This document shows positions 1-64,000 of a stretch of 64,000 bases of DNA, piece after piece. The notes below the pieces were generated by a model, which was not told the origin of the DNA, did no database searches, and was given only the letters and a program-made list of their open reading frames with translations. The stretch covers positions 11,998-75,997 of the forward strand of contig JAEZTB010000059.1 in NCBI GenBank assembly GCA_023443745.1. Reading direction: 5' to 3'. The position numbers were made by a program, and so were the translations under genes. Origin of the DNA: Bacillota bacterium (lineage in GTDB: Bacteria; Bacillota; Clostridia; DSM-8532). Every line of letters begins with the position of its first letter. Position 1 is the first letter of the stretch.

Positions 1-33
1 TATCAGCCTGATCTTTTTCGAATTTGCTTTCAT
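1..33 (-). CDS. 5' end (first 11 codons, MKANSKKIRLI) of an unidentified CDS running off the left edge
   Basis: ATG at 33-31 on the minus strand, with GAGGGGAG 7 nt upstream (plus-strand ctcccctc at 41-48). Frame is open to position 1. Too short to name. Confidence 0.25.
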   Translation of the reverse strand, partial: MKANSKKIRLI

Positions 34-105
34 ATAAATTCTCCCCTCAATTCTCCATACACGCTATCGATCCGTTGGTAACTTTAAATGGCAGGTTGCA
101 TTAAA

Positions 106-1002
106 TCAGTGATATATCATGCCTATCAGTAAAGAATATGCAATAAGCAGCAGCGTATAAAGAACTATGAATATTGGACGCAGAATGGCGGCAAGGGCCA
201 TCAGCGGTGTTATCCGCGTTGCCGGGCCGACCAGGAGAAACGCCATCGCCGCCCCCTTGCCCATGCCCGTGTTCATAAACTCCCGGACTACGGCTATTAC
301 CCCGCCTCCGCATGCATACAGCGGTACTCCCATTAAAGCAGCCTTGAGAACGGCAAAGAAGCCGTTACCCGCAAAAACGCTCTGCAGCCAGGCTTTCGGT
401 ATGAAAACATCAATAACGGCGCTGAGCATAACACCCATTAGCATATAAAAACCGATGAATTGCAGGGTTTTTGCGCAATTGCGGAAAAGAGTTCTTATGT
501 TGAATTTGCCCACGTATTTTTCTTCCCCGCCATTTGAATCGTATGCCTTTACCCGGGGGTTTACAATCAAACGAAAGGGTATCCGGTAGAGAATCATTCC
601 GAGGACAAAGCCGAAAGCAAGTACGGCCAACAACCTCACCAATGCGATCTCGGCTCCGAGGCCGCCCCATGTGATGAAAAACAACTGTGGATTCATCATT
701 GAGGACACCGCGAGAAACGTAATCAAAGGCGATATGTTAATTCCCGCCCGGTACAATTGTAGAACGACCGGAATCGTGCCATAGGTGCATAAGGGTGAAG
801 CTGCTCCCAATATGGCTGCGAATACGACCGACAGCACAGGAGACTTTCCGAGCACCTTAACCATCAGCTCGGTCCATGACGTAAATCTTAAAAGCTCTCC
901 TACAATAACGCCGACAACCATATAAGGCGCCAATTCCAGAAGCAAATACCCTGAATTATAAAAAACCAGCAGGATTTTGTCCAAAAATGAATATGTATAC
1001 AT
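106..1002 (-). CDS. Predicted membrane permease, COG0701 / ArsP-type (DUF318) family
   Basis: 298-aa ORF that is hydrophobic throughout (about 8 helices). Two Cys-containing motifs (ASPLCTYG, PLYACGGG) are typical of this two-lobed permease family. Confidence 0.75.
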   Translation of the reverse strand: MYTYSFLDKILLVFYNSGYLLLELAPYMVVGVIVGELLRFTSWTELMVKVLGKSPVLSVVFAAILGAASPLCTYGTIPVVLQLYRAGINISPLITFLAVSSMMNPQLFFITWGGLGAEIALVRLLAVLAFGFVLGMILYRIPFRLIVNPRVKAYDSNGGEEKYVGKFNIRTLFRNCAKTLQFIGFYMLMGVMLSAVIDVFIPKAWLQSVFAGNGFFAVLKAALMGVPLYACGGGVIAVVREFMNTGMGKGAAMAFLLVGPATRITPLMALAAILRPIFIVLYTLLLIAYSLLIGMIYH

Positions 1003-1138
1003 GCATCTCCTTTATATCGTTTCTAGATGCAAAAATACGGGGATTTTGGAATAGACTCCTCATTTTCGACTCTGAGGAAAAATCTTCTTCCTTGATCCCC
1101 GTAAAGCCCTTTTTATCTTTCCTCCATAGCAGCGTTAC

Positions 1139-3250
1139 TCACTCGTAGATACAGATTTCAGCAGCCTGAGCGCCTTTTTCGAATGTTCCGGAATTCTGTG
1201 TGAAGACAAACTGTACAAAAGCAGCGTCGGTCGCGGCAAAATCAATGATGACCAAATTACCTGTCTGGGGATCAAACTGGTACTGTGTTGACGGCACGAC
1301 CGTCGTAAAGCTCTTCCCATCCTTACTGACCTGAATCTCAAAGGTCTGGGTGCGCGGACCCCAAATCGCTGCGGGATTAAGCATTACAACTGCTGTTTTA
1401 ATTTTGAAGGTTCCCTTCAGGTCGATCTTCATGGTATTCGGGAAAGCGGCGCCTTCCCAGTATGTCAGATTCTTGCCGTCATTTACATTTTTCGTCACAT
1501 AGACATCTGTATGCAGACCGCTCTCGACGGGTTTGTTAAGAGCCAGATTTTCGCCGGAGGGTAGCTCGGGGACCACCGGCTCATCCTTTTTAAAGCCTGC
1601 AGGAACTTCAGCTTTAGACTGATCTGGCGTGGCAACGCGTGTAACTATGGGCGCCGGCCTTGTATTGTGAGTTCCGGAAACCGCAGGGGCAGGTGTCTCA
1701 GGAGTCTTTAAAAATTCCACAGTAATATTGGCGGTGTATGAATTGATTTTTGCCTTGAGTTCCTTATCGTTAGTGATTTTCTTTCCGTTTATAACCACAT
1801 TTTTAATGGCCACGTTTTCGATCATATGCTCTTCATCATATCCGTAGATACGGGACGGGGGTGTGACACCCGAGTCCGATTTAAGGACTGTCAGATTCTC
1901 AACCAGAACATCTTTGATCTTACCGCGGTTTGCTGTCGATGACCAACCGCTTGCGGCGATGTTGAAGTCGATGAGTTGATTGTTATCCCCTGCATCTCCT
2001 TTGCCCATCAAAGCATTTTCAACGACGATATTGCTATATGTAACATTCTGAACAAGCGCATCATCGGAGTTATGGATGGACAGCACCGGCTTGTGGAAGT
2101 TATAAAGTACAGTGATATTCTTAAAGGTGATGTTTGAAATCTTGGAATTGTCCATTTTGCCCTTGTTGGTTTCATATCCTATTTCACAGGACTGGGCGAG
2201 ATCTGTCCAGACCTGCACGTTGTCAAAGGTAATTTTGTCTGAGTTCGTACCATAATTTTTCACAACGAGGGAGTCATCCCAGCTGCGCACAAAGCAGTCC
2301 TTGACGTTGTAATTCAGGCACGACTGAAAAGTAAAACCGTCGCCGTTAGGACGCGCTGAAATGATTTTGACATTTGAGATTTCTGCGCCGTCGGATTGGT
2401 AGGAATTGAAGCACCAGGCATTGGAATTGTGGATGATAATACCCTCGACCTTTATATTGCGCGAATTGCGGAAATCAATCGGTACTCTGGCGAATTCGCC
2501 TTGTGAGACCCACGATTCGTGCAGTGACCCGTCAATCATTCCCCTGCCGCGGATTGTCACGTTCTTTGCATTTTCGGCAATGACTGAACCGCGCAATATC
2601 GCACCGCCGGCCAGGTAAAGTGTCTGATTGTCCTTTAGTACCAGGCTCTCAATTTCCCAGTCACCCGGCTCTATAAAAATGACGTTGGGATCGTTTTTGT
2701 CAGGGACATCTTTTTCAAGCGGATTGGCAAAAACATGCATGGCTTTGTTGGCGGATCCGTTGAACTGTACGGTATATTGACCGGGTTTAGATAATGTGAA
2801 CATGACATGTCCATCCTTGACTTCAGCCTGTACGCCTGCTGAAACAGGCGAAACTACTGCAGACGTGATCGTATCGGTCAGGCCTGTCATCCGGATGTCG
2901 ATGGTAACTTCGCCCTCAAAATCGAAATACGCCATCGGAGTCGATGAGAGCTTTGGTGTTTTGCTCCAGGCATGCGTGTTATTGACCACGGCATTATAAA
3001 CAAATACCGGCTGACCTTCAACAGTCATCGTAGCATCAGTTGAAGCGGTTATCGTTTTAGGTGCATCATAGAGAGTTAGCTTTGCTGGAGATCCCTGGGG
3101 CACAGTTTCTTCGATCTTCTTTGGGGTAGGTGTGGAATTGGCCCTGGTAGCCATACTGGGCGCAAAAAGCTGAAAAGCGGCGAATGCGACAATTGCAAAG
3201 GCAAGAATTCCAAGAATAATCAGTTGGGAAATTCCTTTTTTTAGCTTCAT
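1139..3250 (-). CDS. Secreted right-handed beta-helix glycoside hydrolase (GH28/GH49/GH87-like, family unresolved) with C-terminal F5/8 type C (CBM32-like) domain
   Basis: 703 aa with an N-terminal signal/anchor (ILGILAFAIVAFAA). Repeated short beta-helix coils (NVTIRGRG, IKVEGIIIHNS, NVKIIS, FDNVQVW, ITFKNITV, VTYSNIVV). Last ~140 aa are discoidin-like (LALNKPV...YWEG...FEIQVSKDG...AEICIYE). Confidence 0.75.
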   Translation of the reverse strand: MKLKKGISQLIILGILAFAIVAFAAFQLFAPSMATRANSTPTPKKIEETVPQGSPAKLTLYDAPKTITASTDATMTVEGQPVFVYNAVVNNTHAWSKTPKLSSTPMAYFDFEGEVTIDIRMTGLTDTITSAVVSPVSAGVQAEVKDGHVMFTLSKPGQYTVQFNGSANKAMHVFANPLEKDVPDKNDPNVIFIEPGDWEIESLVLKDNQTLYLAGGAILRGSVIAENAKNVTIRGRGMIDGSLHESWVSQGEFARVPIDFRNSRNIKVEGIIIHNSNAWCFNSYQSDGAEISNVKIISARPNGDGFTFQSCLNYNVKDCFVRSWDDSLVVKNYGTNSDKITFDNVQVWTDLAQSCEIGYETNKGKMDNSKISNITFKNITVLYNFHKPVLSIHNSDDALVQNVTYSNIVVENALMGKGDAGDNNQLIDFNIAASGWSSTANRGKIKDVLVENLTVLKSDSGVTPPSRIYGYDEEHMIENVAIKNVVINGKKITNDKELKAKINSYTANITVEFLKTPETPAPAVSGTHNTRPAPIVTRVATPDQSKAEVPAGFKKDEPVVPELPSGENLALNKPVESGLHTDVYVTKNVNDGKNLTYWEGAAFPNTMKIDLKGTFKIKTAVVMLNPAAIWGPRTQTFEIQVSKDGKSFTTVVPSTQYQFDPQTGNLVIIDFAATDAAFVQFVFTQNSGTFEKGAQAAEICIYE

Positions 3251-3286
3251 ATCTATTCTCCTTGATTGACACGAATAGAGGCTTTT

Positions 3287-3304
3287 AGTTTATCGTTTAA
3301 CTTG
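3287..3304. promoter_or_regulatory. Candidate LacI-type operator, copy 1 (agtttatcgtttaacttg)
   Basis: 16/18 identical to copy 2 at 3417-3434. Lies 5 nt downstream of the -10 of the minus-strand promoter for the beta-helix GH gene. Confidence 0.5.
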
Positions 3305-3309
3305 TTCAT

Positions 3310-3338
3310 ATTGTACCATAATGATTTTTAAGGCGCAA
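3310..3338 (-). promoter_or_regulatory. Sigma-A-type promoter for the beta-helix GH gene (TTGCGC-17-TACAAT with TGn extension)
   Basis: Minus strand reads TTGCGC cttaaaaatcattatgg TACAAT: 17-nt spacer with TG at the -15/-14 position. Confidence 0.5.
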
Positions 3339-3379
3339 CCTTTTTAGTTTAATACGACGAAAAAAACTTGACAATAGTA

Positions 3380-3408
3380 TTGACAGTCTATCCAGCATTT
3401 GCTATACT
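3380..3408 (+). promoter_or_regulatory. Sigma-A-type promoter (TTGACA-17-TATACT) for the 3479 surface-protein gene
   Basis: TTGACA at 3380-3385, TATACT at 3403-3408, exact 17-nt spacer. Confidence 0.6.
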
Positions 3409-3416
3409 GAGGTCAA

Positions 3417-3434
3417 AGTTTATCGCTAAACTTG
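3417..3434. promoter_or_regulatory. Candidate LacI-type operator, copy 2 (agtttatcgctaaacttg; arms AAGTTTA/TAAACTT)
   Basis: 7-bp perfect inverted arms around a 4-nt centre tcgc that contains a CG, starting 9 nt after the -10 box at 3403-3408. Confidence 0.55.
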
Positions 3435-3478
3435 ATGAGGTTGAACGGTAAACCAAAATATTAAAGGGAGGCTCATTC

Positions 3479-4339
3479 ATGAAAAAGATTATTGCAACCA
3501 TCGTCTTAGTAGTTATGCTGGTGACATCTATGTCTGTGTTTTCTTATGCAGGTAATATCCCTTCCGACGCTTTTCTCTTCGACAATTTCTCAACATCCCG
3601 CGGTATGAGCACCACTGACAAACCCGCCGACAATGGCGCTGGCCTGCAGTGCTGGTGGCATAATTTCAACGCCGGCGAAGTCAAGGGTAAGCAATGCTCC
3701 CTTACTGATGGCGTGCTGAAAATTGTGTACGGCTTTGAAATGGATGGTAGCGAAGTCGTTACCTGGGGTAACTGGGGCGAAGCATTCGACATTCATTGCA
3801 CAGATTCTACAGGAACAAAGGGCGACCCAAATGCTCAGGACTATAAGTATTTCAACATCACCATCAAAGGTGCTGTCGGTGGCGAAGAGAAGATTCTGAT
3901 CTTCAACCCTGCTCCCGAAGATGATGACAATTATTCCTTATACTTTGACCAACTGGTCCTCGCTGATGGTTCACACCCGAAAATCACAACTGAATGGCAG
4001 ACCCTGAAGATCGACCTCGCTGCTTCCAAAATGCCTCAGGTTTTCAACCGTTTCCACATCAGAGCCATCAAAGACGGCGCTACGATTTATCTTGATGAAC
4101 TCTATTGGACTGTTCCGGATGGCAACGGCAAAAAGCCTGTTCCAAACCAGAACTATATTAAGCTTGCCAGCCAGATTGAAACCAGAGTTGCTGCTTTCGA
4201 TAAAGGTCCTGCAACTACAACTACATCTGGTACAGCCAATCCCAAAACAGCTGACAACGGCATCGTGTCTCTGTTAGTCGTTATGTTGGTTGCTGCTGCT
4301 GGTATTATTACCCTTCGTGTCAAGAAAGTCAGAGAGTAA
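3479..4339 (+). CDS. Surface-anchored CBM-like (jelly-roll) protein, hypothetical
   Basis: RBS AAGGGAGG 7 nt upstream. Signal peptide MKKIIATIVLVVMLVTSMSVFSYA. C-terminus has NPKTAD, then a hydrophobic helix and an RVKKVRE tail, resembling a sortase sorting signal. Confidence 0.7.
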   Translation: MKKIIATIVLVVMLVTSMSVFSYAGNIPSDAFLFDNFSTSRGMSTTDKPADNGAGLQCWWHNFNAGEVKGKQCSLTDGVLKIVYGFEMDGSEVVTWGNWGEAFDIHCTDSTGTKGDPNAQDYKYFNITIKGAVGGEEKILIFNPAPEDDDNYSLYFDQLVLADGSHPKITTEWQTLKIDLAASKMPQVFNRFHIRAIKDGATIYLDELYWTVPDGNGKKPVPNQNYIKLASQIETRVAAFDKGPATTTTSGTANPKTADNGIVSLLVVMLVAAAGIITLRVKKVRE

Positions 4340-4390
4340 TAGCCTGCTTAAGAGCAGCAATCGCTGATTCATTTGATAGTAATTAAATTA

Positions 4391-4428
4391 TATGCCGCCC
4401 TGCAACCGGGGCGGCATATTGCTTTGTG
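4391..4428 (+). terminator. Rho-independent terminator after the surface-protein gene
   Basis: Stem tatgccgccc / gggcggcata (10 bp), 8-nt loop, followed by ttgctttgt. Confidence 0.7.
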
Positions 4429-4492
4429 GGGTTCTTCTTGAATTCAGCCGCTTTATATTTTACAATTAAAAATATAAAATCGGAGGTATATT

Positions 4493-5503
4493 TTGATAAC
4501 ATTAAGAGATATTGCCCGTGAAGCCGGTGTCAGTATTACCACAGTTTCAAACGTCATCAATGAGAAAAAATGCAGGGTTTCAAAAGAACTCGTTGAACGT
4601 ATAAAGGAAATCATCCAGCGTGAAAACTATGTGCCTAATTTGACTGCACGGACGCTCGCCAAGAATTCGTCCAGGATCATAGGCGTTATCAACCACCTGG
4701 TTCCAAAGCTCAACGGCGGCTTTTTGGCTGATCCTTTCCACAACGCTTTCATAAGCGGAATAGAGGATCGTGTACGTGAAAAGGGTTACTTTGTGATGGT
4801 GCGTACGGTTGAGGATGCCAAAGGACTTCAGACAATACACCGAAACTGGAATCTCGACGGTCTGATTCTGACTGGCCTTTTTGAGGATGACTTTCTGGAA
4901 GGTGTTAAAAGCCTCAACATCCCATTCGCTTTGATCGATAGCTATGTCGACCAGCCCGATGTTTACAATGTGGGCCTTGAGGATATGCAGGGGGGCTACC
5001 TTGCAACAAAGTACCTTTTAGAGCACGGACACCGTGAGATTGCTTTTGCATCGCCGCCTGTCAAGCCAAACGGTGTTATAGATCAACGTCTGCAGGGTTA
5101 TCAAAAAGCATTGAAAGAATATGATTTATCTTTTAATCCAAACCTGGTGTTTCAAGGCGAGATTGCCATTCCCGAGGGCATTAAGCTAGGCATCAGACTA
5201 GGGCGACGGCCTGATATTACAGCTGTTTTCGCAAACGCCGACATCCTGGCCGCCGGAATCATATCCGGTTTGCAGGAAATAGGCTTGAGTGTTCCGAAGG
5301 ACAAGTCCATCGTCGGATTTGACGACAACTATCTCAGTATGATAACTTCACCTCGGCTGACAACCATTCATCAGAATGCCGAAGAAAAAGGTGTTATCGC
5401 TACGGAAATGGTCTTTGCACAGATCGATAAAGATGAAAGCCAAATTCAGAACATCATTTTACCTGTCAGCTTGGTAGAACGTGACAGCGTCAGAAGACTA
5501 TAG
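4493..5503 (+). CDS. LacI-family transcriptional regulator
   Basis: TTG start 6 nt after GGAGG. N-terminal HTH ITLRDIAREAGVSITTVSNVIN. Periplasmic-binding-fold sugar-sensor body. Confidence 0.9.
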   Translation: MITLRDIAREAGVSITTVSNVINEKKCRVSKELVERIKEIIQRENYVPNLTARTLAKNSSRIIGVINHLVPKLNGGFLADPFHNAFISGIEDRVREKGYFVMVRTVEDAKGLQTIHRNWNLDGLILTGLFEDDFLEGVKSLNIPFALIDSYVDQPDVYNVGLEDMQGGYLATKYLLEHGHREIAFASPPVKPNGVIDQRLQGYQKALKEYDLSFNPNLVFQGEIAIPEGIKLGIRLGRRPDITAVFANADILAAGIISGLQEIGLSVPKDKSIVGFDDNYLSMITSPRLTTIHQNAEEKGVIATEMVFAQIDKDESQIQNIILPVSLVERDSVRRL

Positions 5504-5507
5504 CCAT

Positions 5508-7676
5508 TTATTCTATAGAAACAGCATCTTTTGTCACTGTTACAACAGTCTCTTTTATTGTATTGCCCGAAATCAGTGTTAAAGGAAACCGCATAGATGT
5601 AATTTGTGCCGGCAAACAAGGTTTCAAGCTTATTTCTCCTTTTTGCACACTGAGCCCTGCAAACCCCAATACAGCAATCATCCACGCTCCACCATTCGAA
5701 GCCGGGTGTGTGCCGCCGATATAAATCTCACCTGCCCAGTGCTTGCCGCCTCCACGCAGATCGATAGAAGCCGAATTGATAAAATGCTGCCAGGCAAGGT
5801 CTGCACGGCCAAACCTGCAGGCTGCCAATGCATACATGCAGGCACTCAGGCTGGAGCCATGCTCTGTTCGTGGTTCATAATACTCCCAGTTCTGCTTCAC
5901 GGTTTCCTCAGTAAACAAGGATGGATACAGTGCCATCATCGCGATGACGTCGGCCTGCTTGATAATCTGGGTATGAGCCGCAACGCCGTTGCCTGAGCCC
6001 CAATATTCCCGATCATCTAAAAGCCTTGCCCTCACTTCGGCGAGTGAACAATCCTCCATCGCAAAATAGTCATCAAACTGTTCAATGATCCCCGTTGTTG
6101 GAACCACAATCCGGCTCTCTAAGGAGCGCACAAGATCAATGTCGTGCTCATAGCCGAGTCTGTTGACCAGGCTTCTGAAGAAGACGGATTCTTTACCGAA
6201 ATGTTTTTCAATCTTCAACACACAGGAAAGACAGTTTTTTGCCATCTGATTAGTGAATACATTGTTGTTGACGCGCTCATGGTATTCGTCCGGTCCTATG
6301 ACATCCAAAATATCGATTTTATCGAAGTCAAGCCTTGCATGAGCCCTGGAAACAAAGAATCTCGCGCACTCAAGGATCACCTCGGCTCCACCTTCCCGGA
6401 GCAGGCTTTCATCCCCTGTAATCTCAAAATATCGCCAAATCGCGTAAGCAATGTCGCCGCTGATATGGATCTGTTTATCGCGGAAATATGTTCTCACCGG
6501 TCGATGGGTGAAAACGTCGACAACATTGTAGTTTGTGCAGCCCTCTATACCGCCTTCCTGGCTCTCCCAGGCATAAAAAGCCCCACGGTATCCGTACTCG
6601 GCGGCTTTGGCTTTTGCACCTTTAAGCGTGTCGATACGATATCGAAGCAAGGTTTTGGCAAGCTGCGGCTCGGTGTGAACAAAGAACGGAAAAAGGAAAA
6701 TTTCCGAATCCCAAAAAATTGCTCCCTTATAGGTCTGTCCCGAAAGTCCGCGTGCGGGGATTGACATGCTGGAGGAATGGCGAGGTGCAATGCTATGAAG
6801 ATGATAAAGACTAGCGTTCAAAGTAAGCTGTACCTCATCAATATCATGACCTTCGAGAACTATCCCGGAGCGCAGCCACAAATCTTCCCAGGCAGCTTCA
6901 TGTTCTGCCAGGATAGCGGCAAACCCCGCGCTGCTTGCTGATAATGCCAGCTCCGTGCTTTGCCTCTCTGCATCTCCTTCATCCAGAGATGTGTATACAT
7001 TTGAAAAAAGCTCAAAGGTATATTTCCTGCCTGCCTCAGCCATGAAGCTGATGGTACGGTATAAGCCGTTTTCATTGTTGCCGGCGATAACATCATGAAA
7101 TTCGGAAACAAGGCTTTGTGATACAGACACATCAATGCCAAGTTCTCCGGTTTTTGCAGTCACATTCAGGCAATTAGAGTTTTTCAGTACATGGTTGAAA
7201 AGATGGGGACCATTGATATCCCATAGTTCTGTGTTGATGCCGGTAACCACCATTGCTTTACAATCATCTTTGAACGTCAGTTCAACCTTTGACGCCAAAA
7301 GATGCGGCTGAGCCATCGAAACAAGGCGCTCACTTTTAAGAATGACTTTTTGGAATTCTGTTTCACGCTGATGAACACCACGCCGAAAGTACACTGTCTG
7401 CCTATGTTTAAGGGGTTCTGCTTCACCTAAGGCCATGGCCTCTCCGGCTACGGACAGCTTAAAAAATAAACCGTTCGGTGCATTGACAGGTTCGCGCCAG
7501 CGATCACCACTCTGGTCATATACTCCGGCAAGGTTGACAGCTGCAAGCTCTGACTTGCCCCACTCGTCCATCGTGCCGCGATAACCCATATAACCGTTGC
7601 CTATCAAAAAGCGATTGCCATTGGTGACAGTTTCTCTCGGGTCATATGTATTTTGACTGTAGCTCCAGACATCCAT
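5508..7676 (-). CDS. GH65-family disaccharide phosphorylase (specificity unknown)
   Basis: 722 aa. N-terminal NGNRFLIGNGYMGYRG, catalytic-region GPDEYHERVNNNVFTN and EPRTEHGSSLS, as in maltose/kojibiose/nigerose phosphorylases. Confidence 0.85.
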   Translation of the reverse strand: MDVWSYSQNTYDPRETVTNGNRFLIGNGYMGYRGTMDEWGKSELAAVNLAGVYDQSGDRWREPVNAPNGLFFKLSVAGEAMALGEAEPLKHRQTVYFRRGVHQRETEFQKVILKSERLVSMAQPHLLASKVELTFKDDCKAMVVTGINTELWDINGPHLFNHVLKNSNCLNVTAKTGELGIDVSVSQSLVSEFHDVIAGNNENGLYRTISFMAEAGRKYTFELFSNVYTSLDEGDAERQSTELALSASSAGFAAILAEHEAAWEDLWLRSGIVLEGHDIDEVQLTLNASLYHLHSIAPRHSSSMSIPARGLSGQTYKGAIFWDSEIFLFPFFVHTEPQLAKTLLRYRIDTLKGAKAKAAEYGYRGAFYAWESQEGGIEGCTNYNVVDVFTHRPVRTYFRDKQIHISGDIAYAIWRYFEITGDESLLREGGAEVILECARFFVSRAHARLDFDKIDILDVIGPDEYHERVNNNVFTNQMAKNCLSCVLKIEKHFGKESVFFRSLVNRLGYEHDIDLVRSLESRIVVPTTGIIEQFDDYFAMEDCSLAEVRARLLDDREYWGSGNGVAAHTQIIKQADVIAMMALYPSLFTEETVKQNWEYYEPRTEHGSSLSACMYALAACRFGRADLAWQHFINSASIDLRGGGKHWAGEIYIGGTHPASNGGAWMIAVLGFAGLSVQKGEISLKPCLPAQITSMRFPLTLISGNTIKETVVTVTKDAVSIE

Positions 7677-7708
7677 GAAAGCTCCTTTACCGAAACAGTG
7701 AATACCTA

Positions 7709-10015
7709 CTACATGGAGGGTATTTCAAGCTCGGATCTGCCCAAATGGTACGTTTTATCATATACCCTTACGTCGAGCGGCTCACCGCTCTCAAGGGTGA
7801 TTCGTATCGTTTCCCGCAGCATCATCACCCTGATTATCCTTCCTCGATAAAGGATAGAGAAGCTGATGCTTTTCCATCGGGCTGGAAGATGCGGTGCAAA
7901 ATTCAAACCTTCGCCGTCGCTGCGTAGTCCGCCAAAGCCGTAAACAATATTGATCCATGCAGCTGCAATGCTTGTGGTATGTAAGCCTTCACGCGTGTTG
8001 CGGTTGTAGTTGTCCAAATCCAATCGGGTAGCATGTTCGAAAAAGGCAACGGCTTCATCCATGCGCCCTAGCTCACAAGCAAGAATTGAATGGATAGCTG
8101 GAGAAAGCGACGATTCATGTATGGTCCTGGGTTCGTAATACTCATAGTTGATGCGCTTGACTTCTTCCGAAAAAGAGCTGTTATAAAGGTATAGCATCAT
8201 CAGAACATCAGGCTGCTTGATCATATCGGTGCGGTAGATGCGATCATAAGACCAGTGGTGGTAAAGAGGAAACTCTTCTACCGGGATCGAATGGATATCG
8301 GTATGTGGCAGACTGAAAAAGCCGTCATGCTGCTCGATAAGCCCCTGGTCATTCATTGGGATATACATGTTGTCAGCGTAATGCTGCCAGGTTTCAACCT
8401 CGGCATCCGTGATGTTTGTTTTTTCAGCCAGCCTTAAGTATTGCTCAAGGGCAGTCGTCTTCATTGCCTTGAGTACCTCTGCGGCATAATCCAGACTGCG
8501 CTTGGACATATAGTTTGTATAGGCGTTGTTGTTCGCCATCATATGGAACTCATCAGGTCCCATGACACCATAGTACCCATACTGGCCGGTATGTGGGTTC
8601 ATGGCCGCACGGGATTTCAGAAAACGCGCTATTTCCAGCAGCATTTCAGCTCCATAGTCAAACAGGAACTGTAAATCGCCCGTGACATGGACATAATGCC
8701 ATATCCCGTAGGCAACAGCAGTACTTGGCTGGAATTGCAGACTCGCATGCTGCCAGAGGGAACAGGCTTCCTCCCCGTTAAGGGTCGCAACCGGATAACA
8801 GGCACCCTCGCAATCGAGCATTTTGGCACGGTTTTTTGCTTCTTTAAGCGTGTTATACCTGAAAATCAGCAGACTTTGTGCCGCATCGGGATTTGTGAAC
8901 AGATAGAATGGCAGACAGCAGGCTTCCGTATCCCAGAAGGCGTGGCCATTATAGGCTTCTCCGGTTAAGCCCTTTGCTCCGATATTGTGCCGTGGATTGC
9001 CGCCCCGGTAGGTTTGTGCCATCTGAAAGATGCAATACCTAACACCCTGCTGCTCCTCTGCCACATTCTGAGCGTTCTTTTCTGAAAAGGGTTCTAGCAG
9101 GATGTCTGAAGTTTTCCAAAGGTCTTCCCAAAAGGCTTTCTGCCGAGTTAACGCTTTTTCGAAATTATTCTCTGTGGCATGATCAAGCGTTATTATTCCA
9201 GTATCCCACAGTTGTCTTCCTGTTTCGCTGTTATAGAGCATGACGACCGTTTTATCAACAACAGTCCTTCGTCCTTTTTCCAGGGTTATGGAACATTGCA
9301 GCCGGGCAGCCTTCTCATCCTTAACAGTCTCTGCATCGACTGGCTTGCCGTCAATGAACAGCCGCATTCCTGCAAAAACCTCCTGTTTTGACACCACTGT
9401 ACCGCTCTTAAGCATCACGGACCTGCCATCGGCTTCCACCCTGGTATTTCCCCAAAACTTCTTCTGATAACCCTCATGGATCACATCAAAACTTAAACCG
9501 GTTGAAAACCTTATGACACCGGTAAAATTCTCCGGTTCAAATAGAATACGCTGATAGGCACGTTCCCTGTCGGTCATATCCACAAAGCGTATAAAAGTCA
9601 TCCTAAGCGACTTGCCTGTAGCTGTTTTCCAGACAAAGCTGCGTGTGAGCGTGCCTGTACGCAGATCCAATTCTCGGCGGAATTTTTCAAAGGTGCACTT
9701 GCCGAGATCAAGTATTTCCCCATCCAATTCTATGGACAAGCCCAGCCAGTCCGCACTTGGGATCATGAAATGTGTTTTGTCTATGATACCTTTATAAGAT
9801 TTCGGCAGCGTTTCATCAATCTCGTAAACGCCGTTCATATACATACCGCGCAGGCTGTCAATGCTTCCGCCTTCGTCAAAACAGCCACGTGCGCCCATGG
9901 TCTCGTTGGAAATTGAAAAAACAGCTTCCGCAACGCGTGAATAGTCAGGATTAAAACCCTCTTCTATGATTTTCCATGGATCGGTTATAAAATATTTATC
10001 TGCAACTTTAGCCAT
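7709..10015 (-). CDS. GH65-family disaccharide phosphorylase, second divergent paralogue
   Basis: 768 aa. ISNETMGARGCFDEG, GPDEFHMMANNNAYTN, EPRTIHESSLS. Tandem to the first GH65. Confidence 0.85.
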   Translation of the reverse strand: MAKVADKYFITDPWKIIEEGFNPDYSRVAEAVFSISNETMGARGCFDEGGSIDSLRGMYMNGVYEIDETLPKSYKGIIDKTHFMIPSADWLGLSIELDGEILDLGKCTFEKFRRELDLRTGTLTRSFVWKTATGKSLRMTFIRFVDMTDRERAYQRILFEPENFTGVIRFSTGLSFDVIHEGYQKKFWGNTRVEADGRSVMLKSGTVVSKQEVFAGMRLFIDGKPVDAETVKDEKAARLQCSITLEKGRRTVVDKTVVMLYNSETGRQLWDTGIITLDHATENNFEKALTRQKAFWEDLWKTSDILLEPFSEKNAQNVAEEQQGVRYCIFQMAQTYRGGNPRHNIGAKGLTGEAYNGHAFWDTEACCLPFYLFTNPDAAQSLLIFRYNTLKEAKNRAKMLDCEGACYPVATLNGEEACSLWQHASLQFQPSTAVAYGIWHYVHVTGDLQFLFDYGAEMLLEIARFLKSRAAMNPHTGQYGYYGVMGPDEFHMMANNNAYTNYMSKRSLDYAAEVLKAMKTTALEQYLRLAEKTNITDAEVETWQHYADNMYIPMNDQGLIEQHDGFFSLPHTDIHSIPVEEFPLYHHWSYDRIYRTDMIKQPDVLMMLYLYNSSFSEEVKRINYEYYEPRTIHESSLSPAIHSILACELGRMDEAVAFFEHATRLDLDNYNRNTREGLHTTSIAAAWINIVYGFGGLRSDGEGLNFAPHLPARWKSISFSILYRGRIIRVMMLRETIRITLESGEPLDVRVYDKTYHLGRSELEIPSM

Positions 10016-10028
10016 TGATTGTAAACCC

Positions 10029-10913
10029 CTATCCTTTAATTCCAGAAGTCATGATATTCTCCGTTAGCTTCTTCTGGAAAAAGATGAACAAAATAATCGG
10101 CGGTATGATGGAAAAGACGACTGCACGAAGGACATCAAGGTCATTTGTGGTATTGGCATTTCTATATTCAAAAAGCTTTACCATGACAGTCCTGTACTTA
10201 TTATCAAGAACCAGATAAGGCAGCAGAAAGTCCGACCACGCGCCGTTGATGGAATAGATCGCAACAACAACGATAATCGGTTTGGAGAGCGGCGTAACGA
10301 TACGGAAAAAAATCTGTAACGGGCCGCAGCCGTCAATCCGCCCGGCTTCAAGCATCGACTTCGGAAACGAGTCGAAAAACTGCTTGAATAGAATCACAAA
10401 GAATGCATTAGCTCCTGCTGCAAGCCAGAGCGGAGTAAAAAAGCCTGTTAAATGAAGTTTCGTTAGGTTTGCAAAAAGCGGGGTGATGAAAGTCGTCGCA
10501 GGGATCAGCAAAGAAAACATCACCAGTGAATAGATGACGTTATGTCCTTTTGGTTTCAGGATTGACAAGCCATAGGCGAGTAGACCGTTAAAAAGCAGCG
10601 CTGAGACAGTGCTGCCTGCCACAGACCAAATCGAGTTGAGGTAATATGTATAAAACTTCATATCACCCCAGGTCTTTACATATCGACTAAGATCGAAGAC
10701 CTTGGGAAAAAAGCTCTTGTTGCCTAAAAACTGCATCGTACCATAGAATTCCTTGAGTTCCTTAAACCCTGCAAGGAAAACCCATACGATGGGAAAAACC
10801 GAGACCAGAAAAATCACCGCACAGGCGGCATAAATTAGGATCAGCCCTATTTTAACTCCTTTTGAGCGAAGATCAAAGTCCCGTATGACACCGGTTCGCT
10901 GGGTATTGTCCAT
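10029..10913 (-). CDS. CUT1 sugar ABC transporter permease (MalG-like)
   Basis: 6 TM segments. EAA loop EAGRIDGCGPLQIFFRIVTP. Confidence 0.9.
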   Translation of the reverse strand: MDNTQRTGVIRDFDLRSKGVKIGLILIYAACAVIFLVSVFPIVWVFLAGFKELKEFYGTMQFLGNKSFFPKVFDLSRYVKTWGDMKFYTYYLNSIWSVAGSTVSALLFNGLLAYGLSILKPKGHNVIYSLVMFSLLIPATTFITPLFANLTKLHLTGFFTPLWLAAGANAFFVILFKQFFDSFPKSMLEAGRIDGCGPLQIFFRIVTPLSKPIIVVVAIYSINGAWSDFLLPYLVLDNKYRTVMVKLFEYRNANTTNDLDVLRAVVFSIIPPIILFIFFQKKLTENIMTSGIKG

Positions 10914-10928
10914 ATCGCCTCACACTCC

Positions 10929-11876
10929 TTATTCAAAACTCTCTTTACGCTTGTTGACATAGTTATAAATAACCGTGAAGGTGAGCAATAGCAAAGATAT
11001 GGTGACAGATACCGCAGACGCTTTGCCAAAGTCAATCCTTGTCGCGTTCTGAATGTAGCTAAACAGCAGCTGCATCAGTGAAATCGATGCATTGTCAGGA
11101 CCTCCATTTGTCAAAACAAGCGGCTCATACAGGATCTGGAACACAGCGATGATCTGCAATATCAGCAAGGTGCTCCCAAGGTTAAAAATCTGAGGAAGAG
11201 TAATATTCCATGTACGGCGCCAAACACCTGCACCATCGATTGTTGCGGCTTCGTAGAGCTCCGGATTGATTCCTGCAAGCCCGGCCATATAAATCAGGGC
11301 AGTCGCTCCTGCACCTTTCCATGTCATAATGATGACGATCAAAGGAATAATAATTTCAGCGTTTGACAGCCATGGCCTGGCATCAAGCCCCAAATAGCTG
11401 ATGACCACATTAAAGGCTCCTGAAGGTTTAGCAGAGAAGAAGCTTCTCCACATCAAAACCGTTGCGAGTCCAGGCATGATATTGGGAAGATAGGAAGCTG
11501 TACGGAACAATCCCTTTAATCGAGTGGTTTCGCCGATCAGAACGGCTATAATAATTGGAATTACAAACCCAATGGCAAGCGACCATATCGTATAAGCGAC
11601 AGTGTTTTTCAATGCCGACAGGAAATTGGGATCCCGAAAAACAGACATATACTGTTCGAGCCCTACGAATTTTTCCAGTGTAGCACCCTTTGTCCTGAAC
11701 AGGCTCATCACAATGCTTTCACCCATCGGCACCCAAACAAAAAAGGCAAACAGGATTACCGCTGGCAGTATGATAAGCCAGGACGTAAACTGCTCTTTAA
11801 ATATCCAATATTTTGTAGAGTTCTTGCTGATCATTCTTTCACCGCATTTCTGCTTCATTTTTTGATTTAACTTCAT
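10929..11876 (-). CDS. CUT1 sugar ABC transporter permease (MalF-like)
   Basis: 6 TM segments. EAA loop EAATIDGAGVWRRTWNITLP. Confidence 0.9.
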   Translation of the reverse strand: MKLNQKMKQKCGERMISKNSTKYWIFKEQFTSWLIILPAVILFAFFVWVPMGESIVMSLFRTKGATLEKFVGLEQYMSVFRDPNFLSALKNTVAYTIWSLAIGFVIPIIIAVLIGETTRLKGLFRTASYLPNIMPGLATVLMWRSFFSAKPSGAFNVVISYLGLDARPWLSNAEIIIPLIVIIMTWKGAGATALIYMAGLAGINPELYEAATIDGAGVWRRTWNITLPQIFNLGSTLLILQIIAVFQILYEPLVLTNGGPDNASISLMQLLFSYIQNATRIDFGKASAVSVTISLLLLTFTVIYNYVNKRKESFE

Positions 11877-11890
11877 CCATCAAAGTACAA

Positions 11891-11944
11891 ACTGCCCGAA
11901 ACAGCCGATAACACGATTGGTTGTTATTCATCTGTCCGGGCAGT
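11891..11944 (-). terminator. Intercistronic stem-loop / partial terminator downstream of the SBP gene
   Basis: Outer stem actgcccg / cgggcagt with an inner gataac / gttatt helix. On the minus strand it is followed by tttgtactttg. Confidence 0.4.
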
Positions 11945-11958
11945 CCTAAAGTTAAAGT

Positions 11959-13455
11959 CTATTGTGCATCATTAACATATTCGTCAACTAATTTCTGGAA
12001 ATTCTTCTGTGCTCTGTCAAGCAGCTTTTGAACGTCAGCATTCTGATCTGTAAGACACTTCTGTATAACCTTTGTCAGTTCAAGATACATCTCCTGTGCC
12101 ATAATCGGCTCTTCTGCACGAAGCGCACTCTTGTTGTTGATGCAGTCAAAGTAATCCTGGTAGAATCTCATGTCGATATTCTTATACTGGTTAACGACTT
12201 CCAACTCGGCAGCTGTGTATTCCGGGTTATTCCAGGCCTGGATGCGAGGAATAACGGGAACGCCATCGTTGACACGTCTTTCAGCATCGATGCGCATGCC
12301 GTCGATAACCTCCTGGGTAAGGACTGGCGCTCTGGCCATCAACTCAAGATAGGCAAGGCAAGCGGAGATTTGATCCGGGGTGGCATTCGGAGCAAACATA
12401 TAGGCTGTGCCGCCGGCAAGCATATACTGATCGCCTTTCGGGCCGGCCGGGAAAGGAACAAGGGCAAGTTTGTCGACCGCCAGGCCATTGACGGCTGTCG
12501 GGTTATCCACAGCATCGTTGGCACCGAAATACATACCGGCTCCGCCTGTTCCCAGCTGTGTCAACCCAGAGCCCCAGTTTTCCTGGGCCGGATCGGCTGT
12601 AAGACAGTCATATTTCCATTTGAGGTCCTTCACGTATTGCATAGCCGCAACGCATTCCGGGGTATTCAGGTGTGCGTTCCATCTGCCGTTGTCATATGTT
12701 TCGAGCACTGCCCCATAGTTCCAGGCAATGTTTGAGAAATGCCAGCCACCGCCGCCATCCATCGCCAGCAGGCATAGACCGGGAGTACCTGTTTTCTGCT
12801 TGATGGTCTGAGCGGTCACGGCAAGCTCATCCAGTGTCTTGGGATATTTCGGGGTACCATCATCATTCATTAATCCGGCTTGTTCGAATATTTCAACGTT
12901 TAGCATCAGTCCCAGGCCGTAAGAATCACGGGGGAGACCGAAAATTCTACCATTGCCATCCGAGAGCATTTTCTTGTAGCCTGGGTTCATGTATTGTTCC
13001 CAGCCTTTTTCCTTGAGTACATCGGTGATATCCGCAACAAGACCGGCGTTAATAAGCCTCTGCGGTTCGGTGAACCAGGGCTGGAAGATCGTCGGTGCAT
13101 TTCCGGCAGCAGCCATAGTTACATATGTATCTACCGCGTAAAAATAATAATTTTCTTCGATTGTGACCTTGGGATACAGTTCCTTCATCTTTGCTACATA
13201 ACCCTTATGCATGGCAAGTTCAGTCTCTGGCGCGGTGTCCGATGGCCAGATGCCAAGTTTGATGGTTGCAGTGAGGTTGGGGTCTCCAACATTTGCATTA
13301 CCCGACGGCGTGACCTCGGCTGAAGGCGTTTCGGAAGCGGGTGTCGATGTCGTCTGTGACGGGGTAGGTTTGTCTCCTTCAGTTGGGGATGTTCCACAGC
13401 TTGTCGTCACGAGCAAGACGATCGCTAGAGTTAAGGCGGCAAATGCTTTTTTCAT
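11959..13455 (-). CDS. Extracellular sugar-binding lipoprotein of the CUT1 ABC importer
   Basis: Lipobox LLVTTSCG, Ser/Thr/Pro linker, family-1 SBP body. Confidence 0.9.
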   Translation of the reverse strand: MKKAFAALTLAIVLLVTTSCGTSPTEGDKPTPSQTTSTPASETPSAEVTPSGNANVGDPNLTATIKLGIWPSDTAPETELAMHKGYVAKMKELYPKVTIEENYYFYAVDTYVTMAAAGNAPTIFQPWFTEPQRLINAGLVADITDVLKEKGWEQYMNPGYKKMLSDGNGRIFGLPRDSYGLGLMLNVEIFEQAGLMNDDGTPKYPKTLDELAVTAQTIKQKTGTPGLCLLAMDGGGGWHFSNIAWNYGAVLETYDNGRWNAHLNTPECVAAMQYVKDLKWKYDCLTADPAQENWGSGLTQLGTGGAGMYFGANDAVDNPTAVNGLAVDKLALVPFPAGPKGDQYMLAGGTAYMFAPNATPDQISACLAYLELMARAPVLTQEVIDGMRIDAERRVNDGVPVIPRIQAWNNPEYTAAELEVVNQYKNIDMRFYQDYFDCINNKSALRAEEPIMAQEMYLELTKVIQKCLTDQNADVQKLLDRAQKNFQKLVDEYVNDAQ

Positions 13456-13511
13456 TTTATTCCTCCTTACATTATTACACGAAAATGTGCATGTTGCACA
13501 AATCTTGAATT

Positions 13512-13529
13512 AGGTTTAACGGTAAACTA
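13512..13529. promoter_or_regulatory. Candidate LacI-type operator, copy 3 (aggtttaacggtaaacta; core GTTTA-N4-TAAAC)
   Basis: Same GTTTA-N4-TAAAC core as copy 2 at 3417-3434; copy 1 at 3287-3304 carries a degenerate right half. Sits immediately downstream of the -10 of the SBP operon promoter. Confidence 0.5.
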
Positions 13530-13534
13530 CCTTA

Positions 13535-13563
13535 ATGATACACAAAATTATTCTATATGTCAA
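13535..13563 (-). promoter_or_regulatory. Sigma-A-type promoter for the ABC/GH65 operon (TTGACA-17-TATCAT)
   Basis: Minus strand reads TTGACA tatagaataattttgtg TATCAT with a 17-nt spacer. Confidence 0.55.
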
Positions 13564-13643
13564 GCGTAAATCAATATGCGATCCACGGAAAATGATCAGA
13601 AAATCCATAATCTTAAAAGTTGGGATTCCATCTGGACAAGCCT

Positions 13644-13667
13644 CTTGAATTTCACATAAAATTCAAG
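13644..13667. promoter_or_regulatory. Perfect 9-bp inverted repeat (cttgaattt-N6-aaattcaag), possible MarR or other operator
   Basis: Seen directly, 9 nt upstream of the -35 of the MarR promoter. AT-rich, so unlikely to be a terminator. Confidence 0.3.
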
Positions 13668-13675
13668 AAACTATC

Positions 13676-13704
13676 TTGACAATTAATTATCTAACATTTA
13701 TACT
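13676..13704 (+). promoter_or_regulatory. Sigma-A-type promoter for the MarR gene (TTGACA-17-TATACT)
   Basis: TTGACA at 13676-13681, TATACT at 13699-13704. Direct repeat tatctaac occurs twice across the spacer and -10. Confidence 0.55.
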
Positions 13705-13740
13705 ATCTAACTGTATTAGCTAATTGAGGAGAGGTTGAAA

Positions 13741-14190
13741 ATGGATTATACGGGATTGGCCATTGAATTCCTTGAAAAAATGGATAAGCTTCGAAAAGCA
13801 AAAATTCAAAAAAATATTACCGAAGCCTTACAAGGAGAGATGTTTGTTCTTCATTACATTTTTCATAAAGGCGGCGAAGTATTGCCGGGTGATATCAGCA
13901 ATGAAATGGGTGTCAGCTCCGCAAGGATAGCCACAGCCCTCAATAGCTTGGAGAAAAAGGGACTGATTACACGTCAGATTGATATAAGTGACCGCAGAAG
14001 AATAATAGTCCGTTTTACCGAGAAAGGGAAAAATTTTGCCGATAAACATCAGCAGGCGGTTGTGAAATACACGGTCCAAATGTTAAGTCTTTTAGGCGAG
14101 CACGATGCAAAAGAATATGTCCGGATAACCGGTAGATTGGCAGAAGCAGCTGCGCGCTATCATGGGATGAATAAGAACCCAACCCACTAA
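13741..14190 (+). CDS. MarR-family transcriptional regulator
   Basis: Winged-helix core (PGDISNEMGVSSARIATALNSLEKKGLITRQIDISDRRR). ATG at 13741 lies 6 nt after GAGGAGAGG; the ORF-track TTG at 13735 abuts the RBS and is unlikely. Confidence 0.85.
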   Translation: MDYTGLAIEFLEKMDKLRKAKIQKNITEALQGEMFVLHYIFHKGGEVLPGDISNEMGVSSARIATALNSLEKKGLITRQIDISDRRRIIVRFTEKGKNFADKHQQAVVKYTVQMLSLLGEHDAKEYVRITGRLAEAAARYHGMNKNPTH

Positions 14191-14243
14191 AGCAATCAAA
14201 GATATCCCCTAGCATTGGGAACCTTTTTGTTGTCACAAAAACA

Positions 14244-14271
14244 CGCTCACCCAATACGTGAGCGCATTTTT
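14244..14271 (+). terminator. Stem-loop plus T-run between MarR and the ABC exporter genes (terminator/attenuator)
   Basis: cgctcac / gtgagcg 7-bp stem with a 7-nt loop, followed by cattttta. Confidence 0.55.
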
Positions 14272-14326
14272 ACCCAATTAACTAACACTGTTCCATTAGA
14301 ACAACATTACGTATTGGAGGTTTTAT

Positions 14327-16087
14327 ATGCAAAAAATATTTAAGTATCTGCATCCTAAAGAATGGATGCAGGCCGGTATCAGCCTTATATTCATTGTGGT
14401 GCAGGTTTGGCTAGATTTAAAATTGCCTGATTATATGTCTGAAATCACCAAGCTGGTACAAACTCCGGGCAGTGAAATGAAAGATATCTGGATAGCCGGC
14501 GGCTGGATGCTGCTTTGCGCCGTGGGTAGTTTGATAGGAGCTTTTATTGTTGGATTTTTTGCAGCGCGCATCGGAGCATCTTTTTCGCAGCGGCTTCGCA
14601 GTATGCTTTTCAACAAAGTAGATTCCTTTTCAATGGAGGAAATCAATCGTTTTTCGACCTCAAGCCTCATAACTCGCTCCACAAACGATATCACTCAGGT
14701 TCAGATGCTTATTACAATGGGTCTGCAATTGATTATCAAAGCTCCAATCATGGCGGTTTGGGCAGTTACAAAAATTGCCGGTAAGGGTTTCGAGTGGTCA
14801 CTTGTTACTGGCGTAGCCGTCTTGATTTTAATTGTCATGGTTTCATTTGTTATGGTCTTCGTGCTGCCGAAATTCAGAAAAATGCAAACGCTCATGGATA
14901 ACTTGACCCGCGTAACAAGAGAAAATCTTTCAGGGACACGCGTTGTCCGAGCTTACAATGCCGAAGATTATCAGGAACAAAAATTCGAAACTGCGAATGA
15001 AGAACTTACAAGTGCCACTTTATTTACTAACCGCGCCATGTCGATAATGATGCCAGTAATTTCAATGATTATGAGCGGCCTATCACTCTCAATTTACTGG
15101 ATCGGTGCTTATTTGATAGATGCGGCTGGGGCGCCGGATAAGTTAATGCTCTTTTCCAACATGGTCGTTTTTTCGCAGTATGCGATGCAAGTTATCATGG
15201 CGTTCATGATGCTGGTCATGATATTCATCATGCTTCCTCGAGCCAGTGTTTCCGCTAAACGTATTAACGAGGTACTTGATACAGAATCTGCTATTAAAGA
15301 TGGTTACGTAACCTCGGGAAAACCTGGACATGTAGGTGAGGTTATATTCAGTCATGTTAGCTTTAAATACCCTGACGCAGCTGACTATGTTCTCGAAGAT
15401 ATAAGCTTTACGGCAAAACAAGGTGAAACCATTGCCTTTATCGGTTCGACCGGAAGTGGAAAATCAACGCTTATAAACCTTGTCCCACGTTTCTTTGATG
15501 CAACAAGTGGCGAAGTGTTTATAGACGGTGTAAATGTGAAGGATTATAAGCTGGAGACACTTTACAATAAAATCGGTTATGTGCCTCAAAAAGCGGTGCT
15601 GTTCAAAGGAACGGTAAATTCCAATGTAGCTTATGGCGACAACGGAGGCGATGAATACAGTAACAACGATGTTAAAAAAGCCGTACATATAGCACAAGGT
15701 GCGGATTTTGTGGAAATGATGGAAGGTCAATATGACGCGTTGATTGCACAAGGCGGCACGAATGTATCAGGTGGTCAAAAGCAGCGTTTAGCGATTGCCC
15801 GCGCCGTTTGCCGTAAGCCTGAAATCTACATCTTTGATGATTCGTTTTCAGCGCTTGATTATAAGACAGACCGTGTTTTACGTAGTGTATTAAAAAAGGA
15901 AACCGCTGGAGTAACCTGCATGATTGTAGCACAAAGGATTGGTACTATTATGGACGCCGACCAAATTGTCGTGCTTGATGAAGGTAAGGTCGTCGGAAAA
16001 GGAACGCATAAAGAGTTGCTCCGCAACTGTGCTGTATACAAAGAGATCGCTGCATCACAATTAAGCGAGGAGGAATTAGTATCATGA
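14327..16087 (+). CDS. ABC exporter half-transporter (TMD-NBD), heterodimer subunit 1
   Basis: 6 TM segments plus NBD: Walker A GSTGSGKST, signature VSGGQKQRLAIAR, Walker B IYIFDDSFSALD. Confidence 0.9.
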   Translation: MQKIFKYLHPKEWMQAGISLIFIVVQVWLDLKLPDYMSEITKLVQTPGSEMKDIWIAGGWMLLCAVGSLIGAFIVGFFAARIGASFSQRLRSMLFNKVDSFSMEEINRFSTSSLITRSTNDITQVQMLITMGLQLIIKAPIMAVWAVTKIAGKGFEWSLVTGVAVLILIVMVSFVMVFVLPKFRKMQTLMDNLTRVTRENLSGTRVVRAYNAEDYQEQKFETANEELTSATLFTNRAMSIMMPVISMIMSGLSLSIYWIGAYLIDAAGAPDKLMLFSNMVVFSQYAMQVIMAFMMLVMIFIMLPRASVSAKRINEVLDTESAIKDGYVTSGKPGHVGEVIFSHVSFKYPDAADYVLEDISFTAKQGETIAFIGSTGSGKSTLINLVPRFFDATSGEVFIDGVNVKDYKLETLYNKIGYVPQKAVLFKGTVNSNVAYGDNGGDEYSNNDVKKAVHIAQGADFVEMMEGQYDALIAQGGTNVSGGQKQRLAIARAVCRKPEIYIFDDSFSALDYKTDRVLRSVLKKETAGVTCMIVAQRIGTIMDADQIVVLDEGKVVGKGTHKELLRNCAVYKEIAASQLSEEELVS

Positions 16088-17949
16088 GCGAGAATACCGA
16101 AAGAAGAACTCATAGAGTCATGGGCGGCCCGGGGAGACCAGGAGGACGGCCCGGCATGGGGTCCAACGAAAAAGCCAAAGATTTTAAAAAGACATGGGGT
16201 CAACTTATCCGTTATTGTAAAAGCCATATGCCTGTTATTATTATTGCTCTTGTCCTCGCGGCATTAGGCACAGTTCTTCAAATTATAGGCCCCGATTATT
16301 TGAAAGACATGGCAAATGAAATCGGCAAGGGGCTTCCTGCACTGATAAACGGGCAGCCGGTTCTTGGCGTTATCAATATAGACGCTGTGGTTAGTATTGC
16401 TGTATTGCTCGTTTTTTTCTATGCAGGATCAGCTTTGCTCAGTTGTGCAGAAAGCTTTATCATGGCAACGGTGACCGCGAAAATATCCCAAAATATGCGA
16501 ACCGGTATTTCTCAAAAAATCAACAAATTGCCGCTCAAGTATTTTGATAAGACAAGTTATGGCGATGTTCTCAGTCGAGTAACCAACGATGTTGATACCA
16601 TAGGTCAAACACTGAATCAAAGTGTTGACACTCTGGTGAAAGCAATAACCATGTTCGTGGGCTCCTTGATTATGATGTTTTACAACAATTGGATTATGGC
16701 GTTAACCGCCATTGGCTCCACGATCATCGGTTTTGTGTTTATGACCTTAATTATGTCAAAATCTCAGAAGCACTTTACCGCGCAGCAGCAAGGGCTTGGA
16801 GATATTAACGGACATATCGAGGAAGTTTATTCAGGACATAATGTTGTTAAGGCTTATAATGGCGGCAAAGAAGCCAAAAAAACATTTGAAAAAATTAACG
16901 GAACACTTTATGACAGCAGCTGGAAATCTCAATTTTTATCCGGCTTAATGATGCCCATTATGAGTTTCATAGGAAACTTCGGCTATGTAGCCGTGTGCGT
17001 AGTCGGTGCGGCTCTCGCCATGAACGGTACTATTTCATTTGGCGTTATCGTTGCGTTCATGATGTATATACGCCTGTTCACACAGCCGCTATCACAAATG
17101 GCTCAATCGGCGCAAAACTTACAGAGAACAGCCGCCGCAAGCGAGCGTGTCTTTGAATTTTTCGATGAGAAAGAATTAGCGGACGAAAGTCAAAAAATTA
17201 AAAAGCTGGAGAATATCAAAGGTGATGTAGAGTTTAAGAATGTGCATTTTGGTTATGAGAAAGATAAAACCATCATAAATGACTTTTCAGCAAAGATACA
17301 CGCCGGACAAAAAATAGCCATCGTCGGCCCTACCGGTGCAGGAAAAACTACGATGGTCAACTTGCTGATGCGTTTTTATGAGCTTGATGACGGCGAAATC
17401 TGTTTGGACGGAATCCCTACCAATCAAGTCACGAGAGAAAATGTGCATGAGCAGTTTTGCATGGTATTACAGGATACATGGCTTTTTGAAGGCACAATCA
17501 AGGAAAATATTATTTACAGCAAGCAGGCCGTCACAGATCATGAGGTCATACAAGCGTGCAAGGCGGTCGGTCTGCATCACTTTATCCGGACGCTTCCCGA
17601 CGGCTATAATACTGTGTTGAACGATAAGGCGAATTTATCGGCAGGCCAAAAGCAGCTTGTCACGATTGCACGTGCGATGATTCAGAACGCACCGCTTCTG
17701 ATACTGGATGAGGCAACAAGCTCAGTAGACACACGTACTGAAAGGATTGTTCAAGAGGCAATGGATAAACTGACTCAAGGCAGAACGTCGTTTGTTATTG
17801 CACACAGGCTTTCCACCATTCGCAACTCCGATTTAATTCTTGTAATGAAGCACGGTGATATTGTTGAAAGTGGAAACCATGCCGAGCTTCTTGAGAAGGG
17901 CGGATTCTATGCAGAACTGTACAACAGCCAGTTTGAACAGGCCTCTTGA
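16084..17949 (+). CDS. ABC exporter half-transporter (TMD-NBD), heterodimer subunit 2
   Basis: 4-bp ATGA overlap with the upstream gene. Walker A GPTGAGKTT, signature LSAGQKQLVTIAR, Walker B LLILDEATSSVD. Confidence 0.9.
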   Translation: MSENTERRTHRVMGGPGRPGGRPGMGSNEKAKDFKKTWGQLIRYCKSHMPVIIIALVLAALGTVLQIIGPDYLKDMANEIGKGLPALINGQPVLGVINIDAVVSIAVLLVFFYAGSALLSCAESFIMATVTAKISQNMRTGISQKINKLPLKYFDKTSYGDVLSRVTNDVDTIGQTLNQSVDTLVKAITMFVGSLIMMFYNNWIMALTAIGSTIIGFVFMTLIMSKSQKHFTAQQQGLGDINGHIEEVYSGHNVVKAYNGGKEAKKTFEKINGTLYDSSWKSQFLSGLMMPIMSFIGNFGYVAVCVVGAALAMNGTISFGVIVAFMMYIRLFTQPLSQMAQSAQNLQRTAAASERVFEFFDEKELADESQKIKKLENIKGDVEFKNVHFGYEKDKTIINDFSAKIHAGQKIAIVGPTGAGKTTMVNLLMRFYELDDGEICLDGIPTNQVTRENVHEQFCMVLQDTWLFEGTIKENIIYSKQAVTDHEVIQACKAVGLHHFIRTLPDGYNTVLNDKANLSAGQKQLVTIARAMIQNAPLLILDEATSSVDTRTERIVQEAMDKLTQGRTSFVIAHRLSTIRNSDLILVMKHGDIVESGNHAELLEKGGFYAELYNSQFEQAS

Positions 17950-17967
17950 TAAAAAGAGAGGATTTTT

Positions 17968-17993
17968 AGCAAGCCGTCATTGGACGGCTTGCT
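17968..17993. other. GC-rich stem-loop between convergent genes (no canonical U-tract on either strand)
   Basis: agcaagccgtc / gacggcttgct 11-bp stem with a 4-nt loop. The T-run lies 5' of the stem on the plus strand. Confidence 0.4.
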
Positions 17994-18045
17994 TCGTAGG
18001 GGCGGCCATCGCCTTATACCGTATGGCTGTCGAAGGCTCAACGTG

Positions 18046-18795
18046 CTAATTTAATTCTTTTAATCCCAGTTTGGTGTACTCGTAATGCTTGGGTTGGTTA
18101 GGCAGGTCTTTAAAGTATGCTTCAAATACTTTTCCGTCTGTTTCAGCAAGGTAAACGGTTATCGCATTCAATGCTTCATTTAAATTGGTAACTGTAAAAC
18201 TGCCATTTTCATATTTATAAATATCGGCAAACGATGCAGCGCCAAGGGAAGTCGAAGCAACGATCTCCTGGATACCATCACCACCCAAATCTACTTCTTT
18301 TGTATATCCTTCTGAATGTAGAAATACTTGGGGTACTTGATTTTCTATGAAATAATAATTTGTTGTTGCATAGTTTGCACCGAGAAAACCCCTAATTTTC
18401 ACTAATTGCTTACCGTATAGCTCTAATTCTTCAATGGAGTAAAAGTCGGTACTGTTCTTATCTCCCATCATGGACACTATTCCGAAATCATAGATTTTCT
18501 TATCAATAATGACACCGCTATGTAAGTTTTCCGTATCGTCTTTTACGGTAAAAATGATATACTTATTACCCTCAATCTCATATTGCTTGAATATCTTTAC
18601 AATTACGTCCTCTGATATATTGACGGTATTATCTTCTACTGTGACGGATTTAAACTTTAAAGATATTGCTTTTTGTTCTTGTGTAATGGGAGGAATAGAT
18701 TTCGCCTCTGATTTAACTCCTTGCCCGCAGGCTATAATAGAGAAAATAACTACTGAACTTATAGCAATTACTCCTAATAGTATTTTTGCTTTCAT
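18046..18795 (-). CDS. Hypothetical lipoprotein
   Basis: ATG at 18795 has GGAGG about 11 nt upstream and gives MKAKILLGVIAISSVVIFSIIACG (lipobox). The longer ORF-track start at 18894 would overlap the kinase gene. One FG-GAP/VCBS-like DLGGDG motif. Confidence 0.7.
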   Translation of the reverse strand: MKAKILLGVIAISSVVIFSIIACGQGVKSEAKSIPPITQEQKAISLKFKSVTVEDNTVNISEDVIVKIFKQYEIEGNKYIIFTVKDDTENLHSGVIIDKKIYDFGIVSMMGDKNSTDFYSIEELELYGKQLVKIRGFLGANYATTNYYFIENQVPQVFLHSEGYTKEVDLGGDGIQEIVASTSLGAASFADIYKYENGSFTVTNLNEALNAITVYLAETDGKVFEAYFKDLPNQPKHYEYTKLGLKELN

Positions 18796-18890
18796 ACTTT
18801 TGTATCGCCTCCATTTATTGGGCTTTATGAGCATATCATTATTATAATGTATGGTAGACATAAAAATGTTTAAGAAATTATTACTTTCTA

Positions 18891-20639
18891 TCATTCATTT
18901 ATTGGCAGTACAAAATAGACTACGGTGCCTTTTCCCGGCTTGCTTCTCAGCTTTAAGCCGAACTGAGTGCCATATTTCAACTTGAGCCTATCATCAACAT
19001 TTTTCAAGCCAAGATGTTCATTATTGGGAAAGGCGGAATCTTTCAACTGACTCCGCAGTATTTCAAGCCTCTCCTTTGAAATTCCGCGTCCATTATCCGT
19101 CACTTTAGCGAGAAGAAAGCCCTTCACCTTTTTAATGCTGATGCGAATCCTCCCGCCTTCCTTTGTATCGCTCATACCATGGTTAATGGCATTTTCAACC
19201 AACGGTTGTATTAACAGCTTATGGACCTTAATGGATAAAAGCGAAGGATCAACCCGAAAAGTAAAGGATATGCGATCAGGGTCCATCATCTGGTAAATGG
19301 CGATATAGGTTTTCAGATTATCCAGGTCTTCCCGAATGGTAACCGGCGTATAGCTGTTTGTCGTGATATAGCGAAGATTGGAGGCCATAGACAACAGTAT
19401 CTTTGAAATTGTGTTGCCTTCACCTAAAAGATCGATGGCCTCCCAATTGATGGTCTCCAGTAAATTATACAAAAAATGCGGGTTTATTTGTGATTGTAAA
19501 GCCAGAAGGCTGCTTTCCTTCTGCAGTGCGATTTCTTCGGAAAGCTTTTTCTCTACTTCCTGCTTTTTAATGAACGTTTGCAGAAGATTGTAAATAATAT
19601 ATCCATATTCATTATTCAATGAAGCTTTGACATGATGGATAGTGTTGTGCTCGTTGTATTCATTGATCATATGCAGCATGAGCTTGACTGGCCGGTAATT
19701 GTTAATGGTGACGAAAAGCGTAAGAAATAGACAAACAGAGAGCAGGATACAGGAAAAGACAACGGTTGTCTTAATCATACCGTTCAGCTGACTTAAAACA
19801 ATCGAGAGGGGAACCGCCGAAATATAGGTCCAGTTAAAATATCTTGAGTTTACAATCGATACAAGAAAATCTTCTTTCGAAGTTGATTTCACCATCCTCT
19901 GAGTATCCGCTACGCGAATATCATCAAATGACACATAGGTTTCGGCGTTGGAACTGGTGTTGCTATAAATTTGAGTATTTTGGTCATCTAATATGTAAAT
20001 ATCCTTTTCATTAATCATTAAGAAATTGGAAAACATGGAGTCAAAGTATTTTCGGTCGAAACTGACTACCATGACGCCTTTATTGGTATTTTCCCACTGA
20101 AGGATGGGAACCCGTCGAAAGAGAAAAATGGTATTTTCCCCCAGGCTATCCGCCCAGATATTAATATTGGGATCCTGATTCTGGTAGGCCTCAATCCAGC
20201 TGGTTTCTCTGAGGTTGTCAATTTTGCGTACACCTTCATTGGTAAAGACAATGTCCGGCCTTTTTTCGAGATATAAATAGGCTGACTTAACGTAGGGCTT
20301 CGCCAAAAGAGCACGAGAAGTGTTATTCCAAACATTATTCAGATAGAGAAGATGAGTTGCGGATATTTTGGTGTCTGCCTGATTCAGACTATCCAATGCC
20401 GTCGTAAAGTTTGAATCAAACTCCAGCAGGGCCATAATCTGAGTGGTATCGCTCAATAAATTATCACAGCTTTGGGCAGCTAATGAAAGCATGGTCGTAT
20501 CCGATTCATAGGCTTGATCCTTTGTCTTATCTATCCACAGATAGGTGAGAAAAAAACTGGACACTACATAGGGAACAACAACACAGAGAAACATAATGCC
20601 CAAATTGGTTATAAAAGATCGCTTCGTGAAATATTTCAT
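18891..20639 (-). CDS. YesM-type sensor histidine kinase (two TM segments flanking an extracytoplasmic domain)
   Basis: H-box region QINPHFLYNLLETI, HATPase motifs LVENAINHG, DNGRGI, GLKNVDDRL. Confidence 0.9.
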   Translation of the reverse strand: MKYFTKRSFITNLGIMFLCVVVPYVVSSFFLTYLWIDKTKDQAYESDTTMLSLAAQSCDNLLSDTTQIMALLEFDSNFTTALDSLNQADTKISATHLLYLNNVWNNTSRALLAKPYVKSAYLYLEKRPDIVFTNEGVRKIDNLRETSWIEAYQNQDPNINIWADSLGENTIFLFRRVPILQWENTNKGVMVVSFDRKYFDSMFSNFLMINEKDIYILDDQNTQIYSNTSSNAETYVSFDDIRVADTQRMVKSTSKEDFLVSIVNSRYFNWTYISAVPLSIVLSQLNGMIKTTVVFSCILLSVCLFLTLFVTINNYRPVKLMLHMINEYNEHNTIHHVKASLNNEYGYIIYNLLQTFIKKQEVEKKLSEEIALQKESSLLALQSQINPHFLYNLLETINWEAIDLLGEGNTISKILLSMASNLRYITTNSYTPVTIREDLDNLKTYIAIYQMMDPDRISFTFRVDPSLLSIKVHKLLIQPLVENAINHGMSDTKEGGRIRISIKKVKGFLLAKVTDNGRGISKERLEILRSQLKDSAFPNNEHLGLKNVDDRLKLKYGTQFGLKLRSKPGKGTVVYFVLPINE

Positions 20640-20651
20640 GCTTAACTTCTT

Positions 20652-22244
20652 TCATTTTTGAAAAACGCTTTTTTTATAGTTAAGAGGCGTAACCCCAACC
20701 TGCCCTTTAAAAACCATGGAAAAATGCTTTGTGCTCTTATAACCCACTACTTCAGCGACTTCATAGACTTTGATACTCGTATTGGCCAGCAATTCTTTTG
20801 CTTTATTAATACGAACCGAGGTAAGGTATTCGACGAAATTATATCCCGTACTTTTTTTAAAGATTTTACTGATATAACTCGGGCTTAAATGAACAATCTC
20901 TGACGCGGAATATAGGCTAATGTCATCCTTATAGTGATCTTCAATATAACGTTTTATTTGGTCAACCAACTTGTAGGAAAAAGATGTCCTGGATTTCTCC
21001 AGTGAGGCAATAATTTGAGTGATACAGTCTTTCAGCGCAGTTCCTATTTCATCAACGCTTTGCAGCTTTTGTGCATTTTTGATCATCTGGGAGCCCCAAA
21101 TTTCAGATAATTGCAAATTATAATAGGTGATATGCTGCTCAACTGCAAAGAGCAGACGCATAAACAAGTCCTGAAAATAGTCTATTGGCGCTGTGCCGGA
21201 GTGAGAAAACAGCCTGTCAACAAGATTAAACGCTTTTATTTCTTCGCACGAGCTGATATAGGCAAGCAGTTGGTGGGTAGCTTCCTTAATATAGGAGGAA
21301 TCCCACAGAGGAAGCGCTTCCTCAACGGAATTTTCCTCTGCCCCATCCGCTGGATGTTTAGCCGTATTGACGTCCTTTGATAATTGGTGTATTTGATTAT
21401 AGCATTCTGCTACACCCTCAAGATTTGTAGTTGCACCAGAAATGACCATTAAGATTTCCAGGTTTAAGATTTGGGCACAGTTAATATGCAACTGATCCAC
21501 GGCCTGTCGTAAAAGCTGTGGGTCGTTGTAATTGAAAAGGATGTTAATGCTGTAACCATTCATGCGGTAGGTGTAAAAGACTATTTCATAGGCTTTAAAA
21601 TGCATAGTGATAAAGTTTGTCAAGAGGTCCAGAAGATAAGCATCATCGTATTGCTTGCTAGCTGGTTTTTTATTGAGCTCGCATGCTGCGACACAATAAA
21701 ATGTATAGGGGAAAACAATTCGATTTTCTTCAAGAAAATTCTTAAATGAAGTATCATTCCGAACAGTGCCATAGGAAATATCAATACAAAGCTGTTCTAT
21801 CAACAATTGAACCGTTTGGTTATACCGCTTCTCTATTTCGGTTATCCGATTTACAGCTTTTCGTTCTTGTTCCAGACGATTATAGACATCGGACAAAACT
21901 ACTCTAAATTGTACTAAATCCGTAGGTTTGGTCAGATAGTGCTTTACCCCGTACTGAATGGCTTGCTGGGCATATTCAAAATCACTGAATCCGCTTAAAA
22001 CAAGGATGACCGTTTTAGGATACATGGCCGATACCTTCTGAGAAAGCTCAAGCCCGGAACCACCGGGCATACGAATATCCGTAATGAGAACATCTACACG
22101 TTGTCTGGAGAAAAGAGACAGCGCTGATGCAACGCTATCCGCTTGTTCAGGAGTAACAAACCCCATATCATTCCAGTTTATACTATTGATTAGGCCTGAT
22201 CGGATGCGTCTATCATCGTCAACAATCAAAACTGAATAGTGCAT
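20652..22244 (-). CDS. YesN-type response regulator (REC plus AraC-family HTH)
   Basis: REC: VLIVDDD...VDVLITDIRMPG. C-terminal AraC HTH pair (VHLSPSYISKIFKK, VGYKSTKHFSMVFK). Confidence 0.9.
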   Translation of the reverse strand: MHYSVLIVDDDRRIRSGLINSINWNDMGFVTPEQADSVASALSLFSRQRVDVLITDIRMPGGSGLELSQKVSAMYPKTVILVLSGFSDFEYAQQAIQYGVKHYLTKPTDLVQFRVVLSDVYNRLEQERKAVNRITEIEKRYNQTVQLLIEQLCIDISYGTVRNDTSFKNFLEENRIVFPYTFYCVAACELNKKPASKQYDDAYLLDLLTNFITMHFKAYEIVFYTYRMNGYSINILFNYNDPQLLRQAVDQLHINCAQILNLEILMVISGATTNLEGVAECYNQIHQLSKDVNTAKHPADGAEENSVEEALPLWDSSYIKEATHQLLAYISSCEEIKAFNLVDRLFSHSGTAPIDYFQDLFMRLLFAVEQHITYYNLQLSEIWGSQMIKNAQKLQSVDEIGTALKDCITQIIASLEKSRTSFSYKLVDQIKRYIEDHYKDDISLYSASEIVHLSPSYISKIFKKSTGYNFVEYLTSVRINKAKELLANTSIKVYEVAEVVGYKSTKHFSMVFKGQVGVTPLNYKKSVFQK

Positions 22245-22458
22245 ATTTGTTTCAGGACTCCTCCTGTAGCATTAATCACAGTGCGCCAATTCTCGTTTCA
22301 TGGTTGATATAGAGTACAAAACAAATAGGGATTTTGAACCTGCATGTACCTATTATTACGAAGTATTATACCATATGAACTCCTGTGGGTGAATCTCTAC
22401 CCTCGCTTTTCGATTTGGCGTCAACACTTTGGGCCCCTGGCCAGCTTTGCAGCCTCAT

Positions 22459-24642
22459 TCATGGATAAACTCTGATTTCAAACACCTGAGCAAAATCACT
22501 GCCATGGGTTTGGTTAAAATCCACCCTGATACAATCGGTTTTCAGTTTTGTATTCAAAGCAAATTGCCGTAATATGTGATGATCCACGTTAGCAACTTCC
22601 ACAAAGCGGCCATCCGCTCCCCTTGCTTTCAACGAAAAGCTCTTGACCAATTCACCGGGCATCTCATTCCAGCCGTTTTTATAGTAATCCGGTCTAAGGG
22701 GGTTGTAATCTCTGTTAAAGTCCGGATTGAACAAGAGTTGGATTTGACTGATGCTTTTCACCCTATCAAAAGAGAGTTCAATCCATGCCTCACTCTTACT
22801 TAGGCTGTTCGATATCCAAATATTGGGTTGCTTATCCGGGCGGGTCATTCCGTTAATGACGTTCTGGGGTGAGAAAAATACCGGTTCGGGGTCCAGCCTG
22901 AAGCATGGATGAAACAGCCTCATATCTTTAATCGAACCAATGGAACCTATAACACCGCAGCAGGATTCCTTTGCCACACCGATACAGGCACCCTTCTGGG
23001 CCATTATTTTTATAATGACATGCTGTGTTCCATCCAGCAAAAGATGACAGGGGAATGACACCCAATCCATGCCCTCACCATAGTCAGCCCTGAAAGCCCC
23101 CCTGCTTTGGAGCCCTTTATAAGCCTGGCGAGCATCAGCGGTATACACTTCAATCTCTGCCTTGCTGCCGGCTTCTCCGTTCATCATAAGCTGCAATGTA
23201 TTCAATTTTTCAAGGGCCGGCATTAAAATGTACAGGTCCTCATCCAACGCCACTTTGCCGCTCCTTAATTCCGATGAAAAGCTGCGATAGCCTGATGCGG
23301 CCACAGTTGATTCCCCGGCTATATCCTCCCTATCCGGATTCTCCAATCCATGCAGCCAAACATCCCGTTTAGCAAGAAGCAGTTGTACGCTTTTTATTTC
23401 ATAGGCCAGAAGCTGATAGGGCAGCTTCTCAGCCTGTATGGCAAAAGCTGCAGCAGTTCCGGCCGCCTGACCTGTCAGGGCACAGGTTTTCATAACACGC
23501 GTCGAAGCAAAAGCCATGTGGCTTGCGCTGATGTTTCTTCCAGCAAGCATCAGGTTCTTAATATCCTTGGAATACAGACATCTCAACGGAATCTGATAAA
23601 TTCCGGTCGGTGTCTGGTGACAAGACTTTTTGACGGAATAAATACCCTCCTCGGGATGAACGTCAATAGGCCATCCTCCGCTGCAGACAGCATCATCAAA
23701 GTTCTGATGCTGCAGGATATGATTTTGTGTTAATACCAGATCCCCTATAAACCTTCTGGACTCACGCTTGCCGGGAATGCTTCCCACCCACTCCAGGGTT
23801 AGTTTCTCAGCGCTGAATTCACCGCTGTTTTTGATGTAGTTCCACAGGCCAAAAACAAGCCTTTGAAGCTCTTCCTTGATGCTTTCGTTATCGTTGATGG
23901 TATTCCTGACGCCCCCATACTCAATCCACCATAAATCGCAGCCATTGTCGGTTATCTTGATAGACTTGTTTGTGCGTTTCATCAAATCCTTGATATATTC
24001 TAGCGGATAGGCAAAATCAGGGGGGATAAACTTAACCGGCTCGTCGGTGTTCCGAACATAGAAGAATAGCGTGCTTCCCAATGTGTAAGCCTGGGGCTGT
24101 TCAGGCGCCAGATCCTCATCAAAAGTCTCCTGGCCTTCCTTGCCTTGCATGTAGGATGCTCCAGCCCAATAGCCGATAGAGCCATCCCCCGTACAGTCCA
24201 TGTATAGCTTGGATTGAAAAATCAGCTTTATTTCTGATGCGGACTGATACGCGGTTAAGGAAGATATTTCGTTCTCCTGCTTTTCCACCTCTTGAACAGA
24301 GGTGTTCAAAAACAGTTCAATCTTTTTCTCACGCTTAACAACATCCAGCAGCAAAGCGTCCCATAGATAGGGATTTCCCTCCGGATTCCGGTAAAGGTTC
24401 TCCAGATCAATCTCTCCGATAATACCGCTTTCAGCGGCAAAGCGATTATTCCCCATAGCGTTTGAGCCAACGGCCCACACACGGATTTCACTGCTTGAAT
24501 TTCCGCCCAGAACTGGTCTGTCTTGAACCAGGGCCACATCAATACCTTCCCTGGCAGCCGCTACCGCTGCGCATACCCCTGCCAGTCCTCCGCCGACTAT
24601 TGTCAAATCCTTATTAACGAACAACGCCTTCCGATTTTCCAT
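22459..24642 (-). CDS. FAD-dependent oxidoreductase (PF12831-like) with C-terminal discoidin/CBM32-like domain
   Basis: N-terminal Rossmann motif LTIVGGGLAGVCAAVAAAREG...GGNSSSE and no signal peptide. C-terminal ~140 aa are jelly-roll-like and end in FEIRVYP. ATG at 24642 follows AGGGGTGGG; the alternative GTG at 24651 is the ORF-track start. Confidence 0.75.
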   Translation of the reverse strand: MENRKALFVNKDLTIVGGGLAGVCAAVAAAREGIDVALVQDRPVLGGNSSSEIRVWAVGSNAMGNNRFAAESGIIGEIDLENLYRNPEGNPYLWDALLLDVVKREKKIELFLNTSVQEVEKQENEISSLTAYQSASEIKLIFQSKLYMDCTGDGSIGYWAGASYMQGKEGQETFDEDLAPEQPQAYTLGSTLFFYVRNTDEPVKFIPPDFAYPLEYIKDLMKRTNKSIKITDNGCDLWWIEYGGVRNTINDNESIKEELQRLVFGLWNYIKNSGEFSAEKLTLEWVGSIPGKRESRRFIGDLVLTQNHILQHQNFDDAVCSGGWPIDVHPEEGIYSVKKSCHQTPTGIYQIPLRCLYSKDIKNLMLAGRNISASHMAFASTRVMKTCALTGQAAGTAAAFAIQAEKLPYQLLAYEIKSVQLLLAKRDVWLHGLENPDREDIAGESTVAASGYRSFSSELRSGKVALDEDLYILMPALEKLNTLQLMMNGEAGSKAEIEVYTADARQAYKGLQSRGAFRADYGEGMDWVSFPCHLLLDGTQHVIIKIMAQKGACIGVAKESCCGVIGSIGSIKDMRLFHPCFRLDPEPVFFSPQNVINGMTRPDKQPNIWISNSLSKSEAWIELSFDRVKSISQIQLLFNPDFNRDYNPLRPDYYKNGWNEMPGELVKSFSLKARGADGRFVEVANVDHHILRQFALNTKLKTDCIRVDFNQTHGSDFAQVFEIRVYP

Positions 24643-24653
24643 TGATCCCACCC

Positions 24654-25565
24654 CTATTCAGTACATTTGAGAATGCTGGATATCCTGTCATATGCATCCT
24701 TGTCCGGTTTGTCGTCAAACTGCGAAACATGGGCTTCACCGATACCCATTGTCTCCAATGCAATTTTTATGCTGTAGGCAAAATTGGAGAAGCTTGCAGC
24801 GGAACCGCCTCGGACTGATGAGAACATACCGCAAAGCTTGTCGACTTTTTTCTGCAAGTGCATTAAAGCGTCCATATCCTTTTTCTGTCCCAGTCTTCTC
24901 ATTTCTAAAAACAATTCGGGTTTAACGGAGGCCAAAGCATATACGAAATTAGTCTCCAACATGGCAGCATAAGCTGCAACACCTTCAGCTCCCGCATAGT
25001 ACAAAAAGTTTGGATAACTCTTACAGTAGCGCATTAACCGCATCATCCTTACGGTATCGGCACTGGTATCCTTAATGCCAATGATATTGGGATGCTTACT
25101 CAACTGGATAACCAATTCCTCCCCTAATTCATTGGGGAGTCTGCTGGGCTGATTATACACTAAAAGAGGGAGGGGGCTTGCTTCCGAGGCCTCAGTAAAA
25201 AAGTGATACAACTCATTTTGTGTATACTTATAATAATAAGGTGCTGTCAATACCAGTGCATCCACTGACTTTGAGGCCATGATGCGGATATTCTCCTTAA
25301 CTGTATCCAAGCAAGCATCGCTAACCATGACCATTAGCGGAAGTCTACCGCCAATCTGCTCTGCTGCTGTCTCCACAAACTGCTCACGTTTTTTTTGTGA
25401 TAGGGTGAAATATTCCCCGGTAGATGAAAGCAAAAACACACCATTCAATTGGGATGATACATAATGTTCCATGAGTGCTCTTGTAGCTTTCTCATCAATT
25501 TCCCCGCCTGAGTCAAACAGGGTGGGAGCTGCTGCAATAACACCTTCAAAGCGTTTCAGAACCAT
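24654..25565 (-). CDS. DapA/NanA-family class I aldolase (N-acetylneuraminate-lyase-like)
   Basis: SSTGEY (GxxGE-type), VYNQP (Tyr motif) and GIKDTS (Schiff-base Lys) motifs in the expected order. Confidence 0.8.
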   Translation of the reverse strand: MVLKRFEGVIAAAPTLFDSGGEIDEKATRALMEHYVSSQLNGVFLLSSTGEYFTLSQKKREQFVETAAEQIGGRLPLMVMVSDACLDTVKENIRIMASKSVDALVLTAPYYYKYTQNELYHFFTEASEASPLPLLVYNQPSRLPNELGEELVIQLSKHPNIIGIKDTSADTVRMMRLMRYCKSYPNFLYYAGAEGVAAYAAMLETNFVYALASVKPELFLEMRRLGQKKDMDALMHLQKKVDKLCGMFSSVRGGSAASFSNFAYSIKIALETMGIGEAHVSQFDDKPDKDAYDRISSILKCTE

Positions 25566-25706
25566 TGAACAAATACTCCTTTTTTATTCTCATTTTTCAC
25601 GGGGCTGCCCCGCTTGTTTTACAAAAGCAGGGCAGCAGCTCTGCACAAGCTGAACGAATTCAATATTTTTCTAAAATTGCATTATAAAGAATCTAAGGCG
25701 GCAACA

Positions 25707-28700
25707 TCAATCGGCAACACTTGTTTCTAGAAGAACCGTATTACTGTCAGACGTATTGTATTGGTCCGAAGCCCTTACTTTAAACTCATAAGAGGTTGCA
25801 TCCGCATGGCCGTCCACTGTCATGATGTACTGGGCCGGATTGTTCTTAAATGCATTGTTAGCGGTGGTAGTGTAGTATTCAGGCACCGTTGAATCGTGGC
25901 CTTTGCCCACAACGATTTGAAGTTCTACACTTCCGCCCAGTGCCGTCACATCGTCCTTAAGCTTTTGCGAATTGGATTCTACCGGAACCGCTGTATCAAC
26001 GCTTCCATGGGATAAATAAATCCTGTGGTTCACAAGGGCTTCGGGGTAATGAGACGGGTTGACCGAGGCTACAGCCGCCACATAATCATTATAATTGCTG
26101 ACACCCCATGCTGCCTGTGCAGAGGTTCCTGTAAAGGAAGTCATATCATACACCGGATAGGTGCCTACCATAAAGTCAACTTTTTCAGGATACTCCTTTA
26201 TCATTCTGTAAGCCAGGGTTCCACCAGCCGAATACGCGTACAGAACAGCTTTCTGATCGACCTGATAATTTTCCTGCATATACGTATACAAAAGATTCAA
26301 ATTATAGAATCCGTCGTCGGTGCCCCATGCATCCTGACCGTTTGACAAAGCCACGAATATATAGCCGTACTTCAGTGCCAGATCTTTGATGTTTTTATAC
26401 ATAGGGTGGTCTCTGAATACCAGAGCACTGCCTCCGCTGCCGTGTACACCGAATACTACAGGTAAGGTGACACCCTGGGGAATGTTTTTGGGCATTACCA
26501 AGTAGACCTCTCCTTGATTGGCGTAATTAACCCTTACACCAGGCAGGGTAAATACGGTTTCCTCAACGTTACTGAAATCCACCTTGCCCAGTGAGTCATT
26601 ATTTTGAAATACTTCATAAGATAGAACTGTTGTATCGTCAGAAGCTGCGTACCAGCTAAGATCCGCTCCTGTTTCCGTGATATTCTGGATCACCAGGCTA
26701 TTTTCATTCCACACAGGAGGATTGGTGTCGACAGGGCTCATACGTTCCAGTTCCTGCCAGGCATATTCCAGCCTGATAACATCGGGTTTGGCTGAATTAA
26801 CTGCGCAGTAGGTAATGGCATTAAAGTACTCCATGCCGTTCTTTGTCTTAAAGTAAGGCTCTGCATAGAAACCGTCACCATTTGTGGAGTCCAGAATAAT
26901 GCAGTTGACTGGGAGAAGGGTTTCCATATCGAACTTATGCAATACCAGCTTCATGCCACTGGTGTTGCTGGGATAACCGCGCATGAGGACATAATACTCT
27001 CCATCCTTGATAAACAGCTTTGGCCGTCCCGAAGCATTGATACAGTCAACATTTCCGCTGAGAACCCGGCTCTTTTCCACATTCATGTTGATATCGGTAA
27101 TATAGATTCTGGTGGATTGTGCATCTCCGCGCGTAAATACTACAAAGCCGTCTTCATAGGGTTCAAAGGTGCTCTCGTTAAACGCATATCCAAATTCTTC
27201 GTTGAGGTTTTTGAGATGCATCCATGTTTCACCATTGTCGTCAGAGTAAATCATGTGGACGCTTCTGCCCGGACTGGCCAATGCATTGTCGAACTCAGGG
27301 AAAGTCATAGCCAACATGTAGATACGATCGCCGATGATAGCATCATCAAATGTGTAGCCATATTCAATACCGGTATTATCCTTCAGAGACTCTCTCACGA
27401 CATTCCAGGTGCGGCCATTGTCGGTGGAACGGTATTCCTTAATCTTTGTACGCTGCCTGCCGCTGCTGGTTGTTCTTTGTATATCGTTATAAATAACCAT
27501 GTCTCCATTTGGCATTCTCAGCACTTCTGGGTTCTGAGCATTCTCGGACACCTCATCATCAATGACAAACCGGCTAACCACTGTTTCAGAAGCATTGTTA
27601 TAGATAATGGCTTCCATATCGCCGTCATCATTCATGTGAGAGTAACCCTGCTTATATACGATAAAAACTTCATCGTTGTCCATCTCAATAATGGAAGGAA
27701 AAGCCGAATAGGTCTGACCTGGCTTGGCAAGGCCAGTATTGCTGTCAGCATCATAGAGCATCTGCAAATTCTTATATACCGGTGTATATCTCGGGATGTC
27801 GTTTACCTGCTCGGGTGCTTCAGGAACATCCACATCATCGATATACATATTGCCGATCGTTGCGCCGGTCGTACCGAACATCAAATACTCAATGGCCGTA
27901 ATACCGCTATGACGGAAGGACGCGTTTGAAATCTTTTCTGTGCCATTGATGCTGACGCTGAATTTTTGAGCTGCCAGATCCACAGTCATCTCAACATCGT
28001 ACCAGGTATTGACTTCATAATCCGCAAGTTGAACTTCAGTGGAACCGTTATAAACAGATAGCTTGCCAGTACCCCGTGCAATGAAGGACACCCCTAGCTT
28101 ACTGGCGTCGACGGTTTCCATCAAATTAACAGTATAAACATCCTTGGTCATATACCTCACCCGGAACTTTGCCGTGAAACTGCCCTTCTGGGCTATAAAA
28201 TTCACCATGCTTCTTGCATTAGAACTATTGCTGCTATCTTCAATAAACATGACCTTGTTGCCGGAATTTTCCGGATCAGCAGCAACTTTAACCTTACCTA
28301 AAACAGTACCGTTTTCCACCCAGGGATAACCGGGCATTGTGCCAACTGCTTCATCTTCAAAGGTATAGCGGGCAGTGGAGGGTTCGTTCTCAGAAACCGG
28401 TTGATAAATGTGTACATCGTCTACATAAAACTTGCCGCTAGTCGTTGCACTGGTATTATTGAAAGACAAGCAATTTAACTTAACAATGGGCCCGCCGGAG
28501 GCAGCATTGGCAAAATTGGCAGGTTCACTGCCATTTACCTTTACGCCATCAATATACAGATCATATTTACCGGACGCTATGTCGGCCTCAATTTTTGCGT
28601 TGTACCATTTATTGAGTTCATACTTATCGTTAGCCGCTCCGGATATAAACTTGACTGCATTGGAGCCATTGTTATATTCCAGAGAACCTGTTGCCCGTGC

Positions 28701-29117
28701 AATTAAAGACACAGCCTGCATCTGATTGCTGCTTACACCATACCGGAATCGGACAGTAAACACATCATAGGCATCAAATAACATTCTGAATTCTGTGGTT
28801 ACTTTTCCGGTCTGCTCCTCGAATGCGATGGACGCACCGGCTGAGGTCCCATTGAGCATCAACACATTGTTGGCTGGATTACCGGGGTCGGCAACCACCT
28901 TCACGGTTCCATCAGCGCTCTTTACGCTCCCTACCGGTACATGGGTCCAATCATTACTGACAGTGGCATCAATGGGATCGGATTGAAAATTTACATTTAC
29001 ATCTAATAGTGTATTGCCTGTTTCTGCCAGTACCGGAATCTCCAAAAGAGAAAATAACAGTGAAAATGAAAGAAATAATGCCAAGATCCTTGCCATACGC
29101 TTATTTTCTTTTATCAT
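25707..29117 (-). CDS. Secreted multidomain enzyme: 2x LamG/ConA-like lectin repeats, an Asp-box (BNR) beta-propeller (sialidase-like), and FN3 plus an alpha/beta-hydrolase esterase
   Basis: Start at 29117 (AAGAGGG 6 nt upstream) gives MIKENKRMARILALFLSFSLLFSLLEIPVLA. Asp-boxes STDNGRTW and SDDNGETW. Esterase motifs HGSGG, AYSAGG, HGSVD, GKGHD. Confidence 0.8.
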   Translation of the reverse strand: MIKENKRMARILALFLSFSLLFSLLEIPVLAETGNTLLDVNVNFQSDPIDATVSNDWTHVPVGSVKSADGTVKVVADPGNPANNVLMLNGTSAGASIAFEEQTGKVTTEFRMLFDAYDVFTVRFRYGVSSNQMQAVSLIARATGSLEYNNGSNAVKFISGAANDKYELNKWYNAKIEADIASGKYDLYIDGVKVNGSEPANFANAASGGPIVKLNCLSFNNTSATTSGKFYVDDVHIYQPVSENEPSTARYTFEDEAVGTMPGYPWVENGTVLGKVKVAADPENSGNKVMFIEDSSNSSNARSMVNFIAQKGSFTAKFRVRYMTKDVYTVNLMETVDASKLGVSFIARGTGKLSVYNGSTEVQLADYEVNTWYDVEMTVDLAAQKFSVSINGTEKISNASFRHSGITAIEYLMFGTTGATIGNMYIDDVDVPEAPEQVNDIPRYTPVYKNLQMLYDADSNTGLAKPGQTYSAFPSIIEMDNDEVFIVYKQGYSHMNDDGDMEAIIYNNASETVVSRFVIDDEVSENAQNPEVLRMPNGDMVIYNDIQRTTSSGRQRTKIKEYRSTDNGRTWNVVRESLKDNTGIEYGYTFDDAIIGDRIYMLAMTFPEFDNALASPGRSVHMIYSDDNGETWMHLKNLNEEFGYAFNESTFEPYEDGFVVFTRGDAQSTRIYITDINMNVEKSRVLSGNVDCINASGRPKLFIKDGEYYVLMRGYPSNTSGMKLVLHKFDMETLLPVNCIILDSTNGDGFYAEPYFKTKNGMEYFNAITYCAVNSAKPDVIRLEYAWQELERMSPVDTNPPVWNENSLVIQNITETGADLSWYAASDDTTVLSYEVFQNNDSLGKVDFSNVEETVFTLPGVRVNYANQGEVYLVMPKNIPQGVTLPVVFGVHGSGGSALVFRDHPMYKNIKDLALKYGYIFVALSNGQDAWGTDDGFYNLNLLYTYMQENYQVDQKAVLYAYSAGGTLAYRMIKEYPEKVDFMVGTYPVYDMTSFTGTSAQAAWGVSNYNDYVAAVASVNPSHYPEALVNHRIYLSHGSVDTAVPVESNSQKLKDDVTALGGSVELQIVVGKGHDSTVPEYYTTTANNAFKNNPAQYIMTVDGHADATSYEFKVRASDQYNTSDSNTVLLETSVAD

Positions 29118-29171
29118 AACAAACCCTCTTTTCATTTTGATTCATTTTTTTGGCAGATTAAATATCCTTTT

Positions 29172-29205
29172 AGCCTGGAATGGCATATACAAACCATCCC
29201 AGGCT
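29172..29205 (-). other. Intercistronic stem-loop downstream of the SBP gene
   Basis: agcctggaatgg / ccatcccaggct (12 bp, 1 mismatch) with a 10-nt loop. No U-tract on the coding strand. Confidence 0.35.
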
Positions 29206-29220
29206 AATTGTCAATGTATG

Positions 29221-30831
29221 CTATCTATGCTCTTGATAATATTTATTATAACGATCAGTAACTTCCTGCCATCCCTCATCATACACACGGGTAATAAATT
29301 CATCCCATGCGGAAAGAGGCTTGTCATTGTAAATAATCTCTACGCAAATCTTTAGGAACTCCGTTGTATAGATATCTTTTTTATAGAACTCTGTTTCTTC
29401 TGCAAGCTGAATTCCGATCAGCCCTTTTTGATCATAGTTATTCACATAATCAATACTGGTTTTCAGCCATTCCTGCTCATAGGGCTTGTATTCCGGAATA
29501 ATGTTTTTCAACCACAGAGATTCGTCGTTGGGACGGCGGAACATTTGCAGATAGCCAATCCATTTTGAGAACAGCCCGTTTTCGGGTTCCAGTTTCTCGA
29601 TATTGCTGTCGCTCTTCTTGTAATGTACGCCTTCCAAACCAATACTCATAATGCCCCAGCCTTCATCGCTCAGCATCCAATCAAATACGTCAATAATGCG
29701 CTGTTCTTTACCCTTGGCCGTAGTCGTCAGTGCCCATGCATTGTAGAGTCCTGCATTTGTGGAAACCAGTGTTTCCTTGGCATACACTTCAGGGGTATTG
29801 CTCACGGGGAAATTCACCAGTTCAAACTCGGCTGATGGATCTATTGTACGCAGCGTATTTAATTCACGATCAAGATTACCCACAAATGTACGCATGGATG
29901 AAACCGCACCCTTGGTCAATCTCTCCTGTTTTGCAGATACACCCTTATTGGAGATGAAGTCAGGATCAAGGGATCCGTCCTCATTCAGGTTCTTGTAGAA
30001 CTCCAAAGCGTTCTTAAACCGACCGTCTTTTGCGAACATACCGTAAAAGACCTTTCCGTCCTCGCCTACGTACCAGTTCTTATCGGCGTTCCATGCTCTT
30101 GCAAAGAATTCCAGATTAATGGTACCACTAAGATTCATCATCTCACTGGACTCGCTGACCCCGTATGTATCATTGGCCTTATTTCCGTCAGGATCCTGGG
30201 TAGCAATAGCCTTATATAGGTCTCTCCAGTCATCAATGGTTTTGGGTACTTCCTTGCCGAGCTTCTCTCTCCAATCCTTACGGTTTGCCATAAAGTCTTC
30301 GCGAATCAAAGTTGAGCGCGGAACCATGTAAACCTTTCCGTCCGGATCGCGCACGGCATCCCAGCAGGTAGGATTGGTGTACTTCATAATGTTTTCAGCT
30401 TTAGCGAGATACTCATCCAATGGAAGAATAATTTGATTCTTTACCATGGAGGTATACAAATTGTCGGTAAGGCCCTTGCTGCTGGTATTCATAATGATAA
30501 CATCAGGATAATCTTGACTTGCCATCATCGCACTTCTTTTTTCCCATACGTTTGCAGCGGGATAGGCAATCCATTCTATTTCCGCATTGGCTTTTTCATT
30601 TACTGCATCAACCCAAGCATTGTTTTCAGGGTTGAAATCAGCGGGGGCAAGTAACATAATAGAGAATTTTATAGGCTCCTTAGGCGCTTCCGGTGATTCA
30701 CCAGCAGTTTGAGTGGGACTTTGAACAGGTGTTTTCTCCGGTGCCTTTGCATTCTGACATCCTGCTGCTGAAACCAAGATGACGACTGTCAGAATAACGA
30801 GAAGAAATTTCTTTAAGCTATGGTTCTTCAT
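29221..30831 (-). CDS. Extracellular solute-binding lipoprotein, LplA-type (large family-1 SBP)
   Basis: Lipobox LVSAAGCQ. 536 aa, typical of SBPs partnered with YesM/YesN-regulated importers. Confidence 0.85.
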   Translation of the reverse strand: MKNHSLKKFLLVILTVVILVSAAGCQNAKAPEKTPVQSPTQTAGESPEAPKEPIKFSIMLLAPADFNPENNAWVDAVNEKANAEIEWIAYPAANVWEKRSAMMASQDYPDVIIMNTSSKGLTDNLYTSMVKNQIILPLDEYLAKAENIMKYTNPTCWDAVRDPDGKVYMVPRSTLIREDFMANRKDWREKLGKEVPKTIDDWRDLYKAIATQDPDGNKANDTYGVSESSEMMNLSGTINLEFFARAWNADKNWYVGEDGKVFYGMFAKDGRFKNALEFYKNLNEDGSLDPDFISNKGVSAKQERLTKGAVSSMRTFVGNLDRELNTLRTIDPSAEFELVNFPVSNTPEVYAKETLVSTNAGLYNAWALTTTAKGKEQRIIDVFDWMLSDEGWGIMSIGLEGVHYKKSDSNIEKLEPENGLFSKWIGYLQMFRRPNDESLWLKNIIPEYKPYEQEWLKTSIDYVNNYDQKGLIGIQLAEETEFYKKDIYTTEFLKICVEIIYNDKPLSAWDEFITRVYDEGWQEVTDRYNKYYQEHR

Positions 30832-30897
30832 TTTTTCCTTCCTTTCATGTCATTTTTATATATTTTCTTTGATAAATGGGTTCGGAGAGTATTGCCC

Positions 30898-31779
30898 CTA
30901 GCCTTTTACAGCGCCAATCATGATACCCTTTATAAAAAAGCGCTGCAGGAAGGGATAGGCTGATAAAATAGGAAGTATCGCAACAACAATGGTCGCACAC
31001 TGCATGGTTTTTGGGAAGACCTGGGTTAAGACTGCAGGATCAGTCAGCAGCTCGTTATTTTCTGTTATAATTTCACGAAGTAAAATTGAAAGGGTCCAAT
31101 TGCTTCTGCTGTTGATATACATGACAGCCTCATAGAAGCGATTCCAATTGGCGACAGCATAAAACAGGGTTACGGTGGCAATCACCGGACCGGAAAGAGG
31201 AATGATGATGCCCGTTAATATACGCAGATGGCCGGCGCCGTCAATTTTAGCAGATTCTTCTATGCTGTCGGGAATGCTTTCAAAAAAGTTTTTTACAATG
31301 ATGAAATTATAGGTGCTGATTGACATGGGTAATATTAAAGCCCAGAGGGTATCGACCAGATTAAGTGACCGTACCACTAAGAAGGTCGGGATAATACCGC
31401 CGTTGAACATCATGGTAAAGATAATGAAAAACATGATGACTCTGCTGCCCTTGACCTTTTCCTTGGCAAGCGGATAGGCGGTGATCACGGTCATAAGTAC
31501 ATTAACAAGCGTTCCAACAATGGCAATAAAAATCGTGTTCTTATAGGATGACATAATCAACGGGCTGTTAAAAATGCTCTTATAGGCCTCCAAATTGAAT
31601 TCAATGGGGAAAACCATCAAGGGATGCTTCATGTAGGCCGGGTAACTGCTCAAGGATATGGCCAGTACGTTGATTATGGGATAAAGCGTAATAATACCAA
31701 GTAAAGTTAGCAGTGAATAATTAATAATATCAAATAGCGTTTCACCTGTTGTCTGTTTGATTCGTTTTGTCTTTACCAT
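30898..31779 (-). CDS. ABC sugar permease, LplC-type
   Basis: 6 TM segments. EAA loop ESAKIDGAGHLRILTGIIIP. Confidence 0.9.
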   Translation of the reverse strand: MVKTKRIKQTTGETLFDIINYSLLTLLGIITLYPIINVLAISLSSYPAYMKHPLMVFPIEFNLEAYKSIFNSPLIMSSYKNTIFIAIVGTLVNVLMTVITAYPLAKEKVKGSRVIMFFIIFTMMFNGGIIPTFLVVRSLNLVDTLWALILPMSISTYNFIIVKNFFESIPDSIEESAKIDGAGHLRILTGIIIPLSGPVIATVTLFYAVANWNRFYEAVMYINSRSNWTLSILLREIITENNELLTDPAVLTQVFPKTMQCATIVVAILPILSAYPFLQRFFIKGIMIGAVKG

Positions 31780-32738
31780 TAGAAAATCCCTTTCTCGCCG
31801 AATTTAATGGCCAACTTATTCGCTATCATCAGCATAACAAACGCAACACAGGATTTGAACATACCCACTGCCGTCGCGAAATCATAGCGCGCATCTACAA
31901 GGCCTATACGATAGACATAGGTTTCAAACACGTCGGCTACTTCGTAAACATTGGGGTTGTAAAGTAAGAATATCTGTTCAAAACCATTGTTCATAATATT
32001 GCCGATCTTCATGAGCAGCAAAACGATAATTGTGCTTTTGATACCGGGCAGTGTGATGCTGATAATCTGACGAATTCTTCCGGCACCGTCAATTTTGGCC
32101 GCTTCATAAAGCTGCGGATCAATATTGGTAAGCGCTGCAAGGAAAATAATCGTATTCCAGCCCATATTATGCCAGAGGTCGGATAGCACCAGAATGGTCC
32201 TAAATTTAGTTTTACTGGCCAGAAAATTAATGGCATCACCACCAAAGGATTTTATGATAACGTTGACTATGCCATTAGACGGAGAGAGGAGATTGATAAC
32301 GATACCGGAGATAACCACCCAGGATAAAAAGTAGGGCAAATACACAATAGTCTGTAGTCCGCGTTTGAATAAAGTGCTTTTGACTTCATTGAGCATAATG
32401 GCCAATAGGATGGGGACGGGAAAACAGACGGCTAATTTATAAAAGCTTATGATAAGAGAATTTCTAAATACTTGAAGAAACGTTGAGCTGCTAAAAAGCT
32501 TACTGAAATGTTTAAAGCCTACCCAATCGCTTCCCCAAATTCCGCTGAAAATATCAAAGTCCTTGAAGGCTATCACGATACCTGCCATGGGCAGATAATA
32601 AAAGGTGATGTAATAGAGGATTCCGGGTATTAATAAAAAATAAATTGCTTTATTATTCATAAAATGATTGAGAAAGCCATCCCGTTTTTTCCTTTGTTTC
32701 TTGAGGACTATTCTCTTATCCAATGTTATGTCTGTCAT
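31779..32738 (-). CDS. ABC sugar permease, LplB-type
   Basis: EAA loop EAAKIDGAGRIRQIISITLP. ATG at 32738 lies 4 nt after GGAGG; the ORF-track start at 32771 lacks an RBS. Confidence 0.85.
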   Translation of the reverse strand: MTDITLDKRIVLKKQRKKRDGFLNHFMNNKAIYFLLIPGILYYITFYYLPMAGIVIAFKDFDIFSGIWGSDWVGFKHFSKLFSSSTFLQVFRNSLIISFYKLAVCFPVPILLAIMLNEVKSTLFKRGLQTIVYLPYFLSWVVISGIVINLLSPSNGIVNVIIKSFGGDAINFLASKTKFRTILVLSDLWHNMGWNTIIFLAALTNIDPQLYEAAKIDGAGRIRQIISITLPGIKSTIIVLLLMKIGNIMNNGFEQIFLLYNPNVYEVADVFETYVYRIGLVDARYDFATAVGMFKSCVAFVMLMIANKLAIKFGEKGIF

Positions 32739-32811
32739 ATTACCTCCAGAGCTTATGATAATTGCTAACAAAATTATATAGGCCGCCCTGTGCTTACTTC
32801 AACGACATAAC

Positions 32812-32826
32812 TTTGTGATATGGTCT
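32812..32826. repeat. Direct repeat copy 1 (tttgtgatatggtct) upstream of the Lpl-type ABC operon
   Basis: 14/15 identical to 32873-32887, with a 61-bp start-to-start offset. Confidence 0.4.
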
Positions 32827-32872
32827 TATATCTTTTCCACTTTAGATTGCTTCTCATGAAAAAGAGTCAAAT

Positions 32873-32887
32873 TTTGTGATTTGGTCT
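32873..32887. repeat. Direct repeat copy 2 (tttgtgatttggtct)
   Basis: See copy 1. Candidate binding sites for the AraC-type YesN regulator. Confidence 0.4.
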
Positions 32888-32995
32888 GATTTTTTGTACT
32901 AATTGATTACCTTTTGAATGCGGTGTCCGTTTCCGGAAATAAATTCGGCTTTGATTTTTCCGAAAGGGTAATTATCAGAAAGACTAATGCTTTTC

Positions 32996-33040
32996 ATAAA
33001 CAAAAGCCCGATTATCCTTTATTTATTGGATTATCGGGCT
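32996..33040 (-). terminator. Rho-independent terminator after nagA
   Basis: Minus strand: agcccgataatcc / ggataatcgggct stem (1 mismatch) followed by tttgtttat. Confidence 0.7.
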
Positions 33041-33066
33041 TGTTCTGGTTGATGTGAAGAATTTGA

Positions 33067-34245
33067 TCACGCTTGAACAACTTTACCGCTGCAAATGATA
33101 TGCTGTATCTCAATATTATCATTGAAAATGACAAGATCTGCAATTTTCCCTGTTTCTATGCTGCCTCTTTCATTGTCTATGTTCAGAATCTGTGCAGGAG
33201 TTATAGTCATCATTTTGATGCTGTCCACCAAAGGAATTCCAGCAATTTTGTAAGCGGTCCGTATCAGTCGATCCGCTGTTGCAATACTTCCCGCAAAGGC
33301 AGAACGATCCGGGAGCTTTGCCACACCGTCCTCAATGATAATTCTTTGACCGTTCTCAAGGCTTCCGGTAATAGATTCTGTTACGTCCTGGCCTGTGCAG
33401 CGCAAGGAATCTGTTATTAGGCAAGTTTTGTCTGTTCCCTTCAGGCGATATACCATATGCAGCAATTCAGGAGGAATGTGGCATCCGTCAGCTATCACTT
33501 CCACTGTCAGAGCTTCTAATGCATAAGCGCTTTCAATAACGCCAAGATAACGGAATCCGCTGCGGCGCGTAATTGTCGACATTCCGGAATACAAATGGGT
33601 AACATGGGTATAATGATGATCCCTTGCCTCTTTTATAGTTGCGTATTCCGCATTGCTATGGCCTATACTTGGCAGGATACCATGTTGATGCAGATAATCG
33701 CCCATTTCCATCGCACCCTTGAGCTCGGGAGCCACCGACCAGCGTTTGATATCACCGTTTGCATAGGAAATAATGTCGGAATATTCCTTAACATCAGGAT
33801 CCTTTATATACTTTGGATCCTGTGCGCCCCTCTGCTCCATGCTAAAATAAGGTCCTTCAAAATGAAGGCCGGGCATATACGGCGCAACGCCTAGGATTTC
33901 TCGGGCTTCACGGAAGCTATCGACTGCACGATACATCTCCTGAAAACCTGCAGAAAGCGTTGTTGGCAGGATGGTTGTCGTTCCATGCATCAGATGGGTT
34001 CTGCAAGCAGTCACGAAAGCCTCTGTAGTGCCATCCATGAAATCAGCACCGCCTGCACCATGTGTATGCATGTCGATAAAACCCGGTGACACATAATTTC
34101 CCCCTGCGTCAATAACTTCTGCGTCACTAGCGCTGGGAACGTCGCCAAAATAAATCTCACTAATTTGGTGATCGACCAGTAAAAGTCCGCCTTTCTCAAT
34201 CCGATCATGCAAGATCAATTGAGCATTATTAATTATTGTTCTCAT
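33067..34245 (-). CDS. nagA: N-acetylglucosamine-6-phosphate deacetylase family amidohydrolase
   Basis: 392 aa. GFIDMHTHGAGG metal site, HFEGP, GHSNA, HLYSGM and ITDS motifs in NagA order. Confidence 0.8.
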   Translation of the reverse strand: MRTIINNAQLILHDRIEKGGLLLVDHQISEIYFGDVPSASDAEVIDAGGNYVSPGFIDMHTHGAGGADFMDGTTEAFVTACRTHLMHGTTTILPTTLSAGFQEMYRAVDSFREAREILGVAPYMPGLHFEGPYFSMEQRGAQDPKYIKDPDVKEYSDIISYANGDIKRWSVAPELKGAMEMGDYLHQHGILPSIGHSNAEYATIKEARDHHYTHVTHLYSGMSTITRRSGFRYLGVIESAYALEALTVEVIADGCHIPPELLHMVYRLKGTDKTCLITDSLRCTGQDVTESITGSLENGQRIIIEDGVAKLPDRSAFAGSIATADRLIRTAYKIAGIPLVDSIKMMTITPAQILNIDNERGSIETGKIADLVIFNDNIEIQHIICSGKVVQA

Positions 34246-34256
34246 AGGGCACCTCT

Positions 34257-35522
34257 TTACTTTGAGAATACATGGGGGTAGACTTTATCCATTGCTGCAA
34301 TAATATCAGCAATGTCCTGTTCGGTGTATGTAGGGCCTATACCAATTCCCACGCATCTTTCTAAATTACCGTCCGTATTTGGACAATCTTTGGCATCGAA
34401 TACAATGTCTTTCCCGTCAAAAGCCGGCCCAAAGGGTGGCATTTCATTATGGGGTAAAGCTTTACTCTTTATCGGATATTTATGAATCAGATTGCAGCAT
34501 GCAGAAGTCAACTGACATGGAATTCCTTCGGCGTTCATATAGCTTATAAACTTTGAACCATGTTCCTTTGACGGGAACATCATAATAAATGCAATTCCAC
34601 AATCGCCTTCCTCATAACGAACGCTGATTTCCTTCCATGAGGCCACATGCTCTCTTAGAACCGCATGCCATTTACGGCAAGTCGCAAGCATGCCACCCAT
34701 TTTCCGGAGCTGTGCCAGAAGAAAAGCTGAGGAAAGCTCATTCATTCGAAGCTGAATTCCCGCAAATGAATAAACTTCATCTGTCAAAGAAGGATTTGAA
34801 AGACGATCAGCAAATGTTTTTCTCACGAAGCCAAGATCATGATACCGAACCGCACGGACAAACATCTCTTCATTGTTTGTAATGACCATGCCACCTTCAC
34901 CGCAGGTAAGAATCTTGTGGGTCTGGAAGCTGAAAATAGCAATGTCACCAATAGTACCCAGTATCTTTCCATGGTAATCGCCACCACAGCACTGTGCGCA
35001 GTCTTCAATCAAAATCAGCTTATGGGCATGGGCAATTTCCATAATGCGTTGCATTTTGGCGGGGCCGCCCTGATAATGAACGACTACGACAGCCTTGGTT
35101 CTGTCGGTTATTTTCGATTCCAGGTCATCCGGATCTATATTCAGATCCCCCCCAATATCTGCAAATACAGGTGTCACGCCCATTGCAACCAGTGCGCAGT
35201 AGTTCGAATACCAAGAAAATGAAGGTATAATCACTTCGCTGCCCGGCCCCAGATTTGCCGCAGCAAATGCGCACATCAGTGCTGACGTACCGCTGTTCAC
35301 TGCAAGAGTATATTTAACACCGAAATGTTCTGCAAATACTTTTTCTAATAAATCTGTTTTTTGCGGATTACCTACTCCATAATGCCGAAACGGACTTTTT
35401 TCACGGACAACGTCCGCTAATTCGTCCAATTCTTCCTGTCCTATCATGGATGCGCCAATCATATTTGTAGGTAGCGGTGTCGTTCTGATAGGTTCCCCGC
35501 CAAAAAATGCCAACTTTTTCAT
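34257..35522 (-). CDS. DegT/DnrJ/EryC1/StrS-family PLP-dependent sugar aminotransferase
   Basis: AVNSGTSAL and the PLP-lysine motif SFQTHKILTCGEGG. Confidence 0.85.
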   Translation of the reverse strand: MKKLAFFGGEPIRTTPLPTNMIGASMIGQEELDELADVVREKSPFRHYGVGNPQKTDLLEKVFAEHFGVKYTLAVNSGTSALMCAFAAANLGPGSEVIIPSFSWYSNYCALVAMGVTPVFADIGGDLNIDPDDLESKITDRTKAVVVVHYQGGPAKMQRIMEIAHAHKLILIEDCAQCCGGDYHGKILGTIGDIAIFSFQTHKILTCGEGGMVITNNEEMFVRAVRYHDLGFVRKTFADRLSNPSLTDEVYSFAGIQLRMNELSSAFLLAQLRKMGGMLATCRKWHAVLREHVASWKEISVRYEEGDCGIAFIMMFPSKEHGSKFISYMNAEGIPCQLTSACCNLIHKYPIKSKALPHNEMPPFGPAFDGKDIVFDAKDCPNTDGNLERCVGIGIGPTYTEQDIADIIAAMDKVYPHVFSK

Positions 35523-35544
35523 GATTACCTCCCTTGATTATCCA

Positions 35545-36570
35545 CTAAAACCCCCGATGTTCTTTTGAAGATTGATAGATGCGTAAAATCAATTCAACTG
35601 CTTTTCTTGCTTCTTCTCCCGAAACTGAGGGTGGTTTTTTATTTAAAATCTCATAAACGATTTGTTTCAACTGCGCCCTATGGTCCGCGCAATCAAATGC
35701 TGCAGGGTCGGCAAATTCTTTTGCATTTTTTGCTTCCTTATATTCTTCAATTTCATCATCGATAATATCATGATCTCTAAAAACCCAATGCACAATCCTA
35801 TTGTCACGAACAACAGCTGTGCCTCGTTCGCCTGTTATTTGTAATTCAGCAGGGAATCCTCCATAGGTGGAAGTGGTTGCAATAAATGAACCGATGGCAC
35901 CGTTTACAAATTCCAGAGAAGCTACCGCTGTATCCTCGGTCTCAATTCCTTTATGCAGCAGCGTACGGGTATAGCCAAACACACGGGTAACGTCGCCTAC
36001 CAACCAAAGCAGCAGATCCACGTAATGAATACTTTGATTCATCAATGCTCCGCCACCGTCCAATGACCAGGTACCGCGCCATGAGGATTCATGATAATAT
36101 TCAGGGGCGCGATACCAGCGTACATTCGCGTTGGCATTGATCATTTTTCCGAATCGTCCGCTGTCAACTGCTTTTTTCAGAAACTGATAAACTGGTTTAT
36201 AGCGATTATTGTATATGCCGTGTAATTGTACTTTGCTGCACTCGCACGCATGTATAACGGCATCTATTCTTTCAGAAGTTATTTCTATTGGCTTTTCAAT
36301 GATGACATGCTTTCCTGCTTTTGCCGCCAAAATGGCAATGCCACCATGGGCTCCGCTGGGAGTACAAATGATAACTGCATCTACATCATCGCGTGCCAAT
36401 AGTTCCTCGTTGGTGGCGCATACATCAGCTCCGCATCTTTCTGCCGCACGCATGGCGCTCTCTACCGAACGGGAAGATATGGCTACAACTTTAGCATCAG
36501 ATATGTCCTTAATTGCATCTATATGCTTTTCAGAGATCAAACCTCCGCCAATTATGCCTATACCTAACAT
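35545..36570 (-). CDS. Gfo/Idh/MocA-family NAD(P)-dependent sugar oxidoreductase
   Basis: N-terminal Rossmann motif MLGIGIIGGGLISEKH and the EKP motif (VIIEKPIE). Confidence 0.85.
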   Translation of the reverse strand: MLGIGIIGGGLISEKHIDAIKDISDAKVVAISSRSVESAMRAAERCGADVCATNEELLARDDVDAVIICTPSGAHGGIAILAAKAGKHVIIEKPIEITSERIDAVIHACECSKVQLHGIYNNRYKPVYQFLKKAVDSGRFGKMINANANVRWYRAPEYYHESSWRGTWSLDGGGALMNQSIHYVDLLLWLVGDVTRVFGYTRTLLHKGIETEDTAVASLEFVNGAIGSFIATTSTYGGFPAELQITGERGTAVVRDNRIVHWVFRDHDIIDDEIEEYKEAKNAKEFADPAAFDCADHRAQLKQIVYEILNKKPPSVSGEEARKAVELILRIYQSSKEHRGF

Positions 36571-36573
36571 TTA

Positions 36574-37467
36574 TCAACCTTCCAATAATTTTAATGCATT
36601 CTCACGGCAAATTTTATTATATGTGGTTTGGGTAATTTTCCCTGATTCCACCGCATCGTCCAGGAACTTGGACAGGTAACGGTAATTCGTTGCGTTACAA
36701 TAGTCTAAACCGAATAGCAATTTATCCTGGAACTCTTCCAGGAAACGATAACCGAACTCAGGATCTCTCATAATGGCGTTCTCACCTGAGCCTGCAGATA
36801 AGTCCCCATACATGTTGGGACATTTACGCATGAGCTCCACAACGCGTCCACCCGGAGTAACAGGACCTTTTGGATTACCTGCCCTGTTTTCGTTGGTGCA
36901 ATCCCCGCTGATTTCGGACCACCACTTATGAGAGTGACCAATGAAAATCAGGTTCGGGAATTTCTTAAGGGATGCTTCTAAGCGTGGCAATCCAAGATCG
37001 TCTATAATTCCATAATCATCCCCGCCCGCTTTGCCGATGTGGAACAAAATTGGCAGACCGCACTTCTCGGCATGATAGAACAGATTCTGCATCATAGGAT
37101 CATCAATGTAGAGATTGGCAGTCAGTTCGCCGATACCTTTCGCACCCAAAGACTTATAGTGTTCCATAACAATAGAGAGGTTGGCGTCTGCCGTATTCTT
37201 CAACCAACGTGGGTCAATATTGCAGAACCACCAGCCGACTGTTTCAGGATGCTTTTCCACCAACATTCTGGCATCACGATTGGTTAGTAAATCGTTATGA
37301 TGCTCCGGAGAAACGATGGGGAGTTGAACACCTTTTTCTACGCCAACTGCATCGTACATCTTCCGAATTTCTTCAACGGTTGTTGGATAAAATTTACCAT
37401 CTCCCATGCCCGGATATTCGTGCTGGAAGACATTATGCGCATGGAAATCTATTTTTGGAACTATCAT
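36574..37467 (-). CDS. Metal-dependent TIM-barrel hydrolase (amidohydrolase_2-like)
   Basis: N-terminal HxH (IDFHAHN), internal HIG and GHSH motifs. Confidence 0.7.
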   Translation of the reverse strand: MIVPKIDFHAHNVFQHEYPGMGDGKFYPTTVEEIRKMYDAVGVEKGVQLPIVSPEHHNDLLTNRDARMLVEKHPETVGWWFCNIDPRWLKNTADANLSIVMEHYKSLGAKGIGELTANLYIDDPMMQNLFYHAEKCGLPILFHIGKAGGDDYGIIDDLGLPRLEASLKKFPNLIFIGHSHKWWSEISGDCTNENRAGNPKGPVTPGGRVVELMRKCPNMYGDLSAGSGENAIMRDPEFGYRFLEEFQDKLLFGLDYCNATNYRYLSKFLDDAVESGKITQTTYNKICRENALKLLEG

Positions 37468-37594
37468 ATGGACCTCCTAATTATAACTAAATTAAGATGG
37501 GCCCCCACCCCGCCTCTTTAGGCGTGGGATGCCACTTAATATGAAATATCAATAAGATTTCTGAGCTTAGTGCGAAGAAAATTTATTCATTTTT

Positions 37595-37618
37595 TCAGTG
37601 GGAGATATCTCCCACTGA
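37595..37618. repeat. Perfect 24-nt palindrome tcagtgggagat|atctcccactga
   Basis: Seen directly. Lies in the 222-bp gap between the SIS and amidohydrolase genes. T-run on the plus-strand 5' side only. Confidence 0.6.
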
Positions 37619-37636
37619 AAGCGTTGAATAACGGGT

Positions 37637-37668
37637 AACTAGGCGGTAAGCCTATCTCCCGCCTAGTT
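37637..37668. repeat. 10-bp GC-rich stem-loop aactaggcgg-N12-ccgcctagtt
   Basis: Seen directly. The sequence gggagata (loop plus flanking stem base) recurs in the neighbouring palindrome. Confidence 0.55.
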
Positions 37669-37689
37669 GAAACAGTGTGATTCAAGCGG

Positions 37690-38451
37690 TTATAAGCAAC
37701 GGATTCTGTCGCGGAAGCGATGCAGGAACTGATTGTTCCATTCGTCACCACCGGGGCAATTTCCACTTCGCCAAATCGGAGGATTAACGCCTTCATTAAC
37801 CAGCATGTTAACGGCTTCAATGATAATGCTGTTCATTACATAAGCGTTTGCAAACGTACTTAAAGCACCGATCTTCTGCGGCAGACCTTCTAGCTCAAGA
37901 ACTGCGTCTCCTAGCTTAACCTTACAGTCCACTGAGCAATCTACGATATCATGCAGATTCTTTTTTGAAGGATGACGTGCAGGATGATCCTTAGGACAAT
38001 TGTTTGCGTGTTCATGAGAGCTGACGCCGATAACCTTAGCACCACGCTGCTTAGCTGTCAATGCCGAATCAATGGTAGCTGAGTTGATTCCATAGGCATT
38101 ACATACAATCAGTAAATCACCTTGACCAATACCATAGTCCTCAATTACAATTTTACCGTAACCCGGTAATCTCTCTACCGCCATAGATTTCAGGGCACCA
38201 TCAGTTAGCATAGTTTCTTGATTCAAAATTGCACTGACATGCATTAATCCACCGGCTCTGAAGAATATCTCCATGGCTGCAAGATTGGAATGTCCGCCGG
38301 GACCAAATACATAGACAATCTTATCCTGCTTAACCTGTTCTGCAACAATACGTGCCGCTTCAATAATATGTTCACGCTCGGACGCGCGAATCTCGTCAAT
38401 TATTCCGATTACCTCTTTGTAGTAGAGGTCCATAACTGTTCCTTCAACCAT
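37690..38451 (-). CDS. SIS-domain phosphosugar-binding protein (UPF0309-like)
   Basis: RBS AAAGGAG 6 nt upstream. VYVFGPGGHS and LLIVCNAYGINS SIS-fold motifs. Confidence 0.7.
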   Translation of the reverse strand: MVEGTVMDLYYKEVIGIIDEIRASEREHIIEAARIVAEQVKQDKIVYVFGPGGHSNLAAMEIFFRAGGLMHVSAILNQETMLTDGALKSMAVERLPGYGKIVIEDYGIGQGDLLIVCNAYGINSATIDSALTAKQRGAKVIGVSSHEHANNCPKDHPARHPSKKNLHDIVDCSVDCKVKLGDAVLELEGLPQKIGALSTFANAYVMNSIIIEAVNMLVNEGVNPPIWRSGNCPGGDEWNNQFLHRFRDRIRCL

Positions 38452-38541
38452 AATGTTCTCCTTTCTGATTGTGCATGAGTGTTAGTTTTTTATGAAATAA
38501 TGGAACACAACAAAGTCATTATTGTGTTCCATTTGTCAGTA

Positions 38542-39417
38542 TTAATCATTGATCCATGGGGGTGTACTGGGTAAAGCTTTTTCAAAATGCTCCAGATATT
38601 TCTGCATCTCGTTGCCTGCATATATCCCCTTTTGGAACAAGTCAATGACCGTCGTATAAAATTCCTGCCATGAACGCTCTTCTTCATTGGGGCAGATAGG
38701 ATAAAAGAGAATTCCATTTGCTGCGGCTGCATCCTGATCGCCTGGAGCGTCCCCAATCATGATGGCCTTATTTGAATCATAGAAGTGCTTTATGTATCCA
38801 ATAATCTCTTTTTTACTTCCATCTTCCTGCGCTCCCAGTAATGCTACATGTTGATCCAGCTCGTGTTCATGCCACTCTTTCAGCAAGGCCTCACGAGGCG
38901 TTGCAGATACAATTACAATATCCGCAAATTGACTTAACCGCTCCAAACTTTCTCTAACGTACGGAAATGGTGGAATATCGCGAACCATTTGTGCAACACG
39001 CCGATTCATATTATAGGACCATTCCAACGTGCGAGCCATAACAGGATCATCGGTCAGCTTTGCAACTGCATCGTTATTGAGAATCGGAGCTGTTTCAACC
39101 CATTTATGGAGTGATTCATAGTCAGGCATCCTAAAGTTACGAGACTTAACCTCTTTGCGCTCAGCAAGAAGATCCAGCACATTGATCAGCGCGTGAAAAC
39201 GGCTGCAGCCACGGGTTTTTGAATACAAATTCACATATTCCCACGCCTCGCGGGCATACTTGGAGATGGCCTGCAATCCCCAAGTATCGATTGTTGCTGG
39301 GCAGAAGCACTCTTTATGCTTGATCTCCATGGTATCGAATGCACATCCATCGGAATCGATACAAACAAGATATTTATGCTTGGGGACGTAGTTTCCCTTT
39401 GTTACGTTAATGTCCAT
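38542..39417 (-). CDS. HAD-superfamily hydrolase (putative sugar-phosphate phosphatase)
   Basis: Motif I CIDSDGCAFD, motif IV IMIGDAPGDQD. Confidence 0.7.
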   Translation of the reverse strand: MDINVTKGNYVPKHKYLVCIDSDGCAFDTMEIKHKECFCPATIDTWGLQAISKYAREAWEYVNLYSKTRGCSRFHALINVLDLLAERKEVKSRNFRMPDYESLHKWVETAPILNNDAVAKLTDDPVMARTLEWSYNMNRRVAQMVRDIPPFPYVRESLERLSQFADIVIVSATPREALLKEWHEHELDQHVALLGAQEDGSKKEIIGYIKHFYDSNKAIMIGDAPGDQDAAAANGILFYPICPNEEERSWQEFYTTVIDLFQKGIYAGNEMQKYLEHFEKALPSTPPWIND

Positions 39418-39429
39418 AGGTTCTCCTTT

Positions 39430-40266
39430 TTACAGCAGATACTTCTCGATTGCTTTGGCAAGCCCATCTTTGTCATTGTCGTCGGTTACATCATATGAAA
39501 TGTCTTTGAGGGCCTGAGGCGAATTCCCCATTGCAATACCCAACACGGATTTTTCGATGATGCATCCATCCATACCAAGAGAATCCCCGATACTCATAAC
39601 GTTTTCATAGGTAATGCCAAGATGATCCAACAACACCTGGATTGCAGCAGCTTTGTCCAGACGGGAACAAGTAAATTGCATGTTTAAAGGAGTGCCATCA
39701 AGGAAATTGACAAAATCCATGGCTTCCAGCTGTTTCATAAACGGGTCTTGTTTTTCTTTAGGAACCCCATATAGGTTAAATTTTTCAACACTAAGCCTGT
39801 TCTCAAGGAAAAAGTCGGATAACTTACCGTCGATGGCAATCTGGCGTCCGGTTAACACGTACCATACATGATGCGGGGGAACAGGATACCGATGCAGCGC
39901 ATCGTTGACTTCCCGTTCAAAGTACAATTTGCCCTCTGCTGCGATCTCACTGTAAACCTGCTGCCCCTCATACATGCGACAAATTTCAGCAGCTTCTTCA
40001 GGTGTAAAACAGTCACCTTTATAAATGACCTCGTTCTTTAAGCGGTCAATGATACGGCATCCGCTTGCAGATACCCAATAACGGAATGCTTTATCTTCTT
40101 CAATCTGGGGTGGAAACATATCTGCGCTTCGTCCGGTGCAAGGAATACATATAATCCCTTTTTTCACTGCTTCACGCAAGGCATGCATATTTCTGGGTGA
40201 TATAAAGACTTGATCTTTTTGCAGGGTCGTACCGTCAAAATCAAAGAACAGAACTTTGATATTCAT
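39430..40266 (-). CDS. HAD-IIB (Cof-type) sugar-phosphate phosphatase
   Basis: Motif I LFFDFDGTTL, CTGRS, motif IV SIGDSLGMDG. Confidence 0.8.
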   Translation of the reverse strand: MNIKVLFFDFDGTTLQKDQVFISPRNMHALREAVKKGIICIPCTGRSADMFPPQIEEDKAFRYWVSASGCRIIDRLKNEVIYKGDCFTPEEAAEICRMYEGQQVYSEIAAEGKLYFEREVNDALHRYPVPPHHVWYVLTGRQIAIDGKLSDFFLENRLSVEKFNLYGVPKEKQDPFMKQLEAMDFVNFLDGTPLNMQFTCSRLDKAAAIQVLLDHLGITYENVMSIGDSLGMDGCIIEKSVLGIAMGNSPQALKDISYDVTDDNDKDGLAKAIEKYLL

Positions 40267-40291
40267 TTACATAAGCTCCTTTTTAATTAAG

Positions 40292-41971
40292 TTACATATC
40301 AACGTCTGCATTGCCTGTCAGCCTGAAAAACAGCATTAACGAAGCAACCATGGTTATAGTAAGAATGGTGGATAAGGCCGCTGCAGTACCGTAAGCAGAA
40401 CGATTGACTTCTGCAAAGATTGCAGTAGACATTGTGGATGTCTTGCTTGTATACAGCATCAATGTAGAAGACAATTCCTGGATCAGCGTAATCCAGCTTA
40501 AGATTGCCCCTGATACAATGCCGGGAATCATGGCAGGCATTGTAACCTTAAAGAATGTTGGCATTGATGAATATCCCAAAGACAAAGAGGCTTCCTCAAT
40601 ACTCGGGTTAATCTGGCGAAGTATAGCTGCACTGGAGCGAACAGTATAAGGCATTCTTCGGATAACGTACGCGACAATAATCAATGCAGAACCGCCGGTC
40701 AATACCAAAGATCCTGAATTGTATGAAATCAGCAGCATTAAACCAAAGATCGTTCCGGGAATAACGTAAGGCAGCTGAATACAAGCATCCAAAAAACGAG
40801 AGAAAGCATTCTTTTTCCGTACTGTAACATAAGCAAACATTGTACCGAGCAGTACGATAATGATGATTGCCGTAATGCCAAATTTAAAGGTATTAATAAT
40901 AGAAGCCTTTGCTTTGGCCCATGCAAGAACATAGTTGGTAAAGGAAAAGCCTTCAACCATAATTGACCCGCCGGTAAAGTTTTTAAAGGAAATAATTGTA
41001 ATATAGATTGTTGGGAGAACGGCAAGCAGGGTTACAGTATATACAAAGATATGAGCAAGAACTCCGCCGGCACCCTTCATAGGCCTTGGCTCTGGCGGGT
41101 TAAGCATACTCATATTATAATTCTTACGGCTGAAATACATCTGCAACATGAAAACAATAATTGCAAGCAAAATCATAATGAAAGCAATAGAAGATGCAAA
41201 GAATGCATTAGAGCCCGTCTCGGATAACCACTCATTATAAACAAGAACCGGCATGACGGTGTAACCTTCGCCAATTAAGCGCGGGGTGCCGTAATCTGCA
41301 AAAGCACGCAGAAAAACAATAGCAGCACCGGCGAGGATAGTGGGTGTAATGAGTGGTAAACTGATTTTAAGAATCTTATTCAGCCCATGATAACCAAGGC
41401 TTTCTGCTGCTTCTCCAAGGGCCTTGTCCACCTTCTTCAGCGCACCTTTGGTGTACATATAAATGTAGGGAAACAATTTAAGTGTAAATACAAGCAAAAT
41501 ACCGTTGTAGCCGTATATGGTGGGCAGAGTAATACCAAAGGTATTCTGGAAGAACATTGTAACAACACCCTTACGTCCCAACATCAGAATCCAGGAGTAG
41601 GCACCGATGAACGGCGGAGAGAACATGGATATAATAATCAAAACGTTAATGGCCTTGGCTAATTTGACTTTAAAGTTTGTGGTGATATACGCAAGTGTAA
41701 CGCCGATGACAATCGTCAGGGCAGTTGCTAAGAATGTGACTTTAACGCTGTTCCAGATAGCATCGCGATAGTAAGCTCTGGAAAAGAATTTCACAAAGTT
41801 ACCAAAGGAGAACACACCTACCGCATCCTTCGTCTGAAATGCGTTTATAACCAGACGCCCTACGGGGTATACCAGGAACATGGCAAAGAAAATCAACGAA
41901 ACAAGCGTTATCAGAGTCCAAAAGTCAATGCGATAGCCTTTTAAAAATTCACGGTTGCCCTTCTTAAGCAT
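40292..41971 (-). CDS. Fused 12-TM ABC importer permease (FbpB/AfuB/ThiP-type, two BPD_transp_1 halves)
   Basis: Two EAA loops (GEAAESLGYHG..., EEASLSLGYSS...). ATG at 41971 follows GAAGGGGTG and overlaps the ATPase stop by 8 nt; the ORF-track start at 41989 is TTG. Confidence 0.85.
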   Translation of the reverse strand: MLKKGNREFLKGYRIDFWTLITLVSLIFFAMFLVYPVGRLVINAFQTKDAVGVFSFGNFVKFFSRAYYRDAIWNSVKVTFLATALTIVIGVTLAYITTNFKVKLAKAINVLIIISMFSPPFIGAYSWILMLGRKGVVTMFFQNTFGITLPTIYGYNGILLVFTLKLFPYIYMYTKGALKKVDKALGEAAESLGYHGLNKILKISLPLITPTILAGAAIVFLRAFADYGTPRLIGEGYTVMPVLVYNEWLSETGSNAFFASSIAFIMILLAIIVFMLQMYFSRKNYNMSMLNPPEPRPMKGAGGVLAHIFVYTVTLLAVLPTIYITIISFKNFTGGSIMVEGFSFTNYVLAWAKAKASIINTFKFGITAIIIIVLLGTMFAYVTVRKKNAFSRFLDACIQLPYVIPGTIFGLMLLISYNSGSLVLTGGSALIIVAYVIRRMPYTVRSSAAILRQINPSIEEASLSLGYSSMPTFFKVTMPAMIPGIVSGAILSWITLIQELSSTLMLYTSKTSTMSTAIFAEVNRSAYGTAAALSTILTITMVASLMLFFRLTGNADVDM

Positions 41972-43067
41972 TGCTATGCACCCCTTCAATTAAAGTGGTT
42001 TTCTTATCTTTGTCAAATACATTGATGCGTTTTGTATTGACTGTCAAGTAAATCGTTTCATTAAAATTGTATATGCGCTGCGCGGAATTTGTGTCGCTGC
42101 ATACTTCTACCTCGGTACCATTATCAAAGGCTACCTCATACTTGATGTTTTTCCCAAGGAATTGCTTCAGCTTAACCGTGCCTTTCATACCCTGCCCTTC
42201 GGGTGCGACAATAAACTCTTCAGGACGAACACCGACAATAACTTCCCTGCCAACTTCCAAGGGAAAGATATTGTTCATTTCGATTTCCAAACCGGTTTCC
42301 ATTCTTATCTTAGTAACACTACCAACCTCTGTTACAGTACCGTTAATCATGCTGGAACTGCCAATGAAGTTGGCAACAAAGGTGTTGTATGGACGGGAAT
42401 AAATACGCTCGGGAGAATCGCAATGATAGATATCGCCTTTATTCATAACCGCAATACGATCAGATATTGCAAGGGCTTCCTCCTGATCATGGGTGACGTA
42501 AACAGTGGTTATTCCCAATTCCCTTTGCAGCCTGCTGATAACTGTACGCATTTCAAGACGCAGCTTTGCATCAAGATTGGAGAGGGGTTCGTCCATGAGC
42601 AGAACCTGAGGGCGCACAACGACGGCACGAGCAAGTGCAACACGCTGCTGCTGACCACCTGAAAGCTTATTCGGGTAGCGATCACGATACTCGGTCAACT
42701 GAACGATATCGAGAATTTCTTCTACACGACTCTTGATCTCTGCCTTGGACAATTTCTTATTTTTCAAACCGTATTCGATATTACGGTATACTGTCATATT
42801 GGGAAATATTGCATAGCTTTGAAAAACCATTCCGAAATTGCGCTTGTATACAGGGACATTATTTATTACTTTATCATCAAAAGCAATGGTTCCAGCCTCG
42901 ATGGAGTTAAAACCAGCAATCATTCGCAGCAAAGTTGTCTTGCCACAGCCACTGGGGCCGAGCAGAGTAAATAATTCACCGGGCTTTATGTCTACTGACA
43001 GATCATGAATAACAACATTATCTTCGTATTGTTTTTTGATATTTTTTATATGGATAGCAACAGCCAT
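41964..43067 (-). CDS. ABC importer ATPase (FbpC/PotA/MalK-like with C-terminal regulatory domain)
   Basis: Walker A GPSGCGKTT, signature LSGGQQQRVALARA, Walker B LLMDEPLSNLD. Confidence 0.9.
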   Translation of the reverse strand: MAVAIHIKNIKKQYEDNVVIHDLSVDIKPGELFTLLGPSGCGKTTLLRMIAGFNSIEAGTIAFDDKVINNVPVYKRNFGMVFQSYAIFPNMTVYRNIEYGLKNKKLSKAEIKSRVEEILDIVQLTEYRDRYPNKLSGGQQQRVALARAVVVRPQVLLMDEPLSNLDAKLRLEMRTVISRLQRELGITTVYVTHDQEEALAISDRIAVMNKGDIYHCDSPERIYSRPYNTFVANFIGSSSMINGTVTEVGSVTKIRMETGLEIEMNNIFPLEVGREVIVGVRPEEFIVAPEGQGMKGTVKLKQFLGKNIKYEVAFDNGTEVEVCSDTNSAQRIYNFNETIYLTVNTKRINVFDKDKKTTLIEGVHSNA

Positions 43068-43082
43068 GATTATTCCTCCATT

Positions 43083-43118
43083 TTATTCGCCGTCTCTTTT
43101 TAAGGAGACGGCGAATAA
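43083..43118 (-). other. Perfect 14-bp intercistronic hairpin between the SBP stop and the ATPase RBS
   Basis: ttattcgccgtctc-N8-gagacggcgaataa. No U-tract. The GGAGG RBS begins 5 nt after the hairpin on the minus strand. Confidence 0.6.
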
Positions 43119-43142
43119 GTTGTACATTCAATTTAAGGTTAA

Positions 43143-44261
43143 TTATTTAACGCTAGTCCACAGATCCTGGAATTTTTCCTTCAGAGAATCGGAATTCTTT
43201 TCAACCCACTCACTGGGATATGGGATTGAATTCAAATCTTTTGTTGCAGAAATTCCTTCAACGGTGAAGTCAACATCAGAACGGATGGAACGCTGATAAA
43301 GCTGAGATGCACAAGCCTGTTGATACTCTTTAGAAGTAAAGAAGTCAACAAGCAGACGAGCGTTGTACTCGTTTGCGGAGCCCTTAATGATGCCGCAGTA
43401 AGAGGTTCTTAAGGTGATACCTTCTTTTGCATAAACCGCACTTACATCTGCGCCGTTAACGATATTCTCAATAACCTTTTCCTCATTGGTGATACCAACT
43501 GCGTACTCGCCATTAGCAACACCGGTGTAAACAGCTGAGGAGCTGGAGGAAATCTTACCGCCAAGATTAGCGATGAACTTTTGAATGAAGTTCCAGCCAT
43601 CATCCATATTACCTGTGCCATTCATTGCTGCCAGCATGTTGACGACTTGCTCACGACCAGAGGAGGCCGATGATGGGTCTGCAAAAATAATGTTGCCCTT
43701 CAAAGCAGGGTTTGCAAGGGATTCCCACCCGTCAACTGTTACACCCAGATCCTTAACCATTTTATTGTTAACCATGATGGTGTTAACATTGATCTGGATA
43801 GCAGTAAACTTCTCATTGGGGGACACAAACTCAGCAACACAGGATGCTGCATTAGGTGAAACATAAGGAGTGAGATGGTCTTCCAGTGCAGTGTAAACTG
43901 CAAATGAACCACCCATCATAACGTCACCCTGAGGGTTGCCGGCTTCCGCAATAATTCTGTTCTGTAATTCACCGGAACCTGCGGAAACAACCTCCAACTC
44001 GATGTCGGGATGGAGATCTGCCCACATTTGCTGAATCATTTCGTTTTGGTTGGTGGAGCTTGCGCTGTACAGAACAACGCTCTTGGTCTTTGGAAGTTCT
44101 GGCTCTTTTGAGGGTTCTGCGGATTGGCTGGCATCCGGCGTACTAGAGCTGGACGGAGCTACCGAGGGCGAGGGCTGAGGGTTCTTTTGGGTACCACATG
44201 CCGTAAATACCATTGCAAGAACCATAAGTACACTAATGAGAGCAATAAGTCTTCTTTTCAT
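43143..44261 (-). CDS. Extracellular solute-binding lipoprotein of the Fbp/Afu-type ABC importer
   Basis: Lipobox MVFTACG, Ser/Pro linker, FbpA/PotD-like class II SBP body. Confidence 0.85.
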   Translation of the reverse strand: MKRRLIALISVLMVLAMVFTACGTQKNPQPSPSVAPSSSSTPDASQSAEPSKEPELPKTKSVVLYSASSTNQNEMIQQMWADLHPDIELEVVSAGSGELQNRIIAEAGNPQGDVMMGGSFAVYTALEDHLTPYVSPNAASCVAEFVSPNEKFTAIQINVNTIMVNNKMVKDLGVTVDGWESLANPALKGNIIFADPSSASSGREQVVNMLAAMNGTGNMDDGWNFIQKFIANLGGKISSSSSAVYTGVANGEYAVGITNEEKVIENIVNGADVSAVYAKEGITLRTSYCGIIKGSANEYNARLLVDFFTSKEYQQACASQLYQRSIRSDVDFTVEGISATKDLNSIPYPSEWVEKNSDSLKEKFQDLWTSVK

Positions 44262-44341
44262 GGATTTTTCCTCCCTGTTTTTTGTTATTTTGATTGGCTG
44301 TTGCCAAATCGAAGCTGTTTCCTGTAAGTTAATGGCTACAG

Positions 44342-44362
44342 CCTGTACGCTCAGCGTACAGG
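44342..44362 (-). other. Perfect 9-bp stem-loop immediately after the nagB-like stop codon
   Basis: cctgtacgc-tca-gcgtacagg. No U-tract. Confidence 0.45.
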
Positions 44363-44363
44363 A

Positions 44364-45137
44364 CTATTTCTGCAAAATCTCCTTCAGAATTGAGAAGCAA
44401 GGCTCATCAACATACATCATAACGCCGGGCTTATGACGCAAAGCTGTTGCAGGGCAGCGTTCGGAAATTTCCCCCAGTATTGTATCTGCAAGGGCCTGTG
44501 CTTTTGCTTTTGTTGGGATAAAGCAAAAATGTTTGTCGGCAGAAATCAGGGTCGGTATAGTCAAAGTAAGTGCGATTTGGGGAACCTCGTCCAGTGTTGC
44601 AAAGCATCCATCACGAACCTGCTGGTTGCGGCACATCAGATCCAATTCAACTGGCTTCATAATCTTGCTGTCATGGAAATCGGCAACCGCAGGATCATTA
44701 AATGCGATGTGCCCATTTTCTCCGACACCCATGAAAACAATATCCACCTGCTCGGCCATAAGCTTGTTTCCGTACTTTTCGCACTCCTCCAGCGGATCTT
44801 TGGCCATTCCATCAATATAATGGACAGCTTTCATTTCTACACGCTCGAAGTAATCTTTCAGAAAAGAACGAAAGCTTCTCGGGTCATCACCTGGAATTCC
44901 AATATATTCATCCATATGAAATGCCTCTATGCGGCTAAAATCAATACTTTTATCCGCAAAAAAACGATCCAGGAAATCCGACTGTGACGGTGCTGCTGCA
45001 AAAATGCATCTGATTGTCTGCTTCTGATTTAGCAAATTAAGGACATATTCCGCCGCCTCCCGGGCTGCTAACGCTCCCATCTCCGAACGAGTCGGGAAAA
45101 CGGACAAAGTGATTTCATCGAACTGCATCCTTCTCAC
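44364..45137 (-). CDS. nagB: Glucosamine-6-phosphate deaminase/isomerase family protein
   Basis: FHMDEY and GVGENGHIAFNDP motifs of the NagB / 6-phosphogluconolactonase fold. Confidence 0.75.
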   Translation of the reverse strand: MRRMQFDEITLSVFPTRSEMGALAAREAAEYVLNLLNQKQTIRCIFAAAPSQSDFLDRFFADKSIDFSRIEAFHMDEYIGIPGDDPRSFRSFLKDYFERVEMKAVHYIDGMAKDPLEECEKYGNKLMAEQVDIVFMGVGENGHIAFNDPAVADFHDSKIMKPVELDLMCRNQQVRDGCFATLDEVPQIALTLTIPTLISADKHFCFIPTKAKAQALADTILGEISERCPATALRHKPGVMMYVDEPCFSILKEILQK

Positions 45138-45176
45138 TGTAATGCTCCTTTGTATAAAGAATTAAGAAACAAAAGA

Positions 45177-45190
45177 AGAAATCGATTACT
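45177..45190. promoter_or_regulatory. Candidate LacI-type operator agaaatcgattact (core AATCGATT is a perfect palindrome)
   Basis: Lies in the predicted 5' UTR of the nagB-like operon. Central CG as in LacI-family operators. Confidence 0.4.
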
Positions 45191-45276
45191 TTTTAGGGAA
45201 ATTAAAAAGATCGGGATGATCTTTACTCTATAATCTTTCAAAAATATAGCCGTTATGTGTCCGTACATTATCTATC

Positions 45277-45305
45277 ATTATAGAGAGAGCTTTCCGATTT
45301 GTCAA
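45277..45305 (-). promoter_or_regulatory. Consensus sigma-A promoter for the nagB-like/ABC operon (TTGACA-17-TATAAT)
   Basis: Minus strand reads TTGACA aatcggaaagctctctc TATAAT with an exact 17-nt spacer. Confidence 0.65.
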
Positions 45306-45317
45306 CGAAATCGACAA
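45295..45317. promoter_or_regulatory. Overlapping inverted repeats (cgattt-N7-aaatcg; ttgtc-N9-gacaa) over the -35 box
   Basis: Seen directly. Shares the AAATCG half-site with 45177-45190. Confidence 0.35.
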
Positions 45318-45453
45318 TTTTTTTTCAGATTTTTCTGAGAATTTTGTGCTTTTTTTTATTGACTCTATCCAATTTTATTTCTTAAATGAATTCCATTTTT
45401 CTGTTTCAGAATTTTGTTTCTATTATTTTACTGCTTTTTTACTATACTTTTAC

Positions 45454-45482
45454 TTGAATTTCCCATCGGTTTCCAATATAAT
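45454..45482 (+). promoter_or_regulatory. Sigma-A-type promoter for the second LacI gene (TTGAAT-17-TATAAT)
   Basis: TTGAAT at 45454-45459, TATAAT at 45477-45482. Puts the transcription start at about 45489, which favours the ATG at 45518. Confidence 0.55.
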
Positions 45483-45517
45483 ATGACAGTATGAATCAAT
45501 TTAACAGAAGGTGTTTT

Positions 45518-46594
45518 ATGTCCAAGCCGAAGCCGAAAAATAAAGTTGTCATCAGCGATGTGGCCAAAGCGGCTCATTGTTCTGTGGCCACTGTTTCCCG
45601 TGTATTAAGCAACAGTGAGTATCCGGTAAGCGATGCGCTCAGGCAGCGCATTATGTCAGTCGCCGATGAATTGGGATATATGCCCAATCCCTATGGCAGA
45701 ATTTTACGGACCTCCATCAATCCGTCCATCGGTATCATTATTCCTTCCTTCCAGAATCCTTTTTTCAGTCAGATCGTAATGGGTATCGAGCATATCGCGA
45801 GCAAACGTAATTATATGTCCATGGTATTTGCCTCCCAGCGTGATCCCGCACTGGAGCGCAAATATATAAGTGATTTGATCCAAAAACGGATTAGCTGTCT
45901 GATGCTCTGTTCCGTTGACGACAATTCTGATACGCTGGAACAATATATTGCTGCCGGCGGATTGGCCTGTGTTTTTGAATCGGACTTTCCTCCCCTGAGC
46001 AATGCGCTCAGTGCAACGGCCGATATGTTTAAAGCGGCGCAAATGGCGGCTGAGCACTTAATTTCACAGGGGCACACCAAAATTGCTTTTTTGACACCCC
46101 CCCTGAGTAGGTCATCCCGTTACCAGCGTGTTGATGGCTGTAAATTCGCTATGGCGATGCACGGACTTTCATTTGAACGTCAGGACATCATTTCCGTTCC
46201 ATATGAGGACGATGTGGACGATGGGCTGTACGAATACAGCATCGGAATGGTATTGGCCAAGAAAATGCTTGAGCAGGAAAAAAAATATACCGCTGTTATT
46301 GCTTTGAACGATTTGATCGCATGCGGCGTCATAGCAGGGCTGAAGCAGCAAAATATTCGCGTCCCCGAGGATATTTCCGTTATTGGCTTCGACGATATTC
46401 CCAATGCCTTTATGATTAGCCCGCAGCTAACTACCATACGCCTTTCGGGTCATTTGATCGGGCAAAGGGCAACACAGCTGGTCATTAATTCCTTTGAATC
46501 CCATGAAAGCATTAATAATGTGACTCTGTCGGTAACACCCGAGCTTATCGTCCGTGAGTCCGTTCGCAATATACAGCATGAGAAGGAGACTTAA
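45518..46594 (+). CDS. LacI-family transcriptional regulator
   Basis: HTH VVISDVAKAAHCSVATVSRVLSN. ATG at 45518 lies 4 nt after GAAGGTG; the ORF-track start at 45491 would be essentially leaderless. Confidence 0.85.
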   Translation: MSKPKPKNKVVISDVAKAAHCSVATVSRVLSNSEYPVSDALRQRIMSVADELGYMPNPYGRILRTSINPSIGIIIPSFQNPFFSQIVMGIEHIASKRNYMSMVFASQRDPALERKYISDLIQKRISCLMLCSVDDNSDTLEQYIAAGGLACVFESDFPPLSNALSATADMFKAAQMAAEHLISQGHTKIAFLTPPLSRSSRYQRVDGCKFAMAMHGLSFERQDIISVPYEDDVDDGLYEYSIGMVLAKKMLEQEKKYTAVIALNDLIACGVIAGLKQQNIRVPEDISVIGFDDIPNAFMISPQLTTIRLSGHLIGQRATQLVINSFESHESINNVTLSVTPELIVRESVRNIQHEKET

Positions 46595-46596
46595 CC

Positions 46597-47889
46597 ATGA
46601 ACAAAGCTGAGCTTCAGGCTTTGCTGTCATTCTATCAAAAGGAGCTTAAGGAAAACATCCTCTTCTTTTGGCTTCCCCGTTGTGTAGACTCCAAAAACGG
46701 GGGCTTTTTCAATTGTTTTGATAATTCGGGGCGAACCCTCGTCAGTTCTGACAAGTACACCTGGTCACAGGGGCGGTTTGTCTGGATATGGACAAAACTC
46801 GCGGCTATGCAGGGCGGTACCTTTTCCAGCAATGAAAAGGCACTGTTTCTTCAATATGCAAAGCAGGGCCGGGACTTTCTTTTCCGTCACTGTCTGATTG
46901 GCAGAGACGATTGGCGGTGCGTTTTTCTCATGGATGCAAAAGGAAATCCGAAATATGTTAACGCCGTTGATGTTCTGGATTCCAGCATTTTTGCGGATTG
47001 CTTTGTCACCGCCGGATTTGCTTTGTCTTCTGCGGTTACAGGAGATGCCGAATCATGGGATTTCGCCAAAAATTTGTATACTTCTATTTGCGGCCGTATT
47101 CAGCAGAATACCTTCAATTCGCTTCCGTATCCTCTTGGAGAAGGCTACCGCATGCACAGCATTCCCATGATCGCCACCAATCTTTCCTGTGAAATGTACC
47201 GCGCTGCACAAATTATGGAGCCCGGCTCATGTCCGGAATATGCAGCTGATATTCATCGGTTCAGTTCCGATATACTGAATCATTTCGTCGACAGCAAGAA
47301 TATACTGCATGAGATTATCTCCAAGGATAATACTTTTGCAGACGGTCTTTTGGGAGATCACATCAATCCGGGCCATACCCTTGAAGACATGTGGTTCCAG
47401 CTGGATGCCGCAGATATTTTGGAAGAACCGCAGCGTTTAGATAAAATCAGCAAAATTGCAAAAAATGCATTCGAGCTTGGATGGGATGCCGTCCATGGTG
47501 GATACTTACATTTTACAGATTCAAACGGCGGCGAAATTCTGGGGCGTTTTGAAGACGATCCCTGTAAGGAACCTCAGCTGCGCCAGGTCTATGACGATTG
47601 GGACAGCAAATTATGGTGGGTCCACTCCGAAGCGCTCTATACATCCCTTTTATTGTATTTCCGAACGAATGATCCGCAATTTCTTTCATATTATTCCCGG
47701 GCTGCCGCTTACGTATTTCAGACGTTCCCCAGTAAAGACCCTTCCATAAGAGAATGGGAACAGATCCGTACCAGGGACGGAAAGCCTCTGGAAAAAGTAG
47801 TGGCGCTTCCGGTGAAGGATCCCTATCATATTATTCGTAATTTCATCCTCATTATCGAATTATTGGAGCAAGAGCTGGCCCGCGCTTAA
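46597..47889 (+). CDS. N-acylglucosamine 2-epimerase (AGE) superfamily (alpha/alpha)6-barrel isomerase/epimerase
   Basis: DSKNGGFFNCFD, KYTWSQGRFVWIW, INPGHTLEDMWF and WWVHSEALY motifs typical of AGE, cellobiose-epimerase and aldose-ketose isomerase family members. Confidence 0.8.
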   Translation: MNKAELQALLSFYQKELKENILFFWLPRCVDSKNGGFFNCFDNSGRTLVSSDKYTWSQGRFVWIWTKLAAMQGGTFSSNEKALFLQYAKQGRDFLFRHCLIGRDDWRCVFLMDAKGNPKYVNAVDVLDSSIFADCFVTAGFALSSAVTGDAESWDFAKNLYTSICGRIQQNTFNSLPYPLGEGYRMHSIPMIATNLSCEMYRAAQIMEPGSCPEYAADIHRFSSDILNHFVDSKNILHEIISKDNTFADGLLGDHINPGHTLEDMWFQLDAADILEEPQRLDKISKIAKNAFELGWDAVHGGYLHFTDSNGGEILGRFEDDPCKEPQLRQVYDDWDSKLWWVHSEALYTSLLLYFRTNDPQFLSYYSRAAAYVFQTFPSKDPSIREWEQIRTRDGKPLEKVVALPVKDPYHIIRNFILIIELLEQELARA

Positions 47890-47925
47890 AGTAAACAAGC
47901 CACTTTCACCCCATAATCCTCTTCA

Positions 47926-48561
47926 TTATAAGTGCCTTAAAGACCGAAAACTCCCCAACAGGTGAACCAAGTCATTCCCACTCCTGACACCCAGCTTTTT
48001 AAATATTTTTGTCTTTTGATTAGCTATGGTCTTATCTGAAGACAAAAGCCTGATATCCTTTCCGAGAATCATTTCCAGAACGGTTTTTTCTGCGACAGAC
48101 AGTTCGCTCAGGATGAGCGCTTTGATGAAATCCTCCTGGGGGGTACTCCCCCAGGCAGTTGCTCTTAAGGTTTCAGGGATCAGCTCGAATTGGCTTTTGA
48201 AGATATATCCTGAGGCGAAGGATTTCTTGCTGGCCTCAATGGATACCTGAGGATCTTCAATAGCCGTCAGCAGGATGACCTTTGCATGGGACGCCAGTCG
48301 TATTTCCTTGGCTGCTTCGATGCCTCCGAGTTCCTTTCCGGGCACCAGGTTCAAATCCATTAAAACGATATGCGGATTTACATGTCGCGACATCTCAATA
48401 GCATCATTTCTGTTATCGGTAGACCCCACAAGAATAAAATCCTGTTCCCGTTCCAGGAGAGCGTTGATCAGAAACCTAAAATCAGGGTCATCTTCGACTG
48501 ACATTACTCTTATCTTTTTTTGAATTGAGCTATTCATACTGCGCACCTGCAGCCCTTTCAT
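47926..48561 (-). CDS. NarL/LuxR-family response regulator
   Basis: REC (VEDDPD...IVLMDLNL...KVILLT) plus C-terminal LuxR HTH (LSVAEKTVLEMIL...TIANQKTKIFKKLGV). 4-bp overlap with the kinase gene. Confidence 0.85.
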   Translation of the reverse strand: MKGLQVRSMNSSIQKKIRVMSVEDDPDFRFLINALLEREQDFILVGSTDNRNDAIEMSRHVNPHIVLMDLNLVPGKELGGIEAAKEIRLASHAKVILLTAIEDPQVSIEASKKSFASGYIFKSQFELIPETLRATAWGSTPQEDFIKALILSELSVAEKTVLEMILGKDIRLLSSDKTIANQKTKIFKKLGVRSGNDLVHLLGSFRSLRHL

Positions 48562-49997
48562 TTACATTGGCAGGTCCGTTCCTCCTGTGACAAGGGAACA
48601 GATTCTGAATATGTAATACGCTTTAACGGAATATGAAGAAAAAACGTGGTCCCTTCATCCGAGCTGCTTTTTACGTCTATATAACCGTTATGTTTTTTTA
48701 TCACATTCATACAGTAAGAAAGCCCCAGACCAAAGTTACTATCTGTTTTCTTTGTTGTGAAATACGGCTCAAACAGGCGGTCCATTACTTCCTTCCTGAT
48801 CCCAGGTCCGCTGTCATGAACCGCAATACAGTAATAGGGTCTTTTCTTTTCTCGATAACATTTAATGTCGATGGCTCCTTCAGTCCTTACGGCATCGGAG
48901 GCATTTTGAATCAGATTATTCAGCACCTCAACGAGATGTGTCCTATCACAGTAAATATCAGGCTCATCCTTGCAATCCACCTCTATGGTGACGGACTTGC
49001 TTATGTTATTCCTGTTGAGCTGAACAGCCTGTGTGAGGATATCCTTCATAAACCATTGATGCTCGTTTAATAGAACTGTTCCTGAATAAAGGCATGCTTT
49101 TTGATTAAAATTTTGAAGATGCGCAACGGATCTCGTTATGATGTCTATCTCCTCAGGGACAGGAAGGCCCCCCTGTTGATATTTGCTCTGCAGATTTTCC
49201 AGGCACCATCCTATTTTAGCTGTTTCATTTTTAAGCAGATGCCCCGTGAATTGGGCATTTTTATTGATCAGAAGCATATCGGAATTCCAGCGGTAGTTTT
49301 CACTTCTGAGGCGCAGTCCCATGATACCTTCTCTGAAAGCCATCACAATGTAAAAAAGAATGGCTAAGAACAGTATATAGGTGTTTCCTTTCCACAGCTT
49401 GAACAGCTCCCTGATACCAAGGCTGTGAATGACAAAGGTCGTAATCAGACAAAACCATACAGCCGGTAAAAGAAGCATGGCCACAAGTCTTTTTTGTTTT
49501 CGTGCCTGAGCATTATTCTCCCGGAAAATAGAGGTCAGCATTAAATAGGTATAAAAAATACCAAACCCTACATTATAGACCGAGAATGCGATCCAGAATA
49601 CTCTGTCATTATGCTGATACCATGGCATTTTCAATGGGCTGTAAATAAGCACAAGCACAAGGGAAGGCAGAAATATGCCCAGCTTCAGCCATTTAAAATT
49701 TGCCGGATACCTTTTGTCAAAACCACAGAAGTAGAATATAAACAACAGACCTGTGGGCAAAGCCATGTGATAGACGATAGCAGTCATAGCGGAATAAATT
49801 TGTGTATACACTTCATAACTTATGCCCGATTCAAACTGCTTTTGAAGGAGCGGAACCAGATCATCATAATAATACTCTTTAAGGGTGCCAAGGCTGCAAA
49901 TAACCGCATTAATGGCGCACCATCTGTTTGCTTTATTTTTAGGACTCGACAGATAGATCAACATGGCCAGAACCCAAATAAAGATTGTGAAAATCAT
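48558..49997 (-). CDS. Multi-pass (about 6-7 TM) sensor histidine kinase
   Basis: H-box-like FTGHLLKNETAKI. HATPase motifs LNNLIQNASDAV, DSGPGI, GLGLSY. ATG at 49997; the ORF-track TTG is at 50012. Confidence 0.8.
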   Translation of the reverse strand: MIFTIFIWVLAMLIYLSSPKNKANRWCAINAVICSLGTLKEYYYDDLVPLLQKQFESGISYEVYTQIYSAMTAIVYHMALPTGLLFIFYFCGFDKRYPANFKWLKLGIFLPSLVLVLIYSPLKMPWYQHNDRVFWIAFSVYNVGFGIFYTYLMLTSIFRENNAQARKQKRLVAMLLLPAVWFCLITTFVIHSLGIRELFKLWKGNTYILFLAILFYIVMAFREGIMGLRLRSENYRWNSDMLLINKNAQFTGHLLKNETAKIGWCLENLQSKYQQGGLPVPEEIDIITRSVAHLQNFNQKACLYSGTVLLNEHQWFMKDILTQAVQLNRNNISKSVTIEVDCKDEPDIYCDRTHLVEVLNNLIQNASDAVRTEGAIDIKCYREKKRPYYCIAVHDSGPGIRKEVMDRLFEPYFTTKKTDSNFGLGLSYCMNVIKKHNGYIDVKSSSDEGTTFFLHIPLKRITYSESVPLSQEERTCQCK

Positions 49998-50087
49998 ATC
50001 CGATGACCTCAAAAAGGTATTTATTCTTCTATTTTGCAGTTTTTTCGTTTCTATGTAAATGATAAAAATAAATATTTGTCAAATATT

Positions 50088-51653
50088 TCACCAATTAATC
50101 CGAAACTGCATGGAACCAATGGAAATCACATCTGATTTTTCCAATCTGTATTCCTGACTGATGGGTACACCGTTCACATATGTTCCATTGGTAGAGTTCA
50201 AATCTGCTATATAAAGCTTATTGGAGGAAAATCTCAGAGAGCAGTGGGCGGCTGAAAGCTTTTTATCCTCCTGGAACGCCAATCCAGCCTTTTGAGTGCT
50301 TCTTCCGATGATGATTGAGCCATAGATATCCACCATATAAACCTGATTATTCACCATGTCCATTTTTGTGAGAACCACTGTCACATCCGGTTCCTGGGGT
50401 TCCGGTGCAACCTGCTCAGTACCAGGATTCGTAAGAGGTGCAGGCTCGGATACTGATTTATCCATAACTGCTGAAGTATTTGAGTCTTCTGCCTGCAAAG
50501 CTGCTTCCGGTTGTTCAGGCAGTGAGACAGCGGTTTGCTTTTTCCCTTTCCTGCGTCTGGCTATTAAAATTGCTGATACCACCACCAAAACCAGAATTCC
50601 TAATACTGCAGCGACAATAATAAGGGTGAGTTCTCCCGGATCATCCTCTGTACCGGATGCATTATCCGGACTATCTGTCGTTTCTTGAGTAGGGGAAGGT
50701 GGTGTTGCTTCTTTTTTTACGCCCAACCCGTTGGTCGGAATGGTATAGCTGTCACTTGCTTTTCCATGATCGGGTATAATGATGTCCAGCTTGAGAACTT
50801 GCTCATTTCCGTCCGAATGATAATTTGAAAGGTCTGCTTTTATAACATAACTGTTTTCTATTGATGTTTGTATTTTTAAAGCGAGGTCTAAAGCAATCGT
50901 TTGGTCCAGTCCATAAACAAGATCGAGCCCTCCCGGAGACCTGCGTGCAAGGCTTCCCAGGGTTTTTGAAGCCTCTACCTTTCTAGCTGACGGTTTATTC
51001 TCCATCATAGCCACAGTGAAGATGGGAATATGGCATTTATCAATTTTCCTGTATACTTCATCGAGGGTTATGCCCGTTGTGTAGTCGTCTTCACCGTCGG
51101 ATAATATCACAAGGCATTTTTTAGGGTAGGCCTTATCACTTGACAGCAAAACATCCAAGCCCTTGACTATACCGGTATATAGGTTGGTATCCTCTTTAGA
51201 TTTCCTGCTTATGGAATCAATCTGTGCCTCATACTCTTCCTTAGTTGAAACAAAAGGATTTGAGTAGGCCTCATTTCCTACTGAAAAAATACTGATATTA
51301 TCCTTATCGCTTGTTTTATGTACAATCTGTGTCAATATCTCCTTTACTTCACTGAGCTTTTTATCGCTCATGGAACCGGATACATCCACTAAAAAGAGAT
51401 ATGAAGCACCTTCCTGTGATTCAGCAAGACGATTCATTTCGCTGATAGCGATAGACGCATTGCCAAGAGAAAGCTTAAGCTCATCCTTGTTGACGTCTCT
51501 TTCCAGGTTTGTATTGAAAAAAACATTCAGGGTGCCATTATCTGCAATATAGCCTTCCAAATTGATAGTCAGCGCATCAATGGCACAGACCGGCAAAAGA
51601 ATGGTCATTGAACAAATCATCATCAAGAGGAATAAACCCTTTAAAGCTTTCAC
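50088..51653 (-). CDS. Signal peptide, extracytoplasmic vWA domain, TM segment and cytoplasmic FHA domain
   Basis: MIDAS LVDVSGSMSD...SDGEDD. TM LTLIIVAAVLGILVLVVVSAILIARRRKGKK. FHA IIIGRS...SAAHCSL...DLNSTNGTYVNG. Confidence 0.85.
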   Translation of the reverse strand: MKALKGLFLLMMICSMTILLPVCAIDALTINLEGYIADNGTLNVFFNTNLERDVNKDELKLSLGNASIAISEMNRLAESQEGASYLFLVDVSGSMSDKKLSEVKEILTQIVHKTSDKDNISIFSVGNEAYSNPFVSTKEEYEAQIDSISRKSKEDTNLYTGIVKGLDVLLSSDKAYPKKCLVILSDGEDDYTTGITLDEVYRKIDKCHIPIFTVAMMENKPSARKVEASKTLGSLARRSPGGLDLVYGLDQTIALDLALKIQTSIENSYVIKADLSNYHSDGNEQVLKLDIIIPDHGKASDSYTIPTNGLGVKKEATPPSPTQETTDSPDNASGTEDDPGELTLIIVAAVLGILVLVVVSAILIARRRKGKKQTAVSLPEQPEAALQAEDSNTSAVMDKSVSEPAPLTNPGTEQVAPEPQEPDVTVVLTKMDMVNNQVYMVDIYGSIIIGRSTQKAGLAFQEDKKLSAAHCSLRFSSNKLYIADLNSTNGTYVNGVPISQEYRLEKSDVISIGSMQFRINW

Positions 51654-51657
51654 ACTA

Positions 51658-52407
51658 TCACTCCTTTATGGTGATTTCATCGGATGGATTTATGACGAAT
51701 ACTGCAAGGGCAGTAAAATTATCGTTTTTTCCGTTCACTCGCTTACTAAGCCGCCCAACCATATATTTGAGCCATTCATCAGGTGTATGAGATTTTGCAA
51801 GATCGATTTCCATTTCATCCTCAAGTACATACTCCCAGAAACCATCGGTACATAATAAAAAGGTTTCAAACGCTCTTAGTCTTCCCTCTGCTTTCTGGAT
51901 ATCGGGTTTTATGGCCAAATCGTTTCCCAGAGCCCGCAGAACTTTGTTCCTGTCCTCATGGAATCTTATTTTTTCCGGAGGGATCTCACCGGAGAGCACA
52001 GCCATCTGTGAAACACTGTGATCCTTTGTCTGAAAGGTTCTTTTTCCCTCTGTAAAGCGGTAAAGCCTGGAATCCCCTATGTGACCGTAAATCATGGATT
52101 CCTGATTGCAAAATAGTGCTACTGCAGTACTTTTCATTTTCAATGAGGCGATTTGCCTGTTTAAGACTTGCTGGTTAGCCTTTTCAAATAATTGAAAGAT
52201 ATGATCGGGTTGGATATCCGGGTTACTCATAAATCCGTCGACAAGCGTGTCAACTGCAACCTTCGAGGCAATATCGCCGCCGCCATGTCCCCCCAGACCG
52301 TCTGCAACAACGCCTACCATCACTGGGCCGCTCATTTCAAAGCGGGCACAGTCCTCATTATAACTGCGGCCACCCATTTGACTGACTCTGGCAATTTTAT
52401 AAATCAT
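51658..52407 (-). CDS. PP2C-family Ser/Thr phosphatase (cytoplasmic)
   Basis: RSYNEDC, VVADGLGGHGGGDIAS, CTDGFWE, DNFTALAV. Confidence 0.9.
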   Translation of the reverse strand: MIYKIARVSQMGGRSYNEDCARFEMSGPVMVGVVADGLGGHGGGDIASKVAVDTLVDGFMSNPDIQPDHIFQLFEKANQQVLNRQIASLKMKSTAVALFCNQESMIYGHIGDSRLYRFTEGKRTFQTKDHSVSQMAVLSGEIPPEKIRFHEDRNKVLRALGNDLAIKPDIQKAEGRLRAFETFLLCTDGFWEYVLEDEMEIDLAKSHTPDEWLKYMVGRLSKRVNGKNDNFTALAVFVINPSDEITIKE

Positions 52408-52435
52408 GCTCTTTAACTCCTTTTTCGTATACGCC

Positions 52436-54313
52436 TTATGAAACCTTTATCACGAATGTGTTGTTTTCTCCTATTGTAAAGCAGTCTCCTTCATGCAAGG
52501 CCACACTTTGCTCAGATGTTAGCTTTCCCCTACCCGATACAAAAGTGCCGTTTGAAGATCCCAGATCCTTTATGCAAACAGCACGGGCCGCCTTATCCAG
52601 TAAAAGCTCGCAATGAACTCGGCTAACCCCTCGTGTATCATCGGAAAAGATGATGTGACAGTGATCAGGGCTTCGGCCAAGCACCACCTTTTTTTCTGAT
52701 AAGGGGAAAAAGACATTCTCATAATACCCGGAGAGTCCTACGATTCCCAAAGCAGAGGGATTGGGCGTATTATTGCGTACATTACTCTGCGGCTGGTCCA
52801 GGGCAGGGTTATTCCGGGAGAGTCCCTCCTGAGGTTTGTTCACGCTGTGGGCTGCTGCTGTTACGCAGGTTTTGGCAATCAAATCGTGCCCCGCATTTCT
52901 TTCTTTGTTCATAAAGCATACAACAGCATTTCCGATACCAATGATGCCACCCAATTCCATTGACACAAAAGCGCTGAACAGGGTATTGGAATATTTTGCT
53001 GCATTTCTGAGTAAGGCTTTTCCAAAAGTCAAAGGCTGGCTTGCATTATCAAAAACAACTAAGCCCATGATGCGCTTACCAAGAGTAGCCTGAAGTTTTG
53101 ATGACTCACAGCCGGTTCCATAAGCCACACTTAGTAAATAAAGTGCCAAGTAAAGGTCTCCCATAGTATCCGGCTCAAGCAGATTAATGAGTACGCCGTA
53201 GAATAATGCCGCGAGGATAAGCCCGTCAATGATGAGCGCAGCAAAACGTCGTCCAATATCAGCTTGTGCAGTGGTTGATGCGGCCGCCTGCATAGAAGCT
53301 ACAGGCCTTTCTTCTCTCGGTGACGTACTTGACAAAGCGGGTAAAGCTCCCGTCAAGGCCGCTTTAAAGGCACTCATAGACTGAAACCGGTCTTCGGATT
53401 TTACGGAAAGTGCTTTTACAATAGCCTTATCCATATGCTGAGGCAAATCACGGCAAAGGACCGATGGGGGGATGAGCTCATCCTTAAACATCCTCTGAGT
53501 GGCTTCCGGCGGTATGGTGCCAGTGATGCTGAAATAAAGCGTTCCAGCCAATGCATACACATCGGTAAACGGTCCCTGCTTACCATGGCTGCGGTATTGT
53601 TCCTCGGGAGCATATCCTCTTTTTAATATGATGGACAGACTCTGGCTCTTTCCCTTGAGTGCGACCCTTGCAGCACCGAAATCCAGGAGCTTGACTTTAC
53701 CGTTTTTGCAAACATAGATATTATCCGGGCTTATATCGCGGTGAATCACATTCTGACCATGTATTTGATCCAATGCGTCAAATATCGGAAGGAGCAGGCT
53801 GATGGTCTCCGACCAGGGAAGCTTTCCGCCCTTCTGCGAAATATACTTTTTTAAATCACAGCCATCCAGATATTCCATCACATAATAAGCTGTGCGATTT
53901 TCTTCGAACAGGGCCCTTACGGAAATGATATGGGGATTGTCCTGGTAAACATGGATCATACGCGCTTCTTCAAGAAACTTTTTCAATCCGTACTCATAAT
54001 CGTCTCGACTCGTATGAATGGTCATCTCCGTGGTACCGGGGATCCTTGTTGACAGACCGTCAGGCATGAATTCCTTAATGGCGACACGTTCATTGGCCTT
54101 TAGGTCATAGGCCATATAAGTTATTCCGAAGCCGCCATGGCCCAAAACCGCCCCGACCAGATACCTACCATGCAGAATGGTAGAAAGCGGCAGGGCAAAC
54201 ACAGGCTCCTGAGCAGAACCGGTTGTTGACCGGCAATTCGTACATTGGCCATCAATTACGCTTTCATGCATGCATTTCAGGCATAGCTTGTTAAAATCCA
54301 AAAGTTTCACCAC
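52436..54313 (-). CDS. Zn-ribbon, Hanks Ser/Thr kinase, RDD membrane module and FHA domain
   Basis: CLKC...CTNC; GHGGFGITY, VAIKEF, HRDISPDN, DFGAAR, YAPEEQ; RDD (RRFAALIIDGLILAALFYG...HDLIAKT); FHA VVLGRS...SRVHCEL...DLGSSNGTFVSG. Confidence 0.9.
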   Translation of the reverse strand: MVKLLDFNKLCLKCMHESVIDGQCTNCRSTTGSAQEPVFALPLSTILHGRYLVGAVLGHGGFGITYMAYDLKANERVAIKEFMPDGLSTRIPGTTEMTIHTSRDDYEYGLKKFLEEARMIHVYQDNPHIISVRALFEENRTAYYVMEYLDGCDLKKYISQKGGKLPWSETISLLLPIFDALDQIHGQNVIHRDISPDNIYVCKNGKVKLLDFGAARVALKGKSQSLSIILKRGYAPEEQYRSHGKQGPFTDVYALAGTLYFSITGTIPPEATQRMFKDELIPPSVLCRDLPQHMDKAIVKALSVKSEDRFQSMSAFKAALTGALPALSSTSPREERPVASMQAAASTTAQADIGRRFAALIIDGLILAALFYGVLINLLEPDTMGDLYLALYLLSVAYGTGCESSKLQATLGKRIMGLVVFDNASQPLTFGKALLRNAAKYSNTLFSAFVSMELGGIIGIGNAVVCFMNKERNAGHDLIAKTCVTAAAHSVNKPQEGLSRNNPALDQPQSNVRNNTPNPSALGIVGLSGYYENVFFPLSEKKVVLGRSPDHCHIIFSDDTRGVSRVHCELLLDKAARAVCIKDLGSSNGTFVSGRGKLTSEQSVALHEGDCFTIGENNTFVIKVS

Positions 54314-54319
54314 CGGAAA

Positions 54320-55600
54320 TTATTGATATTTGATCTCAAACAAAGCAGCCTGACGGCTCCCTAAATAAAACTGCTGGCCGCTTTCAAGCTTAACCGGCGT
54401 TCCCGGAGTCAGTCGATCGTTTGATCCTAAAAATGTTCCATAGGAAGAGCTCTCATCACATAGCCACAGAGCACCGCCTTCAATTTTGAGGCTGCAATGT
54501 TGTCTGCTTATGCCTTTGGTGGATTGAGGAAAAATGATATTGGCCAGCTTCGTATCACGGCCGAAAACAATTTTCCCGTTGTTTAGCGGGAAGGTCTTAC
54601 CCGCATATTCACCCGTCAAGCCAAAGAGCACAGGCTTGCCGTTCCGAGGGAAATCAGGCTGTGCCGCTACACCTTCTGAAATCAGCACAATCTGGCGAAT
54701 GCCTTTATTGATGAGGACTAACAATGTAAACCATGCGATAGCAATAAGAATGTAGCTCATTAAGCTTCCAAATACACCAAAGTCAATAAGGACGATGCCT
54801 GAATTCCAAACATAATGAAGAGCAATGGCTACTGCCAGATACTTTAAAAAGTCTAGGCTGATGAAATGTCTTCCCTCAAGCTTACCGCTGCCTTTTACCA
54901 TGGCAAGGGCCCCACCTGTAAGTGCTGCCCAAGCAACATGCATTCCCGGAGCCAAAATTCCCCTAAGGATAATGGTGTCAATTGAATTGTAGACAAATGC
55001 ATATCCTGCCGATTCTATGGCTGCAAAGCCTGCTCCAACCGCCCCCCCTATGAGGATACCATTCAATATGTATTTATTTTTGCTGCCCTTGTTAAGAAAT
55101 AAAGCCAGAGCTGCAACCTTCGCCGGTTCCTCTGAAAACGGGGCAAAGGTAGCCGGGCCGTTAGGCACAATAACCCCGAAAAGAACAGTAAAAAGTATGG
55201 ACATGACGCCGCCCAGAAGAAACATTTTGATGACATCATAAAAGGGAATATTTCTGGGGATGTTCAATTCCCAAAAGAAAATAAGCACTGCCAGAGGTGT
55301 GGCAAAGGAGCCTACTATGATGAACATGGGTACTATTTTGTCTCCGATAAACAGCAATGCGATATAAAACAACAGAGTAAGCAGAAGTCCTACTGCCAGA
55401 ACCCTGAAAAACAGCCAGGGTTTTTTCCACTCGGATAGCATCTCGCTTTCTTTTGGAGTACTGAGCTCCGTTCCCGCTATAAAAAATCGCTCGCCATCCT
55501 GCTTGCTGTGGGGCTTGAATACGTCTGAGAACACATCGTTCAGCTTTAAGCCTGAATTCAGGCTCTTTTTAAAAAATACCGTATTACCACTGGATTTCAT
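54320..55600 (-). CDS. PrsW-like intramembrane protease module with C-terminal FHA domain
   Basis: Polytopic membrane body with the FSEEPAKV (EExxK) and LHYVWN motifs. FHA IVFGRD...SRQHCSL...SSSYGTFLGS. Confidence 0.8.
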   Translation of the reverse strand: MKSSGNTVFFKKSLNSGLKLNDVFSDVFKPHSKQDGERFFIAGTELSTPKESEMLSEWKKPWLFFRVLAVGLLLTLLFYIALLFIGDKIVPMFIIVGSFATPLAVLIFFWELNIPRNIPFYDVIKMFLLGGVMSILFTVLFGVIVPNGPATFAPFSEEPAKVAALALFLNKGSKNKYILNGILIGGAVGAGFAAIESAGYAFVYNSIDTIILRGILAPGMHVAWAALTGGALAMVKGSGKLEGRHFISLDFLKYLAVAIALHYVWNSGIVLIDFGVFGSLMSYILIAIAWFTLLVLINKGIRQIVLISEGVAAQPDFPRNGKPVLFGLTGEYAGKTFPLNNGKIVFGRDTKLANIIFPQSTKGISRQHCSLKIEGGALWLCDESSSYGTFLGSNDRLTPGTPVKLESGQQFYLGSRQAALFEIKYQ

Positions 55601-55626
55601 AGAAACCTCCGTTATGGGACCTGTTA

Positions 55627-56907
55627 CTATAGTACCTTAAACATATTTTTCATATTGGCCAGATAAAAGCTTTCACCGCTGTGAAGCGTATAGGGTTGAT
55701 GCGGTACCAGCCGGGTTCCGTTCTGAAGAAATGTGCCATAGCTGGACTGTTTATCCGTCAATATCAACGCTCTATCTTCAGCTTTAAGCTCACAATGGAG
55801 GGAGCTTATTCCCGGGGTATCCTTTGGAAAAACAATCTGGCATTTGGACGGATCTCTTCCCATGGCGACACTTTCCCGGACCTTAAAAGTATTATTCTGA
55901 AAAAAACCTGCCGTACAGAGTATTTGAGGTTCTGAAATGACCCTGGAATTTGTGGGTGTTATTACAGCTTGGCTGCCACCGGCTGAAGACTTCTTCCTTG
56001 ACTTAAGGTAAAAACCCACCAGCGAGGCAATTCCGGTTATTCCGGCTATCACAAAAATGTTTATATCATCATTGGCCTCAGTTTGCGTACCCGGCCCAGG
56101 GTTGCTGGGTTCTGGATTACCAGAAGGCTCATCCGGCGACTGGGCGCCTGAAGAATCCCCGGCTTTTTCATAGGGAAAATCATTTTCATCAAGAAAAGCG
56201 GTGACATAATCGATGTAAATCGAATAATTGACACCAGCCTTTTCTTCACCCTCTAAAACCGCGCCAAATGTGTTGATTCCCAAAACTGCACCATCCTGCC
56301 GGACAAGAGGGCCTCCCGAATTACCATGATGGATGGTGGCGTCTATCTGATAGCATTCATTACCGTCTATTTTAGTATTGAGCTTGCTGATTACACCTTT
56401 GGTAACCGTAACATCACTGATTTCGGAAGGATAGGCATAGCCATCGTCAGTTATGCTGTCGGCCGCTCCAGGAAAGCCTAATGCATAAATCTCTTCTGCT
56501 ATGCTGACCTGGCCGGATGGGCACAAAGTCAATGGGATCCGATCGGATACGGGGGTCTCCGTAACCAGTATGGCTAGATCGGGAGATGACCAGGACTGGA
56601 CCACCTTGGCTTTTACCAGGGTTCCGTCTATCTGACCATTCTCCAGAACAATAAAATGATCCAGGACAAGGTAGACATTTTCTTCGAACCCATCAACCAC
56701 ATGATTGTTAGTAATGAAAACAGATGGAGCCTCTCCCTTTTTCCCTACTGCAAAGCCTGATCCGCTGGAGATGTATTGCGAGGTGAATCCCACAACACGC
56801 ACCACACCGTTAACCGTAGTTTCTATGGCTGAATCGGCAATACTTATGGTTCTCCCAAAGAAGAACAGGCAGCCTATCAATAAAATGCACAGTAATCTGT
56901 TTTTCAT
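55627..56907 (-). CDS. Signal peptide, trypsin-like (S1, Trypsin_2) serine protease, TM segment and cytoplasmic FHA domain
   Basis: ATG at 56907 lies 7 nt after GGGAGG and gives MKNRLLCILLIGCLFFFG. Triad contexts TNNHVV, SPDLAIL, GNSGGPL. TM IFVIAGITGIASLVGFYLKSRKK. FHA VAMGRD...SSLHCEL...SSYGTFLQN. Confidence 0.85.
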   Translation of the reverse strand: MKNRLLCILLIGCLFFFGRTISIADSAIETTVNGVVRVVGFTSQYISSGSGFAVGKKGEAPSVFITNNHVVDGFEENVYLVLDHFIVLENGQIDGTLVKAKVVQSWSSPDLAILVTETPVSDRIPLTLCPSGQVSIAEEIYALGFPGAADSITDDGYAYPSEISDVTVTKGVISKLNTKIDGNECYQIDATIHHGNSGGPLVRQDGAVLGINTFGAVLEGEEKAGVNYSIYIDYVTAFLDENDFPYEKAGDSSGAQSPDEPSGNPEPSNPGPGTQTEANDDINIFVIAGITGIASLVGFYLKSRKKSSAGGSQAVITPTNSRVISEPQILCTAGFFQNNTFKVRESVAMGRDPSKCQIVFPKDTPGISSLHCELKAEDRALILTDKQSSYGTFLQNGTRLVPHQPYTLHSGESFYLANMKNMFKVL

Positions 56908-56959
56908 GAAGTTACCTCCCGGAGCTGGCTTTGTAACTGGGGGGACATTTAGATTCTCG

Positions 56960-58012
56960 TTATAGGAGCTCAATGATAATTACCGTAAAATTATCCTGAC
57001 CGTTCCTGTTTTTCTGCAGAATAAGCTTTTCCAGCTCTCCGGTGGCCCTATGGGGATCAAGCTTCATGGTGGATAGAATCTCCTCATCGGATAATGTTCC
57101 AAAAACACCATCGGACATCAACAGAATGCGGTCACCCGGAACAAGCTGCAGCGGACGAACACTACGATCAATTTCTTCAATATCACCCATGCCGATGTAA
57201 CTGGTCAGAGCATTTCTTTGAGGGTCATTCCGGGCTTTTTCAAAGGAGATTTCTCCCATGGCTGCCTTTTGGTCTAATTCAGAAGCATAGGTATGCTCCT
57301 TGTTGATTTGAAGCAACGCGCCGTTTCTCACAAGACAAATGCGGCTGTCCCCAACAGAAATCCATTGGAGCATCATGTCCTTTACATTGACTGCTACTAC
57401 CGTGGAACCACTTTTATCCTTGCAGTTTCTTAAATAGGAATTGACTTCCCTATTGGTAAAGGAAAGCATGCTTAAAAGCTCCTGGGATGCGTCAGAACCA
57501 AAGGGTTTCGTGCTGAACTGTCCCAGCATGGTGCGGGTTACCAGAGCGCTCACTTCCGCGCCATTGGCCAAACCACCCATACCATCCGCTACAATGGCAA
57601 GCAGGCCTTTTTCCTGGCAAAGGGCTTTGTTGGATAAATCAGAAATTCCGAAGGAGTCCTGCTGACTCTCCCGCTTTCCGATATTCTGTACATTGCCGAT
57701 ATGTAAGATGCCCTTCGGTTCGGAATTCATGGGGTCAACTCCCGGTCCTTGAATTTTTGTTTTTCTTTTTTTACGCCTGAGTAACAGGTAAAAGCCCAAT
57801 GCCGCCAATAAGATCAATAAAAGCAGGATTATCCCTGTCAACAACGGATATTTTGTCAGCGTTTCCAATATAGGATTTTCTCCTGAAATCGCAGACGGGC
57901 TGATGTTGGACGGATCAGCGGTTACAGCGGGTTGAATGGGCTCAATTGTTACAGCGGGCTCAGTGGCGATTGCCGGCCCACTGGTTCCTACGAAATTATT
58001 CACTCCAATCAA
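56960..58012 (-). CDS. Membrane-anchored PP2C-family Ser/Thr phosphatase
   Basis: TM LLTGIILLLLILLAALGFYLLLRRKKRK, then RESQQDS, IVADGMGGLANGAEVS, MSDGVFG, DNFTVIII. Start uncertain: TTG at 58012 or GTG at 58003. Overlaps the upstream FHA gene. Confidence 0.8.
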   Translation of the reverse strand: MIGVNNFVGTSGPAIATEPAVTIEPIQPAVTADPSNISPSAISGENPILETLTKYPLLTGIILLLLILLAALGFYLLLRRKKRKTKIQGPGVDPMNSEPKGILHIGNVQNIGKRESQQDSFGISDLSNKALCQEKGLLAIVADGMGGLANGAEVSALVTRTMLGQFSTKPFGSDASQELLSMLSFTNREVNSYLRNCKDKSGSTVVAVNVKDMMLQWISVGDSRICLVRNGALLQINKEHTYASELDQKAAMGEISFEKARNDPQRNALTSYIGMGDIEEIDRSVRPLQLVPGDRILLMSDGVFGTLSDEEILSTMKLDPHRATGELEKLILQKNRNGQDNFTVIIIELL

Positions 58013-58592
58013 ACCTCTCTCCGCAAAGCGGTACGAATATGAGCTTTGTTTCCCCTAATTCAATGACATCGTAAGGTGCTATTTCTGTAGTGTTGAACAG
58101 CGCCTTGCCATTGAAGCGTACAATGCTTCTTCCATCGCCTGGCCTGAAATAGAATATTTTATCCTTGGCATCGAAGCTTATAAAAGCATGATTTTCCCGT
58201 GAAATGGTATTATCGCCATGGATGCATATGTCCATGGTTTCACTCCGGCCTATGGCATTATTGTCCGAATGAATGCGGTAATCCCTGCCCTTGTCGGTTC
58301 CTGCTACACAAACTAGCCACCCCACCACAGGGTCAATACCAGTTTTATGCTTGATGAGAGCTACTGTGCGTTCCCTATCTGCTGAAGCCCCTTTATTGGG
58401 TGTTGCCATGGAATAGGTGTGTCCGGATGAGCCCGAGTCCACAGACTCAGCTCCGCGGGAAACCGGCATGGTTGGGCCGACCTCCAGGGGGCGTGTCATG
58501 TTCACATTGGCTGATGAACTGTTGCAATTAGGGCATTCCGAGAATTTGGACGCATCATAAAAATGACCGTTGCTGCATTGTTTCATTTCCAT
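57996..58592 (-). CDS. Zn-ribbon plus FHA-domain protein (soluble)
   Basis: RBS AAGGAGG 8 nt upstream. CSNGHF...CPNC. FHA VGWLVCVAG...AIGRS...SRENHAFISF. Confidence 0.85.
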   Translation of the reverse strand: MEMKQCSNGHFYDASKFSECPNCNSSSANVNMTRPLEVGPTMPVSRGAESVDSGSSGHTYSMATPNKGASADRERTVALIKHKTGIDPVVGWLVCVAGTDKGRDYRIHSDNNAIGRSETMDICIHGDNTISRENHAFISFDAKDKIFYFRPGDGRSIVRFNGKALFNTTEIAPYDVIELGETKLIFVPLCGERFDWSE

Positions 58593-58612
58593 AAGAATAT
58601 CCTCCTTGAGAT

Positions 58613-59149
58613 TCAGGTGGTTTTATAGATAGATGAATGGTTAAAACCATTATTCTTTTTGTTGCTTTGCCTGTAAAAAAGCATGGTGATGACTGTGATA
58701 AACAGGGCACCTCGTGCAAGAGTCCAACATGTGGAAAAAGAATGTAAGGTGGAGGAATCCCATTGACCAATCCCTAATTTGTTATAGGCCCAAAGCTGAA
58801 TCGGCCTGTTAAGAATACCGTGGACAGCACTCAGCAAGGATACTATTTTAATGCTTAATGGAGTAGTTTTTAAGCTTATCAATGCTAAAGCGAATCCAAT
58901 CCAATCAATATACCATAAAAACTCAGTAATATTGCTTAAGGGTGAATTGAAATAGTTCATTCTTTGTTGCTCAGATAAAAGGATCATATCAATTGTGATC
59001 TTCATAAACGACCCTATCAAAGAAAGAAGCATAAAATATTTGGCAGCATTCCATTTCTTGATATGTAAGAAAAATGCAAAAAAGAAGACTAGCATTCCCA
59101 CTGATGTTCCAATATTAAGTAAAAATGCTAATATATAATTCGTTTCCAT
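58613..59149 (-). CDS. Hypothetical polytopic (about 5 TM) membrane protein
   Basis: 178-aa ORF with hydrophobic helices and no recognisable motif. Packed between the FHA and kinase genes. Confidence 0.6.
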   Translation of the reverse strand: METNYILAFLLNIGTSVGMLVFFFAFFLHIKKWNAAKYFMLLSLIGSFMKITIDMILLSEQQRMNYFNSPLSNITEFLWYIDWIGFALALISLKTTPLSIKIVSLLSAVHGILNRPIQLWAYNKLGIGQWDSSTLHSFSTCWTLARGALFITVITMLFYRQSNKKNNGFNHSSIYKTT

Positions 59150-59180
59150 ATCATTTACTTATCCTTTCCGTAGCTCTTTA

Positions 59181-60374
59181 TTATACATTAAAAGTGTTTA
59201 ACCAGATTAAGAGCTCAACGGCTGCAGATGCAATAGCCAAAATAAAAAAGAATTTTGGAATAGTGGGTATTGATTCATCCGCTCCCCTTGAAAGTCCTTC
59301 AGAGACCATTTCTGTCTTTACTACATCATTTTTTTCAGGTCCAGCCTTCACTGGTTCAGAATCTTTATCAGCCGTATCCTTTAGAAAATCGGAAGCTATC
59401 AGTGCTTCGTAGAGCTCGCTCATGCTCTGGTAACGATTCTTCTGCAAAACAGCGAGCCCTTTGAGAAGAGCCGCTTCCTTTTCCGCATTGATGCTCACTC
59501 CCAATTTTGTAGGAGGTTCAAGGGTATCCTCATGGACTCTTTCCATGGATTCAGGAGGAGTCTGGCCTGTGATGGCCTTATAGATGGTGGCACACAGAGC
59601 ATACACATCGGTCCACGGTCCCTGGCTCCCGCGTGTGCGGTATTGCTCCTCCGGGGCATATCCTGGCTTCAAAAGTACCGATAGACTCTTCCCTCCGTCA
59701 GTGGATATATCTCGGGCAGCTCCGAAATCCAGCAGCTTGATATCACCATTGCGTGTAATCATGATATTGTCCGGGCTGATATCCCGATGGATGATTCCTC
59801 TCTCATGCATCTCGGACAGGGATTTAATTAACGGCTTCACCCACTCCAGCACCTGATAAACCGGCAACCTTCCGCCCTCTTTTTGCAGATACTGCTTTAA
59901 GGTGATACCCTCGATATATTCCATAACAATATAGCCCGTTCCGTTTTCCTTAAAGAAATCCTTGACCGATACAACACCGGGAAGGGCATAGAATTTGGCA
60001 AGGCTCTTGGCTTCACCGACAAATTTATCCAGGCCGTTGAGATAGGCCTCCCTCCTGTCACCCGAAAAAGGGGTGACGGTTGTTGTGGTCGTGTTTTCAC
60101 GGGTGACAAAACCAGCGGGATAGTATTCTTTGATAGCTACCTTCATGTCCAGGTTCAAGTCCCAGCCCAGATAGGTGATGCCAAATCCGCCCTCTCCCAA
60201 AACACATCCGATCAAATACTTGCCATTGAGAATAGTCTCGGGCGGAAGCTGGTGAGGAGACAGCTTTTCTTCATCAGCATGCTGCCATCCGCAATGCGGG
60301 CAGGGATGTTCCTTGCTGTTGATTTCAGACATACAGCCCATACAGAGCCGATCGACCTCAGTTTGACCTTTCAT
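59181..60374 (-). CDS. Zn-ribbon plus Hanks Ser/Thr kinase with a single C-terminal TM anchor
   Basis: ATG at 60374 lies 6 nt after AGGGGGA and gives MKGQTEVDRLCMGCM, co-linear with the paralogue. GEGGFGITY, VAIKEY, HRDISPDN, DFGAAR. C-terminal FFFILAIASAAVELLIWL. Confidence 0.85.
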   Translation of the reverse strand: MKGQTEVDRLCMGCMSEINSKEHPCPHCGWQHADEEKLSPHQLPPETILNGKYLIGCVLGEGGFGITYLGWDLNLDMKVAIKEYYPAGFVTRENTTTTTVTPFSGDRREAYLNGLDKFVGEAKSLAKFYALPGVVSVKDFFKENGTGYIVMEYIEGITLKQYLQKEGGRLPVYQVLEWVKPLIKSLSEMHERGIIHRDISPDNIMITRNGDIKLLDFGAARDISTDGGKSLSVLLKPGYAPEEQYRTRGSQGPWTDVYALCATIYKAITGQTPPESMERVHEDTLEPPTKLGVSINAEKEAALLKGLAVLQKNRYQSMSELYEALIASDFLKDTADKDSEPVKAGPEKNDVVKTEMVSEGLSRGADESIPTIPKFFFILAIASAAVELLIWLNTFNV

Positions 60375-60485
60375 CCGTGATCCCCCTGGATAATGATTAA
60401 TTTTCAGTTTCATTATAAATTACATCGTTCTATTTGTGTTCCTATAGATTATAGGAATGCATAAAGAAGCATCTTCTATCAGTTA

Positions 60486-62624
60486 TTACTTATACTGCTG
60501 GCGCTCACTGCCATCAAATCTGATTCTGTAGAAATTGTAATCGTCGTCCCAATTATAGTAATAGATCCAGTTATCTACGATATAAATACCATGAGCATTA
60601 TCACTGCACAGTTTTATTTCTCTTGTGCCATCTTTTTGGATTCCATAGAGACTGTTTCCATCATCTTCATCCGTAAAAAACAGCGAATCTCCTGAAATAT
60701 TAAGATCCTCTATGTGACGGCTGGAAATCAGGCTTGCCTCCGATCCGTCAAGGCGGGCTCTTTTAAAGTTGTGATCGCCACTGGTTGAATAATAGATCCA
60801 CGAACCATCAATAATGAAAACAGAAGCGGAAATACCTTCAATCTGTGTGTGTTCAGTGCCATCCAGGCGGACCTTGAATAATTTCGCAGATTCAGTGTTG
60901 TAATAAATCCAGTCATCCATTACAAAATACACCTTGGGCAAATCTTCCCGGATTGGGGGATTCGTCAGTCTCAGCTTGCTTGTACCATCCATTTCCATAC
61001 TGTACAAGCCCCATGTCTCGGGACCGAAGTTATTCACATAGTAAATTTTATTGTTCTTGACTAATAAATTGGCAGGGTGAGTACTGTCGGGAACTTCCAC
61101 ATATGTCCCTGTGTTCAAATCCGCATTGTAAATTGAATAATGGCCATTTATAAAGTAGATCTTGTCTCCAACAACATTGAGATCATCAACGTACGGACTT
61201 TCATATAAAAGATCACGAGGCGTATCATCAGTGTCTTTTGCATATATCATTCCCTGGTCGGCATAATACACGGTACCGTCCTGGAAGGTAACACGCCCTC
61301 CGTAAATAATGTTTCCTTCCGTATTTCCGGCAGTATTGGGAGTGACTATTTTTCTAGGTTTATCCGGTGTTCCCTGAGGGGTCGCTTCAGGAGTATTGTG
61401 CTTTGCTTCTTTCGTGACTGTCGGGCTTACTTGCACGTCTGAGGGCAAATCTTCATTCTTATTTATAAACCGGGTACCCACCAATATTCCGAGAGCCAGT
61501 AAAAGGACTGCTGCAATAATCGAGCCTTTTGCTTTTTTAAGCTTTGGCTGTATTTCTTTCTCTTCTTCCTTCGGTGTGGGTATTATGGAGTCAGTATTGG
61601 TTTCCGCAATATCATCAGCTTCCGGAATGTCCTTTAAAAACTCTGAGGCAATCAGGGCATCATAGAGCTCGTTCATGTTCTGGTAGCGATTCTTCTGCAA
61701 TACAGCCAGGCCTTTAAGAAGTGCCGCTTCCTTTACTTCATTAATGCTCACTCCTAGCTTTGTAGGAGGCTCAAGTGTATCATCATGGACTCTTTCCATG
61801 GATTCGGGAGGAGTCTGACCTGTGATGCCCTTGTAGATAGTGGCACATAGAGCATAGACATCGGTCCAGGGTCCTTGGCTTCCTCGGGTGCGGTATTGCT
61901 CCTCCGGTGCATAGCCAGGCTTTAAAAGTACAGAAAGGCTCTTTCCACCTTCGGTGGACATATCCCGGGCAGCGCCGAAATCCAGCAGCTTGATTTCACC
62001 ATCCGGAGTGATCATGATATTGTCCGGGCTGATATCCCGATGGATAATCCCCTTCTCGTGCATCTGGGTCAGGGATTTTATAAGAGGCTTCACCCATTCC
62101 AGTACCTGAAAGACCGGCAGCTTGCCACCCTCTTTTTTGAGGTATTGCTTGAGGGTGATCCCTTCCACATATTCCATAACAATATAACCGGTGCCGTTTT
62201 CCTTGAAAAAATCCTTCACCGAAACAACACCGGGCAGACTGTAAAACTTTGCAAGACTCTTGGCTTCATCCACAAATTTGTCAAGGCCTTTAATAAAAGC
62301 TTCACGTTTATCCCCCGAAAAAGGGGTAACAGTTGTGGTAACAGTATTCTCACGGGTGACGAAGCCTGAAGGATAGTATTCTTTTATGGCAACCTTCATG
62401 TCCAGATTCAGATCCCAGCCAAGATAGGTGATGCCAAAGCCACCCTCACCCAACACACATCCAACCAGATACTTACCGTTTAGAATGGTTTGGAGGGGCA
62501 GCTGATGAGGTGACCGCTCGGCGGTATCAGCCTGCCATCCACAATGTGGGCAGGGGACTTCCTTGTTCTCAATCCTTGTCATGCAGCCCAGACAGAGCTG
62601 GTTGATGTCAATAAAATTACTCAT
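60486..62624 (-). CDS. Zn-ribbon, Hanks Ser/Thr kinase, TM segment and extracytoplasmic DUF5050-type beta-propeller
   Basis: Kinase core almost identical to 59181-60374. TM IIAAVLLLALGILVG. C-terminal repeats of the form (W/K)IYY...DG(T/S). Confidence 0.85.
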   Translation of the reverse strand: MSNFIDINQLCLGCMTRIENKEVPCPHCGWQADTAERSPHQLPLQTILNGKYLVGCVLGEGGFGITYLGWDLNLDMKVAIKEYYPSGFVTRENTVTTTVTPFSGDKREAFIKGLDKFVDEAKSLAKFYSLPGVVSVKDFFKENGTGYIVMEYVEGITLKQYLKKEGGKLPVFQVLEWVKPLIKSLTQMHEKGIIHRDISPDNIMITPDGEIKLLDFGAARDMSTEGGKSLSVLLKPGYAPEEQYRTRGSQGPWTDVYALCATIYKGITGQTPPESMERVHDDTLEPPTKLGVSINEVKEAALLKGLAVLQKNRYQNMNELYDALIASEFLKDIPEADDIAETNTDSIIPTPKEEEKEIQPKLKKAKGSIIAAVLLLALGILVGTRFINKNEDLPSDVQVSPTVTKEAKHNTPEATPQGTPDKPRKIVTPNTAGNTEGNIIYGGRVTFQDGTVYYADQGMIYAKDTDDTPRDLLYESPYVDDLNVVGDKIYFINGHYSIYNADLNTGTYVEVPDSTHPANLLVKNNKIYYVNNFGPETWGLYSMEMDGTSKLRLTNPPIREDLPKVYFVMDDWIYYNTESAKLFKVRLDGTEHTQIEGISASVFIIDGSWIYYSTSGDHNFKRARLDGSEASLISSRHIEDLNISGDSLFFTDEDDGNSLYGIQKDGTREIKLCSDNAHGIYIVDNWIYYYNWDDDYNFYRIRFDGSERQQYK

Positions 62625-62663
62625 TTATGTACTCCCCCTCAGAAAAAGTCTAATTGTATGAAG

Positions 62664-64000
62664 CTAATCCTCAATCCTGTACCACCCCGGCCCCATGGGC
62701 TCATAAAAGAAATACATAAATCTTCCGTCAGATGTTGGATGAAAAACAAATGTCTCGTGAGCTGTTGAGTATGAATAGGGAAGGACTTCATTGCCGCTGC
62801 CGTCCAGACGAGATTTATAGAACATGCCTGAATCGGTGACGTAATAAATCCAGCCACCCGAAACCTGAATACCTTTGCTTTCAGGTATAATTTGCTCCTT
62901 ATCTGAACCATCGGGCCGACTGCGGGTTAAGCCCTCCTCATAAGAATAGATATAGCCACCAAAAGCAAATGCCGTGGATTTATTGCTTGAAATTTTTTCA
63001 AGGTTCTGCCCATTTGTTCGGACTCTATAGGGAGCCCAGTCTGGATTTATTCCGACAAAATAGATCCATCCGTCATAAACGCAAGTCATTGCGCACCAGG
63101 ACCAATCCTTGCCCAGGTCCAGCACAGTTGCCTGGCCGGAGCCATCCAGTCTCATTTTACTTATTTTGCAATTCTTATAATCATTGAAATAAAGCCATCC
63201 CTGATCTATAGCCATAAACCCAATGGCTCCCCCCTGATAAAGGGTCTTTTCACCCGATCCATCAAGATTGGCAATACAGATGGAACCTCCGGACGTATCT
63301 TCCCTGCTAAAGAAGATTACATCTTTTCCTGTTTCAGGATGCTTGCAGATGAGGAACATATCCACTGGCCCTTTTATGACTTCTGACAAATCCACTCTCA
63401 CATTACTGGGCCCACCCGTAAGCTGATAATAGACCTCATTGGGCAAAGACTCCTCCAGGTCAGCCGAAAATTTCATCAGGCTGCCTCTGTTGATATAATA
63501 AAACCAGTCCTTCCACACCCTGCTATTGGTGCTGTGAAAATCCGAAGATATATAATTATCCGGATATGCACTGGGTCTTTGCTCGGACGGTGGAGTCCCG
63601 GAGGGCTGTACAGAAGAGGGATCATTCCCGCCTTGAGATGAAGATGAAGTGGCCGACAGTTTGCACCAGCCTGCTTGTTCATTTTCAACAAAATAGATTA
63701 TATTTTGATCATCGAAAGGAAAGAGTCGGAAGTAAAAATCGCCCGGATACGAAAAAGGTATGTTTACATTATCGCTTCCGTCCATTGAAATTCTGTGCAC
63801 TTCGCCGCCAGCCGCAGTATAATTACTATAAGTACCGTCATATGTATATACGCTGTATTTGCTCTCCAGGCCGGATGCGACCTGTTTTTTGTCTGAACCA
63901 TCGGCACGCATTCTGTAGAGATTTTTATCACTGCTCGTGTAATATAGATAACCGTTATAAACCCAAATGGGGTTTTCCTGAGAGCTTTGATACTCGGACA
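62664..64000 (-). CDS. DUF5050-type beta-propeller repeat protein (3' part; N-terminus lies beyond the right edge)
   Basis: Frame stays open from 63912 to 64000 (...VYNGYLYYTSSDKNLYRMRADGSDKKQ), so the ORF-track Met at 63911 is internal. Repeated GW(I/L)Y(Y/F)...R(L/P)DGS blades and a Ser/Pro-rich linker. Confidence 0.8.
   Translation of the reverse strand, partial: SEYQSSQENPIWVYNGYLYYTSSDKNLYRMRADGSDKKQVASGLESKYSVYTYDGTYSNYTAAGGEVHRISMDGSDNVNIPFSYPGDFYFRLFPFDDQNIIYFVENEQAGWCKLSATSSSSQGGNDPSSVQPSGTPPSEQRPSAYPDNYISSDFHSTNSRVWKDWFYYINRGSLMKFSADLEESLPNEVYYQLTGGPSNVRVDLSEVIKGPVDMFLICKHPETGKDVIFFSREDTSGGSICIANLDGSGEKTLYQGGAIGFMAIDQGWLYFNDYKNCKISKMRLDGSGQATVLDLGKDWSWCAMTCVYDGWIYFVGINPDWAPYRVRTNGQNLEKISSNKSTAFAFGGYIYSYEEGLTRSRPDGSDKEQIIPESKGIQVSGGWIYYVTDSGMFYKSRLDGSGNEVLPYSYSTAHETFVFHPTSDGRFMYFFYEPMGPGWYRIED

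Follow-up and report, generated by a model that had tools for sequence, protein, structure and literature searches.

The seven genes that an initial annotation singled out in a 64,000-nucleotide stretch of Bacillota DNA (the window) belong to an 11-gene operon on the minus strand, running from 45137 to 33067, which together with a divergent lacI–AGE gene pair forms a real unit extending beyond those seven. This operon most likely imports and degrades a phosphorylated N-acetyl amino sugar. Two of its products, a Gfo/Idh/MocA dehydrogenase and a DegT-family aminotransferase, form an optional add-on that probably strips an extra amino group.

Operon organization and control

All seven open reading frames at 33067–40266 lie on the minus strand and belong to the families first assigned to them, with intergenic gaps of 11, 22, 3, 222, 90 and 12 bp. 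Upstream of the first operon gene, which encodes a NagB-like protein, a consensus scan picks out a candidate sigma-70-type promoter (TTGACA-17-TATAAT; 45277..45305, minus strand), predicted purely from its 12/12 consensus match. The last gene, nagA, is followed by a strong predicted intrinsic terminator (32998..33045, minus strand) comprising a hairpin of −21.1 kcal/mol (z −5.7) and then UUUUGUUUAU. These limits are further supported by a locus in another assembly (L093), which contains the same 11 genes in the same order at 80–92% protein identity and then unrelated flanking genes. nagA is also the last gene of the orthologous operons in L093 and in Thermoclostridium stercorarium (L099/L100).

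The divergent unit encodes a LacI-family repressor (45491..46594, plus strand; Pfam LacI and Peripla_BP_1/3), whose position is kept in L093, L099 and L100 (75% identity), and a co-transcribed AGE-family (N-acyl-glucosamine 2-epimerase-like) enzyme (46597..47889, plus strand; Pfam GlcNAc_2-epim). The latter scores 197 bits against the NCBIfam AGE model, below the cut-off of 600, and has orthologues in L099/L100 (72%), L094, L096, L097 and L007. We read the operon as a catabolic one under the control of this repressor.

The 222-nt gap within the operon (37468..37689, minus strand) is a highly structured spacer (minimum free energy −82.9 kcal/mol, z −6.7) that occurs once in its own genome and has no match in an Rfam search. 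It is missing in L093 and L099, where the corresponding gap is 14–18 bp.

An importer related to hexose-phosphate carriers

The importer consists of a lipoprotein solute-binding protein (SBP; 43143..44261) with the lipobox ...VFTAC, an ABC ATPase with a TOBE domain (41964..43067; Pfam ABC_tran and TOBE_2) and a fused double permease with two BPD_transp_1 stretches (40292..41989), all on the minus strand. Their top NCBIfam matches are PhnS2 (117 bits, below cut-off), PhnT2 (385 bits, against a cut-off of 458) and PhnU2, respectively. PhnS2T2U2 is a putative 2-aminoethylphosphonate importer, and an AEP-binding protein is also among the solved relatives of the SBP. The closest solved relatives are AfuA (4r72), which binds G6P, F6P and S7P (PMC4546632), and HptA (6lkg), which binds G6P (PMC8050422). 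AfuABC of Actinobacillus and Citrobacter (PMC4546632) and PhnS2T2U2 share the architecture seen here, and no other system matches the operon importer better in structure or family; however, identity to them is low, every match falls below the curated cut-off, and the operon importer has two HADs and a set of amino-sugar enzymes as partners.

The Cof-type HAD-IIB sugar-phosphate phosphatase (39430..40266, minus strand; Pfam Hydrolase_3, E 5e-32) scores 104.8 bits against the TIGR00099 Cof subfamily, below its cut-off of 137. The second, a HAD-IA enzyme with an enlarged cap (38542..39417, minus strand), is a probable phosphatase or phosphomutase recognized by a weak HAD_2 match and by the HAD motifs DSDGC, SAT, K and GDxxxD readable in its sequence. 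Searches for it returned no solved sequence relative and no NCBIfam match; the closest folds to its AF2 model (pLDDT 94) are AlnB phosphatase, beta-phosphoglucomutase and mannitol-1-P phosphatase (TM ~0.5). Its family, at 49% identity or above, extends over more than 500 metagenome contigs.

The Cof-type enzyme accompanies the importer in L093, L094, L096, L097, L099–L102 and L105–L109, and both HADs are found with an importer of the Afu/PhnS2 type also in loci that lack Gfo and DegT (T. stercorarium L099/L100, L101, L102 and L105–L109). Minimal operons in L105–L109 comprise the NagB-like protein, NagA, the Cof and HAD enzymes and the importer. Where the Gfo/DegT pair adjoins a CUT1 importer (L007, L013, L019, L009 and L095), the HADs are missing. 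Because the HADs travel with the importer and not with the pair, the initial grouping of dehydrogenase, aminotransferase and HAD phosphatase as a trio analogous to NtdC/NtdA/NtdB fails.

The constant association of the HADs with the importer, the minimal operons, the lipoprotein nature of the SBP, the hexose-6-phosphates bound by SBP relatives, the PhnS2/T2/U2 matches and the finding of no kinase or PTS domain among the operon gene products in family searches together argue for a phosphorylated substrate. Were the sugar a 6-phosphate when imported, however, two HADs would be difficult to account for.

A probable amino-sugar core

The NagA-type N-acetyl-amino-sugar-6-phosphate deacetylase (33067..34245, minus strand; Amidohydro_1) scores 269.6 bits against nagA TIGR00221, above the equivalog cut-off of 225.65, and is a dedicated paralogue, with another NagA (51% identity) encoded elsewhere in the same genome (C3:612–614 kb). 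The NagB-like deaminase/isomerase (44364..45137, minus strand; Glucosamine_iso family, Pfam PF01182) reaches 114.5 bits against NCBIfam nagB, below the cut-off of 236.9, but keeps the catalytic motifs, with MDEY and GHIAFN(D)P aligning with those of Bacillus subtilis NagB (2bkv). The two recall classical NagA/NagB catabolism of GlcNAc-6-phosphate, and fructose-6-phosphate is the presumed end product here too. Unlike the classical route, the operon is without a PTS or kinase, its nagA and nagB-like genes are both extra paralogues, and the SIS_2, Amidohydro_2, AGE, HAD, Gfo and DegT proteins have no place in that route.

The UPF0309-type SIS_2 protein (37690..38451, minus strand; PRK02947, 245.7 bits) is a distant relative of Streptomyces NagS (SCO4393; PDB 9eol, 1.4e-33), a GlcNAc-6-phosphate dehydratase (PMC12680351), and resembles NagS and the MurQ etherase in its fold and, like NagS, has a NagA neighbour. 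Read against the published enzyme, it keeps the catalytic residues H53, R64, E94, D179 and N228 but has M, N and Y in place of the phosphate-binding serines S91, S119 and S121. The study of NagS confines the true enzyme to the Streptomycetaceae (at least 58.7% identity) and reports distant UPF0309 homologues from Clostridium and Paenibacillus to be inactive on GlcNAc-6P in vitro; in Streptomyces, NagS followed by NagA gives a toxic product (PMC12680351). The NagA score, the kept NagB motifs and the NagS catalytic residues in the SIS protein together point to an amino-sugar core.

The Amidohydro_2 metal hydrolase (36574..37467, minus strand; Pfam PF04909, E 5e-13, HxH motif) belongs to an uncharacterized subfamily for which we found no solved sequence relative. 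Foldseek with its AF2 model (pLDDT 90) returned only distant lactonases, decarboxylases and hydratases (TM ~0.6, at most 18% identity). Its orthologue also occurs without DegT in L099–L102; as T. stercorarium retains it in the absence of DegT, it cannot be just a deacetylase feeding DegT.

A Gfo/DegT pair as an accessory cassette

The Gfo/Idh/MocA dehydrogenase/ketoreductase (35545..36570, minus strand; GFO_IDH_MocA N- and C-terminal domains) has 3q2k and 3q2i as its top PDB matches (E 3e-58, 39% identity over 321 columns), with which it shares EKP and NQxxHYVDLL motifs. Both bear generic deposited names, and we take them to be WlbA. The top NCBIfam match is the inositol dehydrogenase IolG (151 bits, below cut-off), but among structures WlbA scores 200 bits against 88 for inositol dehydrogenases. 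The DegT-family PLP aminotransferase (34257..35522, minus strand; DegT_DnrJ_EryC1, E 7.7e-75), whose PLP lysine, K203, does not vary among 18 orthologues, is KdnA-like, with KdnA (5k8b) as its top PDB match (E 5e-55, 37% identity, 190 bits). KdnA acts on a free sugar. The next matches are 2-deoxy-scyllo-inosose and scyllo-inositol aminotransferases (~1e-41), and NtdA (104 bits) and WbpE each score about 100 bits.

The likening of this pair to WbpB/WbpE thus holds, with WlbA (WbpB) the top solved relative of Gfo. In WbpB/WbpE (WlbA/WlbC) and GnnA/GnnB, an adjacent Gfo/Idh/MocA 3-dehydrogenase and DegT aminotransferase make 3-amino sugars from UDP-sugars within O-antigen or lipid A biosynthesis clusters. 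By contrast, the operon has no nucleotide-sugar genes, its aminotransferase most resembles KdnA, a free-sugar enzyme, and the pair, proposed to run in reverse, is surrounded by an importer, a repressor and NagA/NagB. Kanosamine synthesis by NtdC/NtdA/NtdB (KabCAB) likewise combines a dehydrogenase, a DegT-family aminotransferase and a HAD phosphatase, and uses a sugar phosphate, not a nucleotide sugar; the operon differs in that its HADs are not co-inherited with the pair, NtdA is a weak relative and the context is degradative.

Besides the conserved order in L093, the cluster recurs in rearranged form in L094, L096 and L097; the seven-gene arrangement is not chance. In 13 of 14 distinct loci with a DegT of at least 49% identity, Gfo is encoded no more than 10 kb away from it; the same holds for Amidohydro_2 in 11, next to DegT or near it. 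All 14 adjoin ABC importers and LacI, AraC or two-component regulators. The T. stercorarium operon (68–87% identity) lacks both Gfo and DegT, which marks the pair as an accessory cassette that the operon can do without, and in a DegT tree the Afu-type loci do not form one clade. NagA, the NagB-like protein, AGE and the NagS-like SIS are co-conserved with the cassette in the window, L093, L096, L097, L007 and L013. In L009, L011 and L019 there is little beyond an importer, a regulator, Gfo and DegT, a gene set whose only sensible role is to convert an imported amine to an ordinary sugar.

Alternative explanations

The substrate could instead be an amino-cyclitol, inositol phosphate or aminophosphonate conjugate, dephosphorylated by the HADs and handled by an inositol-type dehydrogenase and an inosose-type aminotransferase, as the IolG match of Gfo, the inosose and inositol aminotransferases among DegT matches, and the PhnS2/T2/U2 and AEP-binding relatives of the importer would suggest. 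We consider this unlikely: these matches are all below curated cut-offs, the co-conserved NagA, NagB-like, AGE and SIS proteins act on N-acetyl-hexosamines, PhnW, PhnX and iol genes are missing from the operon, the HAD-IA enzyme matches no NCBIfam model, and WlbA beats every inositol dehydrogenase structure as a Gfo match. It is also improbable that the pair serves repair or a side branch, acting on reactive keto or dicarbonyl SIS/NagA intermediates (chromogen-type, 3-deoxy-osulose) or re-epimerizing a hydroxyl via a keto group. Neither epimerization nor detoxification would call for an aminotransferase whose PLP lysine is intact, and L009, L011, L019 and L095 combine Gfo and DegT with an importer and regulator but no SIS_2 or NagA, which argues that the pair has its own imported substrate. 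The toxic NagS–NagA product in Streptomyces, the NagS residues kept here and the dispensability of the pair in T. stercorarium fit such a role, as does the usefulness of keto-sugar reduction as an electron sink in fermenting anaerobes.

The initial annotation linked the cassette to diamino sugars such as those from di-N-acetylated nonulosonates or bacillosamine-type sugars. In a specific form of this idea, a neighbouring sialidase-like enzyme and DHDPS-type lyase would free 2,4-diamino sugars from nonulosonates such as pseudaminic or legionaminic acid, or from bacillosamine-type sugars. The sialidase-like/lyase block does adjoin the operon, downstream on the same strand, BNR-repeat proteins adjoin DegT in L016, and a di-N-acetyl substrate would call for two NagA paralogues, which L096 has. 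The block is nevertheless a separate transcription unit, set apart by the predicted terminator (33045–32998) and a 295-bp gap and equipped with its own importer and two-component regulator. No lyase, sialidase-like or FAD-oxidoreductase homologue was found within 10 kb of DegT in loci at 49% identity or above, or next to the HAD-IA gene in another 80 loci; a distant locus (L032, DegT 36%) has a weak FAD-oxidoreductase match (22% identity), and the L016 BNR protein is barely related to that of the window (24% over 104 residues). Being separate and missing from all orthologous loci, the block leaves this link unsupported. Nor can 6-deoxy sugars bear the 6-phosphate used by NagA and NagB. We regard the link as very unlikely. 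The catabolic context itself stands, through LacI, the lipoprotein SBP importer, NagA, the NagB-like protein and the lack of glycosyltransferases, but without the lyase originally counted in it. Biosynthesis or salvage, in which Gfo and DegT would oxidize and aminate an imported hexose phosphate and a HAD would then dephosphorylate it, giving an amino sugar like kanosamine (NtdCAB logic) or a precursor for the cell envelope, is highly improbable. Although dehydrogenase, aminotransferase and HAD phosphatases share one operon and AfuA-type importers carry glucose-6-phosphate, the HADs are inherited with the importer regardless of the pair, which also occurs without them, NtdA is a far weaker DegT match than KdnA, and NagA and the NagB-like enzyme of the operon are degradative, its repressor being of the sugar type. 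The glycosyltransferase linkage raised at the outset as a sign of biosynthesis is not seen: neither a glycosyltransferase nor a nucleotidyltransferase lies beside DegT in the ~14 related loci, and in the window's operon, as in the copies most similar to it (L093, L099/L100), these are missing along with any exporter or acetyltransferase. Some more distant related loci do encode permeases (MatE, EamA or Mem_trans) and a GNAT acetyltransferase, but again no glycosyltransferase or nucleotidyltransferase.

Proposed function

We tentatively favour uptake of a phosphorylated N-acetyl amino sugar and its conversion to fructose-6-phosphate, with a second amino group lost by transamination and ketoreduction. 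The Afu/PhnS2-type importer would bring in an extracellular phospho-compound, from which the cytoplasmic Cof-type and HAD-IA enzymes would remove or relocate phosphate. The AGE epimerase, the SIS enzyme (perhaps through MurQ/NagS-like chemistry at C2/C3), Amidohydro_2, NagA and the NagB-like isomerase-deaminase would then yield fructose-6-phosphate, acetate and ammonia. The reverse, deaminating direction first suggested for the pair is the most economical reading, with importers and regulators beside it and glycosyltransferases never. KdnA-like DegT would transfer an amino group from a position other than C2 to a 2-oxo acid, and WlbA-like Gfo would reduce the keto group of the resulting sugar to a hydroxyl. 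This would reverse the WbpB/WbpE logic, with a free or phosphorylated sugar in place of a nucleotide sugar. As the initial annotation anticipated, our literature search found no published description of such a deamination route. The cassette would extend the range of the operon to a diamino or otherwise aminated sugar.

Gene content and limits of the operon

Seven closely spaced open reading frames lie on the minus strand at 33067-40266, and family matches recover there all seven gene families named in the initial annotation. NagA scores above the curated equivalog cut-off of TIGR00221 (269.6 bits; cut-off 225.65) and the DegT aminotransferase (34257-35522) is matched with an E-value of 7.7e-75. 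The Gfo/Idh/MocA dehydrogenase (35545-36570, hereafter Gfo), an Amidohydro_2 hydrolase, a SIS_2/UPF0309 protein and a Cof-type HAD-IIB enzyme are also assigned by family matches, and a HAD-IA enzyme combines a weak Pfam match with all four HAD motifs in its sequence. The intergenic gaps across the seven genes are 11, 22, 3, 222, 90 and 12 bp.

Upstream on the same strand are an ABC importer, made up of a fused permease, an ATPase and a lipoprotein solute-binding protein (SBP; 43143-44261), and then a NagB-like gene that is preceded at 45305-45277 by a 12/12 match to the promoter consensus. Genes for a LacI repressor and an AGE-family epimerase are divergent from the operon. At the other end, nagA is followed by a terminator hairpin (-21 kcal/mol, z -5.7) with a U-run, and a 295-bp gap lies beyond. 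The corresponding operon in another assembly (L093; proteins 80-92% identical) has an identical set of 11 genes, beginning with the NagB-like gene and ending with nagA, and unrelated genes lie beyond it. The genome has a second NagA and NagB-like pair at 612-614 kb of another contig (C3), making the operon's genes extra copies. On a further contig (C17:141900-156000), paralogues of LacI (38% identity) and of the NagB-like protein (46%) adjoin a second Afu-like importer and a two-component system.

SIS_2 and Amidohydro_2 are separated by a 222-nt spacer (37468-37689, minus strand) that folds very stably (-82.9 kcal/mol, z -6.7) and contains a perfect 24-nt palindrome. The spacer has no second copy in the genome, and is thus not a repeated element, and it has no Rfam match; an Rfam scan of the whole of 32-48 kb also returned no matches. 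Orthologous operons lack the spacer and have a gap of 14-18 bp at this point. It could act as an internal attenuator or a processing site, or be what is left of an insertion.

Relatives of the dehydrogenase and aminotransferase

The best solved relatives of Gfo by far are 3q2k and 3q2i (E = 3e-58, 200 bits, 39% identity), which have generic deposited names and which we take to be the UDP-GlcNAcA 3-dehydrogenase WlbA. The next-best is a glucuronide 3-dehydrogenase, at 111 bits. The Gfo and DegT genes are 22 bp apart, so that, as in WbpB/WbpE-type pairs, a WlbA/WbpB-lineage enzyme adjoins a DegT protein. The other components of a WbpB/WbpE-type polysaccharide cluster (UDP-sugar dehydrogenase, N-acetyltransferase, 2-epimerase and glycosyltransferases) are absent from the window and from the related loci with Pfam listings.

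DegT has its best solved match in KdnA (190 bits, 37% identity), an enzyme that aminates free 8-oxo-Kdo. An unnamed DegT protein (8gyh) and then 2-deoxy-scyllo-inosose aminotransferases follow, and NtdA (4k2b) is reached at about rank 31 with 104 bits and WbpE with about 100 bits. Because KdnA and the inosose aminotransferases outscore NtdA and WbpE, DegT clusters with enzymes acting on free substrates and not with the nucleotide-bound type. Its PLP lysine, K203, is invariant in 18 orthologues, identifying it as an aminotransferase and not a His-type dehydratase.

Modular conservation across loci

We compared 14 distinct loci, the window included, that encode a DegT protein of at least 49% identity and have usable flanks (window, L093, L094, L096, L097, L007, L013, L019, L009, L011, L014, L016, L095 and L098). 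Gfo is found within 10 kb of DegT in 13/14 and an orthologous Amidohydro_2 gene in 11/14; some loci contain little beyond an importer, a regulator, Gfo and DegT. All 14 adjoin ABC importers and LacI, AraC or two-component regulators, and no glycosyltransferase or nucleotidyltransferase is present across them. Together with the kinship of Gfo to WlbA, these surroundings support the earlier proposal of a WbpB/WbpE-like pair in a catabolic setting.

The two HAD genes go with the importer type. They are always alongside importers of the Afu/PhnS2 type (window, L093, L094, L096 and L097) and never alongside those of the CUT1 type (L007, L013, L019, L009 and L095), and they occur without Gfo and DegT in L099-L102 and L105-L109. 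NagA, the NagB-like protein, SIS_2 and AGE accompany the cassette under both importer types (L007, L013, L096 and L097), with two NagA paralogues in L096. In the DegT tree, a well-supported clade unites CUT1-type loci with the other Afu-type loci and excludes both the window and L093, indicating that the cassette was joined to importer types more than once.

Conservation of the neighbourhood, proposed at the outset as a check, is found in L093, in Thermoclostridium stercorarium loci and in rearranged relatives. In T. stercorarium (L099, a complete genome, L100 and the metagenomic L101) the operon has the same order, AGE, LacI, NagB-like, importer, Cof, HAD-IA, SIS_2, Amidohydro_2 and NagA, with 68-87% protein identity. 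Gfo and DegT are absent from it, and Amidohydro_2 is separated from nagA by 70 bp. Since Amidohydro_2 is kept where the pair is missing, it cannot simply be the deacetylase that feeds the pair. T. stercorarium is not among the best 80 of 595 DegT relatives in a species-representative collection; indirectly, it appears that the species may lack the pair elsewhere in its genome. Still simpler operons (L105-L109) consist of the NagB-like gene, NagA, Cof, HAD-IA and an importer. The T. stercorarium and minimal operons together show that the operon is built in layers: the importer with two HADs and NagA/NagB-like; SIS_2, Amidohydro_2 and AGE; and Gfo/DegT.

In CP110889 (L099:3430-4210) ORF calling splits the NagB-like gene in two (130 and 125 aa), whereas the gene is intact, at 260 aa, in another T. 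stercorarium-like assembly (L100:3428-4210); one strain may have a frameshift. Just downstream of the Afu-type DegT locus in L094, a gene at 9532-12093 encodes a secreted protein of 853 aa that has a NAGPA (phosphodiester glycosidase) domain, which hints at GlcNAc-1-phosphodiester polymers as a possible source of the imported phospho-sugar. One DegT locus (L098:2669-16425) combines DegT, Gfo and two Amidohydro_2 genes with genes for a glycyl-radical enzyme, an HpcH/HpaI aldolase, a GNAT protein and an AP_endonuc_2 TIM barrel, and has a BadF-type kinase gene between two SIS_2 genes. It has in common with L016 an M24 peptidase, LacI, DUF4432 and two Amidohydro_2 genes, to which L016 adds two BNR-repeat proteins. 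Within the window's own genome, C3:573000-592000 (covered in part by L004) holds a second amino-sugar-like operon, with four UPF0309 SIS_2 paralogues, a DegT-like aminotransferase (26% identity), a CE4 deacetylase, a URO-D-like protein, a RACo corrinoid activator with DUF1638, an M55 D-aminopeptidase, a LarA-like protein and a GH4 glycosidase; the co-occurrence of SIS_2 and DegT is thus repeated in this genome.

Importer and accessory proteins

The top solved relatives of the SBP are AfuA (4.9e-18), which binds G6P, F6P and S7P (PMC4546632), and HptA (8.5e-18), which binds G6P (PMC8050422), followed by PLP-binding and AEP-binding proteins. All three importer parts have PhnS2/T2/U2 as their best models, with scores below cut-off. 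From this kinship and these matches, the importer ligand is likely to be an organophosphate or a phosphonate.

The NagB-like protein scores 114.5 bits against the 236.9-bit cut-off of TIGR00502; it keeps the MDEY and GHIAFN motifs and has FNDP in place of FNEP. The SIS protein is a distant NagS match (119 bits in the 9eol alignment) in which the catalytic residues H53, R64, E94 and D179, together with N228, are kept and the phosphate-loop serines are lost. Homologues as distant from NagS as this are reported to be inactive on GlcNAc-6P (PMC12680351). A NagS proper would be expected to share about 59% or more of its residues with the S. coelicolor protein, to come from Streptomycetaceae and to show dmdR1 synteny, whereas the SIS protein is a distant match from a Clostridia genome and has a different neighbourhood.

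The Amidohydro_2 and HAD-IA proteins have no solved sequence relative. Fold searches with their AF2 models (pLDDT 90 and 94, respectively) gave generic superfamily matches only (TM 0.45-0.63), which would be common to lactonase, decarboxylase, hydratase and deacetylase options for Amidohydro_2 and to phosphatase and mutase options for HAD-IA. More than 500 environmental contigs encode members of the HAD-IA family with at least 49% identity. In metagenomic loci with homologues of 38542-39417 (L111-L180), HAD-IA outside the importer operon is usually near a 6-phosphogluconate dehydrogenase and a PFK-like kinase, with a LarA-like protein, an SDR and a UxaE-like epimerase also nearby. These neighbourhoods resemble a pathway of their own for sugar phosphates or sugar acids, so far uncharacterised.

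Alternative pathway assignments

The dehydrogenase, aminotransferase and a HAD phosphatase had been likened to the NtdC/NtdA/NtdB trio. This grouping does not hold across loci: the HADs occur without the pair, the pair occurs without the HADs, and the HADs belong instead to the importer module. DegT as an NtdA orthologue in an NtdABC/KabABC kanosamine module is also rejected, as NtdA falls so far below KdnA in score. Catabolism of aminoethylphosphonate by a PhnSTUV-PhnWX system would accord with the best models for the importer, but those matches are below cut-off, the aminotransferase is of the DegT type and not a class V PhnW, and the HAD-IA protein is without any NCBIfam match, including to PhnX.

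A sialic-acid (nan) utilisation cluster with NagA and NagB would draw in the downstream block at 22459-32771, which comprises a CUT1 importer, a sialidase-like enzyme, a DHDPS-type lyase and an FAD oxidoreductase and has its own two-component regulator. A terminator separates the two blocks, and because the operon in L093 also ends at nagA and gives way to unrelated genes, the downstream block is a separate unit. Homologues of the lyase, the sialidase-like enzyme and the FAD oxidoreductase are absent within 10 kb of DegT in the close loci (DegT at least 49% identical) and, in 80 further loci, from the surroundings of the HAD-IA gene. Across the 80 DegT loci there is a single exception, in the distant locus L032, where the FAD oxidoreductase has a weak match (22% identity). 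A link between sialidase-like proteins and DegT through a BNR protein of L016 was discarded, the similarity being just 24% over 104 residues. The lyase itself scores below both the NanA and the DapA cut-offs. Di-N-acetyl nonulosonates, processed by the neighbouring lyase, had been put forward as the source of the substrate, and comparison lends that idea no support. The lyase and the PF12831 FAD oxidoreductase are adjacent (22459-25565; 2 bp apart), and the pair is duplicated at C3:5466-7748 (37% and 41% identity). In a search for LacI operators, a palindrome near the operon promoter, AATCGATT, had 6 matches in the window where 5.3 are expected, which is no enrichment, and no match ahead of the downstream block; shared regulation is thereby neither supported nor opposed.

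Proposed pathway and implications

We consider it slightly less than an even call that the operon converts a phosphorylated N-acetyl amino sugar to fructose-6-phosphate. The sequences show the gene content, the boundaries of the operon, the family kinships and the modular conservation, whereas we infer all of the chemical steps. The phosphorylated sugar would be imported, and the HADs would take off or relocate phosphate, for example by a 1-phosphate to 6-phosphate shift or by removal of a second phosphate. AGE and the SIS enzyme would adjust C2/C3, with Amidohydro_2 carrying out some hydrolytic step. Where the pair is present, DegT would transfer an amino group from a position other than C2 to a 2-oxo acid, Gfo would reduce the resulting keto group, and NagA and the NagB-like enzyme would complete the route. 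That a second amino group is removed by way of a keto intermediate, as originally envisaged, remains the most economical reading, some loci having little besides importer, regulator, Gfo and DegT. The pair itself is accessory and not the operon's core, given the T. stercorarium operon that lacks it.

A broader reading is possible, although we rather doubt it: Gfo/DegT, with or without Amidohydro_2, may be a portable cassette that moves amines beyond the reach of NagB to glutamate and couples this to ketoreduction. Here it would be plugged into uptake of phospho-N-acetyl amino sugars, both functions being undescribed, in Clostridia and by extension many phyla. The imported phospho-sugars might then come from, for example, fragments of teichoic acid, phosphoglycan or lipid A. 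If true, this would provide the first physiological roles for non-Streptomyces UPF0309 SIS proteins, the Amidohydro_2 subfamily and the widespread HAD-IA family.

In soils and in the gut, amino sugars are among the main sources of carbon and nitrogen; from 6-phosphorylated hexosamines, the textbook routes strip no amino group but the one at C2. In the library searched, which was queried on DegT/Gfo catabolism and deamination, keto-sugar aminotransferases of gut bacteria, AfuA with GlcNAc, UPF0309, kanosamine catabolism and pseudaminic or legionaminic acid catabolism, we found no published account of the pathway, and a 2025 review of gut amino-sugar metabolism makes no mention of a transaminase route. 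Cultured T. stercorarium, with an operon lacking the pair, is a natural control for experiments. If the proposed pathway is correct, the transaminase/ketoreductase cassette would explain the use of diamino and unusual amino sugars of microbial envelopes, the ABC route would account for the uptake of phosphorylated amino sugars, and the routine annotation of DegT genes as "biosynthesis" where the locus is catabolic would be corrected.

Follow-up and report, generated by a model that had tools for sequence, protein, structure and literature searches.

The window, a stretch of 64,000 nucleotides from a gut Clostridia bacterium, carries a cluster of minus-strand genes from position 47926 to its right edge (Table 1), which is conserved among relatives but has no name. 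Pfam profiles matched the minus-strand open reading frames across 47926-64000, except that of a 178-aa protein, and the cluster first reported there in the initial annotation was thereby confirmed. Thirteen genes on one strand had been described; all are on the minus strand, but the thirteenth is cut by the window edge. Listed genes are separated by gaps of no more than 75 bp or overlap, and a single long transcript for the whole cluster is plausible. As the last open reading frame meets no stop upstream and continues past the window, the cluster is 5'-truncated by the window edge. The remainder of the window is occupied by carbohydrate-use genes.

Table 1. Genes of the cluster, listed from the right window edge, with the profile matches that define them
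Positions	Strand	Product	Profile matches and remarks
62664..64000	-	DUF5050 beta-propeller protein	Pfam DUF5050 4.8e-22; at least 445 aa, 5'-truncated
60486..62624	-	Receptor Ser/Thr kinase	Pkinase 4.8e-30; DUF5050 6.1e-37
59181..60413	-	Zn-ribbon Hanks kinase, C-terminal TM anchor, without ectodomain	Pkinase 2e-30
58613..59149	-	178-aa polytopic membrane protein	Family match: none
57996..58592	-	Small Zn-ribbon/divergent-FHA adaptor	Yop-YscD_cpl 5.6e-7; FHA 5.7e-4
56960..58012	-	Membrane-anchored PP2C	PP2C_2 2.4e-10; Stp1/IreP 1.2e-36, below family cutoff
55627..56973	-	Trypsin/HtrA/MarP-like protease-FHA	Trypsin_2 6.3e-24; FHA 1.6e-12
54320..55600	-	PrsW glutamic intramembrane protease-FHA	PrsW-protease 2.1e-19; FHA 5.3e-11
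52436..54313	-	Zn-ribbon Hanks kinase-RDD-FHA	Pkinase 3.4e-30; RDD 6.3e-19; FHA 6.1e-15
51658..52407	-	Soluble PP2C, 249 aa	PP2C_2 2.4e-11; Stp1/IreP-like 1.5e-43, below cutoff
50088..51653	-	vWA-FHA protein	VWA 2.5e-14; FHA 4e-16
48558..50012	-	Polytopic histidine kinase, ~5-6 TM, without large ectodomain	HATPase_c 2.2e-22
47926..48561	-	NarL/LuxR-type response regulator	Response_reg 4.2e-14; GerE 16.8 bits

Domain content and predicted topology

Every listed domain was recovered by Pfam profile search, with one weak case (GerE, below threshold); equivalog/NCBIfam matches were all far below family cutoffs. The three Hanks kinases described earlier gave Pkinase matches, and each has an N-terminal Zn-ribbon and intact G-loop, VAIK, HRD, DFG and APE motifs. 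Both PP2C phosphatases, one of them membrane-anchored, were likewise recovered and keep DGxGG, (S/T)DG and DNxT. FHA domains are phosphothreonine readers, with a preference for a hydrophobic residue at +3. Five with a canonical core had been counted; four have it (GR...SxxH...NGT/YGT), in the vWA protein, the trypsin-like protease, the PrsW protease and the RDD-kinase, but the small FHA protein is divergent. Signal peptide, TM positions and, for the vWA-FHA protein, an AF2 model place the FHA tails in the cytoplasm and the vWA and trypsin domains outside, and the suggested control of FHA-tagged membrane proteins by kinases and phosphatases fits this predicted topology.

At the 5' end of the cluster, the frame of the DUF5050 gene stays open, stop-free, as far as base 63998. 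Its product is probably extracytoplasmic and could represent the C-terminal portion of a further receptor kinase; a homologue search with this protein returned no close homologue, nor the query itself. The adjoining receptor kinase is composed of the Zn-ribbon, the kinase, one TM (aa 362-389) and a predicted extracellular DUF5050 propeller. Its paralogue at 59181..60413 (dN/dS 0.15) probably starts at Met14, ~base 60374, as the L081 orthologue is 397 aa. In the kinase-RDD-FHA protein, with orthologues in L081, L082 and L097, the canonical FHA domain is C-terminal.

The trypsin-FHA protein has an intact His/Asp/Ser triad and is predicted to hold its protease domain outside, followed by a TM (aa 303-324) and the cytoplasmic FHA domain; matches to MarP and DegP models were below cutoff, and the true start is probably Met23, given an orthologue of 426 aa. 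PrsW-FHA retains EExxK, FxxxE and HxxxN, with a C-terminal FHA domain predicted to be cytoplasmic, and is 79% identical in the 54% relative (L082). Fusions of this type were earlier judged likely 'signaling peptidases' (PMC3482391). The vWA-FHA protein is predicted to begin with a signal peptide and an ectodomain made up of a beta-sandwich and an adhesin-like vWA domain; a single TM and a disordered linker then lead to the cytoplasmic FHA domain. The MIDAS motif reported as intact was upheld, D90xS92xS94, T156 and D186 being invariant in 29 homologues, and the family counts 289 clusters at E<=1e-30. The AF2 model (mean pLDDT 79, disordered stalk and linker) matched ITIH1 and ArnB of the ArnAB complex in Foldseek, and the top PDB sequence match of the FHA domain was ArnA (5.4e-10).

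No other protein of the system is as conserved as the small adaptor (dN/dS 0.01; 1873 clusters of homologues), which is predicted to be cytoplasmic and whose gene shares 17 nt with the PP2C gene downstream. A CHCC Zn-ribbon and a disordered linker precede the divergent FHA domain, which keeps IGR and S-R-E-N-H without S-x-N-G; its FHA score equals the Pfam cutoff, and its Yop-YscD_cpl score is better. Without the canonical Asn loop, this domain may not be a phosphothreonine binder. In the homologue alignment, T41-[MV]-P-[VL] of the linker, with a hydrophobic +3, is conserved at >=90%, and T76 is invariant. The best Foldseek matches of the AF2 model were the FHA domains of GarA/OdhI, which are phospho-switch proteins. 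The membrane-anchored PP2C has a short outside N-terminus, a TM (aa 48-81) and a cytoplasmic PP2C domain (predicted).

Conservation among related genomes

Co-localisation was borne out by related loci, in which the order of a seven-gene core (Zn-ribbon/divergent-FHA, membrane PP2C, trypsin-FHA, PrsW-FHA, kinase-RDD-FHA, PP2C and vWA-FHA) is kept across Clostridia: L081 (90% identity), L082 (54%) and L097 (Candidatus Gallacutalibacter stercoravium, 36-62% per protein). Reduced versions were found in L084, L086, L089, L091 and L093, and analogous dFHA-PP2C-PP2C-trypsin-kinase clusters in Alphaproteobacteria. Against the 90% relative, all 11 comparable genes were under purifying selection (dN/dS 0.01-0.34); with this, and because the gene order recurs on unrelated contigs, the cluster lies far beyond chance. 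The proposed thirteen-gene unit was not retained, as what is conserved is the core plus one or more receptor kinases. These flanking kinases carry outer domains that are exchanged among genomes (DUF5050, RCC1/WD40, LRR_5+SLH, DUF285/LRR or Sel1); between the window and L082, the kinase domain of the receptor is 83% identical and the propeller 29%. The flanks of the cluster differed in each genome compared, with integrase, transposase or methylase genes at some, which argues for an accessory system. Dynamin genes adjoin relatives of the adaptor-PP2C dyad in L098, Dynamin_N and DUF87 genes lie downstream of the cluster in L086, and the cluster of one relative sits amid surface-polysaccharide genes, VanZ included.

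The histidine kinase/LuxR pair was recovered by HATPase_c and Response_reg, but the GerE HTH match fell below its 23.5-bit cutoff; the regulator has full-length NarL-family matches, below cutoffs, and its start overlaps the histidine kinase stop by 4 nt. The pair had been placed in the unit; it was found only in L081 (histidine kinase 95% identical) and, oriented differently, beside the related cluster of the distant L093 (histidine kinase 46% full-length, response regulator 56%), and was absent from six loci (L082, L084, L086, L089, L091 and L097). By this distribution it is taken as accessory, linked in only some genomes. The 178-aa protein gave zero matches in Pfam, NCBIfam and PADLOC. It had been described as 5-TM; a hydropathy scan gives two strong hydrophobic segments, and reading of the sequence suggests up to ~5. 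Of the loci compared, the 90% relative alone has its orthologue (dN/dS 0.34, from few substitutions), and the gene is accordingly classed, on sequence comparison, as a lineage-specific accessory.

A putative phosphorylation switch at the envelope

With moderate confidence, we infer that the cluster encodes a modular, FHA-scaffolded membrane Ser/Thr-phosphorylation complex that gates extracytoplasmic and intramembrane proteolysis. Its products probably act together at the cell envelope as a switch under phosphorylation control, the purpose of which is most likely to survey the cell surface for contact, damage or an invader and not to control core growth. A receptor kinase would bind a cue, at the surface or extracellular, via its propeller or repeat ectodomain and would then autophosphorylate and phosphorylate Thr sites, candidates being a Thr-rich loop after the VAIK strand and the conserved T41 motif of the adaptor. 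The phosphothreonines would recruit FHA tails, by which the vWA protein and the two proteases would be clustered or activated, with regulated proteolysis or remodelling at the envelope as output. A second output might release a signal to transcription via the ArnA-like adaptor and, where present, the histidine kinase/response regulator pair, and the two PP2Cs would reset the switch. Counting against this model, the RDD module by hydropathy crosses the membrane an odd number of times, so that the FHA domain of the RDD-kinase would lie outside, and the neighbours in the window are metabolic (sugar-use) genes, without a defence island. The divergence of the adaptor's FHA domain, the generic nature of the PADLOC matches and the lack of positive selection on the vWA ectodomain also weigh against it, and with the 5' end of the cluster beyond the window a partner gene may be missing here; the cluster of L084, bounded on both sides, contains no such partner.

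A dedicated immune system against phage, epibiont or competitor, in which variable surface receptors would detect the threat and the vWA protein and proteases would serve as effectors or set off a response, whether protective or abortive, is a possible but rather unlikely alternative that differs from the switch model mainly in purpose. It would parallel vWA-based conflict systems and the Esr pathway, in which a beta-propeller sensor works with vWA, kinase and phosphatase components and an FHA output protein (PMC13622651). The exchanged, fast-diverging receptor ectodomains are consistent with it, as are the variable flanks (sometimes with integrase, transposase, resolvase or methylase genes), the dynamin-related genes of L098 and L086, and a match of the soluble PP2C to the PADLOC candidate PDC-M21C (6.4e-17). 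PADLOC otherwise returned only generic kinase, PP2C and protease matches, with no specific defence-system match and none for vWA-FHA, PrsW-FHA or the adaptor, and a phage-genome search gave no match to the adaptor. MoxR and classical toxic effector domains were not detected, the metabolic neighbours again point elsewhere, and the vWA ectodomain (domain-level dN/dS 0.19) did not show positive selection against the close relative.

Housekeeping homeostasis of the envelope or cell wall, like that by PknB/PrkC-Stp or FhaA-FhaB-PstP, is judged improbable. Here the system would tune peptidoglycan or surface-polysaccharide synthesis, the trypsin-like protease acting on wall hydrolases as MarP does and the RDD module sensing lipid-linked precursors; in lipid-carrier contexts, binding at the cytoplasmic side of the membrane has been suggested for RDD (PMC12419801). 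Stp1/IreP-like PP2Cs, kinases with PknB/Stk1-type best models, FHA domains similar to FhaA and FhaB, MarP-family similarity of the protease (3e-16) and the surface-polysaccharide setting of one relative agree with this, but the NCBIfam matches lie far below cutoff, and PASTA, RodA/FtsW and PBP genes were not found in the window or in relatives' called-gene tables. Variable content, changing flanks and swapped receptor ectodomains are also unlike an essential conserved locus. Least probable is the reading that the cluster regulates a secretion or pilus machine whose genes lie elsewhere or past the window edge (cf. PpkA-PppA-Fha1 of T6SS and TscD/E/F of T7SSc). Several T7SS variants are accompanied by vWA, kinase, PPM phosphatase and FHA components (PMC11217815), the T6SS threonine-phosphorylation pathway has PpkA with a vWA ectodomain (PMC3224232), and a partner could lie beyond the 5' end of the cluster, outside the window. 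EssC/TsxC, WXG100, Tss and Tad genes were, against this, found neither in the window nor in the called-gene tables of relatives, including L097 and L084, which is bounded on both sides.

Comparison with known systems

The earlier statement that the cluster matches no named system held for Pfam, NCBIfam, PADLOC and the searchable literature, in which a paper describing it was not found. Its separation from the actinobacterial fhaA-pstP-pknAB cluster and from T6SS/T7SS loci also held, since FtsW/RodA and PBP genes and the secretion structural genes were not found in the window. The conflict-system precedent (vWA+FHA+PP2C) did not hold as stated: the proposal of Kaur et al. 2020 (PMC7159879) concerns vWA-MoxR-VMAP, with FHA and PP2C only sporadic, and MoxR was not found in the window or in relatives' called-gene tables. 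Overall, the initial interpretation was partly supported: the cluster stood, but the unit size, the histidine kinase/response regulator pair, the 178-aa protein and the conflict-system precedent did not hold as stated.

Actinobacterial fhaA-fhaB-pstP-rodA-pbpA-pknA-pknB likewise unites, in a single operon, a pair of FHA proteins with two Hanks kinases and a membrane-anchored PP2C, whereas here RodA/FtsW, PBP and PASTA were not found, vWA, trypsin, PrsW, RDD and swappable ectodomains are added, and gene content varies among genomes. PrsW (the sigma-W site-1 protease) and the membrane-tethered serine proteases MarP/HtrA transduce envelope-stress signals. The same families, with intact catalytic motifs, occur here, but each protease bears a predicted cytoplasmic FHA domain, without an anti-sigma/sigma pair alongside. 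In Deinococcus radiodurans, DRA0331-DRA0334 hold vWA, a transmembrane Ser/Thr kinase, FHA and PP2C in one operon, but this has four genes, with FHA fused to PP2C, and is linked to DNA-damage kinases (bioRxiv 10.64898/2026.01.23.701218); it is without proteases, RDD and receptor ectodomain diversity.

Sulfolobus ArnA-ArnB (kinases ArnC/ArnD) is a motility-repressing Zn-finger+FHA/vWA pair with a phosphorylation-controlled interaction (PMC6509490, PMC12852372). ArnA is the top PDB match of the FHA domain of vWA-FHA, and ArnB is among the top structural matches of its ectodomain. The Arn module is archaeal, without proteases and not in an operon with its kinases, and ArnB is cytoplasmic and separate from FHA, whereas here vWA is predicted outside the membrane and fused to FHA. 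Esr, a threat-sensing pathway of oral Actinomycetales, and vWA-MoxR-VMAP share a beta-propeller surface sensor, vWA, a Ser/Thr kinase-phosphatase pair and an FHA output, with sensor and output diversified (PMC13622651, PMC7159879). Here MoxR ATPase, VMAP and transglutaminase were not found, kinase and propeller are directly fused in one protein, and proteases tethered to FHA domains would take the place of Esx secretion or toxins as outputs. In PpkA-PppA-Fha1/TagH of Pseudomonas aeruginosa, a membrane Hanks kinase, PP2C and FHA together turn a membrane complex on or off post-translationally, and an extracytoplasmic vWA domain has a sensing role (PMC3224232). Compared with this T6SS pathway, the present cluster is without T6SS structural genes, has its vWA domain on a protein with an FHA tail and not on the kinase, and brings together five FHA proteins, two PP2Cs and two FHA-tethered proteases in Gram-positive Clostridia.

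Cluster genes, motifs and predicted topology

Every ORF from position 47926 to the right edge of the window was oriented on the minus strand, and the domains claimed in the initial annotation were confirmed by Pfam at their coordinates, with kinase, PP2C and FHA scores exceeding the cutoffs. For the regulator described there as LuxR-type, the response-regulator domain was recovered and the LuxR-type helix-turn-helix fell short. Five FHA domains with the core motif had also been counted; four are canonical, and that of the small protein (hereafter the adaptor) is divergent, with IGR and S-R-E-N-H present and the S-x-N-G loop absent. As the DUF5050 ORF has no upstream stop and leaves the window, the cluster is cut at its 5' end. 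A homologue search with this truncated ORF (62664-64000) across 5.8 billion proteins returned two weak matches and no close homologue; its self match was missing, whereas those of the vWA-FHA protein and the adaptor came back. Either the search has a blind spot here, or the gene is highly variable and strain-specific. A promoter and terminator scan gave signal no better than shuffled sequence.

Genes of the cluster with their assigned domains, in window coordinates
Gene product	Coordinates	Strand	Basis
Response regulator	47926-48561	-	Pfam; LuxR-type helix-turn-helix 16.8 bits (cutoff 23.5)
Histidine kinase, polytopic	48558-50012	-	Pfam
vWA+FHA	50088-51653	-	Pfam
PP2C (soluble)	51658-52407	-	Pfam
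Kinase+RDD+FHA	52436-54313	-	Pfam
PrsW+FHA	54320-55600	-	Pfam
Trypsin_2+FHA	55627-56973	-	Pfam
PP2C (membrane)	56960-58012	-	Pfam
Small FHA protein (adaptor)	57996-58592	-	Pfam; FHA score just at cutoff
Membrane protein, 178 aa, without family	58613-59149	-	
Kinase	59181-60413	-	Pfam
Kinase+DUF5050 (receptor kinase)	60486-62624	-	Pfam
DUF5050 protein	62664 to window edge	-	Pfam

In motif checks, G-loop, VAIK, HRD, DFG and APE motifs were present in all three kinases and metal-binding motifs in both PP2Cs, and the trypsin triad and the PrsW EExxK, FxxxE and HxxxN motifs were undamaged. The vWA MIDAS residues were unchanged throughout 29 homologues. Judged from sequence, the features that define Hanks kinase, PP2C and FHA signalling (catalytic motifs, pThr-binding residues, joint encoding) are in place. 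An N-terminal CxxC...CxxC Zn-ribbon opens each of the three kinases, as it does the cluster kinases of the aligned relatives. In both DUF5050-type kinase paralogues (59181-62624), the VAIK strand is directly followed by a Thr-rich insert (ENTTTTTVTPFSG / ENTVTTTVTPFSG) that is a candidate loop for phospho-docking at multiple sites.

Topology was predicted from a hydropathy scan and, for the vWA-FHA protein, an AlphaFold2 model (mean pLDDT 79), and the two agreed. Behind its signal peptide, the vWA domain and the beta-sandwich before it are predicted to lie outside the membrane, as is the trypsin domain; in both proteins the chain is predicted to continue through a single TM helix and a disordered linker to an FHA domain in the cytoplasm. 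The N-terminal TM segment of the membrane PP2C is a predicted anchor. One cluster kinase is predicted to be tail-anchored, and another to cross the membrane by a TM segment that leads into an extracellular DUF5050 propeller.

Conserved core, adaptor and relatives

Neighbourhoods of vWA-FHA and adaptor homologues were compared, and loci were checked by tblastn. A core of seven genes (Zn-ribbon/divergent-FHA adaptor, membrane PP2C, trypsin-FHA, PrsW-FHA, kinase-RDD-FHA, PP2C, vWA-FHA) was found in identical order in the window, a 90% relative (L081, GCA_023398035.1), a 54% relative (L082) and Candidatus Gallacutalibacter stercoravium (36-62% identity per protein). The neighbourhood search proposed in the initial annotation was thereby answered, vWA-FHA, trypsin-FHA and PrsW-FHA being co-located in all three relatives. 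Reduced forms were found in other loci, one without the RDD kinase (L084) and one without the trypsin protein and the second PP2C (L089); kinase-FHA was found in L086 and L091, with the trypsin-FHA homologue retained in L086 (152 bits), and in L093 a stand-alone FHA protein takes the place of the vWA-FHA gene.

Receptor kinases accompany the core in every locus compared, and their ectodomains vary (DUF5050, RCC1/WD40, LRR_5+SLH, DUF285/LRR, Sel1); between the window and the 54% relative, the kinase domain was 83% identical and the propeller 29%. The histidine kinase/response regulator pair occurs in the 90% relative, and its orthologues in L093 (46% and 56% identity) adjoin the cluster in divergent orientation. 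Since the pair is absent from six other relatives' loci, it was taken as a recurrent accessory outside the core. Among the relatives' loci compared, the 178-aa protein had a counterpart in the 90% relative only. Cluster flanks were unlike in each genome, some with integrase, transposase, resolvase or methylase genes. On the gene order in relatives, what had been described as a thirteen-gene system is better defined as a seven-gene core with variable receptor kinases and lineage-specific accessories.

Against the 90% relative, dN/dS was 0.01-0.34 across all 11 comparable genes, with the adaptor lowest (0.01); these genes are real and constrained. Chance juxtaposition was rejected because gene order is kept and selection is purifying, and a dN/dS of 0.19 for the vWA ectodomain led us to reject strong diversifying selection there. 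The cluster is real, and broader than could be known from the window. The vWA-FHA architecture was found in 289 clusters (50% identity, E<=1e-30) among 1.84 billion representatives, and the best-scoring of those listed were mostly ~500 aa. A scan of genome contigs seeded on the generic FHA motif [NGD]STNGT[YF]VN returned mostly unrelated FHA loci, many being the actinobacterial fhaA/pstP/pknB cluster; four loci only (L001, L012, L037 and L038) were informative.

The adaptor family was far bigger, at 1873 clusters (~1,900) of 90% identity. Homologues listed with a source name were from Clostridia (Clostridium sp., Oscillospiraceae, Desulfitobacteriaceae, Gallacutalibacter), and those listed were annotated merely 'hypothetical protein' or 'FHA domain-containing protein'. 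No adaptor homologue was found in the phage collection searched. The alignment showed a CHCC Zn-ribbon, a variable linker, an invariant T76 and a strongly conserved divergent FHA domain. Within the linker, a T41-[MV]-P-[VL] motif was >=90% conserved, with a hydrophobic +3 position; a hydrophobic +3 residue is preferred by FHA domains. As a sequence search against the PDB gave no match, the adaptor was compared by fold, and its FHA fold resembled GarA/OdhI at moderate model confidence (mean pLDDT 63.5). GarA and OdhI, both small phospho-switch proteins, each bind their own N-terminus when it is phosphorylated.

The adaptor-PP2C dyad, with an identical 17-nt overlap, was found on Leisingera caerulea plasmid NZ_CP081079.1 (7638-15607), where a kinase, the adaptor-like divergent-FHA protein and the PP2C stand immediately upstream of two dynamin-family genes. 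Downstream of the L086 cluster (P0019 locus, 17557-21569) lie Dynamin_N and DUF87 genes. These dynamin neighbours hint that the adaptor/PP2C module is linked to membrane-remodelling proteins. On Azospirillum lipoferum 4B plasmid AZO_p4 (7405-17337), a similar cluster is flanked by an integrase and an ISL3 transposase and has the order FHA, divergent FHA, PP2C, PP2C, trypsin-like peptidase, kinase with membrane domain, kinase. Another in Sphingobium fluviale (L037, 5191-18512) includes an FHA-FHA-ABC transporter and a Ppx/GppA-like protein. From these three examples, the theme crosses phyla.

Outside the cluster, the window holds sugar and host-glycan utilisation genes; MoxR, FtsW/RodA, PBP, T6SS and T7SS genes were not found there. 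A gene at 25707-29135 encodes a 1142-aa protein in which Laminin_G_3, a sialidase-like CBM, BNR repeats and Peptidase_S9 are joined; its neighbours are a DHDPS/NanA-like gene and genes for ABC sugar transport. In the 90% relative, a homologue of 1228 aa lies near the cluster, so that the two are kept apart only in this genome, by sugar genes spanning about 15 kb (33067-47889). GC content falls to 0.38-0.39 at 18046-22244, a stretch with a dCache/His_kinase sensor, an AraC-type response regulator and a 282-aa ORF without Pfam match; it looks like a typical sugar-sensing two-component set and was possibly acquired separately. A 286-aa ORF on the plus strand (3479-4339), also without Pfam match, is flanked by a GH28/F5-F8-type-C protein and a LacI regulator.

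Proposed mechanism and role

From the components, their intact active sites, predicted sidedness and conserved linkage, we infer a mechanism in which receptor kinases would sense a surface cue through exchangeable ectodomains and, as the next step, phosphorylate threonines both in their own chains and in the adaptor. These phosphothreonines would be bound by the FHA tails, putatively cytoplasmic, of four proteins (vWA protein, trypsin-like protease, PrsW and RDD kinase). An envelope complex would thereby be assembled or activated, and its output would be proteolysis or remodelling, both in the membrane and on its outer side. A further output may be a gene-expression signal, relayed by the ArnA-like adaptor and, in genomes that have it, by the histidine kinase/response regulator pair; the two PP2Cs would reset the system.

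Surface surveillance is the favoured purpose; the chief alternatives are an immune-like role and wall homeostasis. PADLOC-DB v2 matched generic kinase models (PD-T4-6, mad6), trypsin-domain models and the PP2C candidate PDC-M21C (6.4e-17), and gave no match for vWA-FHA, PrsW-FHA, the adaptor or the 178-aa protein. As to the wall, FtsW/RodA, transpeptidase and PASTA had no Pfam match in the cluster ORFs. A wider reading, put forward tentatively and rather doubtful, is an unnamed cross-phylum 'receptor-kinase signalosome', immune-like or contact-sensing, in which kinases with interchangeable ectodomains detect surface threats or contacts, and pThr-FHA docking directly activates membrane-tethered proteases and a vWA binder. 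The ectodomains may be propeller, LRR and Sel1, and the proteases extracytoplasmic and intramembrane; the logic would be analogous to plant receptor kinases with KAPP, and the core would be the Zn-ribbon/divergent-FHA and PP2C dyad common to alphaproteobacterial islands and dynamin-linked modules.

Gut Clostridia commonly encode Hanks kinases, PP2C phosphatases and FHA domains, and inputs and outputs are known for few of them. The cluster provides a defined, conserved wiring diagram, with receptor kinases whose ectodomains are exchanged among genomes, four membrane proteins that each couple a phosphothreonine reader on the predicted cytoplasmic side to a protease or binding domain located at or within the membrane, and an extremely constrained adaptor. 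If the model holds, phosphothreonine docking would be a bacterial means of controlling transmembrane proteolysis, and adaptor T41, FHA Arg mutants and protease substrates would offer a tractable entry to how abundant gut commensals sense at their surface. That related clusters exist in Alphaproteobacteria suggests a general principle.

Comparison with known systems

Each system compared fails on a defining feature: Tss, EssC/WXG100, RodA/PBP/PASTA, MoxR or the cytoplasmic ArnB. The T6SS threonine-phosphorylation pathway is encoded in, and acts on, a T6SS locus with Tss core genes and a TagH-type FHA, and its PpkA(vWA)-PppA-Fha1 switch has a parallel domain set (PMC3224232). Tss genes were found neither among the window ORFs scanned with Pfam nor in the relatives' called-gene tables, and the TagH model reached 27-28 bits against a cutoff of 120 (NCBIfam). 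T7SS variants (T7SSc-j) with kinase, phosphatase, FHA and vWA have loci that encode a WXG100 protein and an FtsK-like ATPase (TsxC/EssC), and T7SSc TscD/E/F parallel the cluster's domain set (PMC11217815); TsxC/EssC and WXG100 were absent from the window and the relatives' called-gene tables. The initial statement that the window has no T6SS or T7SS structural genes holds. The cluster is unlikely to regulate a distant secretion machine. The actinobacterial FhaA/FhaB-PstP-PknA/B cluster is an operon with RodA/FtsW and PBP genes and a PASTA-domain kinase, all missing here, so that its exclusion in the initial annotation stands; PknB_PASTA_kin scored 156 bits (cutoff 450) and FhaB 47 (cutoff 125) with NCBIfam. 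In vWA-MoxR-VMAP ternary conflict systems, a MoxR AAA+ ATPase and VMAP are coupled to a vWA protein (PMC7159879, PMC13622651); no MoxR-type or other AAA+ ATPase domain was found in the Pfam scan of window ORFs or beside the relatives' cluster genes. With their defining genes missing, the actinobacterial division cluster, a T6SS/T7SS regulator in cis and a vWA-MoxR system were all rejected.

Parallel domain sets also occur in the Deinococcus DRA0331-0334 operon and the Esr threat-sensing pathway (PMC13622651). PrsW-FHA fusions were noted once before, as probable 'signaling peptidases' (PMC3482391), and RDD has been proposed to have a binding role on the cytoplasmic side of the membrane (PMC12419801). 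NCBIfam gave no specific family, every match being far under cutoff, and full-text literature searches returned no paper describing this cluster. It is a phosphothreonine signalling cluster undescribed in the sources searched.

By sequence, the FHA domain of the vWA-FHA protein was nearest to ArnA (5a8i, 5.4e-10), and by structure comparison its ectodomain resembled ITIH1 and ArnB of the ArnAB complex; this structural likeness is at fold level only (13-15% identity). The cytoplasmic vWA of ArnB, its phosphorylated C-terminal region that binds the ArnA FHA, and archaeal orthology were not found here; unlike ArnB, the cluster vWA protein has a signal peptide, a TM helix after the vWA domain and an FHA domain of its own. 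What the cluster shares with ArnA/ArnB is the pairing of a Zn-finger and FHA protein (here a CHCC Zn-ribbon with an FHA fold) with a vWA protein, the architecture of ArnA being mirrored by the adaptor (PMC6509490).

Follow-up and report, generated by a model that had tools for sequence, protein, structure and literature searches.

Four different membrane proteins encoded at 50088-56907 of the window, the whole stretch of 64,000 nucleotides analyzed here, each carry an FHA domain at the C-terminus and lie in a single minus-strand operon. On balance, we regard them as spokes of a conserved, modular Hanks-kinase/PP2C/FHA envelope signalling system, in which the tails would dock on the linker of a small zinc-ribbon-FHA protein (ZnR-FHA). 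All four ORFs were present and matched by the Pfam FHA model (E 4e-16 to 5e-11), which bears out the preliminary description of four membrane proteins ending in FHA. The operon also holds two PP2C phosphatases, two further receptor kinases and ZnR-FHA as a fifth FHA protein; overall, the tightly packed array comprises three receptor-type Ser/Thr kinases, one membrane PP2C and one soluble PP2C (Table 1).

Table 1 Genes of the FHA cluster and its flanks, in window positions. Values after family names are E-values.
Position	Strand	Product	Evidence	FHA domain (nt)
47926..50012	-	Two-component pair adjoining the cluster	Multi-TM histidine kinase 48558-50012 (Pfam HATPase_c 2.2e-22); response regulator 47926-48561	
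50088..51653	-	vWA-TM-FHA	Pfam VWA aa 87-221 (2.5e-14), FHA aa 447-513 (4e-16)	50115-50315
51658..52407	-	Soluble PP2C Ser/Thr phosphatase, 249 aa	Pfam PP2C_2 2.4e-11; NCBIfam Stp1/IreP-type 1.5e-43, under cut-off	
52436..54313	-	Kinase-RDD-FHA	Pfam Pkinase aa 53-274 (3.4e-30), RDD aa 351-481 (6.3e-19), FHA aa 543-615 (6.1e-15)	52469-52687
54320..55600	-	PrsW-FHA	Pfam PrsW-protease aa 149-287 (2.1e-19), FHA aa 344-414 (5.3e-11)	54359-54571
55627..56907 (or 56973)	-	Trypsin-TM-FHA	Pfam Trypsin_2 6.3e-24, FHA 1.6e-12	55663-55863
56960..58012	-	Membrane-anchored PP2C phosphatase	Pfam PP2C_2 2.4e-10; hydropathy	
57996..58592	-	Small cytoplasmic ZnR-FHA protein, 198 aa	Alignments, profile search	58053-58253
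58613..59149	-	Multi-TM protein, 178 aa, no family match	Pfam, NCBIfam and PADLOC all blank	
59181..60413	-	Zinc ribbon, Hanks kinase, C-terminal TM anchor (aa 388-406)	Pfam Pkinase 2e-30; hydropathy	
60486..62624	-	Receptor kinase: zinc ribbon, Hanks kinase, TM (aa 369-387), extracellular DUF5050 beta-propeller	Pfam Pkinase 4.8e-30, DUF5050 6.1e-37; TM from hydropathy	
62664..63911	-	DUF5050 beta-propeller ORF	Pfam DUF5050 4.8e-22	

The vWA protein consists of a signal peptide, an extracellular vWA domain, a TM segment (aa 344-362), the stretch RRRKGKK, a linker of about 60 aa and the FHA domain. In the trypsin protein a signal peptide and an extracellular S1 trypsin/HtrA-like protease are followed by a TM segment (aa 304-322), KSRKK and the FHA domain; the ATG at 56907 yields 426 aa, and the gene predicted in L001, a near-identical relative, has this length too. 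A layout of signal peptide, ectodomain, one TM segment and K+R-rich flank was found in 112/118 trypsin-FHA homologues, with K+R at 0.96 before the TM segment and 4.29 after it. The basic stretches behind the single TM segments thus point to cytoplasmic FHA domains in both proteins, as had been proposed. The AF2 model of PrsW-FHA (pLDDT 89) has 8 membrane helices, counted by hand, so that its N- and C-termini lie on the same side of the membrane. Hydropathy and charge bias predict a cytoplasmic FHA tail for three of the proteins, namely vWA, trypsin and PrsW. The RDD module has three hydrophobic segments, and a naive count would place the FHA tail behind it outside the cell.

The outward or intramembrane modules keep their sites. 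The MIDAS site of the window vWA is intact, with D-x-S-x-S present in 43/43 homologues; the trypsin H/D/S triad was found in 120-121 of 121 homologues and the PrsW active-site residues (E-E-x-x-K, H, H) in 65/65. In the RDD-linked kinase, an N-terminal CxxC...CxxC zinc ribbon precedes the Hanks kinase, the RDD membrane module and the FHA domain, and the VAIK, HRD and DFG motifs are legible. Orthologues of this protein were present in L001 and in 8 of the 80 scanned loci described below.

Next to these modules, the phosphothreonine pocket of the FHA tails (G-R, S-x-x-H) is conserved at about 100% in each tail class; for the vWA tail the counts were G 41/41, R 38/41, S 40/41, H 40/41 and N 39/41. 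As modelled, the tail of PrsW-FHA folds like an FHA domain (TMt 0.85, rmsd 1.6 Å against the DgcB FHA-phosphopeptide complex). The 'II/VFP..T.GIS..HC.L' context, said to be common to three tails, was indeed present in those of the RDD, PrsW and trypsin proteins and is lacking in the vWA tail. Two tail subfamilies could be distinguished: the PrsW/trypsin/RDD type often has Tyr at the NG position, and the vWA type keeps the NG Asn. The claim that one and the same reader is reused on all modules does not hold given this split, and the tails may not all read one site. Nor is the proposed domain shuffling within the cluster local. The closest tail in another genome shared the architecture in 34/41 cases for vWA, 27/30 for PrsW, 27/32 for trypsin and 10/10 for kinase-RDD, so that tails cluster by architecture rather than by genome; the architectures are old and widespread, PrsW-FHA and trypsin-TM-FHA being large families in Clostridia and beyond, and the full set recurs in Clostridium fungisolvens. 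Ancient exchange is indicated by the tail sequences among the PrsW, trypsin and RDD proteins only.

The ZnR-FHA protein combines a C-x3-H...C-P-x-C ribbon, a variable linker, a divergent FHA domain that scores exactly at the Pfam cut-off (20.7 bits) and a C-terminal PLCGExFxW motif. Within the otherwise variable linker, T33, T41 and T59 sit in T-x-P-hydrophobic motifs, T41 is kept in 65/70 sequences and T76 is invariant (70/70). The linkers contained 77 T.P[VLIMF] motifs against 7.4 ± 2.6 after shuffling, and 177 T..[VLI] against 73.8 ± 7.4, with S..[VLI] depleted, although the significance of these comparisons is overstated as they were drawn on related sequences. In kinase juxtamembrane segments the excess of T.P[VLIMF] was weak (20 against 7.5 ± 2.5) and T..[VLI] was not enriched (61 against 63.8), and the linkers of the FHA tails themselves showed no motif enrichment in the shuffle comparison. 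The number of linker motifs correlated with the number of tails (rho 0.51), which fell to 0.39 after collapsing relatives at 70% clustering and to a non-significant 0.16 at 55%. Because of its conserved T-x-P-hydrophobic motifs, ZnR-FHA is the best candidate for a shared docking hub, and we infer that this role falls more likely to ZnR-FHA than to the kinase segments, or to both. The conserved threonines could also be structural, or be substrates for another purpose such as a GarA-like self-binding switch. The closest PDB relatives of the ZnR-FHA profile are GarA/OdhI (E 1.5e-6, the alignment spanning linker and FHA), small FHA proteins phosphorylated by Hanks kinases on an N-terminal Thr. Unlike ZnR-FHA, GarA has no zinc ribbon, acts on metabolic enzymes and has a single ETTS site instead of repeated T-x-P-hydrophobic motifs.

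The preliminary description had assumed a shared docking partner, most likely the kinases or their juxtamembrane linkers. Shared phospho-dependent docking is still the natural reading, but the motif enrichment is weak in the juxtamembrane segments and strong in the ZnR-FHA linker. In mycobacteria, phosphothreonine residues on kinases and on substrates serve to recruit FHA proteins; FhaA and FipA dock on PknB, as KAPP does on plant receptor kinases. By the same route the tails might bind autophosphorylated kinases directly, at the activation loop or juxtamembrane linker, with ZnR-FHA as just another substrate or adaptor. This is a possible but rather doubtful alternative: a kinase was present in 45/45 well-flanked loci, two window kinases have an activation-loop Thr ('DIST', 'DMST'), the juxtamembrane T.P[VLIMF] excess fits, and the vWA protein is similar in its TM-linker-FHA portion to FhaB/FipA (NCBIfam E 2.2e-12, under cut-off), itself a TM-linker-FHA protein. 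However, the cluster kinases vary in all regions outside the catalytic domain, juxtamembrane T..[VLI] is unenriched, the activation loop of kinase-RDD-FHA has no Thr, and the strongly conserved Thr motifs are found in ZnR-FHA instead. It is considerably less probable that every tail works privately, as an intramolecular or homo-oligomeric switch that binds a phosphothreonine of its own linker and controls its own protein only, with no common partner. GarA/OdhI and Bdellovibrio DgcB are FHA switches of this type, the structural matches include the DgcB FHA domain bound to its own phosphorylated tail, and in vWA-tail linkers Thr makes up about 7% of the residues, with T..[VLI] occurring about 0.9 times per sequence. 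Against it, T..[VLI] is depleted in the PrsW (6 vs 9.5), trypsin (6 vs 10.8) and kinase-RDD (3 vs 11.2) linkers, and tail linkers have no conserved Thr.

ZnR-FHA homologues form 3590 50%-identity clusters (E ≤ 1e-10), and the protein marks the cluster in 80 genomes from about ten phyla, both monoderm and diderm. In the census of these 80 loci (L006-L085), which covered the domains of the window, 45 loci were well-flanked; besides the kinase, PP2C was found in 44 of them and a second small PP2C in 31, while 44 encoded one or more FHA-tailed membrane proteins and 11 encoded four. In 35 loci the gene immediately after ZnR-FHA encodes a PP2C, and in 33 the two genes overlap. The order in C. fungisolvens is FHA199 / PP2C / trypsin-FHA / PP2C / vWA-FHA / kinase-RDD-FHA / RDD-FHA / kinase. 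Pfam matches revealed further FHA-tailed spokes elsewhere (M48-FHA, other multi-TM-FHA proteins and an FHA-ABC transporter). Repeated in dozens of genomes, the co-occurrence of these architectures is far beyond chance.

In the window, the 5' end of the membrane PP2C gene overlaps the 3' end of the ZnR-FHA gene, its start codon being uncertain; the protein has a short N-terminal ectodomain, a TM segment (aa 60-78), RRKKRK and a cytoplasmic PP2C domain. The 178-aa multi-TM protein (58613..59149), detected only in the nearest relatives (L001, L006 and L008), is probably a lineage-specific accessory. The 59181..60413 kinase has nearly no ectodomain. Where the window has the DUF5050 beta-propeller ORF (62664..63911), relatives have further kinase-DUF5050 genes, with extra kinases upstream in L001, L006 and L008, and the cluster probably extends beyond the end of the window. 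At the other end, the closest NCBIfam matches of the response regulator were NarL/UvrY-type, every one under cut-off. A histidine kinase adjoins the cluster in 16/80 loci, nearly always with PrsW-FHA; the two-component pair is a conserved neighbour of Clostridial clusters that contain PrsW-FHA and a possible transcriptional output of the cluster.

The cluster shares features with several known systems. The mycobacterial PknA/PknB-PstP-FhaA-FhaB(FipA) cluster likewise encodes FHA proteins together with receptor Hanks kinases and a PP2C anchored in the membrane. However, the window cluster has no RodA or PBP genes, its FHA domains are attached to proteases, to a vWA ectodomain and to an RDD kinase, its ZnR-FHA marker has no mycobacterial counterpart, and all NCBIfam scores were far under equivalog cut-offs. 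In Sulfolobus, the small protein ArnA begins with a zinc finger, ends in an FHA domain and is partnered with the vWA protein ArnB under kinase/phosphatase control (PMC6509490), reminiscent of ZnR-FHA and the vWA protein, and the model of the PrsW-FHA tail also matched the ArnA FHA domain structurally. Yet ArnB is cytoplasmic and itself the phosphorylated partner, protease spokes are missing, and in sequence ZnR-FHA resembles ArnA only marginally (E 0.19). PrsW-FHA and PrsW-zinc-ribbon fusions were previously listed as predicted signalling peptidases (Zhang et al. 2012, PMC3482391); that paper names the PrsW-FHA fusion only, and the conserved cluster, the other FHA spokes and the ZnR-FHA partner are absent from it. 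In the literature searched, we found no description of the conserved cluster and no reported interaction, phosphosite or phenotype for any member.

A different biological role, as a TerY-P-like conflict or defence system that detects surface attack by phages, epibionts or competitors and uses the proteases as effectors, appears unlikely, although it addresses function and is therefore compatible with the docking mechanism. The three gene types of the TerY-P triad (vWA-PP2C-kinase; Anantharaman et al. 2012 and Gao et al. 2020, as summarised in PMC10542128) are adjacent in the same order at 50088-54313, the cluster is patchily spread over phyla at about 45% identity with a variable set of spokes, and the Azospirillum copy adjoins an integrase and an ISL3 transposase. 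Variable beta-propellers form the sensor ectodomains, a feature shared with the threat-sensing Esr pathway of Actinomycetales (PMC13622651, 2026 preprint). In that pathway, beta-propeller sensors at the surface are combined with a vWA protein and a kinase/phosphatase pair, and the output protein is variable, contains FHA and is phosphorylated on a Thr in its linker. In contrast to cytoplasmic TerY, the window vWA is secreted, membrane-anchored and FHA-tailed, and in the window kinase the zinc ribbon is N-terminal and is accompanied by RDD and FHA modules. PADLOC was blank for the vWA, PrsW and ZnR-FHA proteins, with generic matches for kinase and PP2C, and there were no phage matches. The ORFs scanned at 40-64 kb included no nuclease, toxin or MoxR genes and had sugar-metabolism neighbours, whereas Esr requires MoxR and is tied to Esx secretion; moreover, the window propeller is fused to a kinase and the window FHA domains to membrane proteases. 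It is most improbable that the cluster governs a secretion machine encoded elsewhere (the T6SS threonine-phosphorylation pathway or a T7SS variant). The T6SS PpkA-PppA-Fha1 pathway also joins kinase, PP2C and FHA scaffold in the phospho-dependent assembly of a membrane complex, and its vWA domain likewise faces the outer side of the membrane; new T7SS variants hold overlapping parts, namely kinases, phosphatases, FHA proteins and in some a vWA protein (PMC11217815), and TagH models matched weakly (E about 1e-6, far under cut-off). But the window vWA is joined to an FHA tail instead of the kinase, no T6SS genes or other secretion-system families were found in the ORFs scanned at 40-64 kb of the window or among the Pfam matches recorded for genes of L001, L002 and L005, and the cluster occurs in monoderm Clostridia and in monoderm and diderm phyla alike.

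Under the favoured ZnR-FHA docking mechanism, the receptor kinases would be switched on by an extracellular cue and would phosphorylate the conserved T-x-P-hydrophobic and T-V-A sites in the ZnR-FHA linker, and possibly also their own juxtamembrane segments. The cytoplasmic FHA tails would bind the resulting phosphothreonines. At the signalling complex, this docking would recruit or free the vWA protein as well as the envelope proteases, thereby switching extracytoplasmic or intramembrane proteolysis and ligand binding, and the two PP2Cs would remove the phosphate marks. The probable targets of phospho-control by the cluster are envelope proteases and an adhesin-like protein. Elsewhere, the PrsW, HtrA/DegS/MarP-like and M48 protease families launch envelope-stress proteolytic cascades, and by analogy the most likely role of the cluster would be a phospho-gated response to envelope stress or surface remodelling.

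Across positions 47926-63911, every open reading frame of at least 170 amino acids is encoded on the minus strand. Neighbors are 4-75 nt apart or overlap slightly, and this spacing suggests an operon. A promoter and terminator scan of the cluster returned numbers no different from those in shuffled sequences. The preliminary description had singled out four membrane proteins that end in an FHA domain, and both the open reading frames and the Pfam domains agree with the four architectures and their coordinates. The basic stop-transfer stretches and the sequence context common to three of the tails are likewise present in the window proteins. The observation as such was confirmed, and the interpretation put on it is supported in part.

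Genes of the FHA cluster and the adjoining two-component pair, in order of transcription
Feature	Position	Strand	Basis	Remark
DUF5050 beta-propeller ORF	62664-63911	-	Pfam	first in transcription order
Kinase-TM-DUF5050 receptor	60486-62624	-	Pfam	
Kinase with C-terminal anchor	59181-60413	-	Pfam	
178-aa multi-TM protein	58613-59149	-		no match in Pfam, NCBIfam or PADLOC
198-aa zinc-ribbon-FHA protein (ZnR-FHA)	57996-58592	-	Pfam	
Membrane-anchored PP2C	56960-58012	-	Pfam	
Trypsin-TM-FHA	55627-56907	-	Pfam	
PrsW-FHA	54320-55600	-	Pfam	
Kinase-RDD-FHA	52436-54313	-	Pfam	
Soluble PP2C	51658-52407	-	Pfam	
vWA-TM-FHA	50088-51653	-	Pfam	
Histidine kinase + response regulator	47926-50012	-		directly downstream of cluster; last in transcription order

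The cluster probably runs on beyond the end of the window (62664-64000), where the propeller is the last open reading frame. Upstream of this point the three closest relatives (L001, L006 and L008), which are 'OH_' MAGs, carry two to four further kinase or kinase-DUF5050 genes, and receptor kinases have therefore expanded in this lineage. The 178-aa multi-TM protein, whose gene separates the kinases from ZnR-FHA, was detected only in these three relatives. A zinc ribbon (CxxC...CxxC) opens all three Hanks kinases (54230-54283, 60309-60362 and 62532-62585); ZnR-FHA has a zinc ribbon at its N-terminus too, and some PrsW-FHA homologues have an N-terminal Zn_ribbon domain. Possibly the ribbon is another interaction module, besides FHA, that proteins of the system have in common. 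The multi-TM histidine kinase has HATPase_c as its sole recognised domain, and the response regulator best matches the NarL/UvrY type. A homologous histidine kinase adjoins the cluster in 16/80 related loci, nearly always loci that also have PrsW-FHA, and the pair may link Ser/Thr and two-component signalling. The flanks (40292-47889 and 22459-29135) consist of ordinary carbohydrate and amino-sugar utilisation genes, including an ABC sugar transporter, a LacI regulator, GlcNAc 2-epimerase, glucosamine-6-P isomerase and a 1142-aa protein with a sialidase-like CBM and an S9 peptidase domain. The setting here is thus chromosomal and of housekeeping type.

The modules preceding the tails scored well above their Pfam cut-offs, and the outward ones look active from their conserved residues. 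PrsW-protease reached 70.3 bits (cut-off 23.5), with the catalytic motifs E-E-x-x-K / H / H kept in 65/65. The equivalog of B. subtilis PrsW (NCBIfam NF033739) was ruled out at 27.3 bits against a cut-off of 225, and the window protein belongs to a paralogous subfamily and is not the RsiW site-1 protease itself. Trypsin_2 scored 85.8 bits (cut-off 27.6), and the His-Asp-Ser triad is kept in 120-121 of 121 sequences. The trypsin protein is without a PDZ domain, and its equivalog scores for HtrA, DegS and MarP all fell far under cut-off. VWA scored 54.3 bits (cut-off 23.8); the D, S and S of the MIDAS motif D-x-S-x-S...T...D are present in 43/43 homologues, its T in 37/43 and its final D in 43/43. 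RDD scored 69.1 bits (cut-off 24.1), and the segment GRRFAALIIDG, with the conserved Arg and Asp of RDD helix 1, is kept in its homologues. VAIK, HRD and DFG motifs are readable in all three kinases.

The four tails scored 43-60 bits against the Pfam FHA cut-off of 20.7, and ZnR-FHA lay exactly at cut-off with 20.7 bits. The pocket residues Gly-Arg (beta3-4 loop) and Ser-x-x-His (beta4-5 loop) are invariant in all five window FHA domains and are kept at about 100% in every architecture class among 256 FHA segments, 251 of them from related loci. The Asn of the N-G position (beta6-7 loop) is present in the window vWA and kinase-RDD tails and replaced by Tyr (S-S-Y-G-T for N-G-T) in the PrsW (54359-54571) and trypsin (55663-55863) tails. 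Family-wide, this position is N in 39/41 vWA tails, Y in 20/30 PrsW and 19/32 trypsin tails, and commonly Tyr in RDD tails; the change may represent a specificity switch. An AF2 model of PrsW-FHA (54-sequence alignment, pLDDT 89) folds the tail as an FHA beta-sandwich, with TMt 0.85 and rmsd 1.6-1.8 A against FHA structures.

Three of the tails are placed in the cytoplasm. The vWA and trypsin proteins each have an N-terminal signal-like segment, an ectodomain and one TM segment with a K/R-rich C-terminal flank. This layout is found in 112/118 trypsin-FHA homologues (mean K+R 0.96 before and 4.29 after the TM segment) and in 25/36 vWA-FHA homologues (1.48 and 4.36), and the cytoplasmic position proposed earlier for these two FHA domains is thus borne out family-wide. 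For PrsW-FHA, the model has eight membrane helices, counting the 50-residue helix 63-112 as two, followed by a short low-confidence linker and the beta-sandwich. Both protein ends are therefore on the same side; since the N-terminus has no signal peptide and bears a zinc ribbon in some homologues, that side is the cytoplasmic one. The side of the kinase-RDD-FHA tail had been left to the TM count of the RDD module, and with three hydrophobic segments either side fits. Across 15 homologues, K+R is 2.5 in the N-flank, 0.33 in the first loop and 6.4 in the second loop, and 2.9 (with D+E 2.0) after the third segment, a charge pattern equally compatible with a third segment that is re-entrant and with one that truly spans the membrane. 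The AF2 model of RDD-FHA was built from three sequences only and reached a pLDDT of 41. An inside position is favored, though not proven, by the fully conserved pocket and by membership of the tail in the subfamily of the PrsW and trypsin tails.

The likeness of the tails had been attributed to domain shuffling within the cluster, and the wider comparison argues against this. The families are old and widespread: searches at E<=1e-5 returned 444 matches for PrsW-FHA, and 817 matches were obtained for trypsin-TM-FHA, both nearly always with the FHA tail and ranging over Lachnospiraceae, Oscillospiraceae, Christensenellales, Clostridium and even a Bacillus; a search with an RDD-FHA fragment gave 6 weak matches only. 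Gene order in L001 is as in the window, and Lacrimispora sp. NSJ-141 (Lientehia hominis NSJ-141) has a reduced set of kinase-DUF5050 / ZnR-FHA / PP2C / PrsW-FHA / PP2C. In Clostridium fungisolvens the order is FHA199 / PP2C / trypsin-FHA / PP2C / vWA-FHA / kinase-RDD-FHA / RDD-FHA / kinase. When all FHA domains were compared against all, the nearest relative in another genome had the same architecture for 34/41 vWA, 27/30 PrsW, 27/32 trypsin and 10/10 kinase-RDD tails and for 86/86 ZnR-FHA domains. The PrsW, trypsin and RDD tails match one another at 75-106 bits (40-50% identity), compared with about 48 bits against the vWA tail. This pattern therefore points to three modules having exchanged one type of tail long ago; the comparison indicates at least two tail subfamilies and shows that the cluster itself has not been shuffled recently.

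ZnR-FHA alone occurs in every version of the cluster, and it is 50% identical between the window genome and C. fungisolvens. An alignment scan with one genome per species yielded 80 loci, in Clostridia, Bacilli, Synergistota, Desulfobacterota, Methylococcaceae, a betaproteobacterium, Ignavibacteria, Acidobacteriota, Rhodothermales, Fusobacteriaceae and Chloroflexi. The family comprises 3590 clusters at 50% identity (E<=1e-10), and no relatives were found in phages. The loci were annotated with the window's own domains, and 45 of them had flanks of about 10 kb in both directions. Of these, all 45 had a kinase and 44 had PP2C, with a second PP2C gene in 31; vWA was present in 30, trypsin-FHA in 19, PrsW-FHA in 16 and RDD-FHA in 9. 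One or more FHA-tailed proteins were encoded in 44 loci, and four in 11. By Pfam, further tails are attached to an M48 peptidase, divergent trypsin and vWA modules, 3-6-TM modules without a known family and Rv1747-like ABC transporters. In 35 loci the gene immediately after ZnR-FHA encodes a PP2C, and in 33 the pair overlaps.

Related genes also occur in other settings. On the Azospirillum lipoferum 4B chromid AZO_p4 (532492-549201), the order is FHA / FHA / PP2C / PP2C / trypsin-like / DUF805 / kinase; this proteobacterial version is flanked by a site-specific integrase and an ISL3 transposase, which hints at horizontal transfer. Plasmids of Leisingera carry the same type of FHA domain alongside PP2C and dynamin-like genes. 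On the L. caerulea plasmid NZ_CP081079.1 (82376-90345), this unusual FHA type ends a 452-aa protein whose gene has a kinase on one side and a PP2C on the other; two dynamin-family genes come next, a different, membrane-remodelling context. Two Anaerobutyricum hallii metagenome contigs have PrsW-FHA in a different neighborhood, with a 382-aa signal-peptide/TM/FHA protein, several kinases with DUF6273, M48 peptidases, Zn_ribbon proteins of ~410 aa and a TraG/VirD4-like ATPase; a ZnR-FHA gene was not detected at either locus.

A shared docking partner for the tails had been sought in the kinases or their juxtamembrane linkers. FHA domains commonly bind pT-x-x-hydrophobic ligands, and Thr motifs of this form are concentrated in the ZnR-FHA linker. 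In an otherwise gappy 70-sequence alignment of this linker, T41 is present in 65/70 and T76 in 70/70 sequences, T33 and T59 are frequent, and most of these Thr have Pro at +2 and V/L/I at +3. T.P[VLIMF] occurred 77 times against 7.4 ± 2.6 in composition-preserving shuffles, and T..[VLI] 177 times against 73.8 ± 7.4, with S..[VLI] depleted, although these tests overstate significance because the sequences are related. No enrichment over shuffles was seen in the tails' own linkers, and T..[VLI] is depleted in those of PrsW, trypsin and kinase-RDD. Kinase juxtamembrane segments showed weak enrichment, with T.P[VLIMF] at 20 against 7.5 and T..[VLI] at 61 against 64. The best solved relatives of the ZnR-FHA profile are GarA/OdhI (E 1.5e-6), FHA proteins with an N-terminal phospho-acceptor segment. 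The number of linker motifs correlated with the number of tails (rho 0.51 raw), a relation that largely vanished once relatives were collapsed and carries little weight because it is largely phylogenetic. Given the conserved and enriched Thr motifs, the unenriched tail linkers, the weak juxtamembrane signal and the likeness to GarA/OdhI, we favor the ZnR-FHA linker as the putative shared hub; the kinases, proposed earlier, remain the second candidate.

Known systems resemble the cluster in part. TerY-P, reportedly defined in a 2012 Ter-system paper, shares adjacent, same-strand genes for vWA, PP2C and Ser/Thr kinase (50088-51653, 51658-52407 and 52436-54313). However, the vWA domain here is outside the cell (signal peptide and TM segment), whereas TerY is cytoplasmic, and the kinase has an N-terminal zinc ribbon and ends in RDD and FHA in place of a C-terminal zinc ribbon/OB fold. 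The vWA protein had no PADLOC match; the cluster was not classed as a known defence system because PADLOC matched only generic kinase, PP2C and protease models. The logic is also that of the mycobacterial kinase/PP2C/FHA module PknB-PstP-FhaA-FipA. Identity with FhaB/FipA (Rv0019c), a TM-linker-FHA protein, was ruled out at 47.3 bits (NCBIfam cut-off 125) for a match spanning TM segment, linker and FHA domain. The T6SS PpkA-PppA-Fha1 pathway is similar in logic, but matches to the TagH model reached 27-28 bits against a cut-off of 120, and the ORFs scanned at 40-64 kb of the window contained no T6SS families, which speaks against assignment to the T6SS threonine phosphorylation pathway. This logic is shared by plant KAPP and by the Esr pathway described recently (PMC13622651), and archaeal ArnA/ArnB combine a zinc-finger-FHA protein with a vWA protein (PMC6509490). 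A 2012 paper already lists the PrsW-FHA fusion and regards it as probably a signalling peptidase (PMC3482391). In the literature searched, neither the conserved cluster nor its ZnR-FHA marker is described, nor is the recurring design with FHA tails, though the 2012 Ter-system paper may mention the cluster.

The cluster is thus one case of a widespread and apparently uncharacterised form of Hanks-kinase/FHA signalling, with the reader domain fused to envelope proteases and to a vWA protein. We infer the identity of the docking site and, likewise, a biological role in envelope-stress proteolysis or surface defence. A bolder proposal, which we regard as rather unlikely, is that ZnR-FHA and its translationally coupled PP2C form a previously undescribed, widely and horizontally spread hub-and-spoke system, extending over about ten phyla and thousands of sequence clusters. 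The multi-phosphothreonine linker would then be a programmable docking rail, bringing together FHA-tailed envelope enzymes in varying sets: S1, PrsW and M48 proteases, the vWA adhesin-like protein, RDD modules and ABC transporters. Such a eukaryote-style phospho-scaffold would control proteolysis outside the cytoplasm, possibly in surface defence or an envelope-stress response.

Most of what is understood about Hanks-kinase signalling in bacteria comes from a small number of soluble FHA adaptors (GarA, FhaA and Fha1). Here, a single conserved kit places a phosphothreonine reader on the cytoplasmic end of enzymes acting in or outside the membrane, and the protease families involved start envelope-stress cascades elsewhere. 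The ZnR-FHA protein offers a simple marker for finding the system. If the docking model holds, it would provide a direct and testable way for phosphorylation in the cytoplasm to gate extracytoplasmic proteolysis and adhesion, and a working hypothesis for thousands of hypothetical proteins annotated as 'FHA domain-containing' or 'PrsW family', including many in human-gut Lachnospiraceae and Oscillospiraceae.
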